Of a DNA stretch of 64,000 nucleotides, positions 1-64,000 are shown in pieces. Location of the stretch: positions 82,665-146,664 of the forward strand of contig BPGW01000004.1 of assembly GCA_026003235.1 (NCBI GenBank). Direction: 5' to 3'. Source of the DNA: Bacteroidia bacterium. GTDB lineage: Bacteria; Bacteroidota; Bacteroidia; SpSt-205. How positions within the stretch are numbered: the stretch's first letter is position 1; each line of letters starts with the position of its first letter. Under the pieces are notes generated by a model that saw only the letters and a list, made by a program, of their open reading frames with translations, made no database searches and was not told where the DNA came from. The position numbers and the translations under genes are program-made.

Positions 1-908
1 AGTCGCTTTAGCAGTCAGCGCGTATCTGTACGCGCAGTGTAGTCCTTGTACGGCGAACAACACCCTCTCACCCAGAACGTTTGACCCTCCTTTTCTCACC
101 ATCTCTGCGGGGGTAGACACGGAGGTCGTGGTGCAGTTTGCGCTGCCGGAGACGGTGTCCGCTCCCAGTCCCATCAATTATGTGTACCCTAACTTCGCTA
201 TCTGGGTGGACAGTCTGCGCATGAAGTATGGGAATATGTATGTATCCCTCAGGGGGCAGCCTTCCGTTGCACCGGCTTACAACACCGCTAACCCCTCGCA
301 AGGAGCGCTTCGCTTTGACCAGGACCACCGGTACAAGCAAGTGAGAAGCAGCCCGGACGTTTATGCCAACGTAGTTGTATACCAGAATCCAGGTGGGGGT
401 AGTCCGAGTAATCCGACGCCGCCGCGGGGCTGTGTGAGAGCGTGTATTCGGGGGGGTGGCGCCAGGTACTGATACGCTGATGATCTACCTGCGAGGTTTC
501 GTGGATCCAAGCACCATCACCTTTACTGGTTCTAACGACATAAGCAACAAAGACACCACTAATCTGATGCCTACCCTGGGGGGGCAGCCTCTTTACAGCG
601 ATGTCTGGACGGAGTACGAGGTGCGGGTGACGGCCCCTACTACAGCCATCCAAGCTGGTGTGATGGGAGGGATAGAGCTAAGGCCCAACCCTGCGTGGGG
701 GCAGGCGACGCTGCGCTACACCCTCCACCGACCCAGCGACCTAACTGTGCGTGTACTCACCCTTTCTGGGGCCGAGGTGCAGACCTACAGGCTGGGTGCG
801 CGGCCTGCAGGCGAGCACGCGTTGGAGCTGGCCTTGCCGGCGGGTGTGTATCTGATCCAGGTAGAGGCGGGGCCTGAACGCTTGCTTCAGAAGCTCGTCG
901 TACTCTAA
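1..908 (+). CDS. Secreted protein with T9SS (Por) C-terminal sorting domain. The 5' end is just outside the window, and the reading frame is broken by an apparent +1 frameshift near the G7 run at 450-456.
   Basis: Frame 2 is open from nt 2 (..LAVSAYLYAQ-CSPC looks like the end of a signal peptide) to a stop at 470-472. Frame 3 is open from 438 to 908 and ends in a typical T9SS CTD (..RPNPAWGQATLRYTL..GVYLIQVEAGPERLLQKLVVL). Confidence 0.6.
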
Positions 909-934
909 GAGCGCTGGGTATAAAGCGCAGTCAG

Positions 935-965
935 GAAGGGGCCTCTCAAAGGCCCCTTCTTTTTT
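935..965 (+). terminator. Rho-independent terminator after the T9SS cargo gene
   Basis: Perfect 9-bp stem GAAGGGGCC (935-943) / GGCCCCTTC (951-959), 7-nt loop, then TTTTTT (960-965). Confidence 0.8.
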
Positions 966-2082
966 ATCGGCTGGGGTGCCGGTAAGTCAGCTGAGGCAGA
1001 AGGGCTTCTTTCCACTCGGCGAAGGTTCCCGCCTCAAGGTGGCGCCGAGCTGTAGCCACAAGCTCCAGGAAGAAATGCAAGTTGGCCGCGGTGGCCAGCG
1101 TCAAAGCGGCGGGGTCTTCAACGCGAAAAAGATGATGCAGGTAAGCGCGGGTATAGCCCCAAGGCGGAATGGGCGTAAAGTCGCGGGCGTACCGGGCGTT
1201 GCGGAGGTTGCGCAGGCCGTCCCATCCATATAGGAGCGCATGGCGAGCGTTGCGGGTGGGCAGCACACAATCAAAGAGATCCATGCCTGCGCTGATGGCT
1301 TCCAGGATGTCCTGGGGTGTGCCCAGGCCCATCACGTAGCGGGGCTTGTCAGGGGGTAGGATCTGCCCCATCAGGTGGAGGATGGGCTTTCTCAGCTGGA
1401 AGGGCTCTCCTACGGCCAGCCCCCCTACGGCCCATCCCTCAAAAGCGAGGGCTTCCAGGGCCCGGTAGCTGGCTTGCCGAAGCTCCGGGTCTACGCCTCC
1501 CTGCACGATGCCAAACTGCTGAAGGGGATACCCATAGGCGGTGGGGTTGGCCTCAAAAGCCTGACGGGCGCGAACAGCCCAAGCATGGGTCAGTTCCAGC
1601 GCTTGGTGCATTTCAGCGGCGGAAGCCGGGTAGGGTGGACACACATCCAGCACCATCTGAATGTCGGAGCCGATGCTGCGCTGGATCGCCACGACCTTCT
1701 CAGGGGTCAGCAGATGCCGAGAGCCGTCTATGTGAGAAGCAAAGAGAACCCCTTCTGGGGAGAGCTGGCGGCGGGAAGCCAGGCTAAAGATTTGATAGCC
1801 GCCGCTGTCGGTCAGCAGGGCCCCCTTCCAGCCCATGAAGCGGTGTAGGCCTCCCGCTTCTTCAAGCAAGGTGGGGCCCGGACGCAGGTAAAGGTGGTAG
1901 GTGTTGGCCAGGAGAATGGGGCTCTCTAAGAGGTGGTGAGGAAAAGCCCGCAGGCTACCCTGGGTAGCTACCGGCATGAAAGCCGGCGTAGGCACCACCC
2001 CATGGGCCGTATACAGCTGGCCCAAGCGGGCGGCCCCTTCTACTTTGAGGACCTTGAAGCCAATGAACGAATCCAAGCCCAT
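964..2082 (-). CDS. tgt: Queuine tRNA-ribosyltransferase (tRNA-guanine transglycosylase)
   Basis: 372 aa. ARLGQLYTAHGVVPTPAFMPVATQGS, LLTDSGGYQIFSL and VMGLGTPQDI are hallmark Tgt segments. Confidence 0.95.
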   Translation of the reverse strand: MGLDSFIGFKVLKVEGAARLGQLYTAHGVVPTPAFMPVATQGSLRAFPHHLLESPILLANTYHLYLRPGPTLLEEAGGLHRFMGWKGALLTDSGGYQIFSLASRRQLSPEGVLFASHIDGSRHLLTPEKVVAIQRSIGSDIQMVLDVCPPYPASAAEMHQALELTHAWAVRARQAFEANPTAYGYPLQQFGIVQGGVDPELRQASYRALEALAFEGWAVGGLAVGEPFQLRKPILHLMGQILPPDKPRYVMGLGTPQDILEAISAGMDLFDCVLPTRNARHALLYGWDGLRNLRNARYARDFTPIPPWGYTRAYLHHLFRVEDPAALTLATAANLHFFLELVATARRHLEAGTFAEWKEALLPQLTYRHPSR

Positions 2083-2486
2083 GCCCGCTTTTTGGCTTCG
2101 GGATCCCTTAAGAGCTGAGCCAGACTGGGCAAAACGAAAGCGACCGGTTCGTTCGGCCAGCCGGCAGGGGGAGTTTTGAGCAGGCGCCAGGGCGTCCGGC
2201 TATAGGAGGCCACCTGCGCGTGAGGCACCAGCGAACCCAAAATCCAGGCTACTCTCTCCGAGAAAACCGCCAATTGCGCAGGGCTAAGGGAAGAGGAGAC
2301 CAGCCATACGCTGGCCTCAGAAGGGGGGTAATGGACCGCTTCCAGCATTCTATCCAGGAGGGTGAGGGCTTCGGTGGTCGCGTCGGCGGCGGGCACAAAG
2401 GCCACAAGGTCGCCTTGGGTGCGGCGGAGGGGCTGAAGGGGCGACTCCAGCGGCCAAAGCAAGGAGCCTACAAAGAGAGTGACCAT
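2040..2486 (-). CDS. Hypothetical protein, possibly a degenerate uracil-DNA-glycosylase-fold protein
   Basis: 148-aa ORF in an operon with lhgO and tgt (overlaps both). The C-terminal VLPSLAQLLRDPEAKKRAW resembles the HPS..LLR.P..K..W end of family-4 UDGs. No GE(A/G)PG-type motif is seen. Confidence 0.45.
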   Translation of the reverse strand: MVTLFVGSLLWPLESPLQPLRRTQGDLVAFVPAADATTEALTLLDRMLEAVHYPPSEASVWLVSSSLSPAQLAVFSERVAWILGSLVPHAQVASYSRTPWRLLKTPPAGWPNEPVAFVLPSLAQLLRDPEAKKRAWAWIRSLASRSSK

Positions 2487-3667
2487 GTTTGCTGGGCTTT
2501 TTCTACGATAGCTTCGGCCAGGGCCAGCGCGGCTGTCGCAGCAGGAGAAGGTGCATTCAGCACATGCAGGCTCCGTTCCTGAGACACAAAGTAAAAGTCA
2601 TCCCAGAAGGTGCCTTCTTGGGTCAAAGCCAGGGCCCGTATTCCGCAGCGGGCCGGAACGAGGTCTTCCTCTTGGAGGGAAGGCACCAACCGCTTTAGGC
2701 TTTGCCAGAAAAGTCGTTTGGAAAAAGCGCGGCGGTACTCTTGGAGTCCTTCTCGCCAATGCTTGAAGAAGAACTTCCACGTGCCGGGGAAGCTTAGCGC
2801 TTCCCATGTGTCTTGTAGAGAGAAGCCCGTTCGGCTGTAGATTTCTCGGGCCCAGGCGAAGACGGCGTTGGGTCCGGCTTCTACTTGGCCTGAAATCATG
2901 CGGGTCAGATGAACGCCCAGGACGGGGTAGGTGGGGTGGGGGAGGGGGTAGATGAGGTTGCGGACTTTGTAGCGGGCTTCGGGGCGCAGCTCGTAGTAGT
3001 CACCTCGGAAAGGTACGATGCGCAAGGGAGGGTTCAAGCCATCGGCCCGGGCCAGCCGATCGGCTTGCAGGCCAGCGCAGGCAATGAGATAGCGGGCCTG
3101 AAAGACCTCTCCCGAACGGGTAGCAAGGCGATATCCCTCCGGTGTGCGAGTCAGGGCTTGGACTTCGGCTTGGTAGCGCAGCTCAGCCTGGCTTCGCTCC
3201 AGAAGGCGCTGGGTGACGGCCTGGTAGTCTACGATGCCTGTCACGGGCACGTAAATGGCGCCCACGCCGCGCGCTTCGGGTTCGTAGTGCGGAATCTCGT
3301 CGCTGGAGAGCAGCTTGAGGCCTGGGATGCCGTTCTGCAGCCCCCGCTTGTATAGGGCTTGGAGGCGGGGCAGCTCCTCTTCTTGGGTAGCCAGGATGAT
3401 TTTGCCGCACTGTTCATGGGGTAGGTTTTCCTCCCGGACGAAGGCATACAAAGCCTCTCGTCCTTTTGTACAGAGGGTAGCTTTGAGCGAACCGGGCTTG
3501 TAATAGATGCCGGAGTGGATGACGCCGGAGTTTCGGCCGGTTTGGTGGGCAGCGGGGTGGGGAGCCTTTTCCAGCACCAGCAGCCGGGCTTGCGGCCAGA
3601 CCTGCCTCAGCCGGTGCGCTACGGCTGCCCCTACGATGCCGGCCCCCACAATAGCTACATCGTACAT
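2468..3667 (-). CDS. lhgO: L-2-hydroxyglutarate oxidase/dehydrogenase family FAD oxidoreductase
   Basis: 399 aa. N-terminal dinucleotide fold VAIVGAGIVGAA, and GRNSGVIHSGIYYKPGSLKA typical of LhgO. Confidence 0.8.
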   Translation of the reverse strand: MYDVAIVGAGIVGAAVAHRLRQVWPQARLLVLEKAPHPAAHQTGRNSGVIHSGIYYKPGSLKATLCTKGREALYAFVREENLPHEQCGKIILATQEEELPRLQALYKRGLQNGIPGLKLLSSDEIPHYEPEARGVGAIYVPVTGIVDYQAVTQRLLERSQAELRYQAEVQALTRTPEGYRLATRSGEVFQARYLIACAGLQADRLARADGLNPPLRIVPFRGDYYELRPEARYKVRNLIYPLPHPTYPVLGVHLTRMISGQVEAGPNAVFAWAREIYSRTGFSLQDTWEALSFPGTWKFFFKHWREGLQEYRRAFSKRLFWQSLKRLVPSLQEEDLVPARCGIRALALTQEGTFWDDFYFVSQERSLHVLNAPSPAATAALALAEAIVEKAQQTWSLSL

Positions 3668-4521
3668 TAGTGTGTGCGGGTCATGGTCTCAGGCACGACC
3701 AGAAACACATCGGCGGCAGGCGGCTGGGCTGGCTTGTATTGGGTGGGACCTGGCACTTCTTCGGTGGTGAGGACCAGGACTTTCAAGGCGGGATTGTAAA
3801 GGCGCAGATAGGCCGCAATGCCCTCGTGGTAGTCGCTATGGTATCGGCCATGGAGGTGAAAGAAGTGGGTGCCGGGTCGCCACGCCTGTGCAATTCTATG
3901 GGCCATGGTAGCGTCTTTGAGCATTTGGGCTAAGCGAAAGGGTTCGGGGTTCATTCCGTGGCTCTGGGCCAGCGAATCCATTTGCTGATAGCATCGCAAG
4001 GTGTCTAAGCGGGGGAAAGGGAGAGGCGCTATGTTTCGTCGCTGCTCGGGAGGCAGCCCCTCTAAGGCAGAGAGACCCTTCTGACCCACCGCTCGAGCTA
4101 AAGCCCGGGGGGCGTTGGTGGCGTAGAGGGGTATCTTCCGGGAGCGGCAAAACTCCACCAAGGGCGCATAATCGGTGCGAAAGTTAGGCCAGAGGGGGAT
4201 CGCCTCCGCCAGCTTATCAAGCGTGGGAATCTGGCCCTGCAGGTAACGCAAGAGGACCTCTTGTTGGTCGGTCTCAAACATTTCCATCCCGACGAGGAGG
4301 CTGTCGGGGTATCGGCTGGCTAAATCCCGCACCAGCTCATACGCAAGCCAATGAGCGATCGGATTGTTGTGGGTTTCGCCAAATAGCACCACATCCGCTC
4401 GGGCCATCTGGGTCAGGACTTGTTTATAGGAGAGGGGTTTGCCTTTGGAGCTGTAGAGCAGGTAAGCGGGTTTGTCTTGGGCTATCAGCCCCAGGGGCAG
4501 GATCAGCCAGAGGGTTCGCAC
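3667..4521 (-). CDS. ChaN-family (Tiki/heme-binding uptake superfamily) secreted protein
   Basis: VVLFGETHNNPIAHWLAYELVRDL matches the ChaN/DUF399 signature. I moved the start to GTG 4521 (MRTLWLILPLGLIAQ signal peptide). It lies 4 nt after a near-consensus -7 box and removes the overlap with divergent rpmI. The track ORF extends to 4590. Confidence 0.7.
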   Translation of the reverse strand: MRTLWLILPLGLIAQDKPAYLLYSSKGKPLSYKQVLTQMARADVVLFGETHNNPIAHWLAYELVRDLASRYPDSLLVGMEMFETDQQEVLLRYLQGQIPTLDKLAEAIPLWPNFRTDYAPLVEFCRSRKIPLYATNAPRALARAVGQKGLSALEGLPPEQRRNIAPLPFPRLDTLRCYQQMDSLAQSHGMNPEPFRLAQMLKDATMAHRIAQAWRPGTHFFHLHGRYHSDYHEGIAAYLRLYNPALKVLVLTTEEVPGPTQYKPAQPPAADVFLVVPETMTRTH

Positions 4522-4525
4522 GGCA

Positions 4526-4533
4526 CGAAGGTA
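4526..4533 (-). promoter_or_regulatory. Imperfect -7 box TACCTTCG, 4 nt upstream of the ChaN-family GTG (4521)
   Basis: One mismatch to TAnnTTTG. It has the same spacing as the other operon heads. Confidence 0.35.
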
Positions 4534-4564
4534 GAGAGAAGCCGGGTATTCGCTCCAAGTTCTG

Positions 4565-4572
4565 TACTTTTG
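4565..4572 (+). promoter_or_regulatory. -7 box TACTTTTG, 6 nt upstream of the rpmI ATG (4579)
   Basis: Exact TAnnTTTG match at the head of the rpmI-rplT-fabD operon. Confidence 0.55.
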
Positions 4573-4578
4573 CGGGTC

Positions 4579-4770
4579 ATGAAGGGGCATTCAGGCAGCC
4601 AAAAGCGCTTCAAGCGGACGGCGACCGGCAAGCTGATGCATAAAGCGACGGGCCGGCGCCACAACTTCTCTTCTAAAAGCCGGCGGCGCAAGCGCGCCCT
4701 GCGTAAGGATAGACTTGTCAAGCCTGCGGATAAAGCCCGCCTCTCGCTGATTACGGTTTATCTGGACTGA
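4579..4770 (+). CDS. rpmI: 50S ribosomal protein L35
   Basis: 63 aa. MKGHSGSQKRFKRTATGKLMHKATGRRHNFSSKSRRRKR is classic L35. It is an internal ATG of the 4420..4770 track ORF. Confidence 0.9.
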   Translation: MKGHSGSQKRFKRTATGKLMHKATGRRHNFSSKSRRRKRALRKDRLVKPADKARLSLITVYLD

Positions 4771-4773
4771 GCT

Positions 4774-5121
4774 ATGCGGACAAAAAATAGGGTAGCTTCT
4801 CGCGAACGGCGGCGCCGTATCCTGCGTCTGACGAAAGGCTACTGGGGTCGTAAGAAGAATGTTTTCCGTCATGCCCACAACCAGCTTCAGAAAGGGTGGG
4901 TCTATGCCTACATTCACCGCAAGCGCAAGAAGCGGGATTTTCGGCGGCTGTGGATTGTGCGTATTGGGGCGGCGGTGCGAGCCCATGGCCTTTCTTACAG
5001 CCAGTTCATCCACAAGCTGAAGAAAGCGGGTCTGGCGCTGAATCGCAAAATGTTGGCGGATCTGGCGGTTACGCAGCCCTCGGCCTTTGCGGCGCTCGTG
5101 GAGAAAGTGAAGGCTGTCTAA
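4774..5121 (+). CDS. rplT: 50S ribosomal protein L20
   Basis: 115 aa. [40 protein letters not shown]. Confidence 0.95.
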
Positions 5122-6002
5122 TGGGGGTAGCGCTCCTTTTTCCTGGGCAAGGGTCGCAAGCACCCGGCATGGGTAAGGCCCTGTATGAGAGCCGTCCTGA
5201 TCTGCGGCCTCTGTTTGAGGAAGCGGAAGCGGTCACGGGCCTTCCTCTGCGTGAGCTGCTCTTTTCGGGTAGTGCGCAGGACCTTCAGCGCACCTCTGTA
5301 ACGCAGCCCGCCCTCTATGTGCACGGTTATGCGGTGGCCCAGGCGCGGGGAATAACCCCGCAGGCGGTGGCGGGCCATTCGCTGGGGGAGTTCACGGCGC
5401 TGGCGGTGGCAGGGGTGTTCTCGTTTTCCGAGGGGTTAGCGCTGGTTCATGTGCGGGCCCAGGCGATGCAGGAGGCTTGCGATGCTCGCCCCAGTACCAT
5501 GGCAGCCATCATAGGCCTGCCTGACGACACGGTAGAAGCCCTTTGCCGGGAAGTGACCGAAGGCTTGGTGGTTCCAGCTAACTACAACTCGCCAGGGCAG
5601 CTTGTGGTGTCGGGGGAAACCGCCGCCGTGGAAGCGCTCATGCAAAAAGCCAAGGCCGCAGGCGCCCGCCTGGTCAAAAAGCTGGCCGTCAATGGCGCTT
5701 TCCACTCCCCCCTCATGGAATCGGCTCGTCAAAAGCTCGCCGCCGCCATTGAGAAGACGCCGTTCCGAGCCCCGGCGTGCCCCGTATACCCCAACGTAAC
5801 AGGCCGGCCTGAGACAGACCCCGACAAGCTCAAAACCCTGCTGATTCAGCAGCTTACGGCCCCTGTCCGTTGGACCCAGACCCTCCTGGCCATGTGGGAG
5901 GCCGGCATTCGCACCTTTTACGAACTGGGGCCGGGCAATGTCCTCTGCGGCTTGGTACGCCGTACTTTGCCAGAAGCTACCGCGCTCGCTTACGATGCAT
6001 AG
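5121..6002 (+). CDS. fabD: Malonyl-CoA:ACP transacylase
   Basis: Starts at the ATG overlapping the rplT TAA (TAATG). FPGQGSQAPGMG and the active-site GHSLGEF are present. 293 aa. Confidence 0.95.
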   Translation: MGVALLFPGQGSQAPGMGKALYESRPDLRPLFEEAEAVTGLPLRELLFSGSAQDLQRTSVTQPALYVHGYAVAQARGITPQAVAGHSLGEFTALAVAGVFSFSEGLALVHVRAQAMQEACDARPSTMAAIIGLPDDTVEALCREVTEGLVVPANYNSPGQLVVSGETAAVEALMQKAKAAGARLVKKLAVNGAFHSPLMESARQKLAAAIEKTPFRAPACPVYPNVTGRPETDPDKLKTLLIQQLTAPVRWTQTLLAMWEAGIRTFYELGPGNVLCGLVRRTLPEATALAYDA

Positions 6003-6025
6003 AAACTCGTATATTCGTTTTGTCT

Positions 6026-6196
6026 ATGGCTACCCTGGAGGAACTCATCAAAGCCGCTCTTCAGAAACCTGACCTGCGCAAGTCGGTAAAAGGGATTTTG
6101 GAGCAAGCCTTGGAGCAGCTGGCCAACCCTACGCTCCCCGAAGACGAGCGCAAACGGCTCCTTGAGCAGGCGGAAAAGATTGCCCGCGAAGGGTAA
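6026..6196 (+). CDS. Small helical hypothetical protein (56 aa)
   Basis: ATG 24 nt after fabD. Charged helical sequence with no recognisable family. It ends exactly where convergent dapF ends. Confidence 0.3.
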   Translation: MATLEELIKAALQKPDLRKSVKGILEQALEQLANPTLPEDERKRLLEQAEKIAREG

Positions 6197-7003
6197 TTAG
6201 GTCCATTCCACCGTGCCTCGCAGCACCTCTTGCAGGGGGCCAGTCAGCCAAAAAAAGGTATCCGCCGCTTTCACCTTAAGCTTTCCTCCCCGTGCTTGTA
6301 TCTCAATCGGCTCGGGGTCCTTCCTGTGTAGGATGGTGGCCAGGGCTACGCTGGCGGTGCCGCAGCTCAAGGTCTCAGCCCATACGCCACGCTCATAGGT
6401 GCGTATAGCCCATGTTTTTTCGCCGATGGGAGCAAAAAAGCTTACATTGATGCCTTTTTGGGGAGATTGCTTGAGAAGGGGGGCGAGTTGAGGTATCAGT
6501 TGGTGGGCGTAGGCTGCGATGTCAAGGCTCTCAAGTCGGTCTGCCGCTACGGGGAGGAGGGCATGCGGCGAACCCGTATCCGCCAGCCAGGCCTCCTGCG
6601 TAGCGAGGGTGGGCACTTGTAGGGTCACCTTGCAGGGCGGCTGATGCACCTGAAGGCCCACTTCTGCTACCGGAGGAGCCTCGCTAATAAGACGAGCGGG
6701 ATACCGGTTTTCTCCGAAATGCAGCCAGAGTTCCTTATGGCCTGTCGCCTCATAGGCCAACCAAGTGGCTACCCGAGCGCCATTTCCACAAAAAGAGCCG
6801 GCCTGGCCATCGGCATTCCAGTAGCGCATGGCGAAGGCAGCCCCTCCCAGCGGCGTAAGGGCCAAAAGCCCGTCCGCACTAAGCCCTTCCACAGGGTGGC
6901 AGAGTTTTCGGCGGGCTTCGGACGAGAGGGTCTCCGGATCCGTCTCCAGAACGAGAAAGGTGTTGCCTGTAGCGCTGAACTTACGAAAGGAGGTTTTTGG
7001 CAT
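6197..7003 (-). CDS. dapF: Diaminopimelate epimerase
   Basis: [13 protein letters not shown], plus the two catalytic Cys motifs FCGNGAR and LSCGTAS. Start taken at the internal ATG (MPKTSFRKF), giving 268 aa. Confidence 0.9.
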   Translation of the reverse strand: MPKTSFRKFSATGNTFLVLETDPETLSSEARRKLCHPVEGLSADGLLALTPLGGAAFAMRYWNADGQAGSFCGNGARVATWLAYEATGHKELWLHFGENRYPARLISEAPPVAEVGLQVHQPPCKVTLQVPTLATQEAWLADTGSPHALLPVAADRLESLDIAAYAHQLIPQLAPLLKQSPQKGINVSFFAPIGEKTWAIRTYERGVWAETLSCGTASVALATILHRKDPEPIEIQARGGKLKVKAADTFFWLTGPLQEVLRGTVEWT

Positions 7004-8114
7004 GGGGTACGCTCGCAATGTGCAAGGTACGCGTAGGAAAAGCGAAGTCCGTCTCCGGCACATGCCGCCGTACGGTGGTAAGGATCGTCCAGCAAAGCGC
7101 ATCTTGGAGAGGGAACACGTTGGGTACGTTGGGGGCAGGGGAGTTGTAGAAGGGATTCACAAAGGCTACAATGGTCAGTTCAAGCGCCGAATCCTGGAAG
7201 TTTGTAAAGAAAACCGCAGGGGCCTCTGTGAGGAAGGGGAGCTGGCTCAGGGCTGTTTCCAAATCCTCTTTTAGGGCCCTGAGAACCGGTTCGGGGGTGC
7301 TGTAGAGGAGGCCGATTCGGTACAGGAGGCGCCTTTTGGGGGTTCGGGTTAGGTTTTCCAGAGGGCTGTCGGCCAGTTTTTTGTTGGGTATGACCAGCAA
7401 GGTGCCATCGGTGGTGCGGATGAGGGTAGAGCGTAGCCCGATTCTTTCTATGGTGCCTACGGTACCGTTTTCCAGGCGAATAATCTCACCCAGCTGGAAG
7501 GGTTTGTCGGCAAAGATCGCCAAAGCCCCGATAAAGTGCTGCAGGGTCTCTTGGGCGGCTAAGGCTACGGCTAACCCCCCCAGTCCCAAGGTCGTGAAGA
7601 AAGGCCCTACATTGACTTTGAGGGTAACTTCCAGCACCAGGAAGCCCACCAGCACAAAGAGCAGGAGGCGAGCGATGGTAAAGAGGGGGTGGACAAGCTG
7701 GAGTTTGTACAGTTCATTGGCTTGCTGGTAGCGGGTAGCGAGGATGGTTTGCGCTACAGCCAGGAGTCGGCTTCCTACCAGGCCCAGGGCCAGGAGCACC
7801 AGGGCTTGAAAGACCCGGTGTATCCAGTCCACCCAGCGCTCAGGGAGGTGAAAAAACTGCACCACATGGATGGCGGCGTACACGACAGCCAGCAGGATAG
7901 CAAATAGCCAAGCGGGGCGCATCAGGCGATGCAGCTCGCGGCGGGTGATGTCTTTTTGGGTTGTACCCAGGCTTAGGTAAAAGAAGCGACTCAGGAGAGA
8001 GGCCAGCAGCCCTGCCAGGGCGAGCCCTCCTACCACCAGCAGCAAAGCAAGCACCCAGCGCCCCAGCAGAATGCCATGCCATTCGCTCTCCCAGAGCCAG
8101 CGCCACCAATTCAT
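6981..8114 (-). CDS. Mechanosensitive ion channel (MscS family)
   Basis: N-terminal TM helices, then [47 protein letters not shown], an MscS beta-domain signature. Confidence 0.85.
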
Positions 8115-8822
8115 AGGGCCGACACGATGGTCCCTATTTTTTCACCGGCGAGAATGCGATAAAGGGCTCCTGGTTCGTTGATGTTGAAGACCGCCATGGG
8201 CAGTTGATGCTCTTGCGAGAGGGTAAAGGCGGTGAGGTCCATCACTTCCAGGCGCCTTTTGAGGGCTTCTTCGTAGGAAATGTGGGTCAAGCGCTCGGCC
8301 TTTGCGTCCTTTTCGGGGTCAGCGGTGTAGATGCCATCCACCCGCGTGCCTTTCAGCAGCAGCTCGGCGTTTATCTCAATGGCGCGGAGGGTAGCGGCCG
8401 TGTCCGTCGTAAAAAAGGGATTGCCCGTACCCGCGGCAAAGATGACGACCCGGCCCTTTTCCAGATGTCGGATAGCCCGCCGGCGAATGAAGGGTTCGCA
8501 AATGCGCTGCATCTCAATAGCCGATTGCACGCGCGTGGGCACGCCTTGCTGCTCCAGAGCATTTTGTAAGGCCAAGGCGTTGATGACCGTGGCCAGCATG
8601 CCCATGTAATCCGCTTGAGCCCGATCCAGACCTTGTTCTTTGCCTTCTATCCCCCGAAAGATGTTACCCCCCCCCAATGACGATGGCCAGTTGTACCCCA
8701 GCTCGGGTCACCGAAGCAATCTCCCCTGCGAAATACCGCAGCTTCTCCGTGTCTATGCCATACGGCTTGTCTCCCTGCAGGGCTTCGCCACTGAGCTTGA
8801 GGAGAACTCGCCGGTACTTCAT
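8111..8822 (-). CDS. pyrH: UMP kinase, interrupted by one extra base in a C9 (coding-strand G9) homopolymer at 8667-8675
   Basis: The upstream frame from ATG 8822 reads [52 protein letters not shown], then TAA. The downstream frame continues [36 protein letters not shown]... to 8111. Total length is 712 nt (3n+1). Confidence 0.85.
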
Positions 8823-9664
8823 CATTTGCCGCCAACCTGAAACCGTACAAATTCCGCTACCGTGAGGGTGGGAGAAACCGACTTGAGATACTGTCCCACG
8901 CTTTTTTGGCTGTCTTTGAAAAACTCCTGCTCAAGTAGGACCGACTCTTTGAAGAATTTTTCGAGCTTGCCCATGGCGATTTTGTCTAAGAGGTGTTCGG
9001 GCTTGCCTTCGGCGCGGGCTTGCTCGCGAGCTATTTCCTTTTCCTTTTCCAGGAGGGCCGGAGGCACGGACTGCCGGTCTACGCTCACGGGGCGCAGGGC
9101 CGCCACTTGCATGGCTACGTTCTGGGCTACTTCTTCCAGTACCTCGGCAGAAAGACCTTGGGTGCCCTTGAGGGCGACCAGCACGCCTATGCGGCCCCCC
9201 AGGTGAATATACGCGCTGACATACTCGCCGGTCAAGCGAGCCCATCGGCTGATTTCCATCTTTTCACCGATGCGGGCTGTGAGCTCGGCCAGCCGGTCGG
9301 CCAAAGGTACCCCCTCTATGTGCAAGGTTGAAAGGGCCTCAGCCGAGGAGATGTGGGCTTCTAAGGCGGCTTGGGCGATTTTTTTCCCAAAAGCTTGGAA
9401 GTCGGCATTGCGGGCTACGAAGTCCGTTTCGCAAGCCAGCAGAATCAAGTGCCCTTCCTGGGTGTTCCAAGCGGCAAAAACAGCCCCTTCTTTGGCGTCT
9501 CGTTCTTGCCGGGCAGCGGCCATCTTATGGCCTTTCTTACGCAGGATCTCTATCGCTTTTTCAAAGTCACCTTGGGCTTCTTCCAGCGCTTTTTTGCAGT
9601 CCATGATGCCTGCCCCTGTGGTCTCTCGCAGGCGCTTTACCTGCTCGGCTGTGATAGCTGTCAT
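8822..9664 (-). CDS. tsf: Translation elongation factor Ts
   Basis: 280 aa. [42 protein letters not shown]. The stop overlaps the pyrH ATG (TGATG). Confidence 0.95.
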
Positions 9665-9669
9665 GGCTG

Positions 9670-9677
9670 CAAAGGTA
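9670..9677 (-). promoter_or_regulatory. -7 box TACCTTTG, 5 nt upstream of the tsf ATG (9664)
   Basis: Exact TAnnTTTG match at the head of the tsf-pyrH-mscS-dapF run. Confidence 0.55.
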
Positions 9678-9681
9678 GCAA

Positions 9682-11539
9682 TTACCGAAGGACGGTTACC
9701 GTGCCGCTGCGCTCAAGGCTATGCCCTGAATACAAGCGAGCCTCAAATAGAAATGTGTACACATCTTCGGGGACGGGGTTGCCTTGGGCGTCGTTGCCGT
9801 CCCAGCGAGGAGGACCGACGATTTCCCGAATAAGGAGGCCCCATCGCGAGTAGATGCGCAGACGGCTCCAGGCCAAGGGCGGCGCCACGATCTCAAAGGC
9901 GTCGTTGATGCCATCGCCGTTCGGTGTGAAGGCCGTCGGAATAAAGATGCCCGAAAAAGGCCGCACATACAGGGTTCGGGTGAAGGTGTCTCGGCATCCC
10001 TGGGCATTCTGGCTTATCAGCGTGAGGGTGTAGGTTCCCTCCTGACTAAAGGCATGGGTGAGCGTGGGACTGCCGGGGAAGGTATCGGGCGGGATAATCC
10101 ACAGCCAGGCTGAGCCCCCTTGTGTGCTGTCTATGAGCAGGAGCGGCTGACCTACTTCTATGGAGTCAGGCGGCTGGCTAACAAAGTAAGCCTGGGGTTT
10201 GGGGTGCCAACTCAGCACAAAGGGGCCGCTGTCTGCGGTGCCGCAGACTTGTACAGCTTGTACGCTATAGGTGCCCGGCTGCGTGGCAGGCAGGGTAGAG
10301 CCTGTCGCGCCAAGGATAGGAAGCCCCTCGTAAAACCACTGGTAAGCCAAAGCGGGGGTAGCGGTCAGCCACAGGGTATCACCGGGGCAAATCTGCGCGG
10401 GAGAGGCCGGGCTAATGGCTACTGAGGGGGCCGGCAGCGCTTCTACCACAACGGCGGGCGGAGTGAAACTACATCCGAAAGCCCCTTGGATAGTCACGGT
10501 GTAGGTGCCAGGATTTCTAATCCACACGCTGGAGCCGATCGCCCCGTGACTCCAGACGTAGGTCCAGTTTGGATCGGCGGGTTCTACGGAAAGCAGCACC
10601 GAGTCCCCTGGACACAGTTGCACGGGGCCGGGTGGAACGATCTGGCCGATAGGCTGGCGCACCGCCAGCGCAAAGGGCGTGGGCGTGAGAGCCGACACCG
10701 CTTGCGTCATGAAAGAGAGCGGGGTGCCGGTTACAGCCGTGCCCCCTACGCTATCCCACCGTGCGCCCTTCCAGTGTGCTGCTGCATCATACAAACCATC
10801 CTGGGCCGGATCGTAGCCGATCTCCAGAAAGCCTCCCGTAGGGCCGCTTATATGATGGAAAAAATCGGGGTTGATGAGGCACAGGCGGGGGTCCTTTTGG
10901 CTGCGGTCGTAGCCTTCGGTGGTGGCATCTACAGCGGCAAACCGGCCTGCATACGATCCTTGTCCTGTGGGCGTGAGGTAAAAGGGTCGGTACCGCACCA
11001 CGGGCACCGAATCCCCTAGGGGAAAGAGATACCTCTCCCCACTCAGGCAGCGCCGCACAAGGGCCCCACCCAGGCTGGAGCGAATAAATCCTACACCTCG
11101 GACGATGGAACCCGGGTCCGGATTCAAGTGAAAGAGGGTCTCGGCGTGGGTATTGAGAAGGCGGTCTTCCAGGTCCAGCCAATGGCGTACGTAGGCCTCT
11201 TGGTCCAGGTTTTTACTGGAAGTGCCCCGCAGCTCCAGCGTGTCAAAATGAATCGGGTCGGTGCCGGTGATCCACTGGTAGGAGCCCCAGAGCTGGACTT
11301 TACCTGGTGGGACAGGGGTGTTGTCGGGGAAAGTGGCGCGAAACATCTCGATTGCCCGCCCGGTTGTCCAGGGTGTCGGTGATGTACAGGGCCCCGGAGT
11401 GGTACCAAAGCCCCCCTTGCCGGTTGGTGGCCGAACCTATGACGCTCACCGTCGTGCCAGGTAGCACACGCACCACTTCCCCCCAGTTGCTCAGCGTCTG
11501 CGCAAAAGCAAGCCCCAGAAGCCAACCTCCCCAGCGCAC
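9682..11539 (-). CDS. Gliding-motility-associated C-terminal domain (T9SS type B CTD) surface protein, with an apparent +1 frameshift near 11346-11356
   Basis: C-terminus FIPTAFTPNGDGINDAFEI..SRWGLLI..WDGNDAQGNPVPEDVYTF is the CHU_C/type-B sorting domain. A separate 5' frame from GTG 11539 gives the signal peptide MRWGGWLLGLAFAQ and ..GALYITDTLDNRAGN. A -7 box sits 4 nt upstream of 11539. Length is 3n+1. Confidence 0.75.
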
Positions 11540-11543
11540 CTGA

Positions 11544-11551
11544 CAAAGATA
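11544..11551 (-). promoter_or_regulatory. -7 box TATCTTTG, 4 nt upstream of GTG 11539
   Basis: Exact TAnnTTTG match. It supports 11539 as the true start of the frameshifted adhesin gene. Confidence 0.55.
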
Positions 11552-11584
11552 ACGGTTTGTTCAGAATAGCTGGAGTAGCCGACA

Positions 11585-11607
11585 AAACCCAGCGTTATGG
11601 TGGGTTT
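11585..11607 (-). terminator. Weak candidate terminator hairpin downstream of thiE
   Basis: 7-bp stem AAACCCA/TGGGTTT with a 9-nt loop. On the minus strand it is followed by TTTTGT. The stem is short and A/T-rich. Confidence 0.3.
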
Positions 11608-11647
11608 ACCCCAGAGCCCGCTCGGTCTGTAGAGGATGGAGCGTCTC

Positions 11648-12280
11648 TCAGGAAGGAGGAAGGGCTTGTAAGAGCTCGCGAGCTACCTGGGAGGGGTCTT
11701 CGGCTGTGCAGTAGGCGGACAGAACGGCTACCCCATGCAGGCGCGGCACGGCTGAAAACAGTTCCCGAGCCCGGTCAGGTGTGATACCTCCGATCGCAAT
11801 GACAGGGTGCGTGATAGCCTCCACAAACTGCCGTAGTCCTTCTATACCCAAGGGCGGGTAACCGGGGTCCTTCGTTGAAGTGGGAAACACCGGTCCTACT
11901 CCTACATAGGCCAGAGGCAGGTGACGGATGCGCTGGTAATACGCCAGCGTGTGCACCGTGGCCCCAACGAGCGAAAAAGCCGGGAGTTTGCGTAGCGCCT
12001 CTTCAATAGGGGTATCCTGCTCCCCCAGATGTACGCCGGTCGCTCCTATCTCAGCCGCCAGCTCTACGTAATCGTTGATGAACAGCTGGGCCCCATGGCG
12101 GTGAACAAGCCGGGCGATTTGGATCAGCTCCTCCTTGTGCCGGTCGGGGGAGAAGTGCTTTTCTCGGTATTGAAGGGTAGGTATGCCAGCCTCCAGCGCC
12201 ATGCGAGCCAGATCGTAGTGAGAGAACCGAGATTGGAGGTGGGTGTCAGTGAGGATATGTATGCGTCCGACGGAAAGCAT
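11648..12280 (-). CDS. thiE: Thiamine-phosphate synthase
   Basis: 210 aa. RIHILTD.., GATGVHLGEQD and IAIGGITPD are typical of ThiE. Confidence 0.85.
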   Translation of the reverse strand: MLSVGRIHILTDTHLQSRFSHYDLARMALEAGIPTLQYREKHFSPDRHKEELIQIARLVHRHGAQLFINDYVELAAEIGATGVHLGEQDTPIEEALRKLPAFSLVGATVHTLAYYQRIRHLPLAYVGVGPVFPTSTKDPGYPPLGIEGLRQFVEAITHPVIAIGGITPDRARELFSAVPRLHGVAVLSAYCTAEDPSQVARELLQALPPS

Positions 12281-12289
12281 CGCTATCCC

Positions 12290-12979
12290 TCACATCTTTA
12301 GGTAACGCATGAGCGCTTCAAGGTGATCCCGGGCATTTTTTTCCATCAGGAGGTCTCCTTGGAGAGATACGACGCGATAGCCTTTCCTCTCAAGCAGGTC
12401 AAGGGCTCGGGAGAGGTAGATTTGGTTGACTTTGAGGACGATGTAGGTTTTCTGGAGGTCGGAGTCGTGGTGCAGCAGGTAGGCGGAGAGAATGCGGATG
12501 TCTTCTGCTTCCAGGATTTGGGCGATCTCGGCCAGGCTATAGTCGTGCAGGTAGCTTTCTAAGATGAGCACGGCGCCTGGTTCTTGGACGGCGCCCAGGC
12601 GGCTCCACCACTGCACAAGGGCCTCGGGGGTGATAAGGCCTGCGTAGCGTCCTTCTTCGCTGGTGACTGGCACTTCGGGGGTTTTGTACTGTTCCATCTT
12701 TTGGAGGGCATCGTAGACGGTGGCGTAAGGAGGAAGGGGAGGTACTTCTTTCCAGGGGAGGTTGCGAAGGGGCGTATCGGGGGGCGTCTGCAGAAGAGCG
12801 CGCTTGGGTAAAAGGGCTATATACAAGCCTTCGGCGTCTACAAGGGGTAGGTGGTAAAGCCGAGGATGACGGCGGAAAGATTGCCGCGCCTCCTGGGCAG
12901 AAGTATCGGGGGTAAGGTACGACCGCTTGTATCGGGCCAGGTTAGAGACGCGAAGGGTAGGGGGCCGGCTCATACCCAA
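12290..12979 (-). CDS. CBS-domain pair protein with a C-terminal ACT-like domain (AcuB-like)
   Basis: 229 aa. Two CBS-like segments (HLPLVDAEGLYIALL, EVPVTSEEGRYAGLIT), then a small regulatory domain. Confidence 0.6.
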   Translation of the reverse strand: MGMSRPPTLRVSNLARYKRSYLTPDTSAQEARQSFRRHPRLYHLPLVDAEGLYIALLPKRALLQTPPDTPLRNLPWKEVPPLPPYATVYDALQKMEQYKTPEVPVTSEEGRYAGLITPEALVQWWSRLGAVQEPGAVLILESYLHDYSLAEIAQILEAEDIRILSAYLLHHDSDLQKTYIVLKVNQIYLSRALDLLERKGYRVVSLQGDLLMEKNARDHLEALMRYLKM

Positions 12980-13770
12980 ATACGCTGCAAAAATGGGGCC
13001 AAAAGCGCATAGAATCGTTCTGGCTGCTCCATCATAGGAGCATGGCCGCAGCTATCTATAAAGTGCAATTCAGCCTTGGGGAGGAGATGGTAAAAGGCGT
13101 AAGCTACCCGGACAGGGGTGATGGTGTCGTTGAGCCCCCAAATCAAACAGGTAGGCGCCTGAATATGGGGCAGCCAAGGCCCTACAAAGTCTCGCTGGGC
13201 TTCCCGCGCTATTTTGAGAATACGAAGGGCTTTGTAGTTGTCGTTGACAAGGGTAAAAACTTCCTCAATCAGGGCGGGGGTGGCGTGGCGAGGATCGTAA
13301 AAGGTGTATCGGACTCGTTCAGCGACGTACTCATAACTGCTGCGTCGGGGGAAGGTGCTTCCCATACCTTCCTCAAACAGGCCAGAGCTCCCTGTCAGAA
13401 CCAGCGCTTTTACGGCTTGGGGGGCGGTGCGGGCCACCAAAAGGGCCAGATGGCCCCCCAGCGAATTGCCCATCCAGACAGCCGGAGGAAGCCCTTCCTG
13501 GCGATAGAACTCAACAAGGTAGTTTGTCAAGCCGGATAGGGTAGGTTCGACGGGGCTTTTTTCGTAGATGGGCAGCAAGGGCACATAGAGGGCATAGGTG
13601 GGAGCCAGCGCTTGGAGGGAGGCGTCCCAGTTGCTGAGCGCGCCAAAAAGACCATGCACCAGCACCACAGGGGGACCCTCAGGGGTACCCGCTCGCGCAA
13701 ATCGGTAGGCGGAGCGCTCTACGATCTCCCACGAAGGAGCTACCTTGAGCGTCTCCGGCGAGGGCTGCAT
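12970..13770 (-). CDS. Alpha/beta hydrolase
   Basis: 266 aa. VVLVHGLFGALSNW oxyanion region, nucleophile elbow GNSLGG, and the C-terminal GH of the triad. Confidence 0.75.
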   Translation of the reverse strand: MQPSPETLKVAPSWEIVERSAYRFARAGTPEGPPVVLVHGLFGALSNWDASLQALAPTYALYVPLLPIYEKSPVEPTLSGLTNYLVEFYRQEGLPPAVWMGNSLGGHLALLVARTAPQAVKALVLTGSSGLFEEGMGSTFPRRSSYEYVAERVRYTFYDPRHATPALIEEVFTLVNDNYKALRILKIAREAQRDFVGPWLPHIQAPTCLIWGLNDTITPVRVAYAFYHLLPKAELHFIDSCGHAPMMEQPERFYALLAPFLQRIWV

Positions 13771-13778
13771 ACCTGGCT

Positions 13779-14384
13779 TTAAACAAATTCTTGAGGTAGG
13801 GTGGAGAGCGAGAGTACCCAGTTCCGGATCAAGAGACCTCCGTGGGGCGTCAGGATGGAATCCGGGTGAAATTGCAGACCCCAGATAGGATAGGTGGGGT
13901 GTCGTACAGCCATACAGTGGCCTTCTTCGTCCTGGGCCACCACTTCCAGGGCGGGGGGCACATAAGCGGCATGCAGGGCATGGTACAGCCCTACAGGCAA
14001 AGGATTCGGCAGGTTAGCGAAGAGCCCTTCGCCTGTGTGATGGATAAGTCGTTGAAACCCGAAAAGGGGGCGGCCGAGGGGTTCCACTTTGCCTCCCCAA
14101 AGATGCACAATAAGCTGATGGCCCAGACAGATACCCAAAATGGGCACAGAGAGGTGAGGGGGAAAGAGAGGAGGGAGCAGTTCGGCTAAGATAGCTGGAT
14201 GGCCTGGCCCTGGCCCCAAAACCAGTCCTGCCCAAGGATAGTGGTAAATTTCCGCAGGCCGGATTTCATCGGCTGGACGCACGCTCACCCGTACTCCCGC
14301 AGTCTGCAAAAGGTGTACAATGTTGTAGGTGAAAGAGTCATGGTTGTCAATCAGCAGTACGGCAGGCGACTGCTCTTTCTTCAT
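13779..14384 (-). CDS. Anthranilate/aminodeoxychorismate synthase glutamine amidotransferase component (TrpG/PabA)
   Basis: LLIDNHDSFTYNIVHLL, catalytic ILGICLGHQ, and LQFHPDSILTPHG. Confidence 0.85.
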   Translation of the reverse strand: MKKEQSPAVLLIDNHDSFTYNIVHLLQTAGVRVSVRPADEIRPAEIYHYPWAGLVLGPGPGHPAILAELLPPLFPPHLSVPILGICLGHQLIVHLWGGKVEPLGRPLFGFQRLIHHTGEGLFANLPNPLPVGLYHALHAAYVPPALEVVAQDEEGHCMAVRHPTYPIWGLQFHPDSILTPHGGLLIRNWVLSLSTLPQEFV

Positions 14385-14845
14385 AACCCACGCAGAAGGG
14401 TGGAAACGGGTACCTCTTCTCGGTAAACGCCCTTGAGCTTTCCAAGGGAATCATACACATAAAGTGTCGGCGCCACGCTGTATCCAAAAAAGCCATCAAA
14501 CTTGAAGTCTCTGTCACGAAGTACGATAGCCTGAGGCAGAGCTTTGAGGTAGGTGTCTTTGAATTTTTGTATAGCTTCCGAAGTTTCGGTGGAGACCCAG
14601 ATCAGTTGGATGCCTTTGAGCTGGGTGGCGCTTTCTTGGAAGAAGGTGGCTTGCTTTTGGCAGTGGTCGCAGTAAGGGTCAAAGAAGATGACGATTCGGC
14701 CCCGTGGAGCGGGGGGCAGGTCCTTGTCGGTGAAGGGCTTGCCATCCAGGGTATAAAAGAGAAAGCGCGGAAACTGCTGAGCTGGGGGATACTTTTCTGG
14801 CTGGGCAAAGAGGTAAAGCCCGCTTAGCAAGGCCAGGTACCGCAT
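14381..14845 (-). CDS. Thioredoxin-fold (TlpA/redoxin-like) secreted protein
   Basis: Signal peptide MRYLALLSGLYLFAQ and a CxxC motif, FFDPYCDHCQKQ. Confidence 0.65.
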   Translation of the reverse strand: MRYLALLSGLYLFAQPEKYPPAQQFPRFLFYTLDGKPFTDKDLPPAPRGRIVIFFDPYCDHCQKQATFFQESATQLKGIQLIWVSTETSEAIQKFKDTYLKALPQAIVLRDRDFKFDGFFGYSVAPTLYVYDSLGKLKGVYREEVPVSTLLRGL

Positions 14846-14849
14846 GCCT

Positions 14850-14857
14850 CAAAAGTA
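14850..14857 (-). promoter_or_regulatory. -7 box TACTTTTG, 4 nt upstream of ATG 14845
   Basis: Exact TAnnTTTG match at the head of the seven-gene minus-strand run 14845 to 11648. Confidence 0.55.
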
Positions 14858-14876
14858 GGCAAAAATCCTGCCATAC

Positions 14877-14884
14877 TACCTTTG
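14877..14884 (+). promoter_or_regulatory. -7 box TACCTTTG, 4 nt upstream of GTG 14889
   Basis: Exact TAnnTTTG match at the head of the NSS transporter / TM-TPR / purN run. It lies 19 nt from the divergent box. Confidence 0.55.
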
Positions 14885-14888
14885 CCGG

Positions 14889-16397
14889 GTGGAAAGATGG
14901 GCCAGTCGCTTAGGGGCGCTCCTGGCGCTGATTGGAGGGGCGGTAGGGCTGGGTAACTTTTTGCGCTTTCCCTTCCAAGCGGCCAAATGGGGAGGAGGGG
15001 CCTTTCTGGTGCCCTACTTCGTGGCCCTCGTTTTCGTGGCCTTGCCGCTGGTGTGGATGGAAATGGCCCTTGGGCGGGCTAGCCGACGCACCGCAAGCTT
15101 ACCGCATCTGCTCCAAGATCTGGCCGCACAGAAGGGGCGCCTCATCGGGCTGTTGGGCCTGTATGTGAGCTTGGGCATAGCAAGCTATTATGCGTACCTG
15201 ACGGGGTGGACCCTGGGCTACAGCGTGCACGCTCTCCTCGGCACTTTCAGAGGGCGATCGCTGGATCAGACGGTGGCTTTTCACTCGGTCTTCCTCCGGC
15301 AAGAAGGATGGGTCTTTTACCTTGGGGTGTGGCTGATCTTAGGTCTGGTTTTGCGCAAGGGCCTGCAAAAGGGCCTGGAAGCGCTGAGTAGGTATGCGAT
15401 TCCCCTGCTTTTCTTGCTGGCGGTAGGGATTGCGGTGGGTACCCTGCTTTTGGGCCACACAGGCCGGTGTGACACCTGCTCGGTAGGGGTGGGGTTGGCT
15501 TACTTGTATAAGCCCCGGTGGGAGGCGCTGGCCCAACCGGCGGTATGGCTGGCCGCCACCGCGCAGGTGTTTTTCTCTGTAGGAGTGGGCTTTGGCATGT
15601 ACCCGGTATACGCCGCCCATGCTGGCCGCCTCAACGCTTACCGAGAAGGGCTTCTCACCGTCTTGGCTAACACCGTGGCCGAAGTAGGCCTGGGAGGGCT
15701 TATCGTGATCCCCCTCACCACGGCGTTCTTGGGTCTGGAAGCTACGCAAGCCCGAGCGAGCTTCGGGATGGGCTTTGAGGTGATGCCCTACGTGCTTGAT
15801 GCCTGGGGAGGAAGGCTCCTGGTCCTGGCCTGGTATGCCCTCCTGTTTTTAGCGGCCTTCACTTCGCTCATCGCCATGGCGTGGGTAGGACTTGTGTGGC
15901 TTGCCGAAGAGCTGGGAGGATCGCCGGCTCGGTGGACCTGGCCGCTCATGGGAGCCTTAGCTCTACTCGGCCTGCCGACGGTGGTGGGCTTCTCCGAAGG
16001 TACGCTCGACCTGTACGATTACTGGATGAGCAACCTCTTCCTCCTTCTGTCCGCGCTGGGCTTCTGGTACATCTTTCGTTTGCGCCCCCTGTGGCAAGTC
16101 CTAGAAGAGGAAAGCGCCTTTCGGATGCCTCTCTTTCTTAGGCGGATCCTCCTCATCACTCCGCCGGCATTTCTGGGCGCGCTGCTTGTCGGAAGCTTTT
16201 TTCAGCCTGCCCAAGCAGACTGGGTAGGCGCTTTTCGCAGCCTAATCCACACGGGCCGGTGGCCTTTTTCGCCAGACGCCTTACCGGTGTGGCTGGGAGC
16301 TAAGCTCTTCGCTTCGCCTGTGAATGGCGTCGGCTTCCTCCTGCTGCTGGCTTGCGGGATGAGCCTTTTACTTTTGTCGCGCCGTGCGCGCACCTGA
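14889..16397 (+). CDS. Sodium-dependent transporter (NSS/SNF family)
   Basis: 502 aa. WASRLGALLALIGGAVGLGNFLRFPFQAAKWGGGAFLVPYF is the NSS TM1 signature. The protein is polytopic. Confidence 0.85.
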   Translation: MERWASRLGALLALIGGAVGLGNFLRFPFQAAKWGGGAFLVPYFVALVFVALPLVWMEMALGRASRRTASLPHLLQDLAAQKGRLIGLLGLYVSLGIASYYAYLTGWTLGYSVHALLGTFRGRSLDQTVAFHSVFLRQEGWVFYLGVWLILGLVLRKGLQKGLEALSRYAIPLLFLLAVGIAVGTLLLGHTGRCDTCSVGVGLAYLYKPRWEALAQPAVWLAATAQVFFSVGVGFGMYPVYAAHAGRLNAYREGLLTVLANTVAEVGLGGLIVIPLTTAFLGLEATQARASFGMGFEVMPYVLDAWGGRLLVLAWYALLFLAAFTSLIAMAWVGLVWLAEELGGSPARWTWPLMGALALLGLPTVVGFSEGTLDLYDYWMSNLFLLLSALGFWYIFRLRPLWQVLEEESAFRMPLFLRRILLITPPAFLGALLVGSFFQPAQADWVGAFRSLIHTGRWPFSPDALPVWLGAKLFASPVNGVGFLLLLACGMSLLLLSRRART

Positions 16398-19218
16398 ATG
16401 GGACTGGCGAGGTCTGTGGACCACCGTGCCTCGCCAGGAAAAGCCCTTCCTGCTGGGCCTGATAGCCGGCGTCCTCATCCTGGCAGGGTGGGTTTTGGCC
16501 GGCTGGCTGCACCGATATGACTTTTCTGACGCGCTGCTGCCTTTCACCTTCCAAGAAGAGAGTCTTGAACCCATCCAGGAGCGCACGATAAGCCACCGCA
16601 CCTACATGCTGGAATTGCCGGTGCGGTGGGCTTTTGAGGTTCGTGCGGCAGACCTCCTCCTGCCTCCCCTTTCGGGGCTCGTAGTAGCTTGGCTATGCAC
16701 CACCGTCGGCTGGGGGGCATTGCTGGCCCTCACCTTGCGCTTGCAGGGCTTTTGGCGGTATGCCGTGTACTTCCTGTGGGTGGCGTGGGTGTACCTCGGT
16801 AAAGCCGCTCAGCACTGGGCTGGCGTGGACCCTTTTTACGTGGTTTCGCTGGGCCTAAGCCTGGTCGTGCTCTTGCCTGCTTACCTCATCCAGATTCGGG
16901 TCTGGAATCTGGCCTTTTTGCCAGCTGTAGGAGCTTTGACAGCGCTGGTGGGTGGAGTACTTGGCTTGCCTGCCTTGTGGAAAGGATGGGTCGTCCTCCA
17001 CGATGCGGTGGCCTTCCCTGCGATTCTGACGTACGCTATCCTGCTGCTGACTTTTCTGCAGGCTGCGATAAGCCTTTTGGCAGGGGCTACGTACTTTTTC
17101 TCTCGCCATCGGGCGGGTGTGGGGGGCTATGGGTTTTTGGCGGCAGGGGTGGCCGGGCTGGGGGCAGCCCTTCTTTTTTTGCCTTCGGATGCGGGGTATA
17201 CCCTGGCTTGGGTCGGCACGCTCTTGGGGCTGGTCGGGGGTTTTGTGGGGCTTCAGCCCTTCTACCCCGTGTGGGCCGAGGGCTTCAAACATCCCGCAGC
17301 TTTCTTTTGGGGGTGGGCGGCCCTTTTGCTTGTGGGCCTCGGCGGCTTGGGCTACCACGCGTGGAACCACCAGGACCTTTTCCTGTATCGGGCTGCTCAA
17401 ATCAGCTGGGGCACCTTCGTAGCGGGCACCCTCGCCATGACCCTCTACCTTGGCGTGAATTTTTGGCCCCTCTGGAAGGCCCGCCAAATGACCTACTGGG
17501 AGCTGCATCGCAGCATGCGAATGCCGCTGGCGCTGGTGTATTTTCTCCAGATAGGGCTCCTGGTGCTATTGGAAGCGCGCAACGACTGGCCCAGTTCTCG
17601 CTTGCCCGCTCGTTTGCAAGCTATCCTCCAAGCTGAGGCTGCGCTCCTGGCAGGCGATTGGAGCGCTGCACAAGCCGCCTATACCGAAGCCAGCCTATAC
17701 CTCCCCTACGAAGCCAAGCTCAACTATAACCTGGGGCGCTTGGAAGCTCAGGACCCTGCCCGTGCTGAGGCCGCCGCCGAACGGTACGACCGCGCCCTGC
17801 TAGCTAAACCTTTCTTACCCGCTGCGATTCAGGCCTCCTTGACATGGATCGCCACCCAAAGGTGGGTGCGAGCCATCCAACTGCTGCAAGCCTACATCGC
17901 CCGCTTTGGAGGGCAGGCTGTGCTCTACAACCAGCTTGCGTTCGCTTTCTACAAGTACGGCCAGCTTGATTCGGCCGCCTACTATTGGAAGGCCGCTATT
18001 CGGGACGATCCCACCGAACCCACCTATTACCTACACTTGGCCCTTTTGTATGCCCGGTATGGTCGGCTCCATTGGGCTCGTACGGTAGCCCAGTCCGCGC
18101 TGGGGCTGCGCTCCACTTCTCCGGCTTTTTGGGAAAACCTGACCTACCTTCGGCTTGTCGGCGTCTTGGATAGTCTACCCCCCTTGGCGGGCCCCGCCTG
18201 GAATGCCCAATGGCTCGGCCAGGAAACCGATACGGGGGCCGTAGGACGCTTCGTGCGAAAAGTGCGCCAGAAAGCCTACGCAGAGGCCCTTCCGTTTCTG
18301 CCCTACTTTCAACAGAACGACCCTGAACTGGCCCCGCGCTTGGTTCGTTACCTCGCTGTGCACCTTCTTGAAGAAGGAATGGCCCGCCGAGCCGCTGAAC
18401 TTTTCCTGGAAGCGGGCACCCCACAAGATTCCCTGTATGCTGCCTACGCTTTAGGGGATGCGGGCTGCCTGGATGCGGCTTATAGCCTGGTCAGCCGACT
18501 CTGGGTGACTTATCCAGCGCTGGAAGAGGCCGGCCGACGAGAAGCGGCCCTCCTACTGGCGGCTTCAGGCCACCTCCAAGAAGCCCTTTTGCTGGAACCC
18601 CTCTCCGCTTGGAAGGACGCCGACTACCTGCGATTCGGTCAGTATGCCTACCTAAGGGGGGACATTCAGGTGCTGGTGGCGGTGCTACGGCCCTGGATAG
18701 AAGCCGGAGCCGCCTACGACGAACCCTATGAGTGGGTGGCTCGTCTGTTTCTACGCCAAGGCGACACCACCGGCGCCGAAGAAAACCTGGATGCAGGCCT
18801 TCAGCGGGTACCGGCGTCGGTGCGGCTTCGCACCACCCGAGGCCAGCTTGAGCTGAGACGCGGGCGCCTGGCCCAGGCACGCAAGTGGTTGGACTCTGCG
18901 TGGACCTATGTGCGCTCAGGTCAAGATTCCTTACAGGTGGAAGCGCTGGCCCTCCAAATAGATTTCACCTCCGCCCGGCTGGAAAAGGTGGTTCGGCGGT
19001 TTCCGGCTTATCTGCCGGCGCAGGTGGAATGGGCCCGCAGCCTCATCCAGCAAGGCAAAGCCGAAGAGGCTTACCGGTATCTGGGTACCCTCCTGGAGGT
19101 ACAGCCTTACGACAAGGCGCTTTGGGAAGCGTATGCGCAGGCTGCCGAAGCCCTGGGCCTGCGTGAAGAGGCTGAATTCGCTCGGAAAAAACCCGATCCA
19201 TGTCCCGCTGCCTTATAG
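16384..19218 (+). CDS. Large polytopic membrane protein (about 12 TM) with a C-terminal TPR-repeat domain; function unknown
   Basis: 944 aa. Residues about 20-400 contain about a dozen hydrophobic helices. Residues about 400-940 are Ala/Leu/Tyr-rich TPR-like repeats (..AYYWKAAIRDDPTEPTYYLHLALLYARYG..). It overlaps the upstream stop by 14 nt and the purN start by 19 nt. Confidence 0.8.
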   Translation: MRAPEWDWRGLWTTVPRQEKPFLLGLIAGVLILAGWVLAGWLHRYDFSDALLPFTFQEESLEPIQERTISHRTYMLELPVRWAFEVRAADLLLPPLSGLVVAWLCTTVGWGALLALTLRLQGFWRYAVYFLWVAWVYLGKAAQHWAGVDPFYVVSLGLSLVVLLPAYLIQIRVWNLAFLPAVGALTALVGGVLGLPALWKGWVVLHDAVAFPAILTYAILLLTFLQAAISLLAGATYFFSRHRAGVGGYGFLAAGVAGLGAALLFLPSDAGYTLAWVGTLLGLVGGFVGLQPFYPVWAEGFKHPAAFFWGWAALLLVGLGGLGYHAWNHQDLFLYRAAQISWGTFVAGTLAMTLYLGVNFWPLWKARQMTYWELHRSMRMPLALVYFLQIGLLVLLEARNDWPSSRLPARLQAILQAEAALLAGDWSAAQAAYTEASLYLPYEAKLNYNLGRLEAQDPARAEAAAERYDRALLAKPFLPAAIQASLTWIATQRWVRAIQLLQAYIARFGGQAVLYNQLAFAFYKYGQLDSAAYYWKAAIRDDPTEPTYYLHLALLYARYGRLHWARTVAQSALGLRSTSPAFWENLTYLRLVGVLDSLPPLAGPAWNAQWLGQETDTGAVGRFVRKVRQKAYAEALPFLPYFQQNDPELAPRLVRYLAVHLLEEGMARRAAELFLEAGTPQDSLYAAYALGDAGCLDAAYSLVSRLWVTYPALEEAGRREAALLLAASGHLQEALLLEPLSAWKDADYLRFGQYAYLRGDIQVLVAVLRPWIEAGAAYDEPYEWVARLFLRQGDTTGAEENLDAGLQRVPASVRLRTTRGQLELRRGRLAQARKWLDSAWTYVRSGQDSLQVEALALQIDFTSARLEKVVRRFPAYLPAQVEWARSLIQQGKAEEAYRYLGTLLEVQPYDKALWEAYAQAAEALGLREEAEFARKKPDPCPAAL

Positions 19219-19763
19219 CGTACTCAGGTCGGGGCCGCTTGGCCGCAGCCGTAGCGGCCTACCTCCAGCAAAAAGGGGTGCCTGTGGTGGGCGCCGTAGA
19301 CCGAGCTACAGCCGACCGAACCGCCTTGGAGAGCTTAGGTATACCGGTTTTTCTCCTGGAGCCTACCGCTCAAAGCTGGCAGGCCTTGTGTGCAGAGCAG
19401 CGGGTGGAGTTTATTGCGTTGGCGGGCTACCTTAGGTTGGTGCCGCCTGAGGTCGTGGCCTTGTATGAAGGCCGAATCGTGAATAGCCATCCGGCTTTGC
19501 TGCCTGCTTTTGGTGGGAAGGGCATGTATGGCCGACGGGTCCATGAAGCAGTGGTGCGTGCGGGGGCCCTGGAGAGCGGCTTCACGGTGCATGAGGTGAC
19601 CCCCGCCTACGACGAAGGCCCTATGTTGTACCAGCTTCGCTTGCCTATCTGGGGGCTCTCCGTTGACCAGGTGGAGGCTTTCGTGCAGGCTGTGGAACGC
19701 GAGCTTTATCCGGCTATTGTGTGGCGCTTGTGGGGCGAGCGCGTCGCACAAAGAGTTTCCTAA
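19200..19763 (+). CDS. purN: Phosphoribosylglycinamide formyltransferase
   Basis: 187 aa. LAGYLRLVPPEVVALYEGRIVNSHPALLPAFGGKGMYGRRVHEAV. Confidence 0.9.
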   Translation: MSRCLIAYSGRGRLAAAVAAYLQQKGVPVVGAVDRATADRTALESLGIPVFLLEPTAQSWQALCAEQRVEFIALAGYLRLVPPEVVALYEGRIVNSHPALLPAFGGKGMYGRRVHEAVVRAGALESGFTVHEVTPAYDEGPMLYQLRLPIWGLSVDQVEAFVQAVERELYPAIVWRLWGERVAQRVS

Positions 19764-20862
19764 CCCCTATGCCTGTAAGCCAGAGGCCTGGCAGGGCTAC
19801 AAGCAGCCATTGAAGGAGGGTAGCTCCCCAGGCAACAGGAGGGATACCTCGTCGAGCAGGGTGGCCACGCACAAGAGGGCTGGCGTACAGTTCCACCGCC
19901 GCCGTGAAGGCCTCTAGGCGCAAGTAGGTGTCCGAAGGCTGGGGTAGGTACGCCAGTCGATCGGTCTGGTAGGCGACTGCGCGCACCTTTCCTCCCTGAC
20001 CTATGAGCCGAAGGGAGTCTGCGGGGAAAGTGAGCTGTACAAGGAGCGTTTCGCCCGTAAAAGCTACCCGGGCCAGCTGGGGATACGCTGAAGTGATAGG
20101 CGCAGGAGTGCGGTTTTTGTAGCCTACGGTGCGGCCTGCCCGGAGCGCTTCTTGCAACGCTTCTTGGGAAGCTCCCGCAGGAAGGGCCACCTCCGTCCAT
20201 CGGCTCATGAGCTCGTGAGGGTTTGTTACATCGTGTACATTGTCATGGGCCAAGATAGGAGCATAATGGCCTGAAGAGAGAGCGCTATCCCATTCCGCTA
20301 CGGAGTCGCCATACCGGTTGAGCACTTCCACCGCATCGTAGCCTCCCAGCTGGGCTAAGTCTGAACCGCTGTAGCTGTGCAGGAAGTGAGGGTGCGCCAG
20401 CACCAGAAAGGGGGTAGTGGGACGCAGGCGCGCTAAGATGGCCTGCTTCATGCCCCGCGTCTGCGGCAGGGGAAAGTCTACCCACACCACCTCTTTCGGC
20501 CAGAAGCACAGTTGGTGCACTTTTTTCACGCTCCAGCCGTGCTCATAAAGGGGGATAGGGCTTTGGGGATTGACCTGCTGGTAGTCAGAAATACCTATCC
20601 ATGCAAAACCTAACTTCTGGTAAGCGGCCTGGATCTCAGGAGGCGATTGCCGACCTTCGGTAAGTCCCCCCCATGTGCGGCTGTGGATATGGAAGTTAGC
20701 CCGGCTCCAGCGAAGGCTTTCTCCCTCAAAGGGATTGTACCAACCCTGCCCATGGAAAGGCTTAGGAGGACTGTAATCGTAGCGAGGGGGCAGTCCATAA
20801 GCCAGAAGCAGCAGCCCCGTCAGTAAAAGGAAGCTGCCGTACAGTTTAGTCTTGGAGGGCAC
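19714..20862 (-). CDS. PHP/CehA-McbA-like metallohydrolase with an N-terminal TM anchor
   Basis: 382 aa. NFHIHSRTWGG.. and VLAHPHF.. are His-rich motifs of the PHP type. The family call is tentative. Confidence 0.5.
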   Translation of the reverse strand: MPSKTKLYGSFLLLTGLLLLAYGLPPRYDYSPPKPFHGQGWYNPFEGESLRWSRANFHIHSRTWGGLTEGRQSPPEIQAAYQKLGFAWIGISDYQQVNPQSPIPLYEHGWSVKKVHQLCFWPKEVVWVDFPLPQTRGMKQAILARLRPTTPFLVLAHPHFLHSYSGSDLAQLGGYDAVEVLNRYGDSVAEWDSALSSGHYAPILAHDNVHDVTNPHELMSRWTEVALPAGASQEALQEALRAGRTVGYKNRTPAPITSAYPQLARVAFTGETLLVQLTFPADSLRLIGQGGKVRAVAYQTDRLAYLPQPSDTYLRLEAFTAAVELYASPLVRGHPARRGIPPVAWGATLLQWLLVALPGLWLTGIGVRKLFVRRARPTSATQ

Positions 20863-22054
20863 CCAGGGCTTGGGTCAAAAGCTGGAGTCCGGCCTCAATG
20901 TCGGGTAGGGCTACCGCATAGCTGAGGCGGATGTGCCGCTCCGAACCGAAAGCGGAGCCCGAGACGACAGCTACCCCTTCTTCAAGCAGGTACTCTACCA
21001 GATCATCGGCCGAGGAGAGGACCTTACCGCGGGGGGTTTCCCGGCCTAAGAAGGCGGAAATGTCCAGAAAATAGTAAAAAGCTCCTTCGGGCAGGTAGGG
21101 TCGGGTTTGGGGGAGGTGGTTCTGCAAATAGGCGTAAATGGCATCTCGGCGAGCGCGAAAGGCCTTTATCATGGGAGCCACCAAAGCCTCTACGTCGCCC
21201 TTCAGGCCGGCCAAGGCCGCTTTTTGAGCGATAAGGTTGGCCCCTGCGGTGGTCTGGCCTTGCACTTTCGTAGCGGCCTCAGCCAGGGCTTGGGGCGCAA
21301 TCAGATACCCCAGTCGCCAGCCCGGCATCGCAAAGGCCTTGGAAAACCCATTGCATATCACCGTTCTTTCGTAGAGCGCCGGTAACTGGGCGGGGGAAAA
21401 AGCTTCTCCTTCGTACCGAATGAGTTCGTAAATCTCGTCGGAGATGACCCATACGCTGGGGTGTTTCTCCAGGACTTCGGCCAGGGCGTGGAGTTCGGTG
21501 GGGGTGTAGGCGGTGCCCGTGGGATTAGAAGGGCTGCACAAAATCAAGGCCCGCGTAGCAGGGGTAATAGCGGCTTCTAACTGGTCGGGCAAAAGCTTGT
21601 AGCCGGTTTCGGCCGTGGTGGGCAGGATCACGGGGCGCGCTTCCGCCAGCTGGATCAAGGGCAGGTAAGACACCCAATAAGGAGCCGGTACGATCACTTC
21701 CTGGCCGGGCTCCACCAGCGACAAAAGGGCGTTGAAGATGGCCTGCTTAGATCCGTTGGAGATGACCACTTGAGAAGGCCGATAAGGCAGCCCATACCGC
21801 CGATGGTAATAAGCCGCTATGGCTTCGCGCAAGGGGAGAATACCCGCAACAGGCGGATAAGGAGCGTGCCCTTCCCGGATCGCCGCAATGGCGGCTTCTT
21901 GGAGAGGCTCAGGAACAGGAAAATCCGGCTCTCCTAAGAGAAGGCTTATCACTTGCTTGCCCGCTGCGTGCAGCTCCCGAACCCGCTGAGCCATGCCCAG
22001 CGTTTGGGCCTCCGTGAGCGCAGCGATCCGCCCACTTAGGTATGCCGAGCTCAA
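20846..22054 (-). CDS. Class I/II pyridoxal-phosphate aminotransferase (aspartate aminotransferase-like)
   Basis: 402 aa. NPTGTAY.. and the PLP-lysine motif NGFSKAFAMPGWRLGY. Confidence 0.85.
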   Translation of the reverse strand: MSSAYLSGRIAALTEAQTLGMAQRVRELHAAGKQVISLLLGEPDFPVPEPLQEAAIAAIREGHAPYPPVAGILPLREAIAAYYHRRYGLPYRPSQVVISNGSKQAIFNALLSLVEPGQEVIVPAPYWVSYLPLIQLAEARPVILPTTAETGYKLLPDQLEAAITPATRALILCSPSNPTGTAYTPTELHALAEVLEKHPSVWVISDEIYELIRYEGEAFSPAQLPALYERTVICNGFSKAFAMPGWRLGYLIAPQALAEAATKVQGQTTAGANLIAQKAALAGLKGDVEALVAPMIKAFRARRDAIYAYLQNHLPQTRPYLPEGAFYYFLDISAFLGRETPRGKVLSSADDLVEYLLEEGVAVVSGSAFGSERHIRLSYAVALPDIEAGLQLLTQALGALQD

Positions 22055-22710
22055 GACAGAATCGTGATGCGGGGGAATTTGAGCGGTAAGCGACCCAGCG
22101 TAAAACGAATCGCTTCGTATGCGCTGTCCAGCACATTTTGCCCCATCAGCTCAAGAGGCACCCGCATGTACGTCTCAATGGCCTTTTCCGTGTCCTGGAA
22201 GCCCTCCGACTCGTCGTTGAGCCAGAATTGGATCAGACCCCAGTGCAGGCCCCACAACACATCCAGGTACAGCGTCTCCAGATGGCGAGACTGAATCTCC
22301 TCGGCAATCACCCCCTCTTGGATAACCTCCGCCATGTGGTTGCGAAACTTACGCTGGTAGCCCCGCAGAAGGGAAAACTGGGTGTAAGTCTCGGCAATAA
22401 AGCTGCGATCTTTCACCGCCATCTCAAAAAAGGTGAAAAGATACGCCAGAATCTTTTCCCGAGCTGAGTAAGAGGCGTAAGTTTCGGAGCCTTTGAGGGT
22501 TTGGATCACTTCATCGGCGTACTGGGTCCAGATTTTGCGGCCCACCGCATCCAGCGAAGCAAAGTGCTTGTAAAAATCCGCTTCAGAGATGTCTAAGAGC
22601 TTGCAGAAGGCGTACACGCTCATCTTGCGGATTTTCTTTTCTACGGTGAGCTGCTTGTACAGGTCTACGATGCGCGCCTCAAGGGCGGCTTCTTTTGTTT
22701 TGCTGGCCAT
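22051..22710 (-). CDS. TetR/AcrR-family transcriptional regulator
   Basis: 219 aa. N-terminal HTH-like SVYAFCKLLDISEADFYKHFASLDAV. The stop overlaps the next start (ATGA). Confidence 0.6.
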   Translation of the reverse strand: MASKTKEAALEARIVDLYKQLTVEKKIRKMSVYAFCKLLDISEADFYKHFASLDAVGRKIWTQYADEVIQTLKGSETYASYSAREKILAYLFTFFEMAVKDRSFIAETYTQFSLLRGYQRKFRNHMAEVIQEGVIAEEIQSRHLETLYLDVLWGLHWGLIQFWLNDESEGFQDTEKAIETYMRVPLELMGQNVLDSAYEAIRFTLGRLPLKFPRITILS

Positions 22711-22717
22711 ACCTGGG

Positions 22718-22725
22718 CAAAGGTA
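22718..22725 (-). promoter_or_regulatory. -7 box TACCTTTG, 7 nt upstream of the TetR-family ATG (22710)
   Basis: Exact TAnnTTTG match, embedded in TTTGCC-N4-TTTGCC. Confidence 0.5.
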
Positions 22726-22748
22726 GGCAAATCCGTGGACCCAGCCCC

Positions 22749-22756
22749 TATTTTTG
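22749..22756 (+). promoter_or_regulatory. -7 box TATTTTTG, 5 nt upstream of GTG 22762
   Basis: Exact TAnnTTTG match. It lies inside the track ORF start (22735), which argues for the GTG start. Confidence 0.5.
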
Positions 22757-22761
22757 TCAAG

Positions 22762-23646
22762 GTGAGATGTCTATGGCTGGCGGAAGCGGGTGCCACCAAA
22801 ACGCATTGGGGGTGTGCGCTGGAGGGGGAAGGGCCTTCCTTGTGGCGGTGGGTCCGACGGGCTGGCCTCAACGCCGAAGCCGAAGGATGGCCCCAAGCAG
22901 AAGAAAACCTTCGCACCACCGTCCGGTTCCTCCTTACCGAAGCGGGCTGGCCCCCTCCTACCGAGTTGTATTACTACGGTCCAGCCCTCCACCGCCCTGA
23001 AGCCCAACAGCGCATGCAACGGCTCTTAGCCGAAGTAGGGGCGCTTCCCCTTCAGCGGGTCTTCGTTTTCCACGATCTCTTGGGGGCAGCTCGGGGGGCC
23101 TACCCCGAAGGACAAGGCATCGTAGCGATCCTCGGAACGGGGTCTAATTGCGCTTTTTGGGATGGGGAAGCTATCCGCCGGCAGGCAGGGGGACACGGCT
23201 ACCTGCTGGGCGACGAAGGGAGCGGGGCCGACTTAGGGCGCCAGCTTATAAGCGCCCTCCTCCACGACGAAGTTCCCCGCGACCTTGTCCGGAGGCTGGA
23301 AGCGCAGGGGCTTTACCCTTCGCTCCATGACCTGCGAAGCGCCGTGTACAGGGCACCTCGGCCCTCGGCTTTTCTGGCGGGGTTTGTGCCGGCTCTGGCG
23401 GCCCTGGCCGACCATCCTTGGGGTCGTGCGCTGGTACGAAGCCGTTTTGAGGCGTTTATCCGGCGCACATGGGCCCGTTGGCCAGCACCCCGACCCGTAA
23501 AGTACGTAGGCGGCGTGGCCGAAGCGTTTGAGCCTTTACTTCGGGCCGTTACCGAGGAGTATGGGGGGCTCTTCCAGGGGGTAGTCCCAGGCAAGCAGCT
23601 GGCCGAAAGGCTTCTGGCCTACCACCTCAGCTCAAAGCAAAGCTAA
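22762..23646 (+). CDS. BadF/BadG/BcrA/BcrD-type ATPase (N-acetylglucosamine kinase-like)
   Basis: LWLAEAGATKTHW (phosphate-1), ILGTGSNC, and GGHGYLLGDEGSGADLG. Start placed at the in-frame GTG after the -7 box. Confidence 0.7.
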   Translation: MRCLWLAEAGATKTHWGCALEGEGPSLWRWVRRAGLNAEAEGWPQAEENLRTTVRFLLTEAGWPPPTELYYYGPALHRPEAQQRMQRLLAEVGALPLQRVFVFHDLLGAARGAYPEGQGIVAILGTGSNCAFWDGEAIRRQAGGHGYLLGDEGSGADLGRQLISALLHDEVPRDLVRRLEAQGLYPSLHDLRSAVYRAPRPSAFLAGFVPALAALADHPWGRALVRSRFEAFIRRTWARWPAPRPVKYVGGVAEAFEPLLRAVTEEYGGLFQGVVPGKQLAERLLAYHLSSKQS

Positions 23647-24338
23647 GCTTTCTGACGAAGCCCTGCGCGCAGGTTCAGCCACTCCACCCCTATAGAAAAA
23701 AACAGGGCAAAGTAAATGTACCCTCGGGGTATCTCTATGCCGGTGCCCTCGGCCACCAGGGTAAAGCCAATCAAGAGAAGGAAAGCCAGCGCCAGCATCT
23801 TCAGAGTGGGATGCATTTGAATAAAAGATTGGATAGCACGCCCCGCCACAAGCATAAGCACCAGCGACAGGGCTACGGCGGTCGCCATCACCCAAAACGC
23901 TCGGGCCAAACCCACAGCCGTGAGCACCGAATCCACGGAAAAAATCAGCTCTACCAGCGCCACTTGAGCAAGGGCACTCCAGAAGGTTCCCGCCAAGGAA
24001 GTATGCCGTTCTGGCTTTCCCTCAAGCTGCTTGTGTATTTCCATCACAGACTTGTAGAGGAGGAAGAGCCCCCCTGCTACGAGAAAGAGTTCTCGCCATC
24101 CTATGAGGTGGTCACCCACCTTGAAGAGGGGCTTGGATGCGGCCAAGAGCTGCACAAGTCCGAAAAGCAGCGTGAGACGCAGGGCAGGGGAGTAGACAAG
24201 CCAGAAGCGCCAAATTTTTCGCTGGAGGGGAGGAGGCAGTTTTTCCATGAGGATAGCCACAAACAGCACATTGTCCACGCCGAGGGCTACTTCCATCAGC
24301 ACGAGGCTGACGACGCCTATGAGGGTGTCCCACACCAT
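23643..24338 (-). CDS. TerC-family integral membrane protein
   Basis: MEVALGVDNVLFVAIL and ELIFSVDSVLTAVG are the duplicated TerC motifs. The internal ATG 24338 starts 6 nt after the upstream stop. Confidence 0.85.
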   Translation of the reverse strand: MVWDTLIGVVSLVLMEVALGVDNVLFVAILMEKLPPPLQRKIWRFWLVYSPALRLTLLFGLVQLLAASKPLFKVGDHLIGWRELFLVAGGLFLLYKSVMEIHKQLEGKPERHTSLAGTFWSALAQVALVELIFSVDSVLTAVGLARAFWVMATAVALSLVLMLVAGRAIQSFIQMHPTLKMLALAFLLLIGFTLVAEGTGIEIPRGYIYFALFFSIGVEWLNLRAGLRQKA

Positions 24339-24343
24339 GCTCT

Positions 24344-25039
24344 TCAGTGCAGTATCCAGCCTAAAGCCAGGCCCAAGTAGGGGATAGGGCGGCCTCCCGG
24401 CCGTAAGATGAAGTCCCCTACGGCCAACAGACTTCGGCTTTGAGCTGGGGGACGAAAAGGTTCCCAACTGTGCTGGCTGTATCGCACTCCGATACCTCCC
24501 CAGACATCCACCACGAGACGCGTGCCTATTTGGCTTTGGTATCCCAGTAAGAGGCCTCCTCCTAAACCCAGGATCCGCCGCTGGAAGGGAATCGGGGGTG
24601 CCGGTGTAGGGCTAAAGAGGCTGGTGTCCACCTCCCCAAAATCTTGCGTGTACCCTTGCACGCTGGCCATGAGGGCCACATAGCCGCCGGTGTGAACATG
24701 GGTGGAGGAGGAGGGAGGCTTCGTTCGGCCTAAGTACTCCCGCCATTGCACCCGTGCTTTGAAGCCGTTCTGGCGCAGGCCCTCTTCTGAAGAAAAGGGA
24801 CGCCCCCCTTCCCCTGAGTGTCCAAATACCCACCCTCCCTCTATTTGCAGGCTACTGCGAGCGAAGGGAAACTCCAGCCCCCCGTGGAGCGTGTATTGGA
24901 AGGGGTCAGCGAGAGCCAGCGGTTGAATCTTCAGCGCAGGATAAGGAGCCTCTGTCCAGAAAAGGCTGCGCTCCTCGCCGTTCTCCTGGGCCCACATCAG
25001 CAGGCCTACTATTCCGGCTAAGCGGCACAGCCCCTTCAT
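24344..25039 (-). CDS. Hypothetical secreted/outer-membrane beta-barrel-like protein
   Basis: Signal peptide [19 protein letters not shown], Gly/aromatic-rich alternating pattern, no family recognised. Confidence 0.4.
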
Positions 25040-26241
25040 GAGACGGAGGCAGGCAGGACTTTCAGTTTTTGCCCCACGCGTTTGAAGGCTTCCACGGCTT
25101 TTTCAATGTGAGCTGGGGTATGGGCGGCGCTCAGCTGGACCCGAATGCGCGCTTGTCCTTTGGGCACCACGGGGTACGAAAAGCCGATTACATAGATGCC
25201 TTCTTCCAGCAGGAGGTCCGCAAACCGGTTAGCCAGCACGGCGTCATACAGCATAATCGGCACGATGGGGTGGTCGCCCGGTTTGAGGTCAAAGCCCGCC
25301 TCTTGCATCTGACGGCGGAAGAGACGGGTGTTTTCCTCCAGGCGGTCGCGCAGTTCGGTGGTCTCGCTCAGCCAAGAGAAGATCTCCTTAGCCGTGGCAG
25401 CTATCACAGGCGAGAGGGAATTGGAGAAGAGGTAAGGACGGGAGCGCTGGCGCAAGTATTCAATCACGGGGGCGGGCCCCGCTATATAGCCTCCCATAGC
25501 TCCGCCGAGGGCTTTGCCCAGGGTGCCTGTCAAAATGAGCCGGAGAGCCCCCAGCAGGCCAAACTTCTCGGGGGTACCCCGTCCTGTAGGCCCTACAAAC
25601 CCCGTGGCGTGCGAGTCGTCCACAACCACCCACGCATCGTACCGTTCTGCCAGGGCAAAAATCTCCGGCAAAGGCGCATAGTCCCCGTCCATAGAGAAGA
25701 CCCCATCCGTTACGATCACCCGGAAGCGAGCGTCCTGAGCTTCCTTGAGCCGGGCTTCCAGCTCGTTCATGTCGGCGTGGGCATAGACGAGCCGTCTGGC
25801 CTTGCATAAGCGAATGCCATCAATCAAGCTGGCGTGGTTGAGCGCATCTGAAATGATGGCGTCTTCTGGGCCCCAGAGGGGTTCAAAGATCCCTCCGTTG
25901 GCATCAAAGCAGGCGGCATACAGGATGGCGTCTTCGCAGTGGAGGAATTGGGCTAAGGTCGCCTCAAGCTCTTTGTGGGTGGTCTGCGTGCCGCAGATGA
26001 AGCGCACCGAAGCCAGGCCATAACCCCATCGGTCTAAGGCCCGATGAGCTGCTTCTATCACGCGGGGATGCGAAGCCAGGCCAAGGTAGTTGTTGGCGCA
26101 GAAGTTGAGTACGGTCCGACCATTGGCCAGCCGGATTTCTACCCCTTGGGGCGTGTCTATCACCCTTTCGTGTTTGTAGAGGCCGGCTTGCCGCACTTCG
26201 TCTAACTGGGCCTGGAGGTGCTCCAAGAAGCGATCCTGCAT
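25036..26241 (-). CDS. kbl: Glycine C-acetyltransferase (2-amino-3-ketobutyrate CoA ligase)
   Basis: [17 protein letters not shown], and [13 protein letters not shown].. followed by VDDSHATGF. Start at ATG 26241 (MQDRFLEHL..), 5 nt after a -7 box. Confidence 0.85.
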
Positions 26242-26246
26242 ACAGG

Positions 26247-26254
26247 CAAAGGTA
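26247..26254 (-). promoter_or_regulatory. -7 box TACCTTTG, 5 nt upstream of the kbl ATG (26241)
   Basis: Exact TAnnTTTG match. It lies inside the longer track ORF (26292). Confidence 0.55.
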
Positions 26255-26279
26255 GCCAAATCCAGCCCTGTTTTTGTCG

Positions 26280-26287
26280 TACCTTCG
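26280..26287 (+). promoter_or_regulatory. Imperfect -7 box TACCTTCG, 3 nt upstream of ATG 26291
   Basis: One mismatch to the consensus. It is the same variant as at the ChaN-family gene. Confidence 0.3.
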
Positions 26288-26290
26288 GGC

Positions 26291-26755
26291 ATGCGATGGT
26301 GGGCTGGGATAGCGCTGCTGTGGGCGCAGAGTCCCGTGGATTCGGTCTACGGACTGCTGGGGCGCTCCCTGGAATCCCCGGTGTCCCTCTTCTCGGGTCT
26401 TTTACCCAAGGGCACCTTCCAGCGCAAAGCCTGGTACCGCAGTACCCTGGACACCGTGTGGGAAGGGATCCGGCTCGCAGAGGTCCGCTACGCTTTTTAC
26501 CGGGGTAAACTTCATACCATTCAAGTGCGGGTAGAGGGGGAGGAAGCCAGCCGGGCTTTGCTGGTGCTGCTGGAGACGATGTTCGGTCCCGGCAAGCAGG
26601 AGGGCTATGCCCCTCGGTATCGGTGGGTAGGCCAGCGCGCTGCCCTGCTGTACGACCAGAACCTCCTGACCCGCAATACCGAAGTCCGCCTTGAGAGCTT
26701 GGTGCTCCAGCGGCAGCTTGAGCGGGACGCGTATGAGGAGTTTCGGCACCGATGA
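26291..26755 (+). CDS. Hypothetical secreted protein
   Basis: 154 aa. Signal peptide [14 protein letters not shown]. The stop overlaps the nadK start. Confidence 0.4.
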
Positions 26756-27639
26756 AGAGCCTTGCGCTATTAGGCCGGTGGACACACCGCATCCAGCTTA
26801 GCGTGCTGGAGGCCTGGAAGGCGGAACTGGAGCGGCAAGGGATTCTTCTCTATGTGGAAGAGAGCTTTGGCCAGGCATGGAGCCAGGCCCGCCAAGCTCC
26901 TGTGGAGCTGCCGACTTTCTCACGCTTCTCGGATGTGCCCCCGCCTCTTTTTGCGTTTGTGATAGGAGGAGACGGGGCTTTCTTAGATGCGGTGCGGAGG
27001 GTGGCCCCCTGGCAAGTTCCTCTGGTAGGGGTGCATGCAGGGCGGTTGGGCTTCCTGACCGAAGTGCCCCAGGAAGAGCTCCTCTCCGCCACGCGGGCCC
27101 TCCTGGAAGGCCATTACCTCCTGGAAGAGCGTACCCTCCTCTCTATCGTCACAGAGCCTGAGGTGTTCCTCCCGCACGAAGCTTTTGCCCTCAACGAAGT
27201 CACCTTTTCCAAGGCGGTCACCGCAGAAATGATCCTCCTGGATGTGTACTTGAATGGCGAACTCATCAACACCTACTGGGCCGATGGGCTCATTGTAGCC
27301 ACCCCTACGGGTTCTACGGCCTATTCGCTGGCGTGTGGAGGGCCTATCTTGACGCCGATGTGTCGGAATTTCCTGCTCACGCCGATGGCGCCGCACTCGC
27401 TTACGGTGCGGGCGCTCGTGATTCCCGACGATGGCGTGCTTACGGTGACCTTTCGTTCTCGCACAGGGCAAGTGCAGATTGCGTTGGATGGCCGCAGCGC
27501 AACGGTACCCGATACCACTTTGGTGGCCCTGCGCCGCTCCCCCATGCAGGTCAAAATCGCCAAGTTGCCCGGCTCCAGCTATTTTCGCACGCTACGCGAT
27601 AGGCTCTCCTGGGGCGTAGACCGGAGAGAAGGCCTATAA
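26752..27639 (+). CDS. nadK: NAD+ kinase
   Basis: 295 aa. VIGGDGAFLDAVR (GGDG motif) and VATPTGSTAYSLACGGPIL. Confidence 0.9.
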   Translation: MKSLALLGRWTHRIQLSVLEAWKAELERQGILLYVEESFGQAWSQARQAPVELPTFSRFSDVPPPLFAFVIGGDGAFLDAVRRVAPWQVPLVGVHAGRLGFLTEVPQEELLSATRALLEGHYLLEERTLLSIVTEPEVFLPHEAFALNEVTFSKAVTAEMILLDVYLNGELINTYWADGLIVATPTGSTAYSLACGGPILTPMCRNFLLTPMAPHSLTVRALVIPDDGVLTVTFRSRTGQVQIALDGRSATVPDTTLVALRRSPMQVKIAKLPGSSYFRTLRDRLSWGVDRREGL

Positions 27640-27664
27640 GCCGCCGCAAGCAGCTCTGAAAACC

Positions 27665-29086
27665 CTAAGGCACCACCGTGGGCTGCCTTTGTCGCGCCGC
27701 TTTATGAGCCAAAAATCCCCGCCAGAAGTTCACCCCGTTGTAAAAACAGATGCTGTCTGTCAGCTCTTCGGGCGAAAGGCCTGTTTCTTGGAAAAGGGCG
27801 TATTCTGACTGGAAAAATTTCAGCAGGCCTGGGTAGAGGACAGAAGGATACTCCAGCGCAGTGGGCACAGCGTCCAGGGGGTCTATGAAGCCATCAAAAT
27901 CACTGCCGATACAGAGGGTGCGAAAGGCGTTTTGCGGGGGGATTCCAGCCGCTGTGAGGGTGGTGTAGATATACCGAATCTGCTGGAAGAAAGGCTCTAA
28001 GGGGGGGACTTGACCGTTGCGCGTGGCTTCCAGCAGCTGTTCACCTGCCAGGATCCGCTCATCCAGGATGAGCCCAATCAGTCCGCCGCTTTGGGCAATG
28101 GCTACCAGGTCTTCGTCGTGCAAGTTGATATCCCAGGGGTTGAAGTTCTCGCTTTGGATGCGGTGGCGGGGTTTATCGGGGCGGGGTCGGCGCCGGGCCA
28201 GGGAACGCCCTGAAGCCGCCACATGCGAAGCCACCACAGGCATCCCATACTCCTGGGCAATCTCATACACTTCTCGGCGGGCAGCGTGGTCGCAGTGCTT
28301 GACATCTATCAGGATGCCCTGCCGATAAGCCTCTTCCACAAAGTAGGCCCCATAGCTGGTCAGCCCCCGGTACTGCCCTACGCCGCGCAGGCTGCGGTAA
28401 GGATTAGGTAGAAGGGCCATGGCCCCCCGCAGTTCAATGGCTTTGGCCGGGGTAGCCAGGTGGTTGTACACCATGTGCACCAGCGTAATCATCTGCACGC
28501 CTTTCTGCGCGGCCCACCTAAGCCGCTCTCGGATGGTCCCTCGGTCCAAGGGCGTGAACCCCTCATAGGAAAAGCCTGCAATCCTCGGAAAGTGGTAATT
28601 CCGAAACTCAAATCCTAAGGCGTGGGCTCCTTCAATAGCCAGGATGACCGCCAGGCCGTGGGGGTCAGCCAGAGCGGCATCCAGGTCTTCGGGGCGTTGA
28701 ACCAAGTATACCTGTCCTGGGCCGTCCGGCTGCTTACGGTAGGCCTGGAAAAGGTTGTATTCCTGCTGCAGGATGGTGAAGGGGCTGGATTGGAGCACTT
28801 GCCGCACCCGTTCCAGCCGCATGCGGAAAACGAGCGCGTAAGCCAGAGGGCGCGTCGTAAGGGCAGAAATCAAGTACCTCTCTATGGGATGCAGGGCTAA
28901 GCACACCACCCGTGTGCCTGAGCGCAAGAGCTTCTTGTAGTCGCTCTGGGTGAGTTTAGGCGTGCGACGCACCCGCTCTTCGGGGGTGGCTTTGTCGTAG
29001 TCCTCCCAAGGGGAGTCCACAGCGCTCAGCATGTACGGCTTGAGCGTGCTGTGTACATGCAAGTCAAAAAACCTGGGTGGGGTCAT
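27665..29086 (-). CDS. Peptidase M19 (membrane/renal dipeptidase)-like metallohydrolase
   Basis: 473 aa. The ordered motifs FDLHVHSTL, AIEGAHALG, ITLVHMVYNHLA, IDVKHC, PVVASHVAASG, GLIGLIL and IGSDFDGFIDP parallel the M19 family. Confidence 0.65.
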   Translation of the reverse strand: MTPPRFFDLHVHSTLKPYMLSAVDSPWEDYDKATPEERVRRTPKLTQSDYKKLLRSGTRVVCLALHPIERYLISALTTRPLAYALVFRMRLERVRQVLQSSPFTILQQEYNLFQAYRKQPDGPGQVYLVQRPEDLDAALADPHGLAVILAIEGAHALGFEFRNYHFPRIAGFSYEGFTPLDRGTIRERLRWAAQKGVQMITLVHMVYNHLATPAKAIELRGAMALLPNPYRSLRGVGQYRGLTSYGAYFVEEAYRQGILIDVKHCDHAARREVYEIAQEYGMPVVASHVAASGRSLARRRPRPDKPRHRIQSENFNPWDINLHDEDLVAIAQSGGLIGLILDERILAGEQLLEATRNGQVPPLEPFFQQIRYIYTTLTAAGIPPQNAFRTLCIGSDFDGFIDPLDAVPTALEYPSVLYPGLLKFFQSEYALFQETGLSPEELTDSICFYNGVNFWRGFLAHKAARQRQPTVVP

Positions 29087-30282
29087 CGGTACTTCTCAAA
29101 GAGTTGTCTTTGCGGGTTGTCGGAGAGGTTGACTTCTTGGCCTTCTATCCAGGCGCGCAGGAGGCGAGAAGAAGGCATGTCTAACAGGTCTTTTTCCACC
29201 AGCAGGAGGGAGGCTTTGTAGCCGGGGGCGATGCGGCCCAGGCGGCTCAGGCCAAGCCACCGGGCAGGTACATCCGTCAGGAGGGAAAGCGCTTCTTCTC
29301 GGGAGAGGCCCCAGGCTGCGGCGGTTCCGGCGTTGTAGGGCACGTTGCGCTGGTTCCAAAAACTCTCGTGCCCCAGCATCACGGTCACGCCGCTGTCTCG
29401 GAGGGCTTTCGGGAGCGTGTAGCTGTAGGAGAGGGGGGCGTCTTCGGAGGGGGGTAGCCGATGCGTGCGGGATAGGATCACAGGAACCTGCGCTTGCCGG
29501 AGAAGGCCTGCTACAGCGAGCGCTTCGGCTCCACCTGCGATGGCGGCGCGAAGGTGCCACTTCTGGGAAAGGGCCACCGCCGCCCGAATGTCCTCCGCCG
29601 CATCCACGTGCCAGGTGACCGGCTTCTCGCCCCGCAGATAGGGGCACAGCGCCCGATAACGAAGGTTCTGCTCGCTGGAGTCTCCCCCACACCAGCGCGC
29701 AGCCTCGGCAAAGTAAGCTTCTATCTTTTCCCACCCCTTGCGCGCCTCTTCCAAGGCTTTTCTCTGCTCCTCGTAGGAAGCGTACACCCAAGGCCTGAGC
29801 GAGGGAGGGTATAAATGAAGGCTGGCCTTCTCCAGCACCAGCGCCTCCTCCCGGGTGCGGCCCCTAAGCCTCAGCATGCTGGATTGGCCGGCTATCCAGC
29901 CTCCTTGGGGGGTGGACTCTACATACAAAAGGCCGTTTTCTCGGAGGGTGGGTAGAACTCGGGAGTCTACATTGAACGCCGTGTAAGCTGTTACTTCTGG
30001 CGTGAAAGATCCCACTTCTGCGGCGTCGCGTGTGGCTCTCACGGCTTCTATTTCCACCAGGCCTATGGGGGTATTCAGGCCAATGAGGGCGGGGTAGAGA
30101 TGCTGACCCCGGGCTTCTATGACGGTATAGCCGGGTAGGGCTGGGAGCACGGCCCCTACGGCGGCGATGCTATCCCCTTGGATTAGGACGTCCCCCTGGA
30201 AAGGAAGGCTGCCGTCCCCTCGGTGCACCCAGGCGCCCCGCAAAAGCACCTGGAGCCACAATAAGGCACTTAGCCCGTTCAT
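29083..30282 (-). CDS. Amidohydrolase-superfamily protein with a degenerate metal-binding motif
   Basis: 399 aa. Signal-like N-terminus and an amidohydrolase-type beta-sandwich start (DVLIQGDSIAAVG..IEARGQHLYPALIGLNTPIGLVEI). The canonical HxH position reads NTP. Confidence 0.6.
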   Translation of the reverse strand: MNGLSALLWLQVLLRGAWVHRGDGSLPFQGDVLIQGDSIAAVGAVLPALPGYTVIEARGQHLYPALIGLNTPIGLVEIEAVRATRDAAEVGSFTPEVTAYTAFNVDSRVLPTLRENGLLYVESTPQGGWIAGQSSMLRLRGRTREEALVLEKASLHLYPPSLRPWVYASYEEQRKALEEARKGWEKIEAYFAEAARWCGGDSSEQNLRYRALCPYLRGEKPVTWHVDAAEDIRAAVALSQKWHLRAAIAGGAEALAVAGLLRQAQVPVILSRTHRLPPSEDAPLSYSYTLPKALRDSGVTVMLGHESFWNQRNVPYNAGTAAAWGLSREEALSLLTDVPARWLGLSRLGRIAPGYKASLLLVEKDLLDMPSSRLLRAWIEGQEVNLSDNPQRQLFEKYR

Positions 30283-30821
30283 TAGTAGCCAAAGCTCACC
30301 CGAGCACCCACCTGGTAGCTAAAAGTGGGCTGGAACTCTTCTATGATCTCTCCTCGAGCCCGCACGGACCCAAATAGCTCAAAATGCCGCACTACATTGA
30401 AGAGTACGCCCAGCCCTGCGTAGACATCTGGAACGATGACTGGCTTTTCGGTTGTGCCGCCGTTTCCATCGGGCTGGGGCAGCTTGTTGTAGTAGTAGGC
30501 CCGCCCGCCGAGGTCTAGGTAAGGTAGAAACCAGTAAATCCCGCAATCCCGGGTAAGCCAGGTGCCCAAGATGCCCTGATTCATGCCCAGGCCGAGGACA
30601 TACCCTTCCTTGAGGCCTGTCACATGAGGGGCGCGAGAGCGGCCCCACCCGCCCGCAATTTCCACGAAGGTATACTCGCTATACCCCAAGGGCAGCCGGA
30701 AGGAGGCCCCTATCAGGTGCGGCCCGTACGTGCCCCCTATACCTACTCGCCCAAAACCCCCTATCCCTCTCTGGGCTTGTAAGAGAGCTCCCAGCAGCAA
30801 GCCTAAAGCTATCGCTCGCAT
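30282..30821 (-). CDS. Hypothetical outer-membrane beta-barrel protein
   Basis: 179 aa. Signal peptide MRAIALGLLLGALLQAQ, Gly/Tyr-rich, ends in aromatic ..VSFGY. Confidence 0.45.
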   Translation of the reverse strand: MRAIALGLLLGALLQAQRGIGGFGRVGIGGTYGPHLIGASFRLPLGYSEYTFVEIAGGWGRSRAPHVTGLKEGYVLGLGMNQGILGTWLTRDCGIYWFLPYLDLGGRAYYYNKLPQPDGNGGTTEKPVIVPDVYAGLGVLFNVVRHFELFGSVRARGEIIEEFQPTFSYQVGARVSFGY

Positions 30822-30825
30822 AAGG

Positions 30826-30833
30826 CAAATATA
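30826..30833 (-). promoter_or_regulatory. -7 box TATATTTG, 4 nt upstream of ATG 30821
   Basis: Exact TAnnTTTG match at the head of the OMP / amidohydrolase / M19 run. Confidence 0.55.
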
Positions 30834-30852
30834 CGAAGAAAGGCTTGCCTGG

Positions 30853-30860
30853 TACCTTTG
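30853..30860 (+). promoter_or_regulatory. -7 box TACCTTTG, 4 nt upstream of the udk ATG (30865)
   Basis: Exact TAnnTTTG match, 19 nt from the divergent box. Confidence 0.55.
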
Positions 30861-30864
30861 TCCT

Positions 30865-31500
30865 ATGGCCTACTGGGTGGGTATCACAGGAGGCAGCGCT
30901 TCCGGCAAAACCTTTCTCTTGGAGGCCTTGAAAAAAGCCCTGGACGGCTTGCCTGTTACGTTTTTGTCTACCGACCACTATTACAAGGACCTGGACAAAC
31001 AGCCCCGAACGCCCGACGGGAAAGTGAACTTTGATCAGCCGGAAGCGCTGGACCGGGAAAAGCTCTACCACGACCTGGTAGCGCTGCGGGAGGGCCGACC
31101 TGTCCAACAGCGGGAATACACCTTCAATCAGCCGGGCCGCGCGCCTCGCATGCTCACCTTTGAACCGGCCCCCCTCCTCGTGGCCGAAGGGTTGTTTCTC
31201 TTTTACTGGCCAGAAGTGCGGGAGCTTTTTGACTTGCGCCTCTTTGTGGAAGCGGAAGAGCCCTATCGCTTTTTGAGGCGGCTTGAGCGCGACCAGGCCG
31301 AACGGGGATACCCTCCCGATCTCATCACCCACCAGTACCTGACGCAAGTCTTGCCAGCTTACAAGCAGTTTGTAGCGCCGCTCAAACAGTACGCGCACCT
31401 TGTGGTGCAGAATTCGTATGGGGACCTCCGGCCGTCTCTGCGCGTGCTGGTGGATCACCTCAAAGCCGCGGCCCAAGCAGCCGCTACCTTACAGGGCTAA
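30865..31500 (+). CDS. udk: Uridine kinase
   Basis: 211 aa. P-loop VGITGGSASGKT, then DHYYKD.. and NFDQPEALD. Confidence 0.9.
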   Translation: MAYWVGITGGSASGKTFLLEALKKALDGLPVTFLSTDHYYKDLDKQPRTPDGKVNFDQPEALDREKLYHDLVALREGRPVQQREYTFNQPGRAPRMLTFEPAPLLVAEGLFLFYWPEVRELFDLRLFVEAEEPYRFLRRLERDQAERGYPPDLITHQYLTQVLPAYKQFVAPLKQYAHLVVQNSYGDLRPSLRVLVDHLKAAAQAAATLQG

Positions 31501-31518
31501 GCAAAACCCCACCTGCGC

Positions 31519-31526
31519 TATCTTTG
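31519..31526 (+). promoter_or_regulatory. -7 box TATCTTTG, 4 nt upstream of ATG 31531
   Basis: Exact TAnnTTTG match at the head of the three-gene PPIase/SurA run. Confidence 0.55.
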
Positions 31527-31530
31527 CGCC

Positions 31531-33474
31531 ATGCGATACCCTCTGGCCTGCCTTCTTTTTCTGGCAGGATGGGCGCAGGATTGGAGCAAAAGACAAGCCG
31601 AACTCGCTCGGTTGGGTAAGGATATCCGGGTCACCCAAGCTGAATTTGAGTACGCCTACGCTAAGGCGCATGGGGGGTGGGCTCAGGCAGCCCAGCATGC
31701 CCCAGAGCAATACCGAGCTTACTTGCAGGCGTACCTGGATTTTCGTCGCAAAGTAGCCGAGGCTCAGCAGCGTAAGCTGGACACCAGTCGCGCCTTCCGA
31801 GAAGAGTACGAAAGTTACCTTCGCCAGCTGGCTAAGCCTTACCTTTTGGAAAAAGAAGTCCTGGACACGCTTTTGCGCAAGCTTTACGACCGATACCGCG
31901 AAGAGATTCGGGCTTCGCATATCCTGGTCTCAGTCAGGGAAGGGGATACGGCCAGCGCCTATCAGAAGGCGATGGCGCTGCGGGATTCGTTTTTGCAGGG
32001 CAAGCGATCTTTTGAGGAGCTGGCCCGGCTGTATTCTGACGACCCCAGCGCTGCTTCCAATGGGGGAGATCTGGGCTATTTTTCGGTCTTTGACATGGTG
32101 GCGCCTTTTGAGGAAGCGGCTTATGGGACGCCGCCCGGTAGCGTTTCCATGCCGGTGCGCACCCGGTTTGGCTACCACCTCATCTACGTCAAGGCGCGCG
32201 TACCCCATGCCGGTCAACGCAAGGCGGCTCATATTCTGGTTCGGTGGGGACCAACCTACGCCGCAAAAGATAGCATCCAAGCCGAGCGGCGCATCCGAGA
32301 AGTGTATGCTCGTCTGGCTCGGGGAGAAAAGTGGGAAGATTTGGCTCGCGACTTCTCGGACGACCCTATGACCGCCAGCCGAGGGGGAGAACTGGGCTGG
32401 ATGCGCCTCTTGCCTGAGATGGAAGAAGTCAAACGCCAACTTCCTGCGGGGAGCTACAGCGAACCTTTTCGCACCCGCTTTGGCTGGCATATCCTCAAGG
32501 TTTTGGAAGTCAAGCCTATAGGATCCTTTGAGGAGATGCGCAGCGAGCTCAAGAGCCGATTGCAGCGAGATGAGCGCTACCGGACAGCCGAGCGGCGCTA
32601 CTTTGACGAGCGGGCTAAAGCCCTCGGGTATCAGGAAAATACACCTATCCGCGAGCAGCTTTACAAAGCCCTGGATACCCTTTACCCTGATCTGGAAGGG
32701 GCCTTCACCAACCTTACAGCCGCCCTTCTGGATGCGCCGCTTTTTACGCTGGCCAAACAAAAGCACACGGTCCGAGCTTTTCTAACTTACTGGAGCGAAA
32801 ACCGGGGTCTTCAAGCAGCTCGGAAGCTGACCCCTGAAGTCTTTTCCGAAGCCCTGCAGGCCTTTCTCCAAGAAAAAATCCTGGACCGGGAAATCCCCAC
32901 CCTCTCCAAAAGGTACCCCGAGTTTGAGCTTTTGCGGCGAGAATACTACTATGGGGTGCTTTTCTTCAACATCAGCGAGCAGGAGGTGTGGCGAAAAGCA
33001 GTGGAAGACACAGCAGGACTGCGGGCTTTTTATGAACAGCGGAAGGCCGACTACCCTGCGCAGGAACGGCTGGAAGTGATCGAGGTCCAAGGGGCTGACT
33101 CGGCGGGTTTGGCTGAGCTGCCCCGGCGCCTTCCCGAAGCTTCCCTCCTCGCGCTGGACTCCCTGAATCGGGCCGGAAGGTATGGGTGGCGTATCTTGCC
33201 GCAGTTCGTGGAGAAAGGCAAAGCGACGGCGTTGTATGAGGCGGCTTTCTCCAATGGGGCCCGGGGTTGGACCCCCTTGCAAGGGCAGGGCCGAGACTGG
33301 AAAATCGCCTATGTGGTGCGTAAACTCCCTGCCGGCTATAAAACCTTTGAAGAAGTGAAGGTGGATCTTATTCAGAAATACCAAGAGGAGCTGGAAAAGC
33401 GTTGGCTTGAGCGGCTGCGGGCAGCTTATCCCGCTAAAGTTCATGAGAAAGTACTGGCTCGGCTTTTTCGGTAG
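31531..33474 (+). CDS. Peptidyl-prolyl cis-trans isomerase (parvulin/PpiC type, two domains), periplasmic chaperone-like
   Basis: 647 aa. Signal peptide, and two parvulin cores (IRASHILV..GGDLGYFS..FGYHLIYV and AAHILV..GGELGWM..FGWHILKV). Confidence 0.8.
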   Translation: MRYPLACLLFLAGWAQDWSKRQAELARLGKDIRVTQAEFEYAYAKAHGGWAQAAQHAPEQYRAYLQAYLDFRRKVAEAQQRKLDTSRAFREEYESYLRQLAKPYLLEKEVLDTLLRKLYDRYREEIRASHILVSVREGDTASAYQKAMALRDSFLQGKRSFEELARLYSDDPSAASNGGDLGYFSVFDMVAPFEEAAYGTPPGSVSMPVRTRFGYHLIYVKARVPHAGQRKAAHILVRWGPTYAAKDSIQAERRIREVYARLARGEKWEDLARDFSDDPMTASRGGELGWMRLLPEMEEVKRQLPAGSYSEPFRTRFGWHILKVLEVKPIGSFEEMRSELKSRLQRDERYRTAERRYFDERAKALGYQENTPIREQLYKALDTLYPDLEGAFTNLTAALLDAPLFTLAKQKHTVRAFLTYWSENRGLQAARKLTPEVFSEALQAFLQEKILDREIPTLSKRYPEFELLRREYYYGVLFFNISEQEVWRKAVEDTAGLRAFYEQRKADYPAQERLEVIEVQGADSAGLAELPRRLPEASLLALDSLNRAGRYGWRILPQFVEKGKATALYEAAFSNGARGWTPLQGQGRDWKIAYVVRKLPAGYKTFEEVKVDLIQKYQEELEKRWLERLRAAYPAKVHEKVLARLFR

Positions 33475-34273
33475 TCTGCTGGTAGGAGGGTGTACAAAGG
33501 CTCCTTCTGAGCCCTTGGTGGCGCGCTACCGGGATAAATACCTTACTCGCAGCGAAGCGCTTCGTCGGCTCGCGGTGCCGCCAGGGGCCGATACGCTTTT
33601 GCTTTTGCGCTCCTACGCCGTGGAGTGGATCAAGCAGCAAGCCTTGGCTGATACGGCTTATCACCTTTTGCCGGACCTGCGCCTCCAGCTGGAAAACCAG
33701 GTTGAGGAATACCGCACGCGCCTTTTGATTGCTTACCTTTCTCGCTTGCTCACGCAGAGGCTCCAAGCTCGCTTTGTGCCGTCAGACTCTGCCTTGCTGC
33801 GCCAGTATCAAACTCAGCCCGAGGCTTTTCGGGCCCTTCAGGCGTATTACCAGTACCGCTGGGTCAAACTCCCGGACTCCTGGCTTGCGCGCCGGGAAGT
33901 GGTTCAGCACCTGTACGAGCCAGACTCCCTTTGGCTAAAGTGGATCCAGGAAAAGGGCTATGTCGGAGGGGTTTCGGGTTCATGGGTGCCTCGGGCAGGT
34001 TTGGACAGCTTGCAGGCCTTTTTTCCCACTTCCCTTGCGAGCCTTCCGGTACGCGGTCACACGCAAGCTTCCCGCATAGAAGGAGAGCGCGCATACTTGC
34101 TGATTTTTCAGCTCACAGGGCTAATTTTGCCGGGACAGGTGCTGCCTTTTGAGCTGGTAAAGCAGCAGATTCGGGACCTTCTTCTTCAAAAACACTTACA
34201 TGAGGCGCTTTCAGCTTTTGAGGACACTGTTTATCGGCGGGCGTTGGCTCGGCCTGATGTGGCTTTGTATTAG
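33443..34273 (+). CDS. Lipoprotein, SurA-N/chaperone-like, function unknown
   Basis: Start at MRKYWLGFFGSLLVGGC (lipobox LVGGC). 276 aa. It lies between two PPIase genes. Confidence 0.5.
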   Translation: MRKYWLGFFGSLLVGGCTKAPSEPLVARYRDKYLTRSEALRRLAVPPGADTLLLLRSYAVEWIKQQALADTAYHLLPDLRLQLENQVEEYRTRLLIAYLSRLLTQRLQARFVPSDSALLRQYQTQPEAFRALQAYYQYRWVKLPDSWLARREVVQHLYEPDSLWLKWIQEKGYVGGVSGSWVPRAGLDSLQAFFPTSLASLPVRGHTQASRIEGERAYLLIFQLTGLILPGQVLPFELVKQQIRDLLLQKHLHEALSAFEDTVYRRALARPDVALY

Positions 34274-35573
34274 CGGCCTTTTAGCCCAAATACCGCTTGA
34301 GGGTATCGCAGCGGTCGTGGGGGATGAGATTATCCTGCAGTCGCAGGTGGCCCAACAGTATGCCTACTTCAAACAAATGGGCATGAAGGATGACGGGGGG
34401 CTCTACTGCGAGACGCTGGAGCGTTTTATCATTCAGCGGCTGCTGGTGGTGCGGGCCCGGCTTGATAGCCTCAAGGTAACGGACGAGCAGGTAGAGCGTG
34501 AACTGGACCGGCGCATTCAGCTGCTCACGGCACAATTGGGTTCTGTGGAGGCTATCGTGGAAATATATGGCAAACCCCTTCCTTTGCTCAAGCAAGACCT
34601 GCGTCAGGAAGTGCGAGATCAGATCTTAGCTGAAGAAATGCGCCAAAAAATCACTTCAGACGTCAAGATTACCCCTCAAGAGGTGCGGGATTTTTTTGCT
34701 TCTATCCCGAAAGATAGCCTGCCCTTTGTACCTGCTGAGGTGGAGCTCAGCCAGATTGTGTTGTATGCCCGGCCTTCGCCGGCGGAAAAGGAGGCGGTGC
34801 GAGAGCGGTTAGAGGAGATTCGTCGGGAGATTGTGGCCGGCAAGATGGATTTTGCTTCGGCGGCGCGGGCCTTTTCCCAGGATGTGGCTTCGGCGCGTCA
34901 GGGAGGCTCCCTGGGGGAATTCACCCGGGGGCAAATGGTGCCAGAATTTGAGCGGGTGGCTTTTTCGGTCCCGATAGGCGAAGTATCTCCGGTCTTTGAG
35001 ACGCCCTACGGTTTTCATATCCTCCTTGTGGAGAAGCGGGTGGGCCAGAAAGCCCAAGTGCGGCACATTCTTTTGCGTCCTACCATTTCCGAGGCGGACG
35101 TGGCCGAGGCAAAGCACCGGCTGGCGGTCTTGCGCGAGCAGATTCTGCGGGATAGCCTCTCTTTTGTCCGAGCGGCTATTGAGTTTTCTGAAGATCCGCT
35201 TACCAAAAACACAGGCGGTCGCCTGACAGATGAAGAAACCGGCAGCTATCGCATTCCTTTGGACAAGCTTGATGCGGAATTGTATTTTATCGTGGACCGG
35301 CTAAAGGAAGGGGAAATTTCTGAGCCTGAGCGGTTTACTGCGCGAGATGGTCGGCCGGCCGTCCGGATCGTCAAGCTGCACCGACGCTATCCACCCCACC
35401 GAGCGTCGCTGGAGTTGGACTACGAGCGCTTCGCCGAAGCCGCCCTCCAAGTCAAAAAACAAGAAGCGATAGAAAAGTGGCTTGAACGGGCACGCAAAAA
35501 CGTACCGGTGGAGATTCGCGATCCGCGTTGTCAGGAGGCCCTGGCCGAATGGGAAAAAGCCCTTGAAAAGTAG
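34200..35573 (+). CDS. surA: Peptidyl-prolyl isomerase, SurA family
   Basis: 457 aa. Signal peptide, SurA-N-like region (IAAVVGDEIILQSQV), and parvulin cores (GGSLGEFTRGQMVPEFE..YGFHILLV; VRHILL..). Confidence 0.8.
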   Translation: MRRFQLLRTLFIGGRWLGLMWLCISGLLAQIPLEGIAAVVGDEIILQSQVAQQYAYFKQMGMKDDGGLYCETLERFIIQRLLVVRARLDSLKVTDEQVERELDRRIQLLTAQLGSVEAIVEIYGKPLPLLKQDLRQEVRDQILAEEMRQKITSDVKITPQEVRDFFASIPKDSLPFVPAEVELSQIVLYARPSPAEKEAVRERLEEIRREIVAGKMDFASAARAFSQDVASARQGGSLGEFTRGQMVPEFERVAFSVPIGEVSPVFETPYGFHILLVEKRVGQKAQVRHILLRPTISEADVAEAKHRLAVLREQILRDSLSFVRAAIEFSEDPLTKNTGGRLTDEETGSYRIPLDKLDAELYFIVDRLKEGEISEPERFTARDGRPAVRIVKLHRRYPPHRASLELDYERFAEAALQVKKQEAIEKWLERARKNVPVEIRDPRCQEALAEWEKALEK

Positions 35574-35599
35574 CCCTCTTCTCCTGGTGTTTCTACGCT

Positions 35600-36409
35600 T
35601 TATACGGCCACGGGGGCTGGAATAGCGGGGTGATGTTGGTAGTTCACCAGCTCAATGTCCTCAGGCCTGAAATCGTCCAGTTCCTGGCGGAGGGGATTCA
35701 GACGGATTTGCGGCAAGGGGTAGGGGGAGCGAGTAAGCTGGAGGCGAGCCTGCTCTTCGTGGTTGCGGTAGAGGTGGACATCCCCTAAGGCCATGATCAC
35801 CCGATGTGGCCGATACCCCGTCACTTGGCCTACCAGGTGCAGAAGCAGCGCATAAGAAGCCACGTTGAACGGCAGACCTAAGAACACATCCGCGCTACGC
35901 TGGTACACTTGAATAGAGAGCCTTTGGGTGTCCGGCTCTGCGTAAAACTGGAAGAGTACATGACAAGGTGGCAGATGCATCTGGGGGATCTGGGCCACAT
36001 TCCAAGCAGAGACAAGGAGGCGACGGCTGTAGGGATTTTCCCGGAGGGTTTTGATCACGGCGGCCAGCTGGTCGTACACTTCTCCCTGATAGCCGGGCCA
36101 TCGCCGCCATTGATAGCCGTAGATAGGTCCCAGTTCGCCATCCGGGCCCGCCCATTCATCCCAGATGGTTACACCGTGCTCGTGCAGATACCGAATGTTG
36201 GTATCGCCTCGTAAAAACCAGAAAAGTTCGTACAGGATGGAGCGGAAATGCACTTTTTTCGTGGTGAGGAGGGGGAAGCCCTCTTCCAGGTTGGCTTCTA
36301 TTTGCAGGCCAAATAGGCCGCGTATGCCCACTCCCGTGCGGTCAAGGCGTATGGGAGCTGACAAAAGGCGCTCCAGCAGAGAGAGGTAGTCGCGCTCGTA
36401 GCGGCTCAT
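35600..36409 (-). CDS. thyA: Thymidylate synthase (ThyA type)
   Basis: 269 aa. DRTGVGIRGLFG, and LPPCHVLFQFY with the catalytic Cys. Confidence 0.95.
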   Translation of the reverse strand: MSRYERDYLSLLERLLSAPIRLDRTGVGIRGLFGLQIEANLEEGFPLLTTKKVHFRSILYELFWFLRGDTNIRYLHEHGVTIWDEWAGPDGELGPIYGYQWRRWPGYQGEVYDQLAAVIKTLRENPYSRRLLVSAWNVAQIPQMHLPPCHVLFQFYAEPDTQRLSIQVYQRSADVFLGLPFNVASYALLLHLVGQVTGYRPHRVIMALGDVHLYRNHEEQARLQLTRSPYPLPQIRLNPLRQELDDFRPEDIELVNYQHHPAIPAPVAV

Positions 36410-36414
36410 CTACA

Positions 36415-36422
36415 CAAAGCTA
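36415..36422 (-). promoter_or_regulatory. -7 box TAGCTTTG, 5 nt upstream of the thyA ATG (36409)
   Basis: Exact TAnnTTTG match. Confidence 0.5.
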
Positions 36423-36455
36423 TAACAAAACCCATGCCAGTTTTCCGCAGGCTAT

Positions 36456-37994
36456 TCACAGGGTGCGGAGCCAGGAGGCTACACTGAGTTTTTCGGTGAG
36501 GTAAGCCAGCACGCCGGCCAGAGGGATGCGTTCTTGGGCCAGGGTGTCCCGGTCGCGGACGGTGACGGTGTCGTCTTCCAGGGTTTGGCCATCGATCGTA
36601 ATGGCAAAAGGGGTGCCTTTGGCGTCGTAGCGGCGGTACCGCCGGCCGATGGAGTCCTTCTCCTCGTAAGCCACAAGAAAGTGAAAGCGCAGCTCCTCGT
36701 ACAGGGCTCGGGCCTTTTGGATAAACTCCTCTTTGCGCACCAGGGGGAAGATTGCCACGGAAATAGGCGCCAGCAGGGGATGGAGCTTCAACACCGTGCG
36801 CATTTCTTGCCCTCCTTCGGCGGTGGGTGCAGGTTCCTCGGTGTAGGCTTGAGATAGGTGGGCTAGCACCAACCGATCCACCCCCACCGAGGTCTCAATT
36901 ACATAGGGCACATAGGATTGGCCCAGCTCTTCGTCGTAGTACTCCAGTTTTTTGCCGCTGTACTGGCTGTGGCGGCTCAGGTCGTAGTCGGTGCGAGAAT
37001 GGATGCCTTCCAGTTCCCGGAATCCAAAGGGAAAGCGAAATTCAATGTCTGTAGCGGCCTTGGCGTAATGGGCTAAGGTCTCATGGTCTTTGAAGCGGAG
37101 GTTTTCAGGGTGCAGGCCCAAATGCTGATGCCACCGCAAGCGTTTTTCTCGCCAATAGGCATACCATTCGGCTTCGGTGCCTGGGCGCACGAAAAATTGC
37201 ATTTCCATTTGCTCAAACTCCCGCATGCGAAAGATGAACTGCCGAGCTACGATCTCGTTGCGGAAGGCTTTGCCTACCTGAGCGATACCGAAAGGAATCT
37301 TCATGCGGGCGGTTTTGAGCACCAGGGGGAAGTCCACGAAGATACCTTGGGCGGTTTCAGGGCGCAGGTAGAGGGTGATGGCCTCTTCGGCGACGGCGCC
37401 AAGCTGGGTAGAAAACATCAGGTTGAACTGGCGCACGGGGGTCCATTCAGTGGAGCCGCTTTCCGGACAAGGGATTTTCTCTTCTTCCAAGAGGCGGGTC
37501 AGGGCTGGCCAGTCTTGGGTAGCGAGGGCTTGGTGAAGGCGTTGTCTTAGGTTTTGGGCCCGTTGGTAGTCCCGATGGGCAGTTAGCTTTTCAGCCAGAG
37601 CTTCGGGAGGTAAGTTTTGTTTGCGTAGCTGCTTTTGGACTTCTTTTTGGGCTCTTTCTTCCAGTTTCTGAGCGTACTCCTCAATAAGGGTATCTACTCG
37701 GTAGCGTTTCTTGGATACTTTGTTGTCTACGAGGGGGTCGTGGAAAGCTTCTACATGGCCCGAGGCTTCCCACACGCGGGGATGCATGAGAATGGCGGCA
37801 TCTAAGCCCACGATGTGCTCGTGCAGGTGCACCATGGCGCGCCACCAGAGGTCTATGAGGCGTCGTTTGAGTTCTACGCCCAGGGGGCCATAATCGTACA
37901 CGCCTCCCAGTCCATCGTAGATCTCGCTGCTGGGGTAGAGAAATCCCTGCTCTTTGGCGTAGGCAGCGAGGCGACCAATGTCTAAGGAGCTCAT
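36456..37994 (-). CDS. glyQS: Glycine--tRNA ligase (dimeric class II type)
   Basis: 512 aa. GFLYPSSEIYDGLGGVYDYGPLGVELK. The start overlaps the serS stop (ATGA). Confidence 0.95.
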   Translation of the reverse strand: MSSLDIGRLAAYAKEQGFLYPSSEIYDGLGGVYDYGPLGVELKRRLIDLWWRAMVHLHEHIVGLDAAILMHPRVWEASGHVEAFHDPLVDNKVSKKRYRVDTLIEEYAQKLEERAQKEVQKQLRKQNLPPEALAEKLTAHRDYQRAQNLRQRLHQALATQDWPALTRLLEEEKIPCPESGSTEWTPVRQFNLMFSTQLGAVAEEAITLYLRPETAQGIFVDFPLVLKTARMKIPFGIAQVGKAFRNEIVARQFIFRMREFEQMEMQFFVRPGTEAEWYAYWREKRLRWHQHLGLHPENLRFKDHETLAHYAKAATDIEFRFPFGFRELEGIHSRTDYDLSRHSQYSGKKLEYYDEELGQSYVPYVIETSVGVDRLVLAHLSQAYTEEPAPTAEGGQEMRTVLKLHPLLAPISVAIFPLVRKEEFIQKARALYEELRFHFLVAYEEKDSIGRRYRRYDAKGTPFAITIDGQTLEDDTVTVRDRDTLAQERIPLAGVLAYLTEKLSVASWLRTL

Positions 37995-39262
37995 AGCCAG
38001 GCTTGACCGTAGTAGGGTTGTAGGGCCTGAGGCAAGCGAATTCTTCCGTCGGGCGTCTGGTGGTTCTCCAGCAGCGCCGCCACGATCCGAGGTAGGGCCA
38101 GGGCGCTCCCGTTGAGGGTGTGAACGTAGGTGGGGGTTTTGCCCTTCCGATAACGGAGCTTCATACGGTAACTCTGAAAGGTCTCAAAGTTGCTAATAGA
38201 GCTCACTTCAAGCCAGCGCCCTTGAGCAGGACTCCATACTTCTACATCGTACGTCTTAGCTGAAGCAAAGCTCATATCTCCCCCACAAAGCAGCACCGTC
38301 CGATAGGGTAGCTCCAACTTCTCTACCAGCGATTGAACGTAAAGGCGCATGGCTTCTAGCGTCTCATAGGAGACTTCCGGTTGGACGATTTGGACGATTT
38401 CCACTTTGTCAAATTGGTGGAGTCGGTTGAGGCCTCTTACCTCTTTGCCGTAGGAGCCTGCTTCTCGGCGGAAGCAGGGCGAGTACCCGCAGAGTTTGAT
38501 GGGCAGCTGGCTTTCTTCTAAGATTTCTTCTCGGTAGAAGTTGGTAAGAGGCACTTCGGCGGTGGGGATGAGGTAGAGTTCGTCTAAGGGGATGTGATAC
38601 ATTTGGGCGTCTTTGTCGGGCAGTTGGCCGGTTCCGAAAGCGGTGGCCGGGTTGACCAGAAAGGGGGCTTCTACTTCCAAGTAGCCGGCTTTTTCAGCCT
38701 CAGCCAGGAAAAACTGGATCAGAGCTCGTTGAAGCTTGGCACCGGCCCCTACATAGAAGGGGAAGCCTGTTCCTGCGACTTTGGCGCCTCGAGCAAAGTC
38801 AATAATGCCCAATTTCTCAGCTATTTCCCAGTGCGGCAGGCGTCCTTCGGCTCCAGGAAGGGGAAGGGTATAACCCTCGTGCACCACGAGGTTGTCAGCG
38901 GGTGAGGAGCCTGGAGGCACACTCTCGTGGGGAGGGTTAGGGAGGCGCAGCAAGATTTCTTGCAATTTGGCTTCAAGCTCGGTGAGTTGTTTTTCTTTTT
39001 CGCTAATGCGGTTTTTGTAGCTAATGGAGTCGTTTTTGAGGGCTTCGGCGCGGGCGGTGTCTTTTTGGTGCATGGCTTGGCCGATTTGACGGGAAAGCGC
39101 GTTGAGCTGGCTGCGTAGACTATCCAGTTCGGCCTGGGTTTGGCGTCGCTCCTCATCGTAAGCTAAGGCCTGCTCAACCAAGGGAGCGGCTTCAAAGAGC
39201 TTTTTGCGCAGCGCTTGGATAATCCCCTCAGGATCGGAACGCAGCCGAGTAATCTCAATCAT
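37991..39262 (-). CDS. serS: Serine--tRNA ligase
   Basis: Start at MIEITRLRSDPEGI (ATG 39262, 6 nt after a -7 box). Class II motifs FRREAGS.. and TLNGSALALPR. 423 aa. Confidence 0.95.
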   Translation of the reverse strand: MIEITRLRSDPEGIIQALRKKLFEAAPLVEQALAYDEERRQTQAELDSLRSQLNALSRQIGQAMHQKDTARAEALKNDSISYKNRISEKEKQLTELEAKLQEILLRLPNPPHESVPPGSSPADNLVVHEGYTLPLPGAEGRLPHWEIAEKLGIIDFARGAKVAGTGFPFYVGAGAKLQRALIQFFLAEAEKAGYLEVEAPFLVNPATAFGTGQLPDKDAQMYHIPLDELYLIPTAEVPLTNFYREEILEESQLPIKLCGYSPCFRREAGSYGKEVRGLNRLHQFDKVEIVQIVQPEVSYETLEAMRLYVQSLVEKLELPYRTVLLCGGDMSFASAKTYDVEVWSPAQGRWLEVSSISNFETFQSYRMKLRYRKGKTPTYVHTLNGSALALPRIVAALLENHQTPDGRIRLPQALQPYYGQAWL

Positions 39263-39268
39263 GGGGGG

Positions 39269-39276
39269 CAAAGATA
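39269..39276 (-). promoter_or_regulatory. -7 box TATCTTTG, 6 nt upstream of the serS ATG (39262)
   Basis: Exact TAnnTTTG match. It separates serS transcriptionally from the upstream repeat gene. Confidence 0.55.
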
Positions 39277-39314
39277 GGGCGTACAAGGGTGGGCAAAAGC
39301 AAGGAGGAGCGTAC

Positions 39315-40343
39315 TTAGCGAGGCCTTTCAAATAGCAGGAGTTTCACGCCGAGGGCGTGGGCTTGGTCCTGGGCTTGGGCCGTGAACCGAGTGCCCCAAG
39401 CGACCGGTTGGATAGTCGGCTTTTCGTCTGCGTAGAGTTTATGCAGGAGTTGAGCACGGCGGGCTGCTCGCTCCACATCGTACGAGTCTACGGTCCATGA
39501 GACTTCCACAGCAAAGAGATAGAGGTGGGGTTCGTGGACGCGTCGTGCTACTACGATGAGGTCTAACTGCATGAGATCCTGGTACTCTTCGGGGGTGAGC
39601 TGGTTTTCTTCAAGCGCTTTTTCCAGCCGTTCGCCCAGTTCTACGGGTTCAAAAGCTTTGATGCGATAGAAGCCCAAATTAGCGAAATAAGCGGGGGCTT
39701 TTTGAGCGGCGCGCAATTCTTGCATGGCGCCTTTGAGCTCACCGAGGTCTCTTTCAGCCCGTTCCATTCGCTCAGTAAGGTCAATCATTCGCTGGGTGAG
39801 GTCGTTTACCCGCTGGGTTAGCTCATCCATGCGCTGGGTGAGGTCATTTACCCGCTGGGTGAGGGCTTCGATTTGGGCTTCCACGCGTTCCATGCGCTGG
39901 GTGAGGTCGTTTACCCGCTGGGTGAGGGCTTCAATTTGGGCTTCTACGCGTTCCATGCGCTGGGTGAGGTCGTTTACCCGCTGGGTGAGGGCTTCGATTT
40001 GGGCTTCCACGCGTTCCATGCGCTGGGTGAGGTCGTTTACCCGCTGGGTGAGGGCTTCAATTTGGGCTTCTACGCGTTCCATGCGCTGGGTGAGCTGTTC
40101 CAGGTGATGGGCTAAGAGACTCACCTGGCGGGTAAGCTGGGTCATTTGCTCGGTGAGCGTTTGAACAGCCTGCTGAAGGGGTAGATGTTCCTGCTGCACG
40201 AACTCTTCAAATCGCCTCGGATGCTGCAGAAGTTCGTCTGAAAGGAGGAGCGTACGCAGCTGCTCCCGCCATTCGGGGTGCTCCTGCAGGATGCGAACCA
40301 GGTCCGTAATGGACCCTATGGACAAGGGACCAGGCTGGCTCAT
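39315..40343 (-). CDS. Coiled-coil tandem-repeat protein with a small C-terminal domain resembling a degenerate PD-(D/E)XK fold; function unknown
   Basis: 342 aa. Residues about 90-215 are uninterrupted heptads, including four identical 21-aa units (RMERVEAQIEALTQRVNDLTQ). The C-terminus reads ..QLDLIVVARRV..HLYLFAVEVSWTVDSYDVERAARRAQLL..VAWG... The gene has its own -7 box. Confidence 0.8.
   Translation of the reverse strand: MSQPGPLSIGSITDLVRILQEHPEWREQLRTLLLSDELLQHPRRFEEFVQQEHLPLQQAVQTLTEQMTQLTRQVSLLAHHLEQLTQRMERVEAQIEALTQRVNDLTQRMERVEAQIEALTQRVNDLTQRMERVEAQIEALTQRVNDLTQRMERVEAQIEALTQRVNDLTQRMDELTQRVNDLTQRMIDLTERMERAERDLGELKGAMQELRAAQKAPAYFANLGFYRIKAFEPVELGERLEKALEENQLTPEEYQDLMQLDLIVVARRVHEPHLYLFAVEVSWTVDSYDVERAARRAQLLHKLYADEKPTIQPVAWGTRFTAQAQDQAHALGVKLLLFERPR
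39789..40096 (-). repeat. In-frame tandem repeat array: four full 63-bp units (39831-40082) plus partial units on both flanks
   Basis: Units at 39831, 39894, 39957 and 40020. Units 2 and 4 are identical. Units 1 and 3 differ at one base. The odd and even units differ at two bases, giving an ABAB pattern with 126-bp higher-order periodicity. Confidence 0.95.
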
Positions 40344-40350
40344 CTTCCTC

Positions 40351-40358
40351 CAAAGATA
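40351..40358 (-). promoter_or_regulatory. -7 box TATCTTTG, 7 nt upstream of ATG 40343
   Basis: Exact TAnnTTTG match for the repeat-protein gene. Confidence 0.5.
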
Positions 40359-40371
40359 CGCAAAAGCGGCT

Positions 40372-40379
40372 TATCTTTG
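40372..40379 (+). promoter_or_regulatory. -7 box TATCTTTG, 4 nt upstream of GTG 40384
   Basis: Exact TAnnTTTG match, 13 nt from the divergent box. It supports the GTG start of the M1 peptidase. Confidence 0.55.
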
Positions 40380-40383
40380 GAAG

Positions 40384-42147
40384 GTGAACGGGAGACGGAA
40401 CCTCCTTTGGGCGGTAGGTGTAAATTGGCTTTGCGCAGGGGGAGTGGATGTCGTTTGGGGGCAGCTGAGGGTTCAAGTCGCTCCGCCAGACTCTTTCTTG
40501 CGGGCGCAGGTGGTGTGGCATTTTGTGGGACAAACCCAGCCTTTGATGCCCTGGGACTTAGGAGCTGGCCTCCGCTTGACCGGGGTAGAGAGCAGCTGGG
40601 GGATAGACACATTTTGGCATGACACCCTGGCTCGTAAGGTATGGCTTCGGTTTAGCCGCGTACCGCAAGGGGAGCTGGGATGGGTGCGGGTGAGGTATGA
40701 GGGCTATCCTCGCAGCTCAGGGTTTGGCTCCTACGAAGTGCGCGCCCATGCTACGGGATGGTGCCTGTGGACGCTTTCCCAACCTTATGGAGCACCTGAT
40801 TGGCTCTTTTGCCGAGATGGTTTGGAAGACAAAGTAGACTCGTTGGACTTTGTGGTAGGGAGTCCGCCCTCTTACTTGGGGGTGGCCAACGGTCGCCTTG
40901 TCACCGACTCGGTGGGCGCTGATGGATGGCGATACCGACACTTTCGCCATCGCTATCCTATCGCTGTCTACCTGATTGCCTTCGCCGTCTCCAACTATGT
41001 GGTGCAGGAAGTGCCGGTAGAGACCGCGTATCATCGGTTTATTCTCCGCAACTACGTGTATCCTCAGGATACAGCCGTAGCTCGCCGCCTCTCTGAGCAG
41101 TTTATGCCCTATTTTCGCTGGATAGAGGACCGATTAGGGCCTTATCCTTTTGCGGCGGAAGATTACCAGCAAGTGCAGATAGGGTGGCCAGGGGGCATGG
41201 AACACCAAACGATGACTTTTTTTGGGTCGTACACCCTGGAGCTTTGGGCCCATGAACTGGCGCACCAGTGGTTTGGAGACTGGGTCACTTGTGGTAGCTG
41301 GCAGGATATCTGGCTGAATGAAGCTTTTGCCACCTATTTAGGGGGGGCTGTGTATGAGGCGCTGGGTTGGCCTGAGGTGTGGCAGCTATGGCGCCGCTTG
41401 ACGATAAAGGCCGCCTGGCGCGATACTGTCCATACCATCTGGGTAGAAGACACCACGGATGTGTGGCGCATTTTTTCCTACTGGACCACCTACGCCAAAG
41501 GCGCCATGGCTTTGGATGCCGCCCGCAGGTATGTAGGAGAAGGGCCTTTCTGGTCAGGCTTACAGGCGTACTTGAGGCGATACGGGGCAGGCTTTGCAAG
41601 GACGGCGGACTTTGCTGCGGCTGTGCAAAGCTATTGGGGCCTTGAGGTTAGCCGGGCTTTCGTGGAGGGGTGGATTTACACGCCGGGCTATCCTAAGGTA
41701 AGTTGGGAAAGAAGGGGAGAAGGGGCGCTTGGGTATCAGGCTAACCGCTCCTGGCCTTTACGCGTGCCGTGGCGAGCCGTCTTTCCAAACGATACAGGAG
41801 TAGGGGAAGTAGACCTAATGCAGCCAGGTACGCTGGTTTTCCCCTCGCCGCTGGTGCGCCTTGTGCTGGACCCGGATACGGTCACGCTTTTGTGGAGCGT
41901 TCGGGAGGTCAAGGGGGGAGCCGCTGCCGTCTGGCCCAATCCCTTCAGCCAGGGCGTGCTCATAGAGGTCTCTGACGAAAGCAAAGTGCGACTCTTGGAC
42001 ATCACCGGCCGTGAAGTAGCCAGGGCGGCTTTGAGGGGACCTTCTCCAGCGTTCTGGGATCTTTCTTTTCTTGCGCCGGGTCCTTACCTTCTGCAAATGG
42101 ATGCTCCGGCTGGCGTCAGAACCTATCGGCTCATCAAAGTACCTTGA
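40384..42147 (+). CDS. M1-family zinc aminopeptidase with a T9SS C-terminal sorting domain
   Basis: GGMEHQT (GxMEN-like) and HELAHQWFGDWVTCGSWQDIWLNEAF (HExxH-x18-E). The C-terminus VWPNPFSQGVLIEV..GPYLLQMDAPAGVRTYRLIKVP is a T9SS CTD. Start at GTG giving (M)NGRRNLLWAVGV... Confidence 0.85.
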   Translation: MNGRRNLLWAVGVNWLCAGGVDVVWGQLRVQVAPPDSFLRAQVVWHFVGQTQPLMPWDLGAGLRLTGVESSWGIDTFWHDTLARKVWLRFSRVPQGELGWVRVRYEGYPRSSGFGSYEVRAHATGWCLWTLSQPYGAPDWLFCRDGLEDKVDSLDFVVGSPPSYLGVANGRLVTDSVGADGWRYRHFRHRYPIAVYLIAFAVSNYVVQEVPVETAYHRFILRNYVYPQDTAVARRLSEQFMPYFRWIEDRLGPYPFAAEDYQQVQIGWPGGMEHQTMTFFGSYTLELWAHELAHQWFGDWVTCGSWQDIWLNEAFATYLGGAVYEALGWPEVWQLWRRLTIKAAWRDTVHTIWVEDTTDVWRIFSYWTTYAKGAMALDAARRYVGEGPFWSGLQAYLRRYGAGFARTADFAAAVQSYWGLEVSRAFVEGWIYTPGYPKVSWERRGEGALGYQANRSWPLRVPWRAVFPNDTGVGEVDLMQPGTLVFPSPLVRLVLDPDTVTLLWSVREVKGGAAAVWPNPFSQGVLIEVSDESKVRLLDITGREVARAALRGPSPAFWDLSFLAPGPYLLQMDAPAGVRTYRLIKVP

Positions 42148-42158
42148 GGTAGGCTGCG

Positions 42159-42923
42159 ATGGTTGCAAAAGGGGAGTTTTGTTGGATAGCGGGAGCTGCC
42201 CGAACGGCCTTGCGGGCTGAGCCGGACCACCGCAGTGAACAGGTGTCGGAGCTCTTGTGGGGGGAGCCTCAGCAGATTCTGGAAGAGCACCGGGGGTGGG
42301 CTTACGTACGGGGTTGGTTGGACGGCTATGCGGGTTGGGTGCCCAGTGGAGTGCTTTTGCCTGCTTGGCGTGAAGGGGAGGGCTGGCAAATTGTGGGGGT
42401 TCGCCAGGCCCCTCTCTACCGAAACGGTCGCCCGGTAGGCTGGGTCTCGGTCGGCAGCCTGTGGCCGAAGACGGGCTTTTGGCGTACGGCGGCAGGAGAC
42501 TACACCACCCTGCCCGAAGCCCTCTGGCCAGGGGAGGGCCGTAAGCTGCCTCTCGGTCGCCTGAGGCGGATCTTTCAAGGCACGCCTTATCATTGGGGTG
42601 GGAAAAGCCCAGCAGGCGTGGACTGTTCGGGCTTAGTCCAGGTGGCTTATCGGTTCCGAGGTGTTTTTTTGCCGCGCGATGCCTACCAGCAGGTGGAAGT
42701 CCTGAGCCCTACCGATTCGCCTGGGCCCGGCGACCTGGTGTTTTTCACCGCAGCAGAGGAGAAAGCCCCCTCTCGCATCGTGCATGTGGGGCTGTATCTT
42801 GGAGCAGGGCACATTTTCCATGCTACGCCTTCAGGAGGGGTACACGGTGTTCCGTTGTCTGCGCTTTTTACCCACCGTATCCACAGCTATCGGACTCCAG
42901 GAGAAGGGAATTTCGTTATTTAG
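42159..42923 (+). CDS. NlpC/P60 (C40) peptidase with an N-terminal SH3b-like domain
   Basis: 254 aa. YHWGGKSPAGVDCSGLVQVAYR (catalytic Cys) and HVGLYLGAGHIFHA (catalytic His). No signal peptide is seen. Confidence 0.85.
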   Translation: MVAKGEFCWIAGAARTALRAEPDHRSEQVSELLWGEPQQILEEHRGWAYVRGWLDGYAGWVPSGVLLPAWREGEGWQIVGVRQAPLYRNGRPVGWVSVGSLWPKTGFWRTAAGDYTTLPEALWPGEGRKLPLGRLRRIFQGTPYHWGGKSPAGVDCSGLVQVAYRFRGVFLPRDAYQQVEVLSPTDSPGPGDLVFFTAAEEKAPSRIVHVGLYLGAGHIFHATPSGGVHGVPLSALFTHRIHSYRTPGEGNFVI

Positions 42924-42940
42924 GGCAAACCCACTAAGCC

Positions 42941-43447
42941 GTGGCCGTCCTGGTGCTGAACTACGATTATCAGCCTGTGCATATCACGACATGGCGGCGG
43001 GCGTTTGTTCTTGTGCTCTTGGGGAAAGCCGAGGTCGTGGAAGCGCGACCCGATAAAGTGCTTCGTACGGTGCGGACGGAGTATCCTTGGCCCAGCATTA
43101 TTCGGCTTTTGCGGTATGTGCCAGCGCCCTACAAAAACGTACCGCTGACCCGCCAGAATATCTTCAAGCGGGATGGCTTTCGGTGTGGTTACTGTGGCAG
43201 CCGTCACAACCTTACCGTGGATCATATCGTTCCTCGTAGCCAAGGGGGAGGCGATTCGTGGGAGAATCTCATCACCGCTTGCGAGTCTTGCAATCGGCGC
43301 AAAGGCAACCGCACGCCTGAGCAGGCGGGGATGGCGCTGCTCTTTCCTGCGCGAAGGCCCCATTATTTGCTTTTCTGGCTGCGCGGAGCGGAGGAAATAG
43401 ACCAGAGTTGGCGCCCTTACCTCATGCTGGAATCGCGTCGGGTATGA
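42941..43447 (+). CDS. HNH endonuclease-family protein
   Basis: 168 aa. CGYCGSRHNLTVDHIVPRSQGGGDSWENLITACESCNRRKGNRTPEQAG is a complete HNH/CCCC zinc motif. Confidence 0.85.
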   Translation: MAVLVLNYDYQPVHITTWRRAFVLVLLGKAEVVEARPDKVLRTVRTEYPWPSIIRLLRYVPAPYKNVPLTRQNIFKRDGFRCGYCGSRHNLTVDHIVPRSQGGGDSWENLITACESCNRRKGNRTPEQAGMALLFPARRPHYLLFWLRGAEEIDQSWRPYLMLESRRV

Positions 43448-44520
43448 AGCCGCTCTCGGGGCGGTTTGAGCCCGAATGGCTTTATTGGGAAGGCCGTCTC
43501 TGGCACAGGCCGCTCATAGAGCTGACCGAAGGCCGCCTTGTCTCTCTGAATCCCCTGGGGGATGGCTCGGCTACTTTTATTGAGGGGCTTTTATCACCAG
43601 CTTGGGTCAATGCTCACACACACCTGGAGCTAAGCCATCTCAAGGGGCGATTTCCCCCAGGTCGGGGGATGATAGCCTTTTTGGAGGGGATGGGGCCTCA
43701 TCGGGGAAGGGCTTCTCCGGCCCAGATTCGTCAGGCGCTTCAAGAGGCTTCGCGTGAAGGAACCTGGGCTTTTGTCTCGCACCAGAATAGCCCTCTTTCT
43801 CCTGAAGCTATTCCTGAAGGGGTGGTGGTCCAGCCGCTGGCGGAGTTTTTTGGGCTTTCTTGCCGGCAAGCTCGTAAGCGCCTTCGTGCGGCCATTCGGC
43901 TGGGGTATCCTCTCACGCCGCATAGCTTGTACTCGCTGGCGCGGCCTTTGTTGCGGGCCGGCTCGCGGCCTTCCGGTTTCCCCCGTAGCGTCCATTTTTT
44001 GGAGAGCTTGGAAGAACGGCTCTGGCTATGGGAAGGAAAAGGTCCTTTTAGGGGGTTTTTCCGGCGATTCGTACGGGTTCCTGCCCCCCCTCGTTGGGCT
44101 TATTGGCTGCGCCGGTGGTATCGGAAAGCCCCAGCCTTATGGCTGGTACACACGACGGAGGCGCCTGAGACGCTGCTTGAGGCTCTCTTGCGTCGATACT
44201 CCCGGATGTATGGGGTGCTTTGCCCGCTGGCCAACTTGTATCTTTTTCGTCGCAGGCCTCCCTTAGCTCTTTGGGCCAGGTGGCCAGGCCGGTTCTTGCT
44301 TGGCACCGACAGCCTGGCGAATGCCCCTTCCTTGTCGCTGTGGCCGGTGATCCGTTACCTTGTGCAAGCAGGCTTTTCCTGGGAGCTTGTTTTGCAAGCG
44401 GCCGTGGACACGCCCCGAACCTGGATGCGCGTTCCGCCCCATTGGGTGCAAGTGAAGCCCCTGGGTCGCGTCCTTGCGCTCCAGCCTGCTACCCAAGCGC
44501 GCACCTTAGCGGGGGAGTGA
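43444..44520 (+). CDS. Amidohydrolase-superfamily deaminase-like protein (possibly aminodeoxyfutalosine deaminase-type)
   Basis: Start at MKPLSGRFE (ATGA overlap with the HNH stop). LLSPAWVNAHTHLELSHL is the HxH metal motif of chlorohydrolase/deaminase-type amidohydrolases. The substrate call is tentative. Confidence 0.5.
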   Translation: MKPLSGRFEPEWLYWEGRLWHRPLIELTEGRLVSLNPLGDGSATFIEGLLSPAWVNAHTHLELSHLKGRFPPGRGMIAFLEGMGPHRGRASPAQIRQALQEASREGTWAFVSHQNSPLSPEAIPEGVVVQPLAEFFGLSCRQARKRLRAAIRLGYPLTPHSLYSLARPLLRAGSRPSGFPRSVHFLESLEERLWLWEGKGPFRGFFRRFVRVPAPPRWAYWLRRWYRKAPALWLVHTTEAPETLLEALLRRYSRMYGVLCPLANLYLFRRRPPLALWARWPGRFLLGTDSLANAPSLSLWPVIRYLVQAGFSWELVLQAAVDTPRTWMRVPPHWVQVKPLGRVLALQPATQARTLAGE

Positions 44521-45144
44521 ATACACCAGCGCCCCGCCTATCGTGCGAAAATCCAGCGGTACAGGGTCAATACTGCCCAAAATGTCGGTGTTGCGCCGAC
44601 TCGGTAGCACATCAAAGTACAAGCGCAAGGTTGTGGGACTTACCCGACGAAGGTTGAAGGTCAAATCCACAAAAGCCGTGGGGTTGAGGTAAGTCTGTCG
44701 AAGCTTACCTACATAATTGCTTGAGAAGGTGGTGTACGTAAGCTGGAACGACACGAACCGCAGGCCGGCTCCTACGCCCAGCCCCAGTCGCTGCACATTG
44801 TACGCTGTGGCGCCAGCCCCTATATGCGCGTGGGCATACACGGGAACCGCTATCATCCAGTTGGTGCCAAGTCCGCCCAAGAACTGAAAAGCTCCGGTCA
44901 CCTGAGCCCCTGGTCCTACAGCCAAAAAGTCGTCTTCGGTGCGAAAGTAAGTGTAGTTGCTGCCCACGGTGAGGCCCCAGTAGTTGGTGGTGGAGGAAAA
45001 GAGGGGGGTATTCAGGAAGCGAATGTCTATGAAGGCCAACTCACCCCCGAAGAAAGGATTGAGCTTAGCCCAGAGGTCTTGATTGGGAGAGGGGGCTTGG
45101 GCTTGTAGGGCCGCCATCAGCGCCCCCAACAGAAGGAGCCGCAC
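44506..45144 (-). CDS. Hypothetical outer-membrane beta-barrel protein
   Basis: 212 aa. Signal peptide MRLLLLGALMAALQAQA, alternating Gly/aromatic beta-strand pattern. Confidence 0.45.
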   Translation of the reverse strand: MRLLLLGALMAALQAQAPSPNQDLWAKLNPFFGGELAFIDIRFLNTPLFSSTTNYWGLTVGSNYTYFRTEDDFLAVGPGAQVTGAFQFLGGLGTNWMIAVPVYAHAHIGAGATAYNVQRLGLGVGAGLRFVSFQLTYTTFSSNYVGKLRQTYLNPTAFVDLTFNLRRVSPTTLRLYFDVLPSRRNTDILGSIDPVPLDFRTIGGALVYSLPR

Positions 45145-45147
45145 CCC

Positions 45148-45570
45148 TCAGCAGTATTCGTCAAAGAGGGCCGTCAGGACTCGGGCAATGGATTGAGGCG
45201 TGTGGCCCTCTATTTCATGCCGGGGGATGAAGTGCACCAGTTCGCTGCCCTTCCAGAGGGCTATGCTGGGGGAAGAAGGCGGATGAGGGGCCAGGTACGC
45301 GCGCAAGGTGGCGGTGGCTTCTTTGTCCACACCCGCAAACACGCTATAAAAGTGGTGCGGTTTTTTGGGGTGTTGCATGGCCAGGGCCACAGCCGGCCGA
45401 GCCGAAGCTGCCGAGCACCCACACACCGAGTTGATGAGGAATAGAGCCGTTTCGCCGCTCGATCGCAGCGCTGCGATGGCCGCCTCCACCTCTTCGGGCG
45501 TGCGCAGCTCCTTCAGCCCTATTTGGACGGTTTCTTGGCGGATGGGTTCCACGACGTAGGTTGGGTACAT
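45148..45570 (-). CDS. Bacilliredoxin (BrxA/BrxB, YphP/YqiW family)
   Basis: 140 aa. LINSVCGCSAASARP carries the CGC redox motif characteristic of the family. Confidence 0.8.
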   Translation of the reverse strand: MYPTYVVEPIRQETVQIGLKELRTPEEVEAAIAALRSSGETALFLINSVCGCSAASARPAVALAMQHPKKPHHFYSVFAGVDKEATATLRAYLAPHPPSSPSIALWKGSELVHFIPRHEIEGHTPQSIARVLTALFDEYC

Positions 45571-45574
45571 GGCG

Positions 45575-45582
45575 CAAAGTTA
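45575..45582 (-). promoter_or_regulatory. -7 box TAACTTTG, 4 nt upstream of ATG 45570
   Basis: Exact TAnnTTTG match. Confidence 0.55.
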
Positions 45583-45628
45583 ACGCAATCCCACCCTGTA
45601 CAAGTTCGGGTGGTGGGAGGGGTAAGGG

Positions 45629-46462
45629 CTAAAATCGGAGGGGGAGCTGCAGATTCCGTGGTGGGGAGGCCTTTTCTGGCAAGTGGGCTGGCCGAGGGAA
45701 AGGCTGCCCTTCCACCCAGAGGTTTGTCCATATCCAGCTTTCGGTCAAGGTGCTGGGGTAGTAGTCGTTTATGCGCACGAGGTAGGCGTAGGGGATGGGT
45801 TGGGAGAGGGTCTTTTCTAAGAGGCGGCGCAGGTGTCGGGGGAGGCGGCGAAGGGGTTGGCTGACGGTCTCTTCGTCGTAGGGGAGCCGAGGATCCTGGT
45901 GTATCAGGAGGCCTGCCTTTTCCAGGCGAGCGGTGCCGTCTGGGAAAGTCCTGAGGGTGAGGCTAAAGGCGCTAAGGCGTCCTCTGGGCGGGCGCTTGTA
46001 CAAGAGCCAGCCCTGCAGAAGGGGTTCTAGATAGGATAGGTTGGTCAGCCCCAAGGTATCGCCGGGCACCTGCGGACGCGGCGCTACAGGTAGCAGGAGT
46101 TCTATCTCTCGGTAGGGGCGGCGGCCTGGCAGCCACACCGCCGGGCCACACAAACACCGAAAGGCCTTTTGCATCCAACGCAGGTTAGGGGGCCGGCTCT
46201 GGAAGATCACCGAATCCTCCCCCCGTAAAAAGTACCACACCCAGTGGTCCTGGTCTTGGCAGACACGATAAAGCGCTACCCCTTTCTGCAGAAAAAAGCT
46301 TTTAGGTGGAGGCAGCTTGCTGTGTATTTCTCGCAGGTCCAGCTTAGCGCTGGCTTGCCTTAAGGCCCGTAGGCTACCGGCTTTTTCTGCCCAAACCCTG
46401 TCCTGATGAACCAGGTCATAGGGAAGGGCGCACGATTGCACCCACAGCAGTAGGGTCAGCAC
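45629..46462 (-). CDS. Hypothetical lipoprotein
   Basis: 277 aa. The GTG start gives MLTLLLWVQSC (lipobox-like). No family recognised. Confidence 0.4.
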   Translation of the reverse strand: MLTLLLWVQSCALPYDLVHQDRVWAEKAGSLRALRQASAKLDLREIHSKLPPPKSFFLQKGVALYRVCQDQDHWVWYFLRGEDSVIFQSRPPNLRWMQKAFRCLCGPAVWLPGRRPYREIELLLPVAPRPQVPGDTLGLTNLSYLEPLLQGWLLYKRPPRGRLSAFSLTLRTFPDGTARLEKAGLLIHQDPRLPYDEETVSQPLRRLPRHLRRLLEKTLSQPIPYAYLVRINDYYPSTLTESWIWTNLWVEGQPFPRPAHLPEKASPPRNLQLPLRF

Positions 46463-46467
46463 TTCCT

Positions 46468-46475
46468 CAAAGGTA
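46468..46475 (-). promoter_or_regulatory. -7 box TACCTTTG, 5 nt upstream of GTG 46462
   Basis: Exact TAnnTTTG match. Confidence 0.5.
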
Positions 46476-46485
46476 AGCAGTACGG

Positions 46486-46493
46486 TATCTTTG
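46486..46493 (+). promoter_or_regulatory. -7 box TATCTTTG, 4 nt upstream of ATG 46498
   Basis: Exact TAnnTTTG match at the head of the alpha-glucan cluster, 10 nt from the divergent box. Confidence 0.55.
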
Positions 46494-46497
46494 CGCT

Positions 46498-48339
46498 ATG
46501 CAAGAGGTGGGGCGGGTACCCCTTATTCAGGAAAGCTGGGCTCTCAGACGGGAGCTTTTTCAGCAGACTCGCTGGGGAGGCTTTGCGGCGACAAGCTTGT
46601 GGGGGTGCCCCACCCGCAAGTACCACAGCTGGTTCTCGGTATGGCGGGGCTTCGGCCGCTATGAACTCCTGCCTCAGGTGGAAGAGCTTCTCCACCTGGA
46701 ACAAGGCCATTTCCTCCTTACGACGCATTTCTTTCAGGGTCGGCTTGCTTGGGAGGGCTACCGGCATCTCACGCGTTTTGCAGCTTATCCAGCCTGGACC
46801 TGGCATTACCAGGTGGGCGAAGTGCGGGTGGTAAAAACCTTTTTTCTCCACCCTAAACAACCTGTAGCGTATTTTCAATATGAGTTTTCAGGGCCGGTTC
46901 TTTTTCGGTGGACGCCTTTGTGGGCGGTTCGTCCATGGCATACCCTTCGGCATGAGCCTCTCACCGTCGTGCGCAAAGGAGAACGGCTGGAATTACCTGA
47001 AGGCTTTGTGCTTTACCTCAAGGTCGATCCTGTCCCGCGTTTTATCCCCTGGGCCTATCCCTATGAGGGCAGCTACTACCCTCGTGAAGCGGAGCGCGGT
47101 TACGAAGCCCTTGAGACGCTTTACGCTGCGGAGTGTTGGGAGTGGCGTTTGCATGGCCCTGGCCGCATCCGTATCGCTTTGAGCCTGGAGGGGCCCCTCG
47201 GCGAATGGCCCTCGGCCCCCTCTCCAGGGCTTCCTTTTTCCTTCTCGGAGGCTCTTTCGCAAGCGGCCGAACAGTTCTTCCTCTCGGACGCAGAGGGTGA
47301 CTACGTTCTTGCGGGGCATCCCTGGTTTGGGGTATGGGGACGAGATACTTTTATTAGCCTGCCAGGGCTGACCTTAGCTCGGGGCCAGGAAGAGCGCTTT
47401 CACCGCATCATGGAGACGGCTGTGCGGTACCTTTCTCCGGATGGCCGCTTGCCCAACGTCTTCCCTGACTCGTACAACGCAGAAGACACGGGCTTGTGGT
47501 GGGGGTGGGCGATCTTGCAGTATTTGCGCATGGGGGCTGATCCGGGCCAGGTCTACCGCCGCTATGGAGAGGTCCTTCAAGCTGTGGCGGTGGGGTACCT
47601 TCAAAGGCTGGCTGACGAAGAAGGGCTTTTACGGGTGCCGGCGTTCCCTCCGGCTTCATGGATGGACGCGGTGGTGGAAGGCCAGCCTGCCGTGCCTCGC
47701 CAAGGCGCCCTCGTGGAACTCAATGCCCTGTGGTATGCTCTCCTTCGCCTTTTGGCTGAGCTTTCGCCCTCCGAAGGGGCACGATGGCGGTGGGACCTCC
47801 TGGCGCGCCAAGTGCTGGCCCACTTCAAGCCTACTTTCTGGGAGAAAAGCCGGGGATACTTGGCTGACTGGCGGGACGGGTCCCTTGTCAGCTGGCAAAT
47901 CCGGCCCAATCAGCTCTTTGCGGCCGCTCTGCCGCATCGGCCCATCAGCGACAAAATCGCCGAACTTGTGCTGGATACGGTAGAGAAGCACCTTTTGACG
48001 CCCCGGGGTCTGCGTACCCTTTCGCCGGCTGATCCCGCTTACCGGGGCCTCTACGGAGGTTCGCCCGCTCAGCGAGACTACGCTTACCACAACGGCACGG
48101 TCTGGCCTTGGTTGCTTGGCCCTTACGCCGACGCTAAGCTCGCTATCTGGGGAGAGGCGGCCAAACCCACCCTGGAAAACCTCTTTTCCGGCTTTGAGTC
48201 GGTCTTTTACAGCTATGGGTGGGGACAGGTGGCTGAGATTTTTGATGGCGATGCGCCGCATGCTCCCCGTGGCGCTCCGGCCCAAGCTTGGAGCGTGGCC
48301 GAGCTGCTCCGCATCGCTTTCTACCTCAAGCGCTTATGA
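46498..48339 (+). CDS. Glycogen debranching enzyme (amylo-alpha-1,6-glucosidase, archaeal/bacterial GDE type)
   Basis: 613 aa. GHPWFGVWGRDTFISLPGL, YHNGTVWPWLLGPY and AQAWSVAELLR are typical of the GDE_C (alpha/alpha)6 domain. Confidence 0.85.
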   Translation: MQEVGRVPLIQESWALRRELFQQTRWGGFAATSLWGCPTRKYHSWFSVWRGFGRYELLPQVEELLHLEQGHFLLTTHFFQGRLAWEGYRHLTRFAAYPAWTWHYQVGEVRVVKTFFLHPKQPVAYFQYEFSGPVLFRWTPLWAVRPWHTLRHEPLTVVRKGERLELPEGFVLYLKVDPVPRFIPWAYPYEGSYYPREAERGYEALETLYAAECWEWRLHGPGRIRIALSLEGPLGEWPSAPSPGLPFSFSEALSQAAEQFFLSDAEGDYVLAGHPWFGVWGRDTFISLPGLTLARGQEERFHRIMETAVRYLSPDGRLPNVFPDSYNAEDTGLWWGWAILQYLRMGADPGQVYRRYGEVLQAVAVGYLQRLADEEGLLRVPAFPPASWMDAVVEGQPAVPRQGALVELNALWYALLRLLAELSPSEGARWRWDLLARQVLAHFKPTFWEKSRGYLADWRDGSLVSWQIRPNQLFAAALPHRPISDKIAELVLDTVEKHLLTPRGLRTLSPADPAYRGLYGGSPAQRDYAYHNGTVWPWLLGPYADAKLAIWGEAAKPTLENLFSGFESVFYSYGWGQVAEIFDGDAPHAPRGAPAQAWSVAELLRIAFYLKRL

Positions 48340-49610
48340 AAGTACTGATGTTGGGCTGGGAGTTCCCTCCTCGCATTGCGGGTGGGCTGGCGGTAGCCTG
48401 CTACGGTCTGGTCAAGGGCCTGGTGCACCACGGGGTGGAAGTCGTTTTCGTGATGCCTTTGCGCAAAGGCGACGAACCCGCACAAGGGTATCGTCTGCTG
48501 GGCGCCAACGAAATTGAAGTGCCCCTGGGCTCCGTCCCTAAGGAAAGCTGGGTGCGGACCGTCACCTGGTATGGCCTGGAGACTTGGCTGGGGCCTTACC
48601 TGGAGCAAATAGCGACTTCACCGCTGGAGTTTCGGACTGTATGGCCAGAAGAGGTGGAAGCCCCCCCTGGCAGCCTCCGACTGGAGTTTTCCGGTAGGTA
48701 CGGCCCTGACCTCCTGGACGAGGTGTACCGCTACGCCTATGTGGTAAGCCACCTGGCCGAAAGAGAGACTTTTGACCTAATCCACGCGCACGATTGGCTG
48801 ACGTACTTAGGGGGGATAGCCCTCAAGGAAAAGACCGGTAAGCCTCTGGTGGTCCATGTGCACGCTACAGAATACGATCGCTCCGGAGAAGGGGCTAACC
48901 CGCTGATTTATGAGATAGAGCGGCGAGGCATGGAGGAGGCGGATGCGGTGGTGGCCGTGAGCTGGTACACCCGTTCTATCGTGGTGGAGAAGTACGGCAT
49001 CCCTTCAGAGAAGGTATGGGCGGTGCACAACGCCGTGCTGCCGAAAGACCGCGTGCCGGTGGAAAAGCCCCCTTCGTCCCGTAAGGTGGTCACTTTTCTG
49101 GGGCGCGTCACGCGCCAGAAAGGTCCAGAGTACTTTGTAGAGGCTGCGGCGCGGGTGGCTCCGTACGTACCGGAAGCGCACTTCGTTATGGCAGGCACCG
49201 GTGACTTGCTGCGGCCCATGATCCACCGCGTGGCCCAGCTGCGCTTGGGGTCTCGCTTCAGCTTCACTGGCTTCCTGCCCCCAGCCGAAGTGGAAAAACT
49301 CTTTGATCTGAGCGATGTGTATGTCATGCCTTCGGTCTCTGAACCTTTCGGTATCTCCGCGCTGGAAGCCCTCAGAGCAGGAATTCCTGTGATTGTGTCT
49401 CGCCAGTCGGGCGTAGCAGAAGTGCTCCCCCATGCCCTCAAGGTGGATTTTTGGGATGTGGAAGGCCTGGCAGACCTCTTGTATGGGGTCCTGCGCTACC
49501 GGGGTATCCGCCCCTTTTTCCAGCGCCATGCCCAGGAAGAATTAGCTCAGCTGCAGTGGGAGCGTTCCAGCGCCCGCATCGTGGAACTGTACAAAACCCT
49601 ACTCGCATGA
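48336..49610 (+). CDS. GT4-family glycosyltransferase (glycogen-synthase-like)
   Basis: Start MKVLMLGWEFPPRIAGGLAVACYGL (ATGA overlap). C-terminal ..MPSVSEPFGISALEALRAGIPVIVS is the GT4 E-x7-E region. 424 aa. Confidence 0.8.
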   Translation: MKVLMLGWEFPPRIAGGLAVACYGLVKGLVHHGVEVVFVMPLRKGDEPAQGYRLLGANEIEVPLGSVPKESWVRTVTWYGLETWLGPYLEQIATSPLEFRTVWPEEVEAPPGSLRLEFSGRYGPDLLDEVYRYAYVVSHLAERETFDLIHAHDWLTYLGGIALKEKTGKPLVVHVHATEYDRSGEGANPLIYEIERRGMEEADAVVAVSWYTRSIVVEKYGIPSEKVWAVHNAVLPKDRVPVEKPPSSRKVVTFLGRVTRQKGPEYFVEAAARVAPYVPEAHFVMAGTGDLLRPMIHRVAQLRLGSRFSFTGFLPPAEVEKLFDLSDVYVMPSVSEPFGISALEALRAGIPVIVSRQSGVAEVLPHALKVDFWDVEGLADLLYGVLRYRGIRPFFQRHAQEELAQLQWERSSARIVELYKTLLA

Positions 49611-50818
49611 GGAGGATTTGCCTTTATTTTCAGGTTCATCAGCCTTTTCGGTTGCGCGTGTATCGTTTTTTTGACATTGGGGTCTCGCACGACTATTACC
49701 ACGATCTCAACAACCGCGCTCTTCTGGAACGCATCGCGCGCAAGAGCTACCTTCCTATGAATGCCCTGCTGCAGCGCCTGGTAGAGAAGTGGGGACCTGA
49801 GCGGTTTTCGGTCTCGTTTGCGATTAGCGGGGTGGCGCTGGAGCAGATGGAATGGTACGCTCCGCAAGTGCTGGAGAGTTTTCAGGCCCTGTATGCCACG
49901 GGTGCGGTGGAGCTGGTGGCGGAAACCTACGCCCACAGCCTGGCTTGCCTGAAGTCCCGCCGTGAGTTTGAGCGCCAAGTGCGCCTTCACCTTCAAAAGC
50001 TTAAGAAGCTTTTTGATGCCGAGCCGCGCACTTTTCGCAATACGGAGCTTGTTTTTTACGATGAGGTGGCTCAATGGGTGAGTCAATTGGGCTTTTCGGC
50101 GATGTTAGCCGAAGGGGCAGATACCTTACTTGGCTGGCGCAGTCCAAACTTCCTCTATGAGAGCGCTGCCGCCTCTATTCGGCTTCTGCTGCGCAACTAC
50201 AAGCTTAGCGACGATATCGCCTTCCGCTTTTCTAACCGAGATTGGCCAGAATGGCCCCTTACCGCTGAGAAGTTTGCCCGCTGGATCCAAGACCTGCCTG
50301 CTGATCAGCCTTTGGTCAATCTCTTTATGGACTACGAGACCTTTGGGGAGCATCAGTGGGCAGAGTCGGGGATTTTTGCCTTTTTTGAGGCGTGGGTTAA
50401 CCGCATGCTTGAGAGTGGGGAAGCCGTTTTTGTCACGCCGCGGGCTGTCCTTCAAGCGCTGGAGCCCCAAGCTGCCCTTTCGGTGCCTGCGCCCTTGTCC
50501 TGGGCCGACTCCGAAAGGGACCTAACCGCCTGGCTCGGTAATGAGCTTCAGACCGACGCATTTGAGAGCCTCTATGCCCTTGAAGAGGCTGTGAGCGGCA
50601 TCCAAGACCCCGCTATTCAGCGCGATTGGCTGCGCTTGCAAACCAGCGACCACTTTTACTACATGTGCACCAAGTTCTTCTCCGATGGGGATGTGCACAA
50701 GTATTTCAATCCCTTCAGTTCGCCGTACGAGGCCTATGTGACCTACATGAATGTGCTCTCAGACTTCACGCAGCGGGTGAAGGAGGCTGCCCCGAGAAGA
50801 GTTATGACATCTGACTAA
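49607..50818 (+). CDS. Glycoside hydrolase family 57 protein
   Basis: Start MRRICLYFQVHQPFR (ATGA overlap). GH57 conserved regions are visible: HQP, GAVELVAETYAHS, MLAEGA, FMDYETFGEH and QTSDHFYYM. 403 aa. Confidence 0.8.
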   Translation: MRRICLYFQVHQPFRLRVYRFFDIGVSHDYYHDLNNRALLERIARKSYLPMNALLQRLVEKWGPERFSVSFAISGVALEQMEWYAPQVLESFQALYATGAVELVAETYAHSLACLKSRREFERQVRLHLQKLKKLFDAEPRTFRNTELVFYDEVAQWVSQLGFSAMLAEGADTLLGWRSPNFLYESAAASIRLLLRNYKLSDDIAFRFSNRDWPEWPLTAEKFARWIQDLPADQPLVNLFMDYETFGEHQWAESGIFAFFEAWVNRMLESGEAVFVTPRAVLQALEPQAALSVPAPLSWADSERDLTAWLGNELQTDAFESLYALEEAVSGIQDPAIQRDWLRLQTSDHFYYMCTKFFSDGDVHKYFNPFSSPYEAYVTYMNVLSDFTQRVKEAAPRRVMTSD

Positions 50819-50823
50819 TTTTG
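50816..50823 (+). promoter_or_regulatory. -7 box TAATTTTG, 6 nt upstream of ATG 50830
   Basis: Exact TAnnTTTG match overlapping the GH57 stop codon. Confidence 0.45.
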
Positions 50824-50829
50824 CGGGGC

Positions 50830-52113
50830 ATGCGATGGCTCTGGGTTGGGCTTCTAAGCGTAGGGTGGACGCAGGGAGCGTCCTACTTTACGGACATTAG
50901 GAGTGCTTTTCGGGAAGCGCGCCGGCAAAAGAAACCCCTCTGGGTGATGGTTTCGGCCACCTGGTGCGGCCCTTGTAAAGTGGTTGAGAAAGAGGCTCTC
51001 TCCAAACCTGCGTTTGTCCAGGCGCTGGCAAAAGACTTTGTACCCCTGAAGGTGTACGCCGCCAGTGGAGACCGTAGCACACCGGGGGGCGATTCGCTGG
51101 CGCGTCGCTACGGCGTCAGGGCTTATCCTACCTTCCTCTATCTGGAGCCGGAAGGGGAGAGGTTTTACGCGCATGTGGGGGCGCCGACCGAGATGGGGAA
51201 ACCCCTACCCGAAGCCCTGCTGGCTTGGGCCCAGGAAGCCCTCCAAGCCCGACGGACCCTCCCAGACCTGCGCAGGCGCTTCCAGGCCGGTGAGCGTTCT
51301 GTGGATTTCCTGCGCTCCTACCTCTGGCTGGCGGTTCGCACGGGCAACCCGGAAGAAATCCGTCAGGTGGTTCAGGCCTATCGTGAGCAGACCGCTTCTC
51401 CCCGCATCGCTTGGGCCGAAGACCCTCGCATGATGGAAGCGCTGACCGAGCTCCTTGCGTTGGATACAGCGTATGTGGAGTACGCCCTCTCCATAGCGGA
51501 CTCGCTGCGGCCGTATTTGCTTCCTTCGGCTTTTCAGGCGGTTTATCAGCCTCTTGTGCAGAGGTCCCTTTATGCTGGGCTTCAAGGCAAGGCCGCCGGG
51601 TCGGCCGACCTGCGCGATAGCCTTGAGCGGCGAGCCGCCCGATGGCAAGCCCGTCTGCCAGAAGCCGAACTCTGGGGCTTGGCTGAGCGGGTGCATTGGG
51701 ATTTTTTGCATCTGGGAGCGCTAAAGCGGGACTCTGCCCGGTATGCCCAAGCCGAGACCGCCCTGAAGCCTCATCTTTTCCGCTTGGCTGCGCTGTGGAT
51801 GCAGTTTTACCAGGCTGACACCAGCAAAGCCTCTTTGGCCAACCAGCTCAATAGCCTTGCCTGGAATGCTTACGAGAGGGTAAAAGACCCCGACGTGCTC
51901 TGGGCAGCCGTCGGATGGACGCACTATGCCCTGACTTGCGCGCCGCAAGCCTGGCACATTTGGGACACACTGGGTGCCCTGTATCACAAGCTTGGCCGCA
52001 ACCGTGAAGCCGCCGCAGCCCTCCAGAAGGCCATCACGCTGGCCGAGAGCCAGAACGTGCCGCCAGAAGAATACCAAAGTACGCGCGAGCTCCTTCAAAA
52101 AGTCCAGCCTTAG
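50830..52113 (+). CDS. Secreted thioredoxin-domain protein with a C-terminal TPR-like helical domain
   Basis: Signal peptide MRWLWVGLLSVGWTQG. WVMVSATWCGPCKVVEKE carries the CGPC motif. The C-terminus is TPR-like (WDTLGALYHKLGRNREAAAALQKAI). Confidence 0.65.
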   Translation: MRWLWVGLLSVGWTQGASYFTDIRSAFREARRQKKPLWVMVSATWCGPCKVVEKEALSKPAFVQALAKDFVPLKVYAASGDRSTPGGDSLARRYGVRAYPTFLYLEPEGERFYAHVGAPTEMGKPLPEALLAWAQEALQARRTLPDLRRRFQAGERSVDFLRSYLWLAVRTGNPEEIRQVVQAYREQTASPRIAWAEDPRMMEALTELLALDTAYVEYALSIADSLRPYLLPSAFQAVYQPLVQRSLYAGLQGKAAGSADLRDSLERRAARWQARLPEAELWGLAERVHWDFLHLGALKRDSARYAQAETALKPHLFRLAALWMQFYQADTSKASLANQLNSLAWNAYERVKDPDVLWAAVGWTHYALTCAPQAWHIWDTLGALYHKLGRNREAAAALQKAITLAESQNVPPEEYQSTRELLQKVQP

Positions 52114-52170
52114 CTGGGTAGGCCCAAGGGGACTTTATAGCAGGGGCTTTTGTTTTTTTGTTCGGCCTCT

Positions 52171-53277
52171 ATGCGCGTGCGAGAGCTTCTGGAAAAAGCC
52201 CTGGAAGGCGGGTACCTCTCCGTGGAAGAAGGGCTGGTGTTGTACGAAGAGGCGCCACTGCCCCTCCTCATGGCTTATGCCCACGAACGCCGTCTGCGAG
52301 TCAAAAAAGAGACCCCTCACATCGTGACTTGGCAAATTGACCGCAATGTCAACACCACCAATATTTGCGTAGCCAACTGTAAGTTTTGTAACTTCTTCCG
52401 GCCGCCGGGCCACCCCGAGGGCTACATTACGGATGACGAGACTTACCGCCGCAAGATTGAAGAAACGCTTGCCTTGGGGGGGGATCAGCTGCTTTTGCAA
52501 GGGGGTCACCACCCTGACCTGGGGATAGCGTACTACGAGGAGCTCTTTCGCAAGCTCAAGACCTGGTACCCGAATCTGCGTTTGCATGCCCTTAGTCCGT
52601 CGGAGATTGTGCACATTTGCCAGCGGGATGGGCTTTCGTACGAGGAAGCGCTGGTTCGGTTGCGGGCAGCGGGGTTAGATTCTTTACCGGGGGCAGGAGC
52701 GGAGATTTTGGTGGACCGGGTGCGCCGCCTCATCTCCGCCGGCAAGTGCACCGCCGACGAATGGCTTGAGGTGATGCGCGTGGCCCATCGGCTCAATATC
52801 CCCACCAGCGCTACCATGATGTTCGGTCATGTGGAAACGATAGAGGAGCGTCTTATCCACCTTGTGAAGATCCGTTCGCTGCAAGACGAAAAGCCCGAAG
52901 GACACTATGGCTTCACGGCGTTTATCTTGTGGCCTTTTCAGGATGAGGGGACTAAACTCAAAAAAGTGCGGGGTGTTCGCAATCAGGTTACCGCCGCGGA
53001 GTATGTGCGTATGCTGGCTCTTTCGCGTCTGATGCTGCCTAACATTGAGAATATTCAAGTTTCGTGGCTTACGGTTGGGCCGGAGGTGGCGCAGGTGTGC
53101 CTGCACGCTGGGGCCAACGATATGGGTTCTATCATGATTGAGGAGAATGTGGTCTCTGCGGCTGGGGCGCGGTACCGATTTACGGCGCAGGAGATTCAGC
53201 GGGTGATTCGGGAAGCGGGGTTTGAGCCCCGCTTGCGGGATCAGCTGTATCGTTTCCGCGAAGGGGTAGCCGTATAG
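52171..53277 (+). CDS. mqnC: Radical SAM menaquinone (futalosine pathway) enzyme, MqnC-type cyclic dehypoxanthinyl futalosine synthase
   Basis: 368 aa. The CVANCKFCNF cluster motif (Cx3Cx2C), LSPSEI.., LDSLPGAGAEIL, TSATMMFGHVET and GFTAFILWPFQ match the MqnC/MqnE/CofH family. The choice of MqnC over MqnE is tentative. Confidence 0.7.
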   Translation: MRVRELLEKALEGGYLSVEEGLVLYEEAPLPLLMAYAHERRLRVKKETPHIVTWQIDRNVNTTNICVANCKFCNFFRPPGHPEGYITDDETYRRKIEETLALGGDQLLLQGGHHPDLGIAYYEELFRKLKTWYPNLRLHALSPSEIVHICQRDGLSYEEALVRLRAAGLDSLPGAGAEILVDRVRRLISAGKCTADEWLEVMRVAHRLNIPTSATMMFGHVETIEERLIHLVKIRSLQDEKPEGHYGFTAFILWPFQDEGTKLKKVRGVRNQVTAAEYVRMLALSRLMLPNIENIQVSWLTVGPEVAQVCLHAGANDMGSIMIEENVVSAAGARYRFTAQEIQRVIREAGFEPRLRDQLYRFREGVAV

Positions 53278-53921
53278 GGCCGTCCCATCCGACGCCTACC
53301 CAAAGGTTGTGGCGAGGCAGGCGCTGGGGCGCAGCTAAGAGGAGATAGCCGGTCTCTATGCGGAGTGAGCCTCTGCGATACCGAAAAAAGACCCAACTGC
53401 GGTTTTGTCGGAGGCCGGCGTGCCATCCTTTCTGGAGATTCCAGCCATACAGGAGCAGTTCTTGCCGTAGGGCCAGCTGAAAGCGCTCACTCAAAGCCCA
53501 GGCGTATTCGGCTTGGGGGCGGATCATTCGCTCTATTACTCGGGGCCCTTCCCACCGCTGTTCAAGGCTCAGCCGTATGGGTAAGTTAGGGCGGGGCCGC
53601 CATCGCCAATGCATCCGGAAGCGCCATTGGGTAGCCTGCCGAGGGTGCCATATCCAAGCGCGATTGACCTCCGCAGACAAACCATGACCCCCCAAGCGGT
53701 ACCATATAAAGAGGTGGCTCACCAGCATATCCATCTGCTGGGGGGGGGAAAAGCGGTACAAACCGCGGTTGAGCCTGAAGCTGCACGGACAGCCGCCGGG
53801 TAATCTGCCCTTCGCTTTGCCAGCTTGTCCAGATGCCCGTCAGCTGCGCCGACAAAACCCCACTCAAGGTAAGTATAGCACCTCTTCTATCCATCGCAGG
53901 AGCGGATAAGCGCCCGTCCAA
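53180..53921 (-). CDS. Hypothetical outer-membrane protein (DUF2490-like), interrupted by one extra base in a G9 (coding-strand C9) run at 53740-53748
   Basis: The 5' frame (..RRGAILTLSGVLSAQLTGIWTSWQSEGQITRRLSVQLQAQPRFVPLFPP) and the 3' frame (QQMDMLVSHLFIWYRLGG...) join across the homopolymer. Length is 3n+1. The 3' tail overlaps convergent mqnC by 98 nt, so the true stop is uncertain. Confidence 0.4.
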
Positions 53922-55039
53922 GTGAGGGTAGCTGGGCGGTCTTGGCCATCGTGGTAGTAGCCTGGTCCCCCCTGGAGGTAGAAAAAGACGGCTGGAACGC
54001 CCTTTTCTCGGAAGGGGTAGTGGTCACTATTGGGGGCATTAGGCCGTACGAGTAGGGGCACGTTCCACCCCTGCTGCACCCGCAGCCTGTCTAACCTCTC
54101 CCAGAAGGCGGGCTGATCGCTGCCTCCCACCACAGCGACGCCTTTTTCGCCAAAACCTACCAGATCGAGGTTGATCATGCCCCGGACACGAGCTAAGGGA
54201 TAGGGCGGTGAGGCTACCCAAGCTTGCGAGCCTATCAGGCCGAGCTCTTCTGCTGTAAAGGCCACAAGGTATACATCGTACGGGGGAGGGGGCTTTTGGA
54301 CCAGGCGTTGGGCCAGAAGCAGAAGGAGCGCCGTGCCAGAAGCGTTGTCGTTAGCTCCCCAGAAGGTCAGCGAACCCACCCGCCCCAGATGATCGTAGTG
54401 CGCGCCTACTACCCAGGCAGAGTCGGCGCGCTGACCGGGTCGTTTTACCCACACATTAGCGGCGGTGCCCCATTCCAGGCGGCCTTGGATGCGCAGTCGC
54501 ACTTGCTGCGGCCGCTGAAGCTCCCCTCGCCGGTAAACAACCGCTACGCTATCAGGTTCGGGAGCTATGCTACCTGTAAGGCGTGGGGTGGGGTAGAGCA
54601 CGAGGGCCACGCCGTGTTCTCGAGCAAGCTGGCGTACCTTAGTCAGGGGATGGGGTTCAGGTACCCACCAGGCATAACCTTCCCGGGGTAGGGTGTCTAC
54701 GGGCCATTCGCCTTGAAGGGGAGGGCATCCTGCACTGGGCAGGAAGTCTTCTCCCAGCTTCCAGCGCGTCCAGCCCCGAGCTGTGAGGGCTTGGGCTTCG
54801 GCGTGGGTAAGCCGGTAGACAGAGAGGGGAACCCTCTGCGTTTGGGGGGAGTAGCCCATCTGGCGCAGACGCTTCAGTAGGTAGGCTTCGGCTTTGCGGC
54901 CGCCAGGGGTCAAGGGCGCCCGCCCCTCAAACCGGCATAACCGCCGCACCTCCCTCCGCAGAAAGCGCACCGCTTCTACCGAGTCGGTTGGCTGCCCATA
55001 CCCAAGCAGGAGACCCAGTCCGAGCGCAAGCCTTTTCAT
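53864..55039 (-). CDS. M28-family zinc aminopeptidase
   Basis: 391 aa. Signal peptide, VVGAHYDHLG and GANDNASGTALLLLLAQ. Confidence 0.8.
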   Translation of the reverse strand: MKRLALGLGLLLGYGQPTDSVEAVRFLRREVRRLCRFEGRAPLTPGGRKAEAYLLKRLRQMGYSPQTQRVPLSVYRLTHAEAQALTARGWTRWKLGEDFLPSAGCPPLQGEWPVDTLPREGYAWWVPEPHPLTKVRQLAREHGVALVLYPTPRLTGSIAPEPDSVAVVYRRGELQRPQQVRLRIQGRLEWGTAANVWVKRPGQRADSAWVVGAHYDHLGRVGSLTFWGANDNASGTALLLLLAQRLVQKPPPPYDVYLVAFTAEELGLIGSQAWVASPPYPLARVRGMINLDLVGFGEKGVAVVGGSDQPAFWERLDRLRVQQGWNVPLLVRPNAPNSDHYPFREKGVPAVFFYLQGGPGYYHDGQDRPATLTWTGAYPLLRWIEEVLYLP

Positions 55040-57387
55040 AGTTCTCCCCAGCTATAGACGCGCCGCACCCGCCGGGATAAGCGCACGAGCGCTTCATAGG
55101 GGCTAGTGCCCCACGCTTCGGCAAAAGCGCGTAGGGGTCGGTTGGGGCCCCACACTTCCACCTGATCTCCGGGAGAGAGAGGCAGATCCCCAGCCCATAC
55201 GAGCGTTAGGTCCATGTTGAGGGGGGGTAAGATAGGCAGTTTGTGGCCCTGCCACAAAAAGTAACCGTTCGGGTAGGCCCCGCTGCGCAAAAGGCCATCG
55301 CCGTACCCGATAGCCAGGGTAGCTACTTGGCCTGCGCGGGTTAGCCGCGCCGAGAAGCCATAATTCAGCGCTTGGTTTTCGGCATACGCCTGCACCCGCA
55401 AGACGGGGGCGTAGAGGGCCGTAGCCTCCTCCAAGGGAGGCAGTGTCCCGTATAGACCTATCCCTATGCGCACCATGTCAAAAGCCGCTTCTTTCCCCAG
55501 GGAAAGCACCCCGGCGGTGTTGAGGAGGTGGCCCAACGCCTCAGGAAAGGCCTCCTTGAACACCTTGTACACCGCAGCAAACTTCTGGATTTGCTGTGAT
55601 GTGGCTGGGTGGTGAGGGGCTTCCCCTGCAGCCAGGTGAGAAAAAACGCCTTGGACCTGGGCTTTTTTCTCTTGAAGGAAGCGCACGACGGCAAGCAGCT
55701 CTTCAGGCAGGAAGCCCATCCTCCCCATACCGGTATCAAACTCCACGTGGAGGGGCACATGGCCGGCCCAGTGGGAGAGGGCCTGCCAGGTGCCTACGGC
55801 TACTTGCAGGTGGGCGTCTTGATAGAGACGCAGGGGTTCTTGGCCAGGGTAAAAAACCACGATAGGGATTGTGAGGCCGGCTTCTCGCAGGCGAAGCGCT
55901 TCCCGAGCGTAGGCTACCCCCAGGTAATCCACGCCTTGCCGCACCAAAAAGTGCGCCATGCCCAAGTCTCCTCCCCCGTAAGCTTCCGCTTTGAGCATGG
56001 CCAAGATTCGGGTGCCCGCAGGCAAGTGCGTTCGCAGATAGCTCAGGTTATGATAGACTTTTTCCCAGTTTATCCGCAGTTCGGGGGCCAGGCCCTGCCC
56101 CATCAAATGGGGTAGTATCGTCTCCAAGGCGTGGCGACGACTTCCCTTGACGAAAAAGACGCGTCCAGCGAGGCGAGCCTCGCGCAAGAAAGTTTCTTTG
56201 TCGGGGTAGCGGTTTCCCCAGCCCACACCCTCAAAGAGGGGGCCGATCAGGTGCACTTCTTCGGGCCGGAAGTGGGCTTGCAGAAAGGCCACCACTTCCT
56301 CATGGGCCGCCGGCGTATAAGGAGCCAGGTCGCTCAGCACTATGACGGGACGCAACGGCTTGAGGGGTAGCATTTCCTGCAGGGCTGCCAGGACCGACTC
56401 TTTGTCAGCGTGGTAGGTGTCGTCTATCCAGAGGCGTCCTTCGGCGTCGTAAATCCACTGGAGCCGATGGGGTAGAGGGGGTAATGTCGCAAGACGCGCT
56501 TGCAGGTGCTCAGGGGGAACCCCCATTTCGTAAGCCGCTGCGGCCGCCAGCAGGGCATTTTGCCAGGCAAAGGGGCTCTTCTCGGGCAGCCGGATGGGCA
56601 AAGTACGACCGTCCGGGAGGTGCCATAAACCTTCGCCGGGGTTTAGAGCCTGCCATCGGAAGGGGCCCGTCTCCCCTACCCACCGCACTTTCTGCGCCGG
56701 AAGCACCTTCAGGTAGGCCGACTCTTGAGGGGCGACGATCCACGCGGCGCAGGCAAAGAGCTTGAGGGCTTCTCGGGCGCGCGCTTCCCTGTCGGGGAAG
56801 GCTTCCAGGTGTCGGGAGGAGTCTGCCGTCATCAGGCCCCAGGTGGGGGCTACCATCTTGGCGTGTAGGTCTATCTCGCCAGGCTTCGTGAAGCCCACTT
56901 CCACCAGGCCGACCTCTGCGTCGGGGGGAAAGCTCAGCAGGCTGGCGGGCACGCCCAGCCGGCTGTTGAAGCTGCCGGGGCTTCGGACGGCGGCCCGAGC
57001 GCCCTCAAGCAGGTAAGCCAGCCATTCTTTGACCCAGGTTTTACCGATAGCGCCGGTGATGGCCAGGATGGGGTAAGGCAAAGTTTGGCGCCAGGCTGCT
57101 GCCCACTTCCACAGCGCTTGCCAGGTGTCTGCTACCACCAGCTGAGGCTGTTGTCCAGGCAGGGGCTTTTCACAAAGGCACGCAGCGGCTCCTCGGGCAA
57201 ACGCCTCTTCCAAATAAGCGTGGCCGTCTCGGGCAGCCCGCAGCGCCACAAAAAGCACATCCTGCCCTTCTCTAAGGGCGCGAGTGTCCCAGGCCAGGTA
57301 TCGTACTACTCGGCTGGGCCCCATTAGACGACCTTCTGTAAGGAGGGCCAGCTCCTCAAGGGGCCATGGCCGGCCTAACGCCACCAT
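55036..57387 (-). CDS. murF/alr: Bifunctional UDP-N-acetylmuramoyl-tripeptide--D-alanyl-D-alanine ligase / alanine racemase
   Basis: 783 aa. The N-terminal half has the Mur ligase P-loop ITGAIGKTWVKEW. The C-terminal half has the Alr PLP-lysine region LAMLKAEAYGGG. This fusion is typical of Bacteroidota. Confidence 0.9.
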   Translation of the reverse strand: MVALGRPWPLEELALLTEGRLMGPSRVVRYLAWDTRALREGQDVLFVALRAARDGHAYLEEAFARGAAACLCEKPLPGQQPQLVVADTWQALWKWAAAWRQTLPYPILAITGAIGKTWVKEWLAYLLEGARAAVRSPGSFNSRLGVPASLLSFPPDAEVGLVEVGFTKPGEIDLHAKMVAPTWGLMTADSSRHLEAFPDREARAREALKLFACAAWIVAPQESAYLKVLPAQKVRWVGETGPFRWQALNPGEGLWHLPDGRTLPIRLPEKSPFAWQNALLAAAAAYEMGVPPEHLQARLATLPPLPHRLQWIYDAEGRLWIDDTYHADKESVLAALQEMLPLKPLRPVIVLSDLAPYTPAAHEEVVAFLQAHFRPEEVHLIGPLFEGVGWGNRYPDKETFLREARLAGRVFFVKGSRRHALETILPHLMGQGLAPELRINWEKVYHNLSYLRTHLPAGTRILAMLKAEAYGGGDLGMAHFLVRQGVDYLGVAYAREALRLREAGLTIPIVVFYPGQEPLRLYQDAHLQVAVGTWQALSHWAGHVPLHVEFDTGMGRMGFLPEELLAVVRFLQEKKAQVQGVFSHLAAGEAPHHPATSQQIQKFAAVYKVFKEAFPEALGHLLNTAGVLSLGKEAAFDMVRIGIGLYGTLPPLEEATALYAPVLRVQAYAENQALNYGFSARLTRAGQVATLAIGYGDGLLRSGAYPNGYFLWQGHKLPILPPLNMDLTLVWAGDLPLSPGDQVEVWGPNRPLRAFAEAWGTSPYEALVRLSRRVRRVYSWGEL

Positions 57388-58074
57388 AGCACCAGCATAT
57401 CATATATCGCATGGCTCCAAGCGGCGATTCCAAAACCCCGCAAAATATACAGGCCGCTCATGCACAAACCGAAGAAAAACCGGTACCAGAAGGCGTATAG
57501 CGTAGGTTCTTCGTAGAAAAAATGGGCGAGCCGAAAAAAGCACAGCCGAAAAGGTCCAAATCACGAGGTAGTGAAAAGCCGTAGCTTTCCTGGGGCGCAA
57601 GCTTGTGGAGAGGTAGAGGAGCGCCTCAACCAGCAGGAGGCGAAAAAACAGTTCTTCGTAGAATCCGGCCCCCATGCATAGGGCGGCGCTTTCCCAAAAG
57701 GTAGGCGAGAGGGGGTTAAGTTGGGCAGGCTGGGGAAAGAGCTCGCGCATTAGCCAGGGGAGGAATTTGTACAACGCTACCGCCCACCCCATCGCTTCCA
57801 CGATCATCACCCCGAAGACCCACGCTGTGAGTCGGAGGCTTTCCCGCCGGATAAAGTACACATATACTACCCCCAGCAGGGCTATGACCACCGAGAGAAC
57901 CCACTCATAAGGGGAGGCCCAACCTACGAGGCGCGTTAGCCATATATCTATGAGGTTGCGTTGGGCTGAGGGCGCGCCCGTCAGGCGAAGGATCCCCTCA
58001 TACCCTACCAGCAGGGTCACCGCCAGAAAGAAGTTGTAAGCGGCACTCAGCGAAGCGCGCCAGTATCCTCGCAT
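57375..58074 (-). CDS. CPBP-family intramembrane glutamic endopeptidase, with an apparent +1 frameshift near 57522-57524
   Basis: The listed frame has FYEELFFRLLL (EExxxR motif) and FSAVLFSA. Shifting by one base after ..LFSAR gives HFFYEEPTLYAFWYRFFFGLCMSGLYILRGFGIAAWSHAIYDMLVLWWR*, which supplies the missing conserved His motifs. Length is 700 nt (3n+1). Confidence 0.75.
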
Positions 58075-58075
58075 C

Positions 58076-59539
58076 TCACTTGAGCAGTTCGGCCCGCATG
58101 CCGTGTACGCCCGCTATCATGTAGCGCAATGGCTTGGTCCAGGTGTTTTCAGGGGGGAGCGAGGGCACGAGGAAGGTATCGGTGCGCTTCACTTCGCCGG
58201 CTTTGTTGAGGAGGTAGACCACCACGCGCGCAGGCTCTGAGGCTTGCGCGCCTGTGTTGCGCACCGTCAGGACGGCCTTGGTTTCCAAAAAGGTCGTACG
58301 GCGAAAATCCTCAATGTAGGCCGCCAGTTGAGGGCCTGTCGGAGGGAGCGGCTGCATTATCGCAGGCGCTATTTCCGTGGAGGCCGGCTCCGAAGAGGCC
58401 TCCTGCGAGACCCGAGGCCGAGAAGGAGAGGAAGAATATCGCTTCTCTTGCGAGGTAGCGGGTCCCGGATCAGCCTTGAGAGGGGGAGCTACCCGCACGC
58501 TAAGCGTTTCCGAAGCAGGTTGAGAGACCGCCTTTCCGAAACCAGACTCGCTATCTCCTTTCTCTGGCCGACCGACTATCCACCATAGGGCCACCCCGAG
58601 CCCTGCGATCCCCAGAGCTATCCCCACAGGTACCCAGGGGATCTTCCTCGGGTGGGGCTTTTCTGTTTTTTCTGTTTCAGAAAGGAGGCGCGTGGCAGGT
58701 GAGCTCCAGGGGCGTTCCCCGCCAAAAGCAGCTTGAAACTCTTCCAAAAAAACCTTACACGAAGGATACCGATAGGCCGGATCTTTTTCGGTGGCCTTGA
58801 GGATCACTTCCACGAGGCGAGCGGGGATCTCGGCGGGGGGCCGGCTTAGGTCAAAAAGCGGTTCTTTCACGATCTTCAAGCTCAGATCAAATTCGCTCAA
58901 GTCGGTGGGATAGGGAGGCCTCCCCGTGAGAAGTTCGTATAGCAAAACCCCCAAAGAGTAGATGTCCGAGCGGGCATCTATGTCTTTTTCGCCTTTGACC
59001 TGCTCAGGGCTCATGTAGAGGAGGGTGCCCAGTCGCATGCCGGTCCGGGTGAGGCTATGATCGGTCTGGAGAAGGCGGGCCACCCCAAAGTCCAAGATTT
59101 TCACCCGCCCTCCCGGTGTAATCATCACGTTGGCGGGTTTGATGTCCCGGTGGATGACCCCCTCTTCGTGGGCGTACTGAAAGGCCTCCAGGATCTGGGT
59201 AAAGTACTTTTCAATGAGGTCCAGGGGGAGGGGTCCGGCTTTGAGCAGTTCGGCCAGGGATTGCCCCTCCACATACTCCATGATGAGGTAGAGGGCGTTT
59301 TCCTCTTCAATGTAGTCGTAGAGGGTGACGATGCTGGGATGGTTCAAGCGGGCCAGGACGGCCGCTTCCGAAGCAAACCGCTCTCGCACCGACGGGTCCC
59401 GAGCCAAATAAGGAGCTATGGACTTGATGGCGACTTTGCGGTTGATGCGCTTTTGGAGAGCGAGGTACACGATGCCCATCCCTCCTTCGCCGAGGGAGCG
59501 GATGACCTCGTATTTTTCTTCCAGCCCTGGGAGCCTCAT
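58076..59539 (-). CDS. Hanks-type Ser/Thr protein kinase with a TM segment and an uncharacterised extracytoplasmic C-terminal domain
   Basis: 487 aa. LGEGGMGIVYLA..VAIK, HRDIKPANVMI, DFGVAR and YMSPEQ. TM helix WVPVGIALGIAGLGVALWWIV, followed by about 180 aa of unknown domain. Confidence 0.9.
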   Translation of the reverse strand: MRLPGLEEKYEVIRSLGEGGMGIVYLALQKRINRKVAIKSIAPYLARDPSVRERFASEAAVLARLNHPSIVTLYDYIEEENALYLIMEYVEGQSLAELLKAGPLPLDLIEKYFTQILEAFQYAHEEGVIHRDIKPANVMITPGGRVKILDFGVARLLQTDHSLTRTGMRLGTLLYMSPEQVKGEKDIDARSDIYSLGVLLYELLTGRPPYPTDLSEFDLSLKIVKEPLFDLSRPPAEIPARLVEVILKATEKDPAYRYPSCKVFLEEFQAAFGGERPWSSPATRLLSETEKTEKPHPRKIPWVPVGIALGIAGLGVALWWIVGRPEKGDSESGFGKAVSQPASETLSVRVAPPLKADPGPATSQEKRYSSSPSRPRVSQEASSEPASTEIAPAIMQPLPPTGPQLAAYIEDFRRTTFLETKAVLTVRNTGAQASEPARVVVYLLNKAGEVKRTDTFLVPSLPPENTWTKPLRYMIAGVHGMRAELLK

Positions 59540-60675
59540 GTGGGGAGGGAGAGGGCTTGCTGGAGCGCTTGGAGGGCGGTGTCTAAGTGGTGGGGTTCGG
59601 TATACTTACCCCAAGAAAACCGCAGAGCCCTTTGCGCTTCTTCTGGGGACAGGCCCAGGGCTTGCAAGACGTGGGAGGGGTGTCCGCTTCCCGAGGCGCA
59701 AGCTGAAGTGCCGGACACGCACACCCCCACCAGGTCCAGATGCAGCACCAGCATATCATCCGCCATAGAGGGGGGCAGACGAAAGTTCAAAATACCAGGG
59801 TGGCTTCCTTCGGGGCGGGTATCTCCGTGCAAGATCGCCTGCGGAAAGCGTTCCTGCAGCCGCCTCAGGAGGTAAGCTTTGAGCTGGCGCAGGTGGGCTT
59901 CGTACGAGGTCCTTTGCTCGTAGGCTTTTTTCAGCGCAAAAGCCATTCCTACAATACCAGCGACATTTTCGGTACCGGCGCGCTGCTCGCGCTCTTGCGA
60001 TCCGCCTGTAAGGAGGCTGCGGATAGGTTTTCGTCTGTAGAGAAACCCTACCCCCTTAGGGCCGTAGAACTTGTGGGCCGAAGCTGTGACAAAATCCACC
60101 GGCCACTGGTCTACCCTCACCCATCCCAGGCCCATCACTTGCACGGTATCGCACAGGTAAAGCGCTTCCCACCGCTGGCACAGCGCCGCAATTTCCTCCA
60201 CCGGTTGAAGGGTCCCAATCTCGTTGTTGGCGTACATCACCGCTACGAGACTGCGGGGGTATTTTTTGAGCAGCTCTTCCAGGGCTTCCAGCTGAATCCG
60301 GCCGAGGCGATCTATCGGAATGGGATGGGCCTGTACTTTTCCTTCTCGGGCTAAAGCCTCCACCGTGTGGGTCACTGCGTGGTGTTCGGTGGGGTTGTAG
60401 AGGATGTGGGTGAGCTTTTGGGTCTCTACGGCGCCTCGCAGAGCGTGGTTATCAGCTTCGGTGCCGCCGCTGGTGAAAATGATTTGCCCGGGGTCGGCCC
60501 TGAGGAGCTCCGCGATGGTGGTGCGGGCTTCTTCCATCGCAGTGCGAAGGGCTCGGCCCGCCGCATGGATGGAAGAAGGGTTGCCAGGAGCGCGCAAGTA
60601 GGGTAGCATGACCGCTTCTACCTCGGGGTCCAGCGGAGTGGAAGCGGCATAGTCCAGGTAGATAAGGGATGGCAC
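59536..60675 (-). CDS. Cysteine desulfurase (class V aminotransferase, NifS/IscS-like)
   Basis: IYLDYAASTPLDPEV, TASAHKFYGPKGVG (PLP Lys) and SGTSACASG (catalytic Cys). Start at GTG 60675, 4 nt after a -7 box that lies inside the track ORF. Confidence 0.9.
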   Translation of the reverse strand: MPSLIYLDYAASTPLDPEVEAVMLPYLRAPGNPSSIHAAGRALRTAMEEARTTIAELLRADPGQIIFTSGGTEADNHALRGAVETQKLTHILYNPTEHHAVTHTVEALAREGKVQAHPIPIDRLGRIQLEALEELLKKYPRSLVAVMYANNEIGTLQPVEEIAALCQRWEALYLCDTVQVMGLGWVRVDQWPVDFVTASAHKFYGPKGVGFLYRRKPIRSLLTGGSQEREQRAGTENVAGIVGMAFALKKAYEQRTSYEAHLRQLKAYLLRRLQERFPQAILHGDTRPEGSHPGILNFRLPPSMADDMLVLHLDLVGVCVSGTSACASGSGHPSHVLQALGLSPEEAQRALRFSWGKYTEPHHLDTALQALQQALSLPT

Positions 60676-60679
60676 CTTA

Positions 60680-60687
60680 CAAAGGTA
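60680..60687 (-). promoter_or_regulatory. -7 box TACCTTTG, 4 nt upstream of GTG 60675
   Basis: Exact TAnnTTTG match at the head of the six-gene run 60675 to 53180. Confidence 0.55.
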
Positions 60688-60701
60688 CACAAGCTGGAAT
60701 G

Positions 60702-60709
60702 TACTTTTG
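60702..60709 (+). promoter_or_regulatory. -7 box TACTTTTG, 5 nt upstream of the folA ATG (60715)
   Basis: Exact TAnnTTTG match, 14 nt from the divergent box. Confidence 0.55.
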
Positions 60710-60714
60710 CCCTA

Positions 60715-61209
60715 ATGTGGACTATTGTGGCGGCGCTCTCTGCGTATAACCGAGGGATCGGGCTAAAGGGGCGTTTGCCTTGGCGCATTCCGATGGAGCT
60801 TCGCCTCTTTCGGCAAGAGACGTGGGGGGGGGTGCTCATAGTAGGGCGCCGCACTTGGGAAAGTCTGGCCCGACCCCTGCCAGGCAGAGAGCTATGGGTG
60901 CTGTCCCGTCAGCGGCTGGGCCCCCAGGCAGGGGTGCGATTTTTCCCAGGAGAGCAAGCGCTCCTTCAGGCCCTTGAAAAAGAGACACGACCGGTCTTTT
61001 TTGCGGGGGGAGAGCAGCTTTACCGGTGGGCCCTATCCTTGCCGCAAGTGCAGGAGCTTCGGCTTAGCTGGGTGTATACCCCCGCAGAGGCCGATACTTT
61101 CTTCCCGGCTTTTTCCGAGGCCGAATGGCAGGTGTATGCAACCGAGTTTTTTGACGCTTGCAGCCCTTATCCCAGCTTCGTGAGAGCCTTCTACAAACGA
61201 ATTCCCTGA
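60715..61209 (+). CDS. folA: Dihydrofolate reductase
   Basis: 164 aa. IVAALSAYNRGIGLKGRLPWRIPMELRLFRQETWGGVLIVGRRTWESL. Confidence 0.9.
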   Translation: MWTIVAALSAYNRGIGLKGRLPWRIPMELRLFRQETWGGVLIVGRRTWESLARPLPGRELWVLSRQRLGPQAGVRFFPGEQALLQALEKETRPVFFAGGEQLYRWALSLPQVQELRLSWVYTPAEADTFFPAFSEAEWQVYATEFFDACSPYPSFVRAFYKRIP

Positions 61210-61211
61210 AT

Positions 61212-61427
61212 ATGCCGCTGCGAGCGAAATTATATGCCTTCCTTTTATCCCGCGTTTTTTGGGCAGTACCTTCTTACATAGCGCTGCTCAGAGAAGACCC
61301 TCATCCATGGCCCTTAGATCCAGGCACATTGGGCAAGGAGATCCGGGCTCTTGAGCGTTCGCAGGCGTGGGAGAAAATCTGGGACCGGGATGGCCTGGTT
61401 ATTTTCCGGCGTCGCCCTCAAAGGTGA
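61212..61427 (+). CDS. Small hypothetical membrane protein (71 aa)
   Basis: ATG 2 nt after the folA stop, one hydrophobic helix (LYAFLLSRVFWAVPSYIALL). It overlaps the lpdA 3' end by 10 nt. Weak support. Confidence 0.3.
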   Translation: MPLRAKLYAFLLSRVFWAVPSYIALLREDPHPWPLDPGTLGKEIRALERSQAWEKIWDRDGLVIFRRRPQR

Positions 61428-62806
61428 ATGACCTCGCCGTAGGCGGCTGCGGCGGCTTCCATGATGGCTTCGGAGAGGGTGGGGTGGGGGTGGATGGTTT
61501 TAGCCAGCTCGTGGCCGGTGATCTCCAGGCGCCGCGCCACAATCAGCTCGCCAATAAGCTCCGTGGCATTCGGCCCTATAATATGGGCACCCAACAGTTC
61601 CCCATACTTCGCCTCAAAGATCAGCTTTACAAAGCCTTCATTTTTACCCAAAGCTGAGGCCTTCCCCGAGGCGGTATAAGGAAACTTGCCGACTTGTACT
61701 TCATACCCTTTTTCTCGGGCGGCTTTTTCGGTCAGGCCCATGGAAGCTACTTCAGGTTGGCAGTAGGTGCAGCTGGGGATGGTGGAGTAGTCCAGGGGTT
61801 GGGGGTTCAGGCCGGCGATGTGTTCTACGCAGAGGATGCCTTCCATAGAAGCCACATGAGCCAGGGCGGGGGTGCTTAGCACATCGCCGATGGCATACAC
61901 GCCGGGCACCGAAGTCCGGTAATACGCGTCTACGGGGATGCGCCCTTTTTCCAGCTTGATGCCGAGCTCTTCCAGCCCCAGGTTTTCGGTGTTGGGGGTG
62001 ATGCCTACCGCCAAAAGGGCTTTTTCGGCTTCTACGACCAAGGTTTCCTTAGGGGTTTGGAGGGTGGCTTTGACGCCTTTGCGGGTTTTTTCCAAGCTGG
62101 TTACCTGGGTGCTGGTGAGGATAGTCAGGCCTTTTTTGCGGTAGATTTTTTCCAGCTCGCGGGCGATCTCTTCGTCTTCCCGGGGGAGGATATGGGGGAG
62201 GGCTTCCACCAGGGTGACCCGGGTGCCGAGGGTGTGGTAAAAGTAGCTAAACTCCACACCAATAGCCCCTGCGCCGATGACCAGGAGACTTTCGGGTTGT
62301 TTGGGCAGGGTCATGGCTTCCCGGTAGCCGAGCACGGTTTTGCCGTCTATCTGGATGTGGGGTAGGTTGGCTGCACGCGCCCCAGTGGCCACGATGATGT
62401 GAGAAGCCTGGAGCCGTCGCTTTTCCCCCTTTTCGGAGGTGACTTCCACTTCCTTGGAAGAGAGCAGGCGAGCTGTACCCTGGATGACTTCAATTTTATT
62501 CTTTCGCATCAGGTAGTCTATGCCCCGGCTCATTTTATCGGCCACCTGGCGGCTGCGTTGGATAATCTGAGGAAAGTCGATCTGCGGCGCGCTGGTCTTG
62601 AAGCCGTACGCTTCGGCCTGAAGGAGGTATTCTAGCACTTCGGCGGACTTTAGCAGGGCTTTGGTGGGGATGCAGCCCCAGTTGAGGCAAATCCCCCCTA
62701 GCCGTTCTCTTTCTATGAGTTGTACCTGTAGGCCAAGCTGAGCGGCCCGAATGGCGGCTACGTAACCGCCGGGTCCCCCGCCTATTACGATCAGGCGCTT
62801 CTCCAT
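61418..62806 (-). CDS. lpdA: Dihydrolipoyl dehydrogenase
   Basis: 462 aa. VIGGGPGGYVAAIRAAQLG, redox disulfide GGICLNWGCIPTK, and C-terminal HPHPTLSE. Confidence 0.95.
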   Translation of the reverse strand: MEKRLIVIGGGPGGYVAAIRAAQLGLQVQLIERERLGGICLNWGCIPTKALLKSAEVLEYLLQAEAYGFKTSAPQIDFPQIIQRSRQVADKMSRGIDYLMRKNKIEVIQGTARLLSSKEVEVTSEKGEKRRLQASHIIVATGARAANLPHIQIDGKTVLGYREAMTLPKQPESLLVIGAGAIGVEFSYFYHTLGTRVTLVEALPHILPREDEEIARELEKIYRKKGLTILTSTQVTSLEKTRKGVKATLQTPKETLVVEAEKALLAVGITPNTENLGLEELGIKLEKGRIPVDAYYRTSVPGVYAIGDVLSTPALAHVASMEGILCVEHIAGLNPQPLDYSTIPSCTYCQPEVASMGLTEKAAREKGYEVQVGKFPYTASGKASALGKNEGFVKLIFEAKYGELLGAHIIGPNATELIGELIVARRLEITGHELAKTIHPHPTLSEAIMEAAAAAYGEVIHL

Positions 62807-62810
62807 GGCG

Positions 62811-62818
62811 CAAAGATA
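62811..62818 (-). promoter_or_regulatory. -7 box TATCTTTG, 4 nt upstream of the lpdA ATG (62806)
   Basis: Exact TAnnTTTG match. Confidence 0.55.
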
Positions 62819-62858
62819 CGGGCCTGCTTGCCTGGGCTTGCGAATGAGGTTTTAGCCG

Positions 62859-62866
62859 TATATTTG
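62859..62866 (+). promoter_or_regulatory. -7 box TATATTTG, 22 nt upstream of ATG 62889
   Basis: Exact TAnnTTTG match. This is the only operon head in the window with a clearly longer leader. Confidence 0.45.
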
Positions 62867-62888
62867 CCCTGAGTAAAGCCGCACGTGT

Positions 62889-64000
62889 ATGCTCAGAAAG
62901 CTAATCTCTGCGCTGGCGGGGGTAGGCCTAATGCCTTGCCTGCTGGCCCAGCAGGACGCCGGTAAGATACGGGGCGTCGTTCGGGATAAGGTCACGCGCG
63001 AGCCCCTGGCCTTTGCCACGGTGGTGGTCCTCCAAAACGGCATCGTGAAAGGGGGCACCAATACTAACGAGAACGGCGAATACAGCATCGCACCCGTTTC
63101 GCCAGGCACCTACGATGTGCGGGCTAGCTATGCCGGCAAAACCTTCACCATCAGCGGCGTCGTCGTGACCGCTAACCGCACGATCGTCCTGGATATCAAC
63201 ATGGAGTCCAGCGTAGAAACCCAAACGCAAGTCATCGTAGACTACAAGGTGCCTCTCTTTGAAAAAGACGAAACTGTAACAGGTAAGACCATTACGCTTG
63301 AGCAAATTCAGAAGATGGGCACCCGAAATATCAATACTTTTCTTGCCACAAGCGCGGGGGTCTATCAGGCAGATGACAAGTTCGGTGCGGGTATCAACGT
63401 GCGGGGGGCTCGGGGGGATGCGACCCAGTACTTCATTGATGGGGTGCGGGTGATTGGTACCTTCGCTATGCCTCAGCGGGGGATCTCCCAGCTCTCGGTA
63501 TATACGGGGGGGATTCCCGCTGAGTTTGGAGACGTGATGGGGGGGGTAGTCCAAATCACAACCGGGGCGCCTAGCGCCAACCATACCTTCGGCGGTGAAA
63601 TCCAATCCAGCCAACTGACCGATCCGTACAAATTCAACCTCTTTGCGTTCAACGCCTCCGGGCCGATCTTTTCCCGTACGGGGGAGGATGGCATCAAGAC
63701 CCCCATTTTAGGGTACGCTTTCACGATGGAGTATCAGCATGAGCGAGACTACGACCCACCCTATGGAGGAGTCTACCGGGTCAAACCCAGCCTGTGGGAA
63801 GACCTGCGACAAACGCCTCTTACGCCTTTCGGATCAGGCCAAGCTTTCTTCGTGAATCGGGCTAACTTCCTTACCCCAGCCGACATTGAAAATATTAAGT
63901 ACCGCCAGGGAGCCACCCTTCGTCAAGTCCGGGCCAACCTCCGGGCCGACGTACGCTTAGCCGAGAATGCCTTCCTCAAGTTTGGCTTTGGCGTGGAAGA
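62889..64000 (+). CDS. TonB-dependent receptor (carboxypeptidase-regulatory-like N-terminal domain plus plug); 3' end beyond the window
   Basis: Absent from the ORF track because it has no stop in the window. I translated it by hand and it is open from ATG 62889 to 64000. MLRKLISALAGVGLMPCLLAQ signal, then GKIRGVVRDKVTREPLAFATVVV..NGEYSIAPVSPGTYDVRASYAG (CarbopepD_reg), then plug motifs INVRGARGDATQYFIDGVRV and VYTGGIPAEFGDVMGGVVQITT. Confidence 0.85.
   Translation, partial: MLRKLISALAGVGLMPCLLAQQDAGKIRGVVRDKVTREPLAFATVVVLQNGIVKGGTNTNENGEYSIAPVSPGTYDVRASYAGKTFTISGVVVTANRTIVLDINMESSVETQTQVIVDYKVPLFEKDETVTGKTITLEQIQKMGTRNINTFLATSAGVYQADDKFGAGINVRGARGDATQYFIDGVRVIGTFAMPQRGISQLSVYTGGIPAEFGDVMGGVVQITTGAPSANHTFGGEIQSSQLTDPYKFNLFAFNASGPIFSRTGEDGIKTPILGYAFTMEYQHERDYDPPYGGVYRVKPSLWEDLRQTPLTPFGSGQAFFVNRANFLTPADIENIKYRQGATLRQVRANLRADVRLAENAFLKFGFGVE

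Follow-up and report, generated by a model that had tools for sequence, protein, structure and literature searches.

The window, i.e. the whole stretch of 64 kb analysed here, contains 31 exact copies of the octamer TAnnTTTG (TANNTTTG), and 23 of these are followed by the ATG or GTG of a genuine gene at a distance of 4-7 nt (4 nt at 11 genes, 5 nt at six, 6 nt at three and 7 nt at three). Two further heads carry the variant box TACCTTCG (GTG 4521 at 4 nt and ATG 26291 at 3 nt). Of the 26 promoters that can be recognised in the window, 25 are thus start-proximal. The sample covered these 64 kb and roughly 100 kb of sequence from relatives. One of the relatives, L083, is syntenic with the window at 79% DNA identity. 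The heads are listed below by the span from box to start codon.

4519..4533 (-): ChaN-like haem-binding gene, GTG 4521; variant box TACCTTCG at 4526-4533, gap 4 nt; Pfam Cofac_haem_bdg, signal peptide MRTLWLILPLGLIAQD; heads operon 4521..964, divergent from rpmI
4565..4581 (+): rpmI (L35), ATG 4579; box TACTTTTG, gap 6 nt; NCBIfam rpmI_bact, residue 1 at profile position 3; rplT and then fabD follow in the run
9662..9677 (-): tsf, ATG 9664; box TACCTTTG, gap 5 nt; TIGR00116 aligned 1 to 1, Prodigal-type call of 280 aa; box lies 5 nt past the stop codon that ends the adhesin gene upstream
11537..11551 (-): PKD/CHU_C adhesin, GTG 11539; box TATCTTTG, gap 4 nt; signal peptide, L001 call of 618 aa; frameshift (indel) at 11351 in the window
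14843..14857 (-): AhpC/TlpA-like gene, ATG 14845; box TACTTTTG, gap 4 nt; signal peptide, upstream in-frame start absent; first of a five-gene operon
14877..14891 (+): SNF/NSS transporter, GTG 14889; box TACCTTTG, gap 4 nt; Pfam SNF, residue 2 at profile position 2, public call of 502 aa; promoter back to back with that of 14845, start codons 43 nt apart
16369..16386 (+): 944-aa TPR protein, GTG 16384; box TACTTTTG, gap 7 nt; public call of 944 aa; box within the 3' end of the SNF gene
22708..22725 (-): TetR-family regulator, ATG 22710; box TACCTTTG, gap 7 nt; heads a three-gene operon
22749..22764 (+): 294-aa protein (BadF-type in the preliminary description), GTG 22762; box TATTTTTG, gap 5 nt; no hit in a Pfam search
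26239..26254 (-): kbl (glycine C-acetyltransferase), ATG 26241; box TACCTTTG, gap 5 nt; NF005394 aligned 1 to 1; public calls give the 401-aa form, plus one 418-aa variant
26280..26293 (+): 154-aa secreted protein, ATG 26291; variant box TACCTTCG at 26280-26287, gap 3 nt; signal peptide; divergent from kbl
30819..30833 (-): 179-aa outer-membrane-type protein, ATG 30821; box TATATTTG, gap 4 nt; kept in L083; heads a three-gene operon
30853..30867 (+): udk, ATG 30865; box TACCTTTG, gap 4 nt; NCBIfam profile; promoter kept in L083, spacer between boxes diverged
31519..31533 (+): 647-aa PPIase, ATG 31531; box TATCTTTG, gap 4 nt; box, gap and ATG identical in L083 despite an upstream 10-nt indel
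36407..36422 (-): thyA, ATG 36409; box TAGCTTTG, gap 5 nt; NCBIfam profile; L083 box TAACTTCG; conserved TGGCAY-N5-TTTG motif immediately upstream of the box (36426-36439)
39260..39276 (-): serS, ATG 39262; box TATCTTTG, gap 6 nt; TIGR00414 aligned 1 to 1, kept in L083; glyS follows in the run
40341..40358 (-): 342-aa coiled-coil protein, ATG 40343; box TATCTTTG, gap 7 nt; kept in L083
40372..40386 (+): M1 peptidase, GTG 40384; box TATCTTTG, gap 4 nt; GTG and gap kept in L083, though the window has longer upstream ATG starts; 13 nt between this box and the opposed 40358 box
45568..45582 (-): BrxA/B bacilliredoxin, ATG 45570; box TAACTTTG, gap 4 nt; TIGR04191, residue 2 at profile position 1; L083 box TAACTTCG
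46460..46475 (-): 277-aa lipoprotein, GTG 46462; box TACCTTTG, gap 5 nt; lipobox MLTLLLWVQSC; kept in L083
46486..46500 (+): glycogen-debranching-type enzyme (GDE), ATG 46498; box TATCTTTG, gap 4 nt; kept in L083; start codon 35 nt from the divergent one of the lipoprotein
50816..50832 (+): thioredoxin-TPR protein, ATG 50830; box TAATTTTG, gap 6 nt; TAAGTTTG at the same gap in L083; box overlaps the upstream gene's stop codon
60673..60687 (-): NifS/IscS-type cysteine desulfurase, GTG 60675; box TACCTTTG, gap 4 nt; NCBIfam, residue 4-5 at profile position 1-4; heads an operon of five or six genes
60702..60717 (+): folA, ATG 60715; box TACTTTTG, gap 5 nt; NCBIfam profile
62804..62818 (-): lpdA, ATG 62806; box TATCTTTG, gap 4 nt; TIGR01350, residue 4 at profile position 3; no alternative start within 40 codons
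62859..62891 (+): TonB-dependent receptor, ATG 62889; box TATATTTG, gap 22 nt

The preliminary description had placed boxes beside the starts of operon heads, with a gap for each named gene, two one-mismatch heads at 3-4 nt and a real leader at the TonB-dependent receptor. All of these were recovered, every gap having the value given there, and the one omission from its gene list was the 7-nt case of the coiled-coil gene at 40343. The several GTG starts that it mentioned amount to 8 of the 25 start-proximal heads, the other 17 using ATG and none TTG.

Start codons of the operon heads

The start codons are sound and independently validated. Full-length NCBIfam profiles align from residue 1-7 in all ten conserved proteins, an upstream in-frame start is absent at 15 of 24 heads, and a signal peptide or lipobox starts at the predicted Met at ten heads. 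Furthermore, six of the protein sequences are found exactly in public gene calls, the L001 calls agree with the window starts, and the tblastn match of SerS begins at residue 1 in nearly all of 80 species.

These data bear on the reading in which the boxes are promoters while the real starts lie farther downstream, or in which extra upstream promoters are common (some maybe inside neighbouring genes), leaving the mRNAs mostly leadered. We consider this unlikely. The profile alignments speak against downstream starts, as do the signal peptides, which require the predicted Met-Arg N-terminus, and at most heads no further in-frame start occurs until 14-38 codons downstream. Closer alternatives are found at kbl (TTG, +5 codons), udk and folA (GTG, +4) and GDE (GTG, +3), and one public annotation (P0020) has kbl 17 codons longer; nevertheless, conservation with L083 picks up at the box and continues through the predicted start codon.

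Gene junctions, divergent spacers and relatives

Downstream genes had been described as joined by overlaps, and the same-strand junctions examined comprise 14 overlaps of 4 nt (ATGA/TTGA), three of 1 nt and also nine gaps of 1-12 nt. A box precedes none of the 32 internal genes, including those following 1-12 nt gaps, and SD-like 4-mers are not enriched 5' of them (5/32 against a background of 20%). The start codons of divergent pairs are 35-57 nt apart, with two opposed boxes per spacer and 10-31 nt between these boxes, the exception being the lpdA/TonB-receptor pair with 82 nt. As each 35-57 nt spacer already holds two boxes, upstream promoters have no room there.

In L083, nine boxes are kept together with their gaps while the neighbouring spacer diverges or has indels, and two boxes (thyA and bacilliredoxin) have changed to TAACTTCG. 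In four more distant MAGs of the same uncultured clade (L164, L165, L166 and L169; SerS 67-77% identical, GC 0.49-0.55), the distance from box to called start is mostly 4-8 nt. The two nearest outgroup genomes, L167 and L168, are leadered, with leaders of 13-60 nt. A survey of 80 further Bacteroidota species covered 1089 boxes, of which 38 stand at 4-7 nt and 334 at 9-60 nt, and most of these species have leaders of 13-60 nt. Judged from these sequences, the short-gap layout characterises an uncultured clade of Bacteroidia and is strongest in the window's own lineage. The link to thermophily or high GC that the preliminary description implied is unsupported, as clade members of 49% GC share the trait whereas Chitinophagales-type neighbours of 53-55% GC do not.

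The established Bacteroidota sigma-A -7 element, in its refined F. johnsoniae consensus, reads TAHHTTTG, with G avoided at the N positions (PMC6847099). The window octamer matches this element, the avoidance of G included, in agreement with the original assignment. Alternatively, the octamer could be a translation-initiation element (non-SD ribosome-binding or 'Kozak-like') located at -12 to -5 in longer leaders, with promoters farther upstream. The short and fixed distance to the start codons is indeed RBS-like, and the box also stands before genes closely trailing a same-strand neighbour (tsf, PPIase, Trx-TPR and the 944-aa TPR protein). We regard this alternative as very unlikely, given the 32 internal genes lacking the box, the identity with an experimentally defined -7 box, the divergent spacers, which would force promoters into the neighbour's coding sequence, and the promoter-like position of the octamer, mostly 13-60 nt 5' of starts, in the 80 other species.

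Frequency of the boxes

Shuffling of the window gave an expectation of 19.3 +/- 3.7 exact octamers, and no shuffle attained the observed 31. As an automated criterion we used the start of an ORF of at least 100 aa located 3-8 nt downstream of the site. This is the case for 5.8% of arbitrary window positions and for 21 of the 31 exact sites (binomial P ~3e-19). rpmI and the adhesin are outside these 21, since rpmI is below the length criterion and the adhesin is frameshifted. One-mismatch octamers in the window show a start proximity of 5.5%, an enrichment comparable to that of exact boxes being absent. The overall number of TANNTTCG sites window-wide is not enriched (18 against 15 expected), so the two TACCTTCG heads are supported by position and context and not by statistics.

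The TAHHTTTG form is found in 22 of the 23 start-proximal boxes, and four of the eight non-proximal boxes are of TAG type. An extended TTG upstream of many boxes had also been proposed; a TTG 1-3 nt 5' of the TA is real (8/23 boxes, less than one expected) but restricted to about a third of them. Sigma-70-type promoters in the window are not enriched (6 against 5.9 expected), and no Rfam leader or riboswitch was found in the window. Outside the window, 9 kb used as an out-of-sample check contained three exact boxes 6-7 nt 5' of called starts. Chance, composition or a selection of starts for their nearness to the motif has a negligible probability, even though high-GC DNA is rich in long spurious ORFs: this reading is refuted by the enrichment, the one-mismatch sites, the independent start validation, the layout kept in relatives and the out-of-sample check.

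Promoter identity and predicted leaderless initiation

The octamers would thus be read as -7 promoter elements of the primary sigma factor (sigma-A / sigma-ABfr type), whose gene rpoD lies outside the window. We favour, with a probability of roughly 0.8, the interpretation that operon heads throughout the clade have shifted to leaderless transcripts made from such promoters. Largely leaderless mRNAs were also what the preliminary description had proposed, and all sequence-level tests that were run agree with it.

Flavobacterium and Bacteroides serve as the models from which the positions of transcription starts are extrapolated. The box of F. johnsoniae and F. psychrophilum is located at -12 to -5, and the transcription start 4-5 nt beyond it. 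Combined with the modal gap of 4-5 nt, this would put +1 on the first base (A/G) of the start codon, while the 6-7 nt gaps of six genes would give a leader of 1-3 nt at most, unless the transcription start shifts. The TonB-dependent receptor would be the sole head in the window with a real leader, predicted at about 17-18 nt.

In the proposed mechanism, RNA polymerase would read TAHHTTTG without a detectable -33 element (about a third of the promoters also have a TTG, at roughly -17 to -15) and would initiate 4-5 nt past the box, either on the start codon itself or 1-3 nt ahead of it. The mRNA would then open with AUG or GUG, and we infer that ribosomes engage this start codon directly at the 5' terminus, using neither a Shine-Dalgarno sequence nor an A-rich leader. 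For downstream cistrons, translation would probably proceed by termination-reinitiation, either at the ATGA or TAATG overlaps or over the 1-12 nt gaps.

Predicted mRNA starts at or adjoining the start codon are unlike those of all Bacteroidota studied experimentally to date: short-leader mRNAs account for just 3.7-13% in model Bacteroidota, whereas nearly all heads in the window are predicted to be leaderless. Additionally, with opposed boxes 10-31 nt apart in spacers of 35-57 nt, the two promoters of a divergent pair should compete for polymerase.

Promoter boxes at the operon heads

Thirty-one exact TANNTTTG sites were found in the window (GC content 59%), against 19.3 +/- 3.7 expected from dinucleotide-preserving shuffles of the window, none of which reached 31. 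Each octamer site was inspected together with its context and the first downstream starts opening long ORFs, followed by the upstream region of each candidate gene. An ATG or GTG opening a real gene is located 4-7 nt downstream of 23 of the 31 octamers, the gap between box and start codon being 4 nt in 11 cases, 5 nt in six, 6 nt in three and 7 nt in three. As an automated criterion we used a start 3-8 nt downstream opening an ORF of at least 100 aa; this was found at 21 of the 31 sites, the chance rate being 5.8% of all positions on both strands (binomial P ~3e-19). Two of the 23 boxes were missed by this criterion, rpmI being too short and the adhesin gene frameshifted.

The preliminary description listed the genes following these boxes and their gaps, and both were reproduced at every gene, with one addition, a 342-aa coiled-coil protein at 40343 with a 7-nt gap. 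Two further heads (first genes of co-directional runs) had been proposed to carry a one-mismatch variant, and these do exist:

4526-4533, minus strand: TACCTTCG, 4 nt before GTG 4521
26280-26287, plus strand: TACCTTCG, 3 nt before ATG 26291

One-mismatch octamers as a class are not enriched near starts in the window (5.5% versus a background of 5.8%), nor is TANNTTCG enriched overall (18 found, 15 expected). The two variant heads therefore rest on context: each is the otherwise box-less member of a divergent pair, a signal peptide begins at the predicted Met in both, and TTCG stands in place of TTTG at orthologous boxes of the syntenic relative L083. All other one-mismatch variants were dropped for the lack of enrichment of the class, and only these two positionally convincing heads were retained. 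The sole head with a real gap (22 nt) is the TonB-dependent receptor, as had been stated; it is the exception among the 26 recognisable promoters of the window, of which 25 (23 exact and two variant) sit 3-7 nt from the start codon. The presence of the box at a short fixed distance from the heads is thereby confirmed.

The start codons are correctly assigned at the heads as judged from profiles, signal peptides and public calls. When the predicted starts are used for translation, all ten conserved proteins (L35, EF-Ts, Udk, ThyA, SerS, FolA, LpdA, Kbl, the NifS/IscS-type desulfurase and bacilliredoxin) can be aligned to full-length NCBIfam profiles, protein residue 1-7 falling at profile position 1-9. 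In ten non-conserved heads a short signal peptide or a lipobox begins exactly at the predicted Met, e.g. MRYLALLSGLYLFAQ, MRAIALGLLLGALLQAQ and MLTLLLWVQSC. Among the 24 heads examined, 15 have no in-frame start at all between the upstream in-frame stop and the predicted start, and the next in-frame start downstream is mostly 14-38 codons off. The exact predicted sequences of SerS, Tsf, LpdA, Kbl, ThyA and the debranching enzyme are present in the public protein collection; therefore public gene callers picked the same starts, although one public variant call of Kbl is 17 codons longer. Gene calls on L001, a contig 99.5% identical to the window, concur at five heads, three of them GTG. SerS homologues of almost all 80 other species align starting at residue 1, and a genome-contig search with SerS gave no close relative among the matches listed. 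The start codons at 25 heads are 17 ATG, eight GTG and no TTG; a TTG start was seen only at the internal junction 22054.

The signal peptides of eight heads (4521, 11539, 14845, 26291, 30821, 31531, 50830 and 62889) are unusually short and stereotyped, with Met-Arg followed by 9-13 hydrophobic residues and A/T-Q, 13-17 aa in total. The adhesin gene (9682-11539, minus strand) has a 1-nt insertion at 11351 relative to L001, which shifts the frame of a 618-aa PKD/CHU_C adhesin; in L001 the ORF is intact and starts at a GTG 4 nt past the box.

Promoter structure and predicted transcription start

The octamer was identified earlier as the -7 element of the Bacteroidota primary sigma factor, TAnnTTTG, and this identification is borne out. 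A primary sigma factor of the sigma-ABfr type lacks region 1.1 and has altered regions 2.4 and 4.2; rpoD lies neither in the window nor in the loci retrieved from relatives. In F. johnsoniae the element has invariant T-12, A-11, T-8, T-7, T-6 and G-5 and lies 4 or 5 nt from the transcription start, and G hardly ever occurs at -10 and -9, hence the consensus TAHHTTTG (PMC6847099); the box of F. psychrophilum is likewise found at -12 to -5 (PMC9723704). The TAHHTTTG form is present in 22 of the 23 start-proximal boxes of the window versus a TAG-type in four of the eight non-proximal octamers, so that functional sites can be told from chance sites independently of position.

A transcription start 4-5 nt past the octamer would agree with the gap mode, which is 4-5 nt ahead of an A or G. 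With a 4-nt gap the canonical +1 would be the A or G of the start codon, and with a 5-nt gap it would be the first base of the start codon or the base preceding it; at gaps of 6-7 nt a purine stands at the canonical +1 in most cases and the predicted leader is 1-3 nt. The octamer gap of 4-7 nt corresponds to 6-9 nt past the equivalent of a TAnnTT hexamer (23 exact and two variant cases), and in GeneMarkS-2 group C the distance from promoter to start is 6-8 nt (PMC6028130). We consider it probable (about 0.8) that the heads are leaderless and transcribed from -7 promoters 3-7 nt before their start codons; the leaderless interpretation first proposed is thus supported as far as sequence allows.

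A -33 element, TTTG or TTG some 19-21 nt ahead of the -7 box, was searched for, and no T/G signal was found at -37 to -27; TTG occurs at these positions in 4/37 boxes of the clade, i.e. the uncultured Bacteroidia group of the window organism, versus 86/325 outgroup boxes. This element is weak or undetectable in F. johnsoniae too (PMC6847099) and is therefore not strictly defining for a sigma-A promoter. In 8/23 window boxes the TA is preceded by a TTG at a distance of 1-3 nt, as it is in 10/37 independent clade boxes versus 31/325 outgroup promoters; where present, this TTG is kept in L083. The 'extended element' suggested from these trinucleotides is thus real but optional, being present in about a third of the boxes only. 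Among the exact start-proximal boxes of the window the extra TTG is found in 8/13 on the minus strand versus 0/10 on the plus strand; GC skew is positive over the whole window, so that the minus strand may be the lagging strand, and the strand bias of the TTG may be chance.

Matches to sigma-70-type -35/-10 promoters were at chance level in a scan of 28-48 kb (6 versus 5.9 expected), with none at heads. A scan for intrinsic terminators gave 22 versus 25 expected, and Rfam and tRNA scans of the window gave no Rfam family, and hence no leader, riboswitch or L20 leader, and no tRNA.

Directly upstream of the thyA -7 box we observed a sigma-54-like motif, TGGCAY-N5-TTTG(C/T), which is kept in all five clade genomes, while the box itself drifts between them (TAGCTTTG, TAACTTCG, TACTATTG, TACTTTG). 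The AhpC/TlpA box, too, is preceded by a copy of the motif.

36426-36439, minus strand: motif upstream of thyA in the window, also kept in L083
L164:6104-6173, L166:12780-12849 and L169:12779-12848: the thyA motif in three further clade genomes
14860-14873, minus strand: motif upstream of the AhpC/TlpA box

The pattern TGGCA-N6-TTG is not enriched in the window as a whole (3 found, 2.7 expected). A sigma-54 reading of the extended TTG was rejected, as only the thyA and AhpC/TlpA heads fit it and the count is at expectation; the thyA motif may represent a second promoter or the site of a regulator, or else the extended TTG combined with chance. An exact TACATTTG box also lies antisense inside serS (38598-38605, plus strand) and is kept in the 79%-identical L083 at 8159-8166; such conservation may come from coding constraint or point to an antisense promoter.

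At seven divergent pairs the start codons are separated by 35-57 nt, with two opposed boxes, 10-31 nt apart, in each spacer. In the eighth pair, formed by lpdA and the leadered TonB receptor, the start codons are 82 nt and the boxes 40 nt apart. Any additional upstream promoter at the divergent pairs would have to lie within the coding sequence of the neighbour.

The box is present at 26 heads or internal promoters of the window and absent from 32 internal starts. The short overlaps reported earlier between downstream genes were recovered at box-less same-strand junctions, 14 of 4 nt (ATGA or TTGA) and three of 1 nt, together with nine gaps of 1-12 nt. Shine-Dalgarno-like 4-mers are found upstream of 5/32 internal starts versus a background of 20%. 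With neither box nor enrichment of such 4-mers, the internal genes therefore have no promoter box and no Shine-Dalgarno sequence, and translation by termination-reinitiation coupling would fit this arrangement.

The only long same-strand spacer without a box is the 57-nt spacer 52114-52170, which has a T-rich run (CTTTTGTTTTTTTG) and precedes the probable ATG 52171 of an mqnC-like gene (MqnC/CofH-type radical-SAM); this may be a leadered internal gene or have an atypical promoter. Other observations concern gene order and integrity. An HNH endonuclease gene of 168 aa (42941-43447, plus strand) lies within the M1-peptidase / NlpC-P60 / amidohydrolase run, 17 nt past the preceding stop and with no box. 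Unlike in many bacteria, rpmI-rplT (window 4579-6002) has no infC upstream; rpmI, divergent from a ChaN-like gene, carries a box of its own, and rplT and the next gene, fabD, overlap by 1 nt. The UMP kinase gene pyrH (minus strand, ATGATG at 8825/8822) directly follows tsf with an ATGA overlap and is split into ORFs of 53 and 188 aa by a 1-nt homopolymer difference from L001 (nine C, 8659-8667, plus strand). The 53-aa call is also found in L002, and the split is either an assembly/homopolymer error or real strain variation.

Conservation in relatives and distribution in the phylum

The relative L083 and its companions L084 and L085 are three near-identical Mb-scale contigs found by a metagenome scan with the M1 peptidase, and are syntenic with the window over 21.7 kb at 79% DNA identity. 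Nine boxes with their exact gaps are kept in L083 (OMP, udk, PPIase, serS, 342-aa, M1, lipoprotein, debranching-enzyme and Trx-TPR genes), and the spacer adjoining the conserved boxes has diverged or carries indels; the OMP and udk boxes, for example, are separated by unrelated sequence, and a 10-nt indel precedes the PPIase box. In L083, TAACTTCG stands at the boxes of thyA and bacilliredoxin. Outside the sample, in 9 kb to the left of the window (L162), three exact boxes stand 6-7 nt before the called starts of a Por_Secre_tail protein, pheS and a SurA-like PPIase. The window is part of a 188.8-kb NCBI contig of an uncultured organism, and its proteins also recur in the Logan assemblies of runs SRR24490441 and DRR290133. 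One source run of the clade is presumably hot-spring sediment.

SerS identities fall into tiers of 91%, 87% and 81%, followed by about 45 'Bacteroidia bacterium' MAG proteins at 72-77% and one at 67%, all others being at 63% or below. The probable placement within Bacteroidia rests on this similarity, the names of the MAG proteins and T9SS-type domains. In four loci of the 67-77% tier (GC 0.49-0.55) most boxes stand 4-8 nt before called starts, by inspection as follows:

L164 (GCA_026003215.1): ~4-5 of 5 boxes
L166 (GCA_026414975.1): ~6-7 of 8 boxes
L169 (GCA_033581695.1): ~5 of 7 boxes
L165: ~5 of 8 boxes

In the two outgroup loci closest to the clade, L167 (a Chitinophagales MAG) and L168 (GC 0.53-0.55), a single gene per locus is of the leaderless type, and the leaders measure 10-23 nt or more. 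A uniform automated count was carried out on all samples.

Gaps between TAHHTTTG and the first ATG or GTG opening at least 100 aa
Sample; boxes; gap 4-7 nt; gap 9-60 nt
Window; 26; 20; 2
Other clade loci; 50; 20; 10
80 other Bacteroidota species; 1089; 38; 334 (mode 13-30)

The median outgroup locus scores 0 in this count. Gaps of exactly 4 nt (15 sites) and 5 nt (16 sites) are slightly in excess in the outgroup, neighbouring gaps having 3-7 sites, in keeping with the few per cent of mRNAs measured to be leaderless in the phylum. High GC was rejected as a cause, since L165 and L169 (GC 0.49) have the trait and L167 and L168 (GC 0.53-0.55) do not. Because the gap counts of clade and outgroup differ and GC does not track them, the predicted trait is clade-specific, strongest in the lineage of the window and not explained by GC content.

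Outside the clade, the freshwater MAG 'Bacteroidia bacterium' ME2018-07-17... (L008; GC 0.45, SerS 58% identical) has four of ~6 promoter-like boxes 4-5 nt before long ORFs, e.g. 8505-8532, 13927-13934 and 17990-17997, and one back-to-back pair 13 nt apart; L045, L053, L055 and L062 have 2-3 boxes each at this distance from long ORFs. Within Bacteroidota, an architecture rich in leaderless genes may have evolved on more than one occasion.

Comparison with known systems

In model Bacteroidota the median 5' UTR is 24-32 nt and short leaders make up only about 3.7-13%; 3.7% of the 5' UTRs of B. thetaiotaomicron are below 10 nt (median 32 nt), and 5.5% are leaderless in F. psychrophilum (PMC9723704). 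Leaderless initiation has been considered and then rejected for these two species and F. johnsoniae. Some papers speculate that Bacteroidetes use leaderless mRNAs. GeneMarkS-2 places 90% of Bacteroidetes/Chlorobi in its non-Shine-Dalgarno leadered group B (PMC6028130), and in the StartLink paper the FCB group is characterised by low-to-mid GC and AT-rich RBSs (PMC9581028). Zheng et al. found leaderless genes in 1/37 Bacteroidetes/Chlorobi genomes by a method recognising Pribnow-type promoters only. No Bacteroidota lineage with mostly leaderless operon heads was found in the literature searched, i.e. outside the supplementary genome tables of GeneMarkS-2.

The window promoters resemble the sigma-A promoters of B. 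fragilis, B. thetaiotaomicron, F. johnsoniae and F. psychrophilum (-33 TTTG, -7 TAnnTTTG) in the octamer with non-G at its N positions, in positions that would fit a box spanning -12 to -5 with the transcription start 4-5 nt further on, and in that -19 to -15 tends to be T-rich or to contain TTG, as it does in outgroup promoters too. They differ in having no detectable -33 element, in standing 3-7 nt from the start codon in 25/26 cases whereas the model promoters lie tens of nucleotides upstream, and in that many are back to back, 10-31 nt apart.

With group C bacteria (Mycobacterium, Streptomyces, Deinococcus-Thermus) the window shares a -10-type element placed at a constant small distance before the first start of the operon, ATG/GTG starts and operon heads with no RBS. 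The phylum and the motif differ (the sigma-ABfr octamer versus a TANNNT Pribnow box) and, unlike in group C, the internal genes lack Shine-Dalgarno sequences as well. The predicted 25/26 heads of the window sample exceed both the 25-50% leaderless operons predicted for group C (Actinobacteria, Deinococcus-Thermus) and the 64% (167/262) measured in D. deserti (PMC6028130). Downstream genes are very often joined by 4-nt ATGA overlaps, as they are in Actinobacteria, where such overlaps make up >60% of short junctions versus 20% in the FCB group (PMC9581028). The organisation could thus be called 'Actinobacteria-like', with putatively leaderless heads and ATGA coupling, on a Bacteroidota -7 promoter and with no Shine-Dalgarno sequence anywhere. 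Archaeal leaderless transcription (Haloferax, Sulfolobus; GeneMarkS-2 group D) is similar in that the majority of operons (60-80%) are leaderless and Shine-Dalgarno sequences weak or absent; as the archaeal promoter is a TATA/BRE at about -26 and the transcription and translation machinery is another, this likeness is in outcome only.

We tentatively lean towards a reading in which the whole clade, seen mainly as MAGs, moved from the leadered mode, independent of Shine-Dalgarno sequences and with A-rich leaders, to near-exclusive leaderless heads. These would make up ~90% or more of heads in the lineage of the window, the highest fraction known in any bacterium, with -7-only promoters whose +1 is the start codon and with all downstream genes translated by reinitiation at overlapping stop/start codons. 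In the sample the trait does not follow GC, which argues against A-rich leaders having been lost simply under the pressure of high GC or heat. Leaderless expression in itself is already well known outside this clade and the evidence is computational, but the finding, conserved across the clade, would contradict the working picture for the phylum and provide an entry into initiation independent of Shine-Dalgarno pairing.

Bacteroidota ribosomes sequester the anti-Shine-Dalgarno sequence and carry bS22, and start codons are selected in this phylum without Shine-Dalgarno pairing. If the reading is true, the clade is a natural experiment on start-codon choice by these ribosomes; nearly all heads looking leaderless in one clade, the machinery of the phylum can probably run a genome in this way. 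A comparative handle would be changes in sigma-A, IF3, bS21, bS22 or S1 along the clade branch. Furthermore, gene calling in Bacteroidota MAGs normally assumes an AT-rich non-Shine-Dalgarno RBS model, while the promoter box is the best start predictor here; GTG starts, e.g. that of the M1 peptidase, would otherwise be extended to upstream ATGs.

In bidirectional bacterial promoters opposed -10-type elements in one short spacer drive divergent genes, as in the window; the difference is that both window transcripts would be leaderless as well, so that the whole control region and both 5' ends fit into 35-57 nt. To our knowledge these regions, with two complete promoters and both predicted 5' ends, are among the most compact bidirectional control regions, and they could serve as parts for Bacteroidota synthetic biology.
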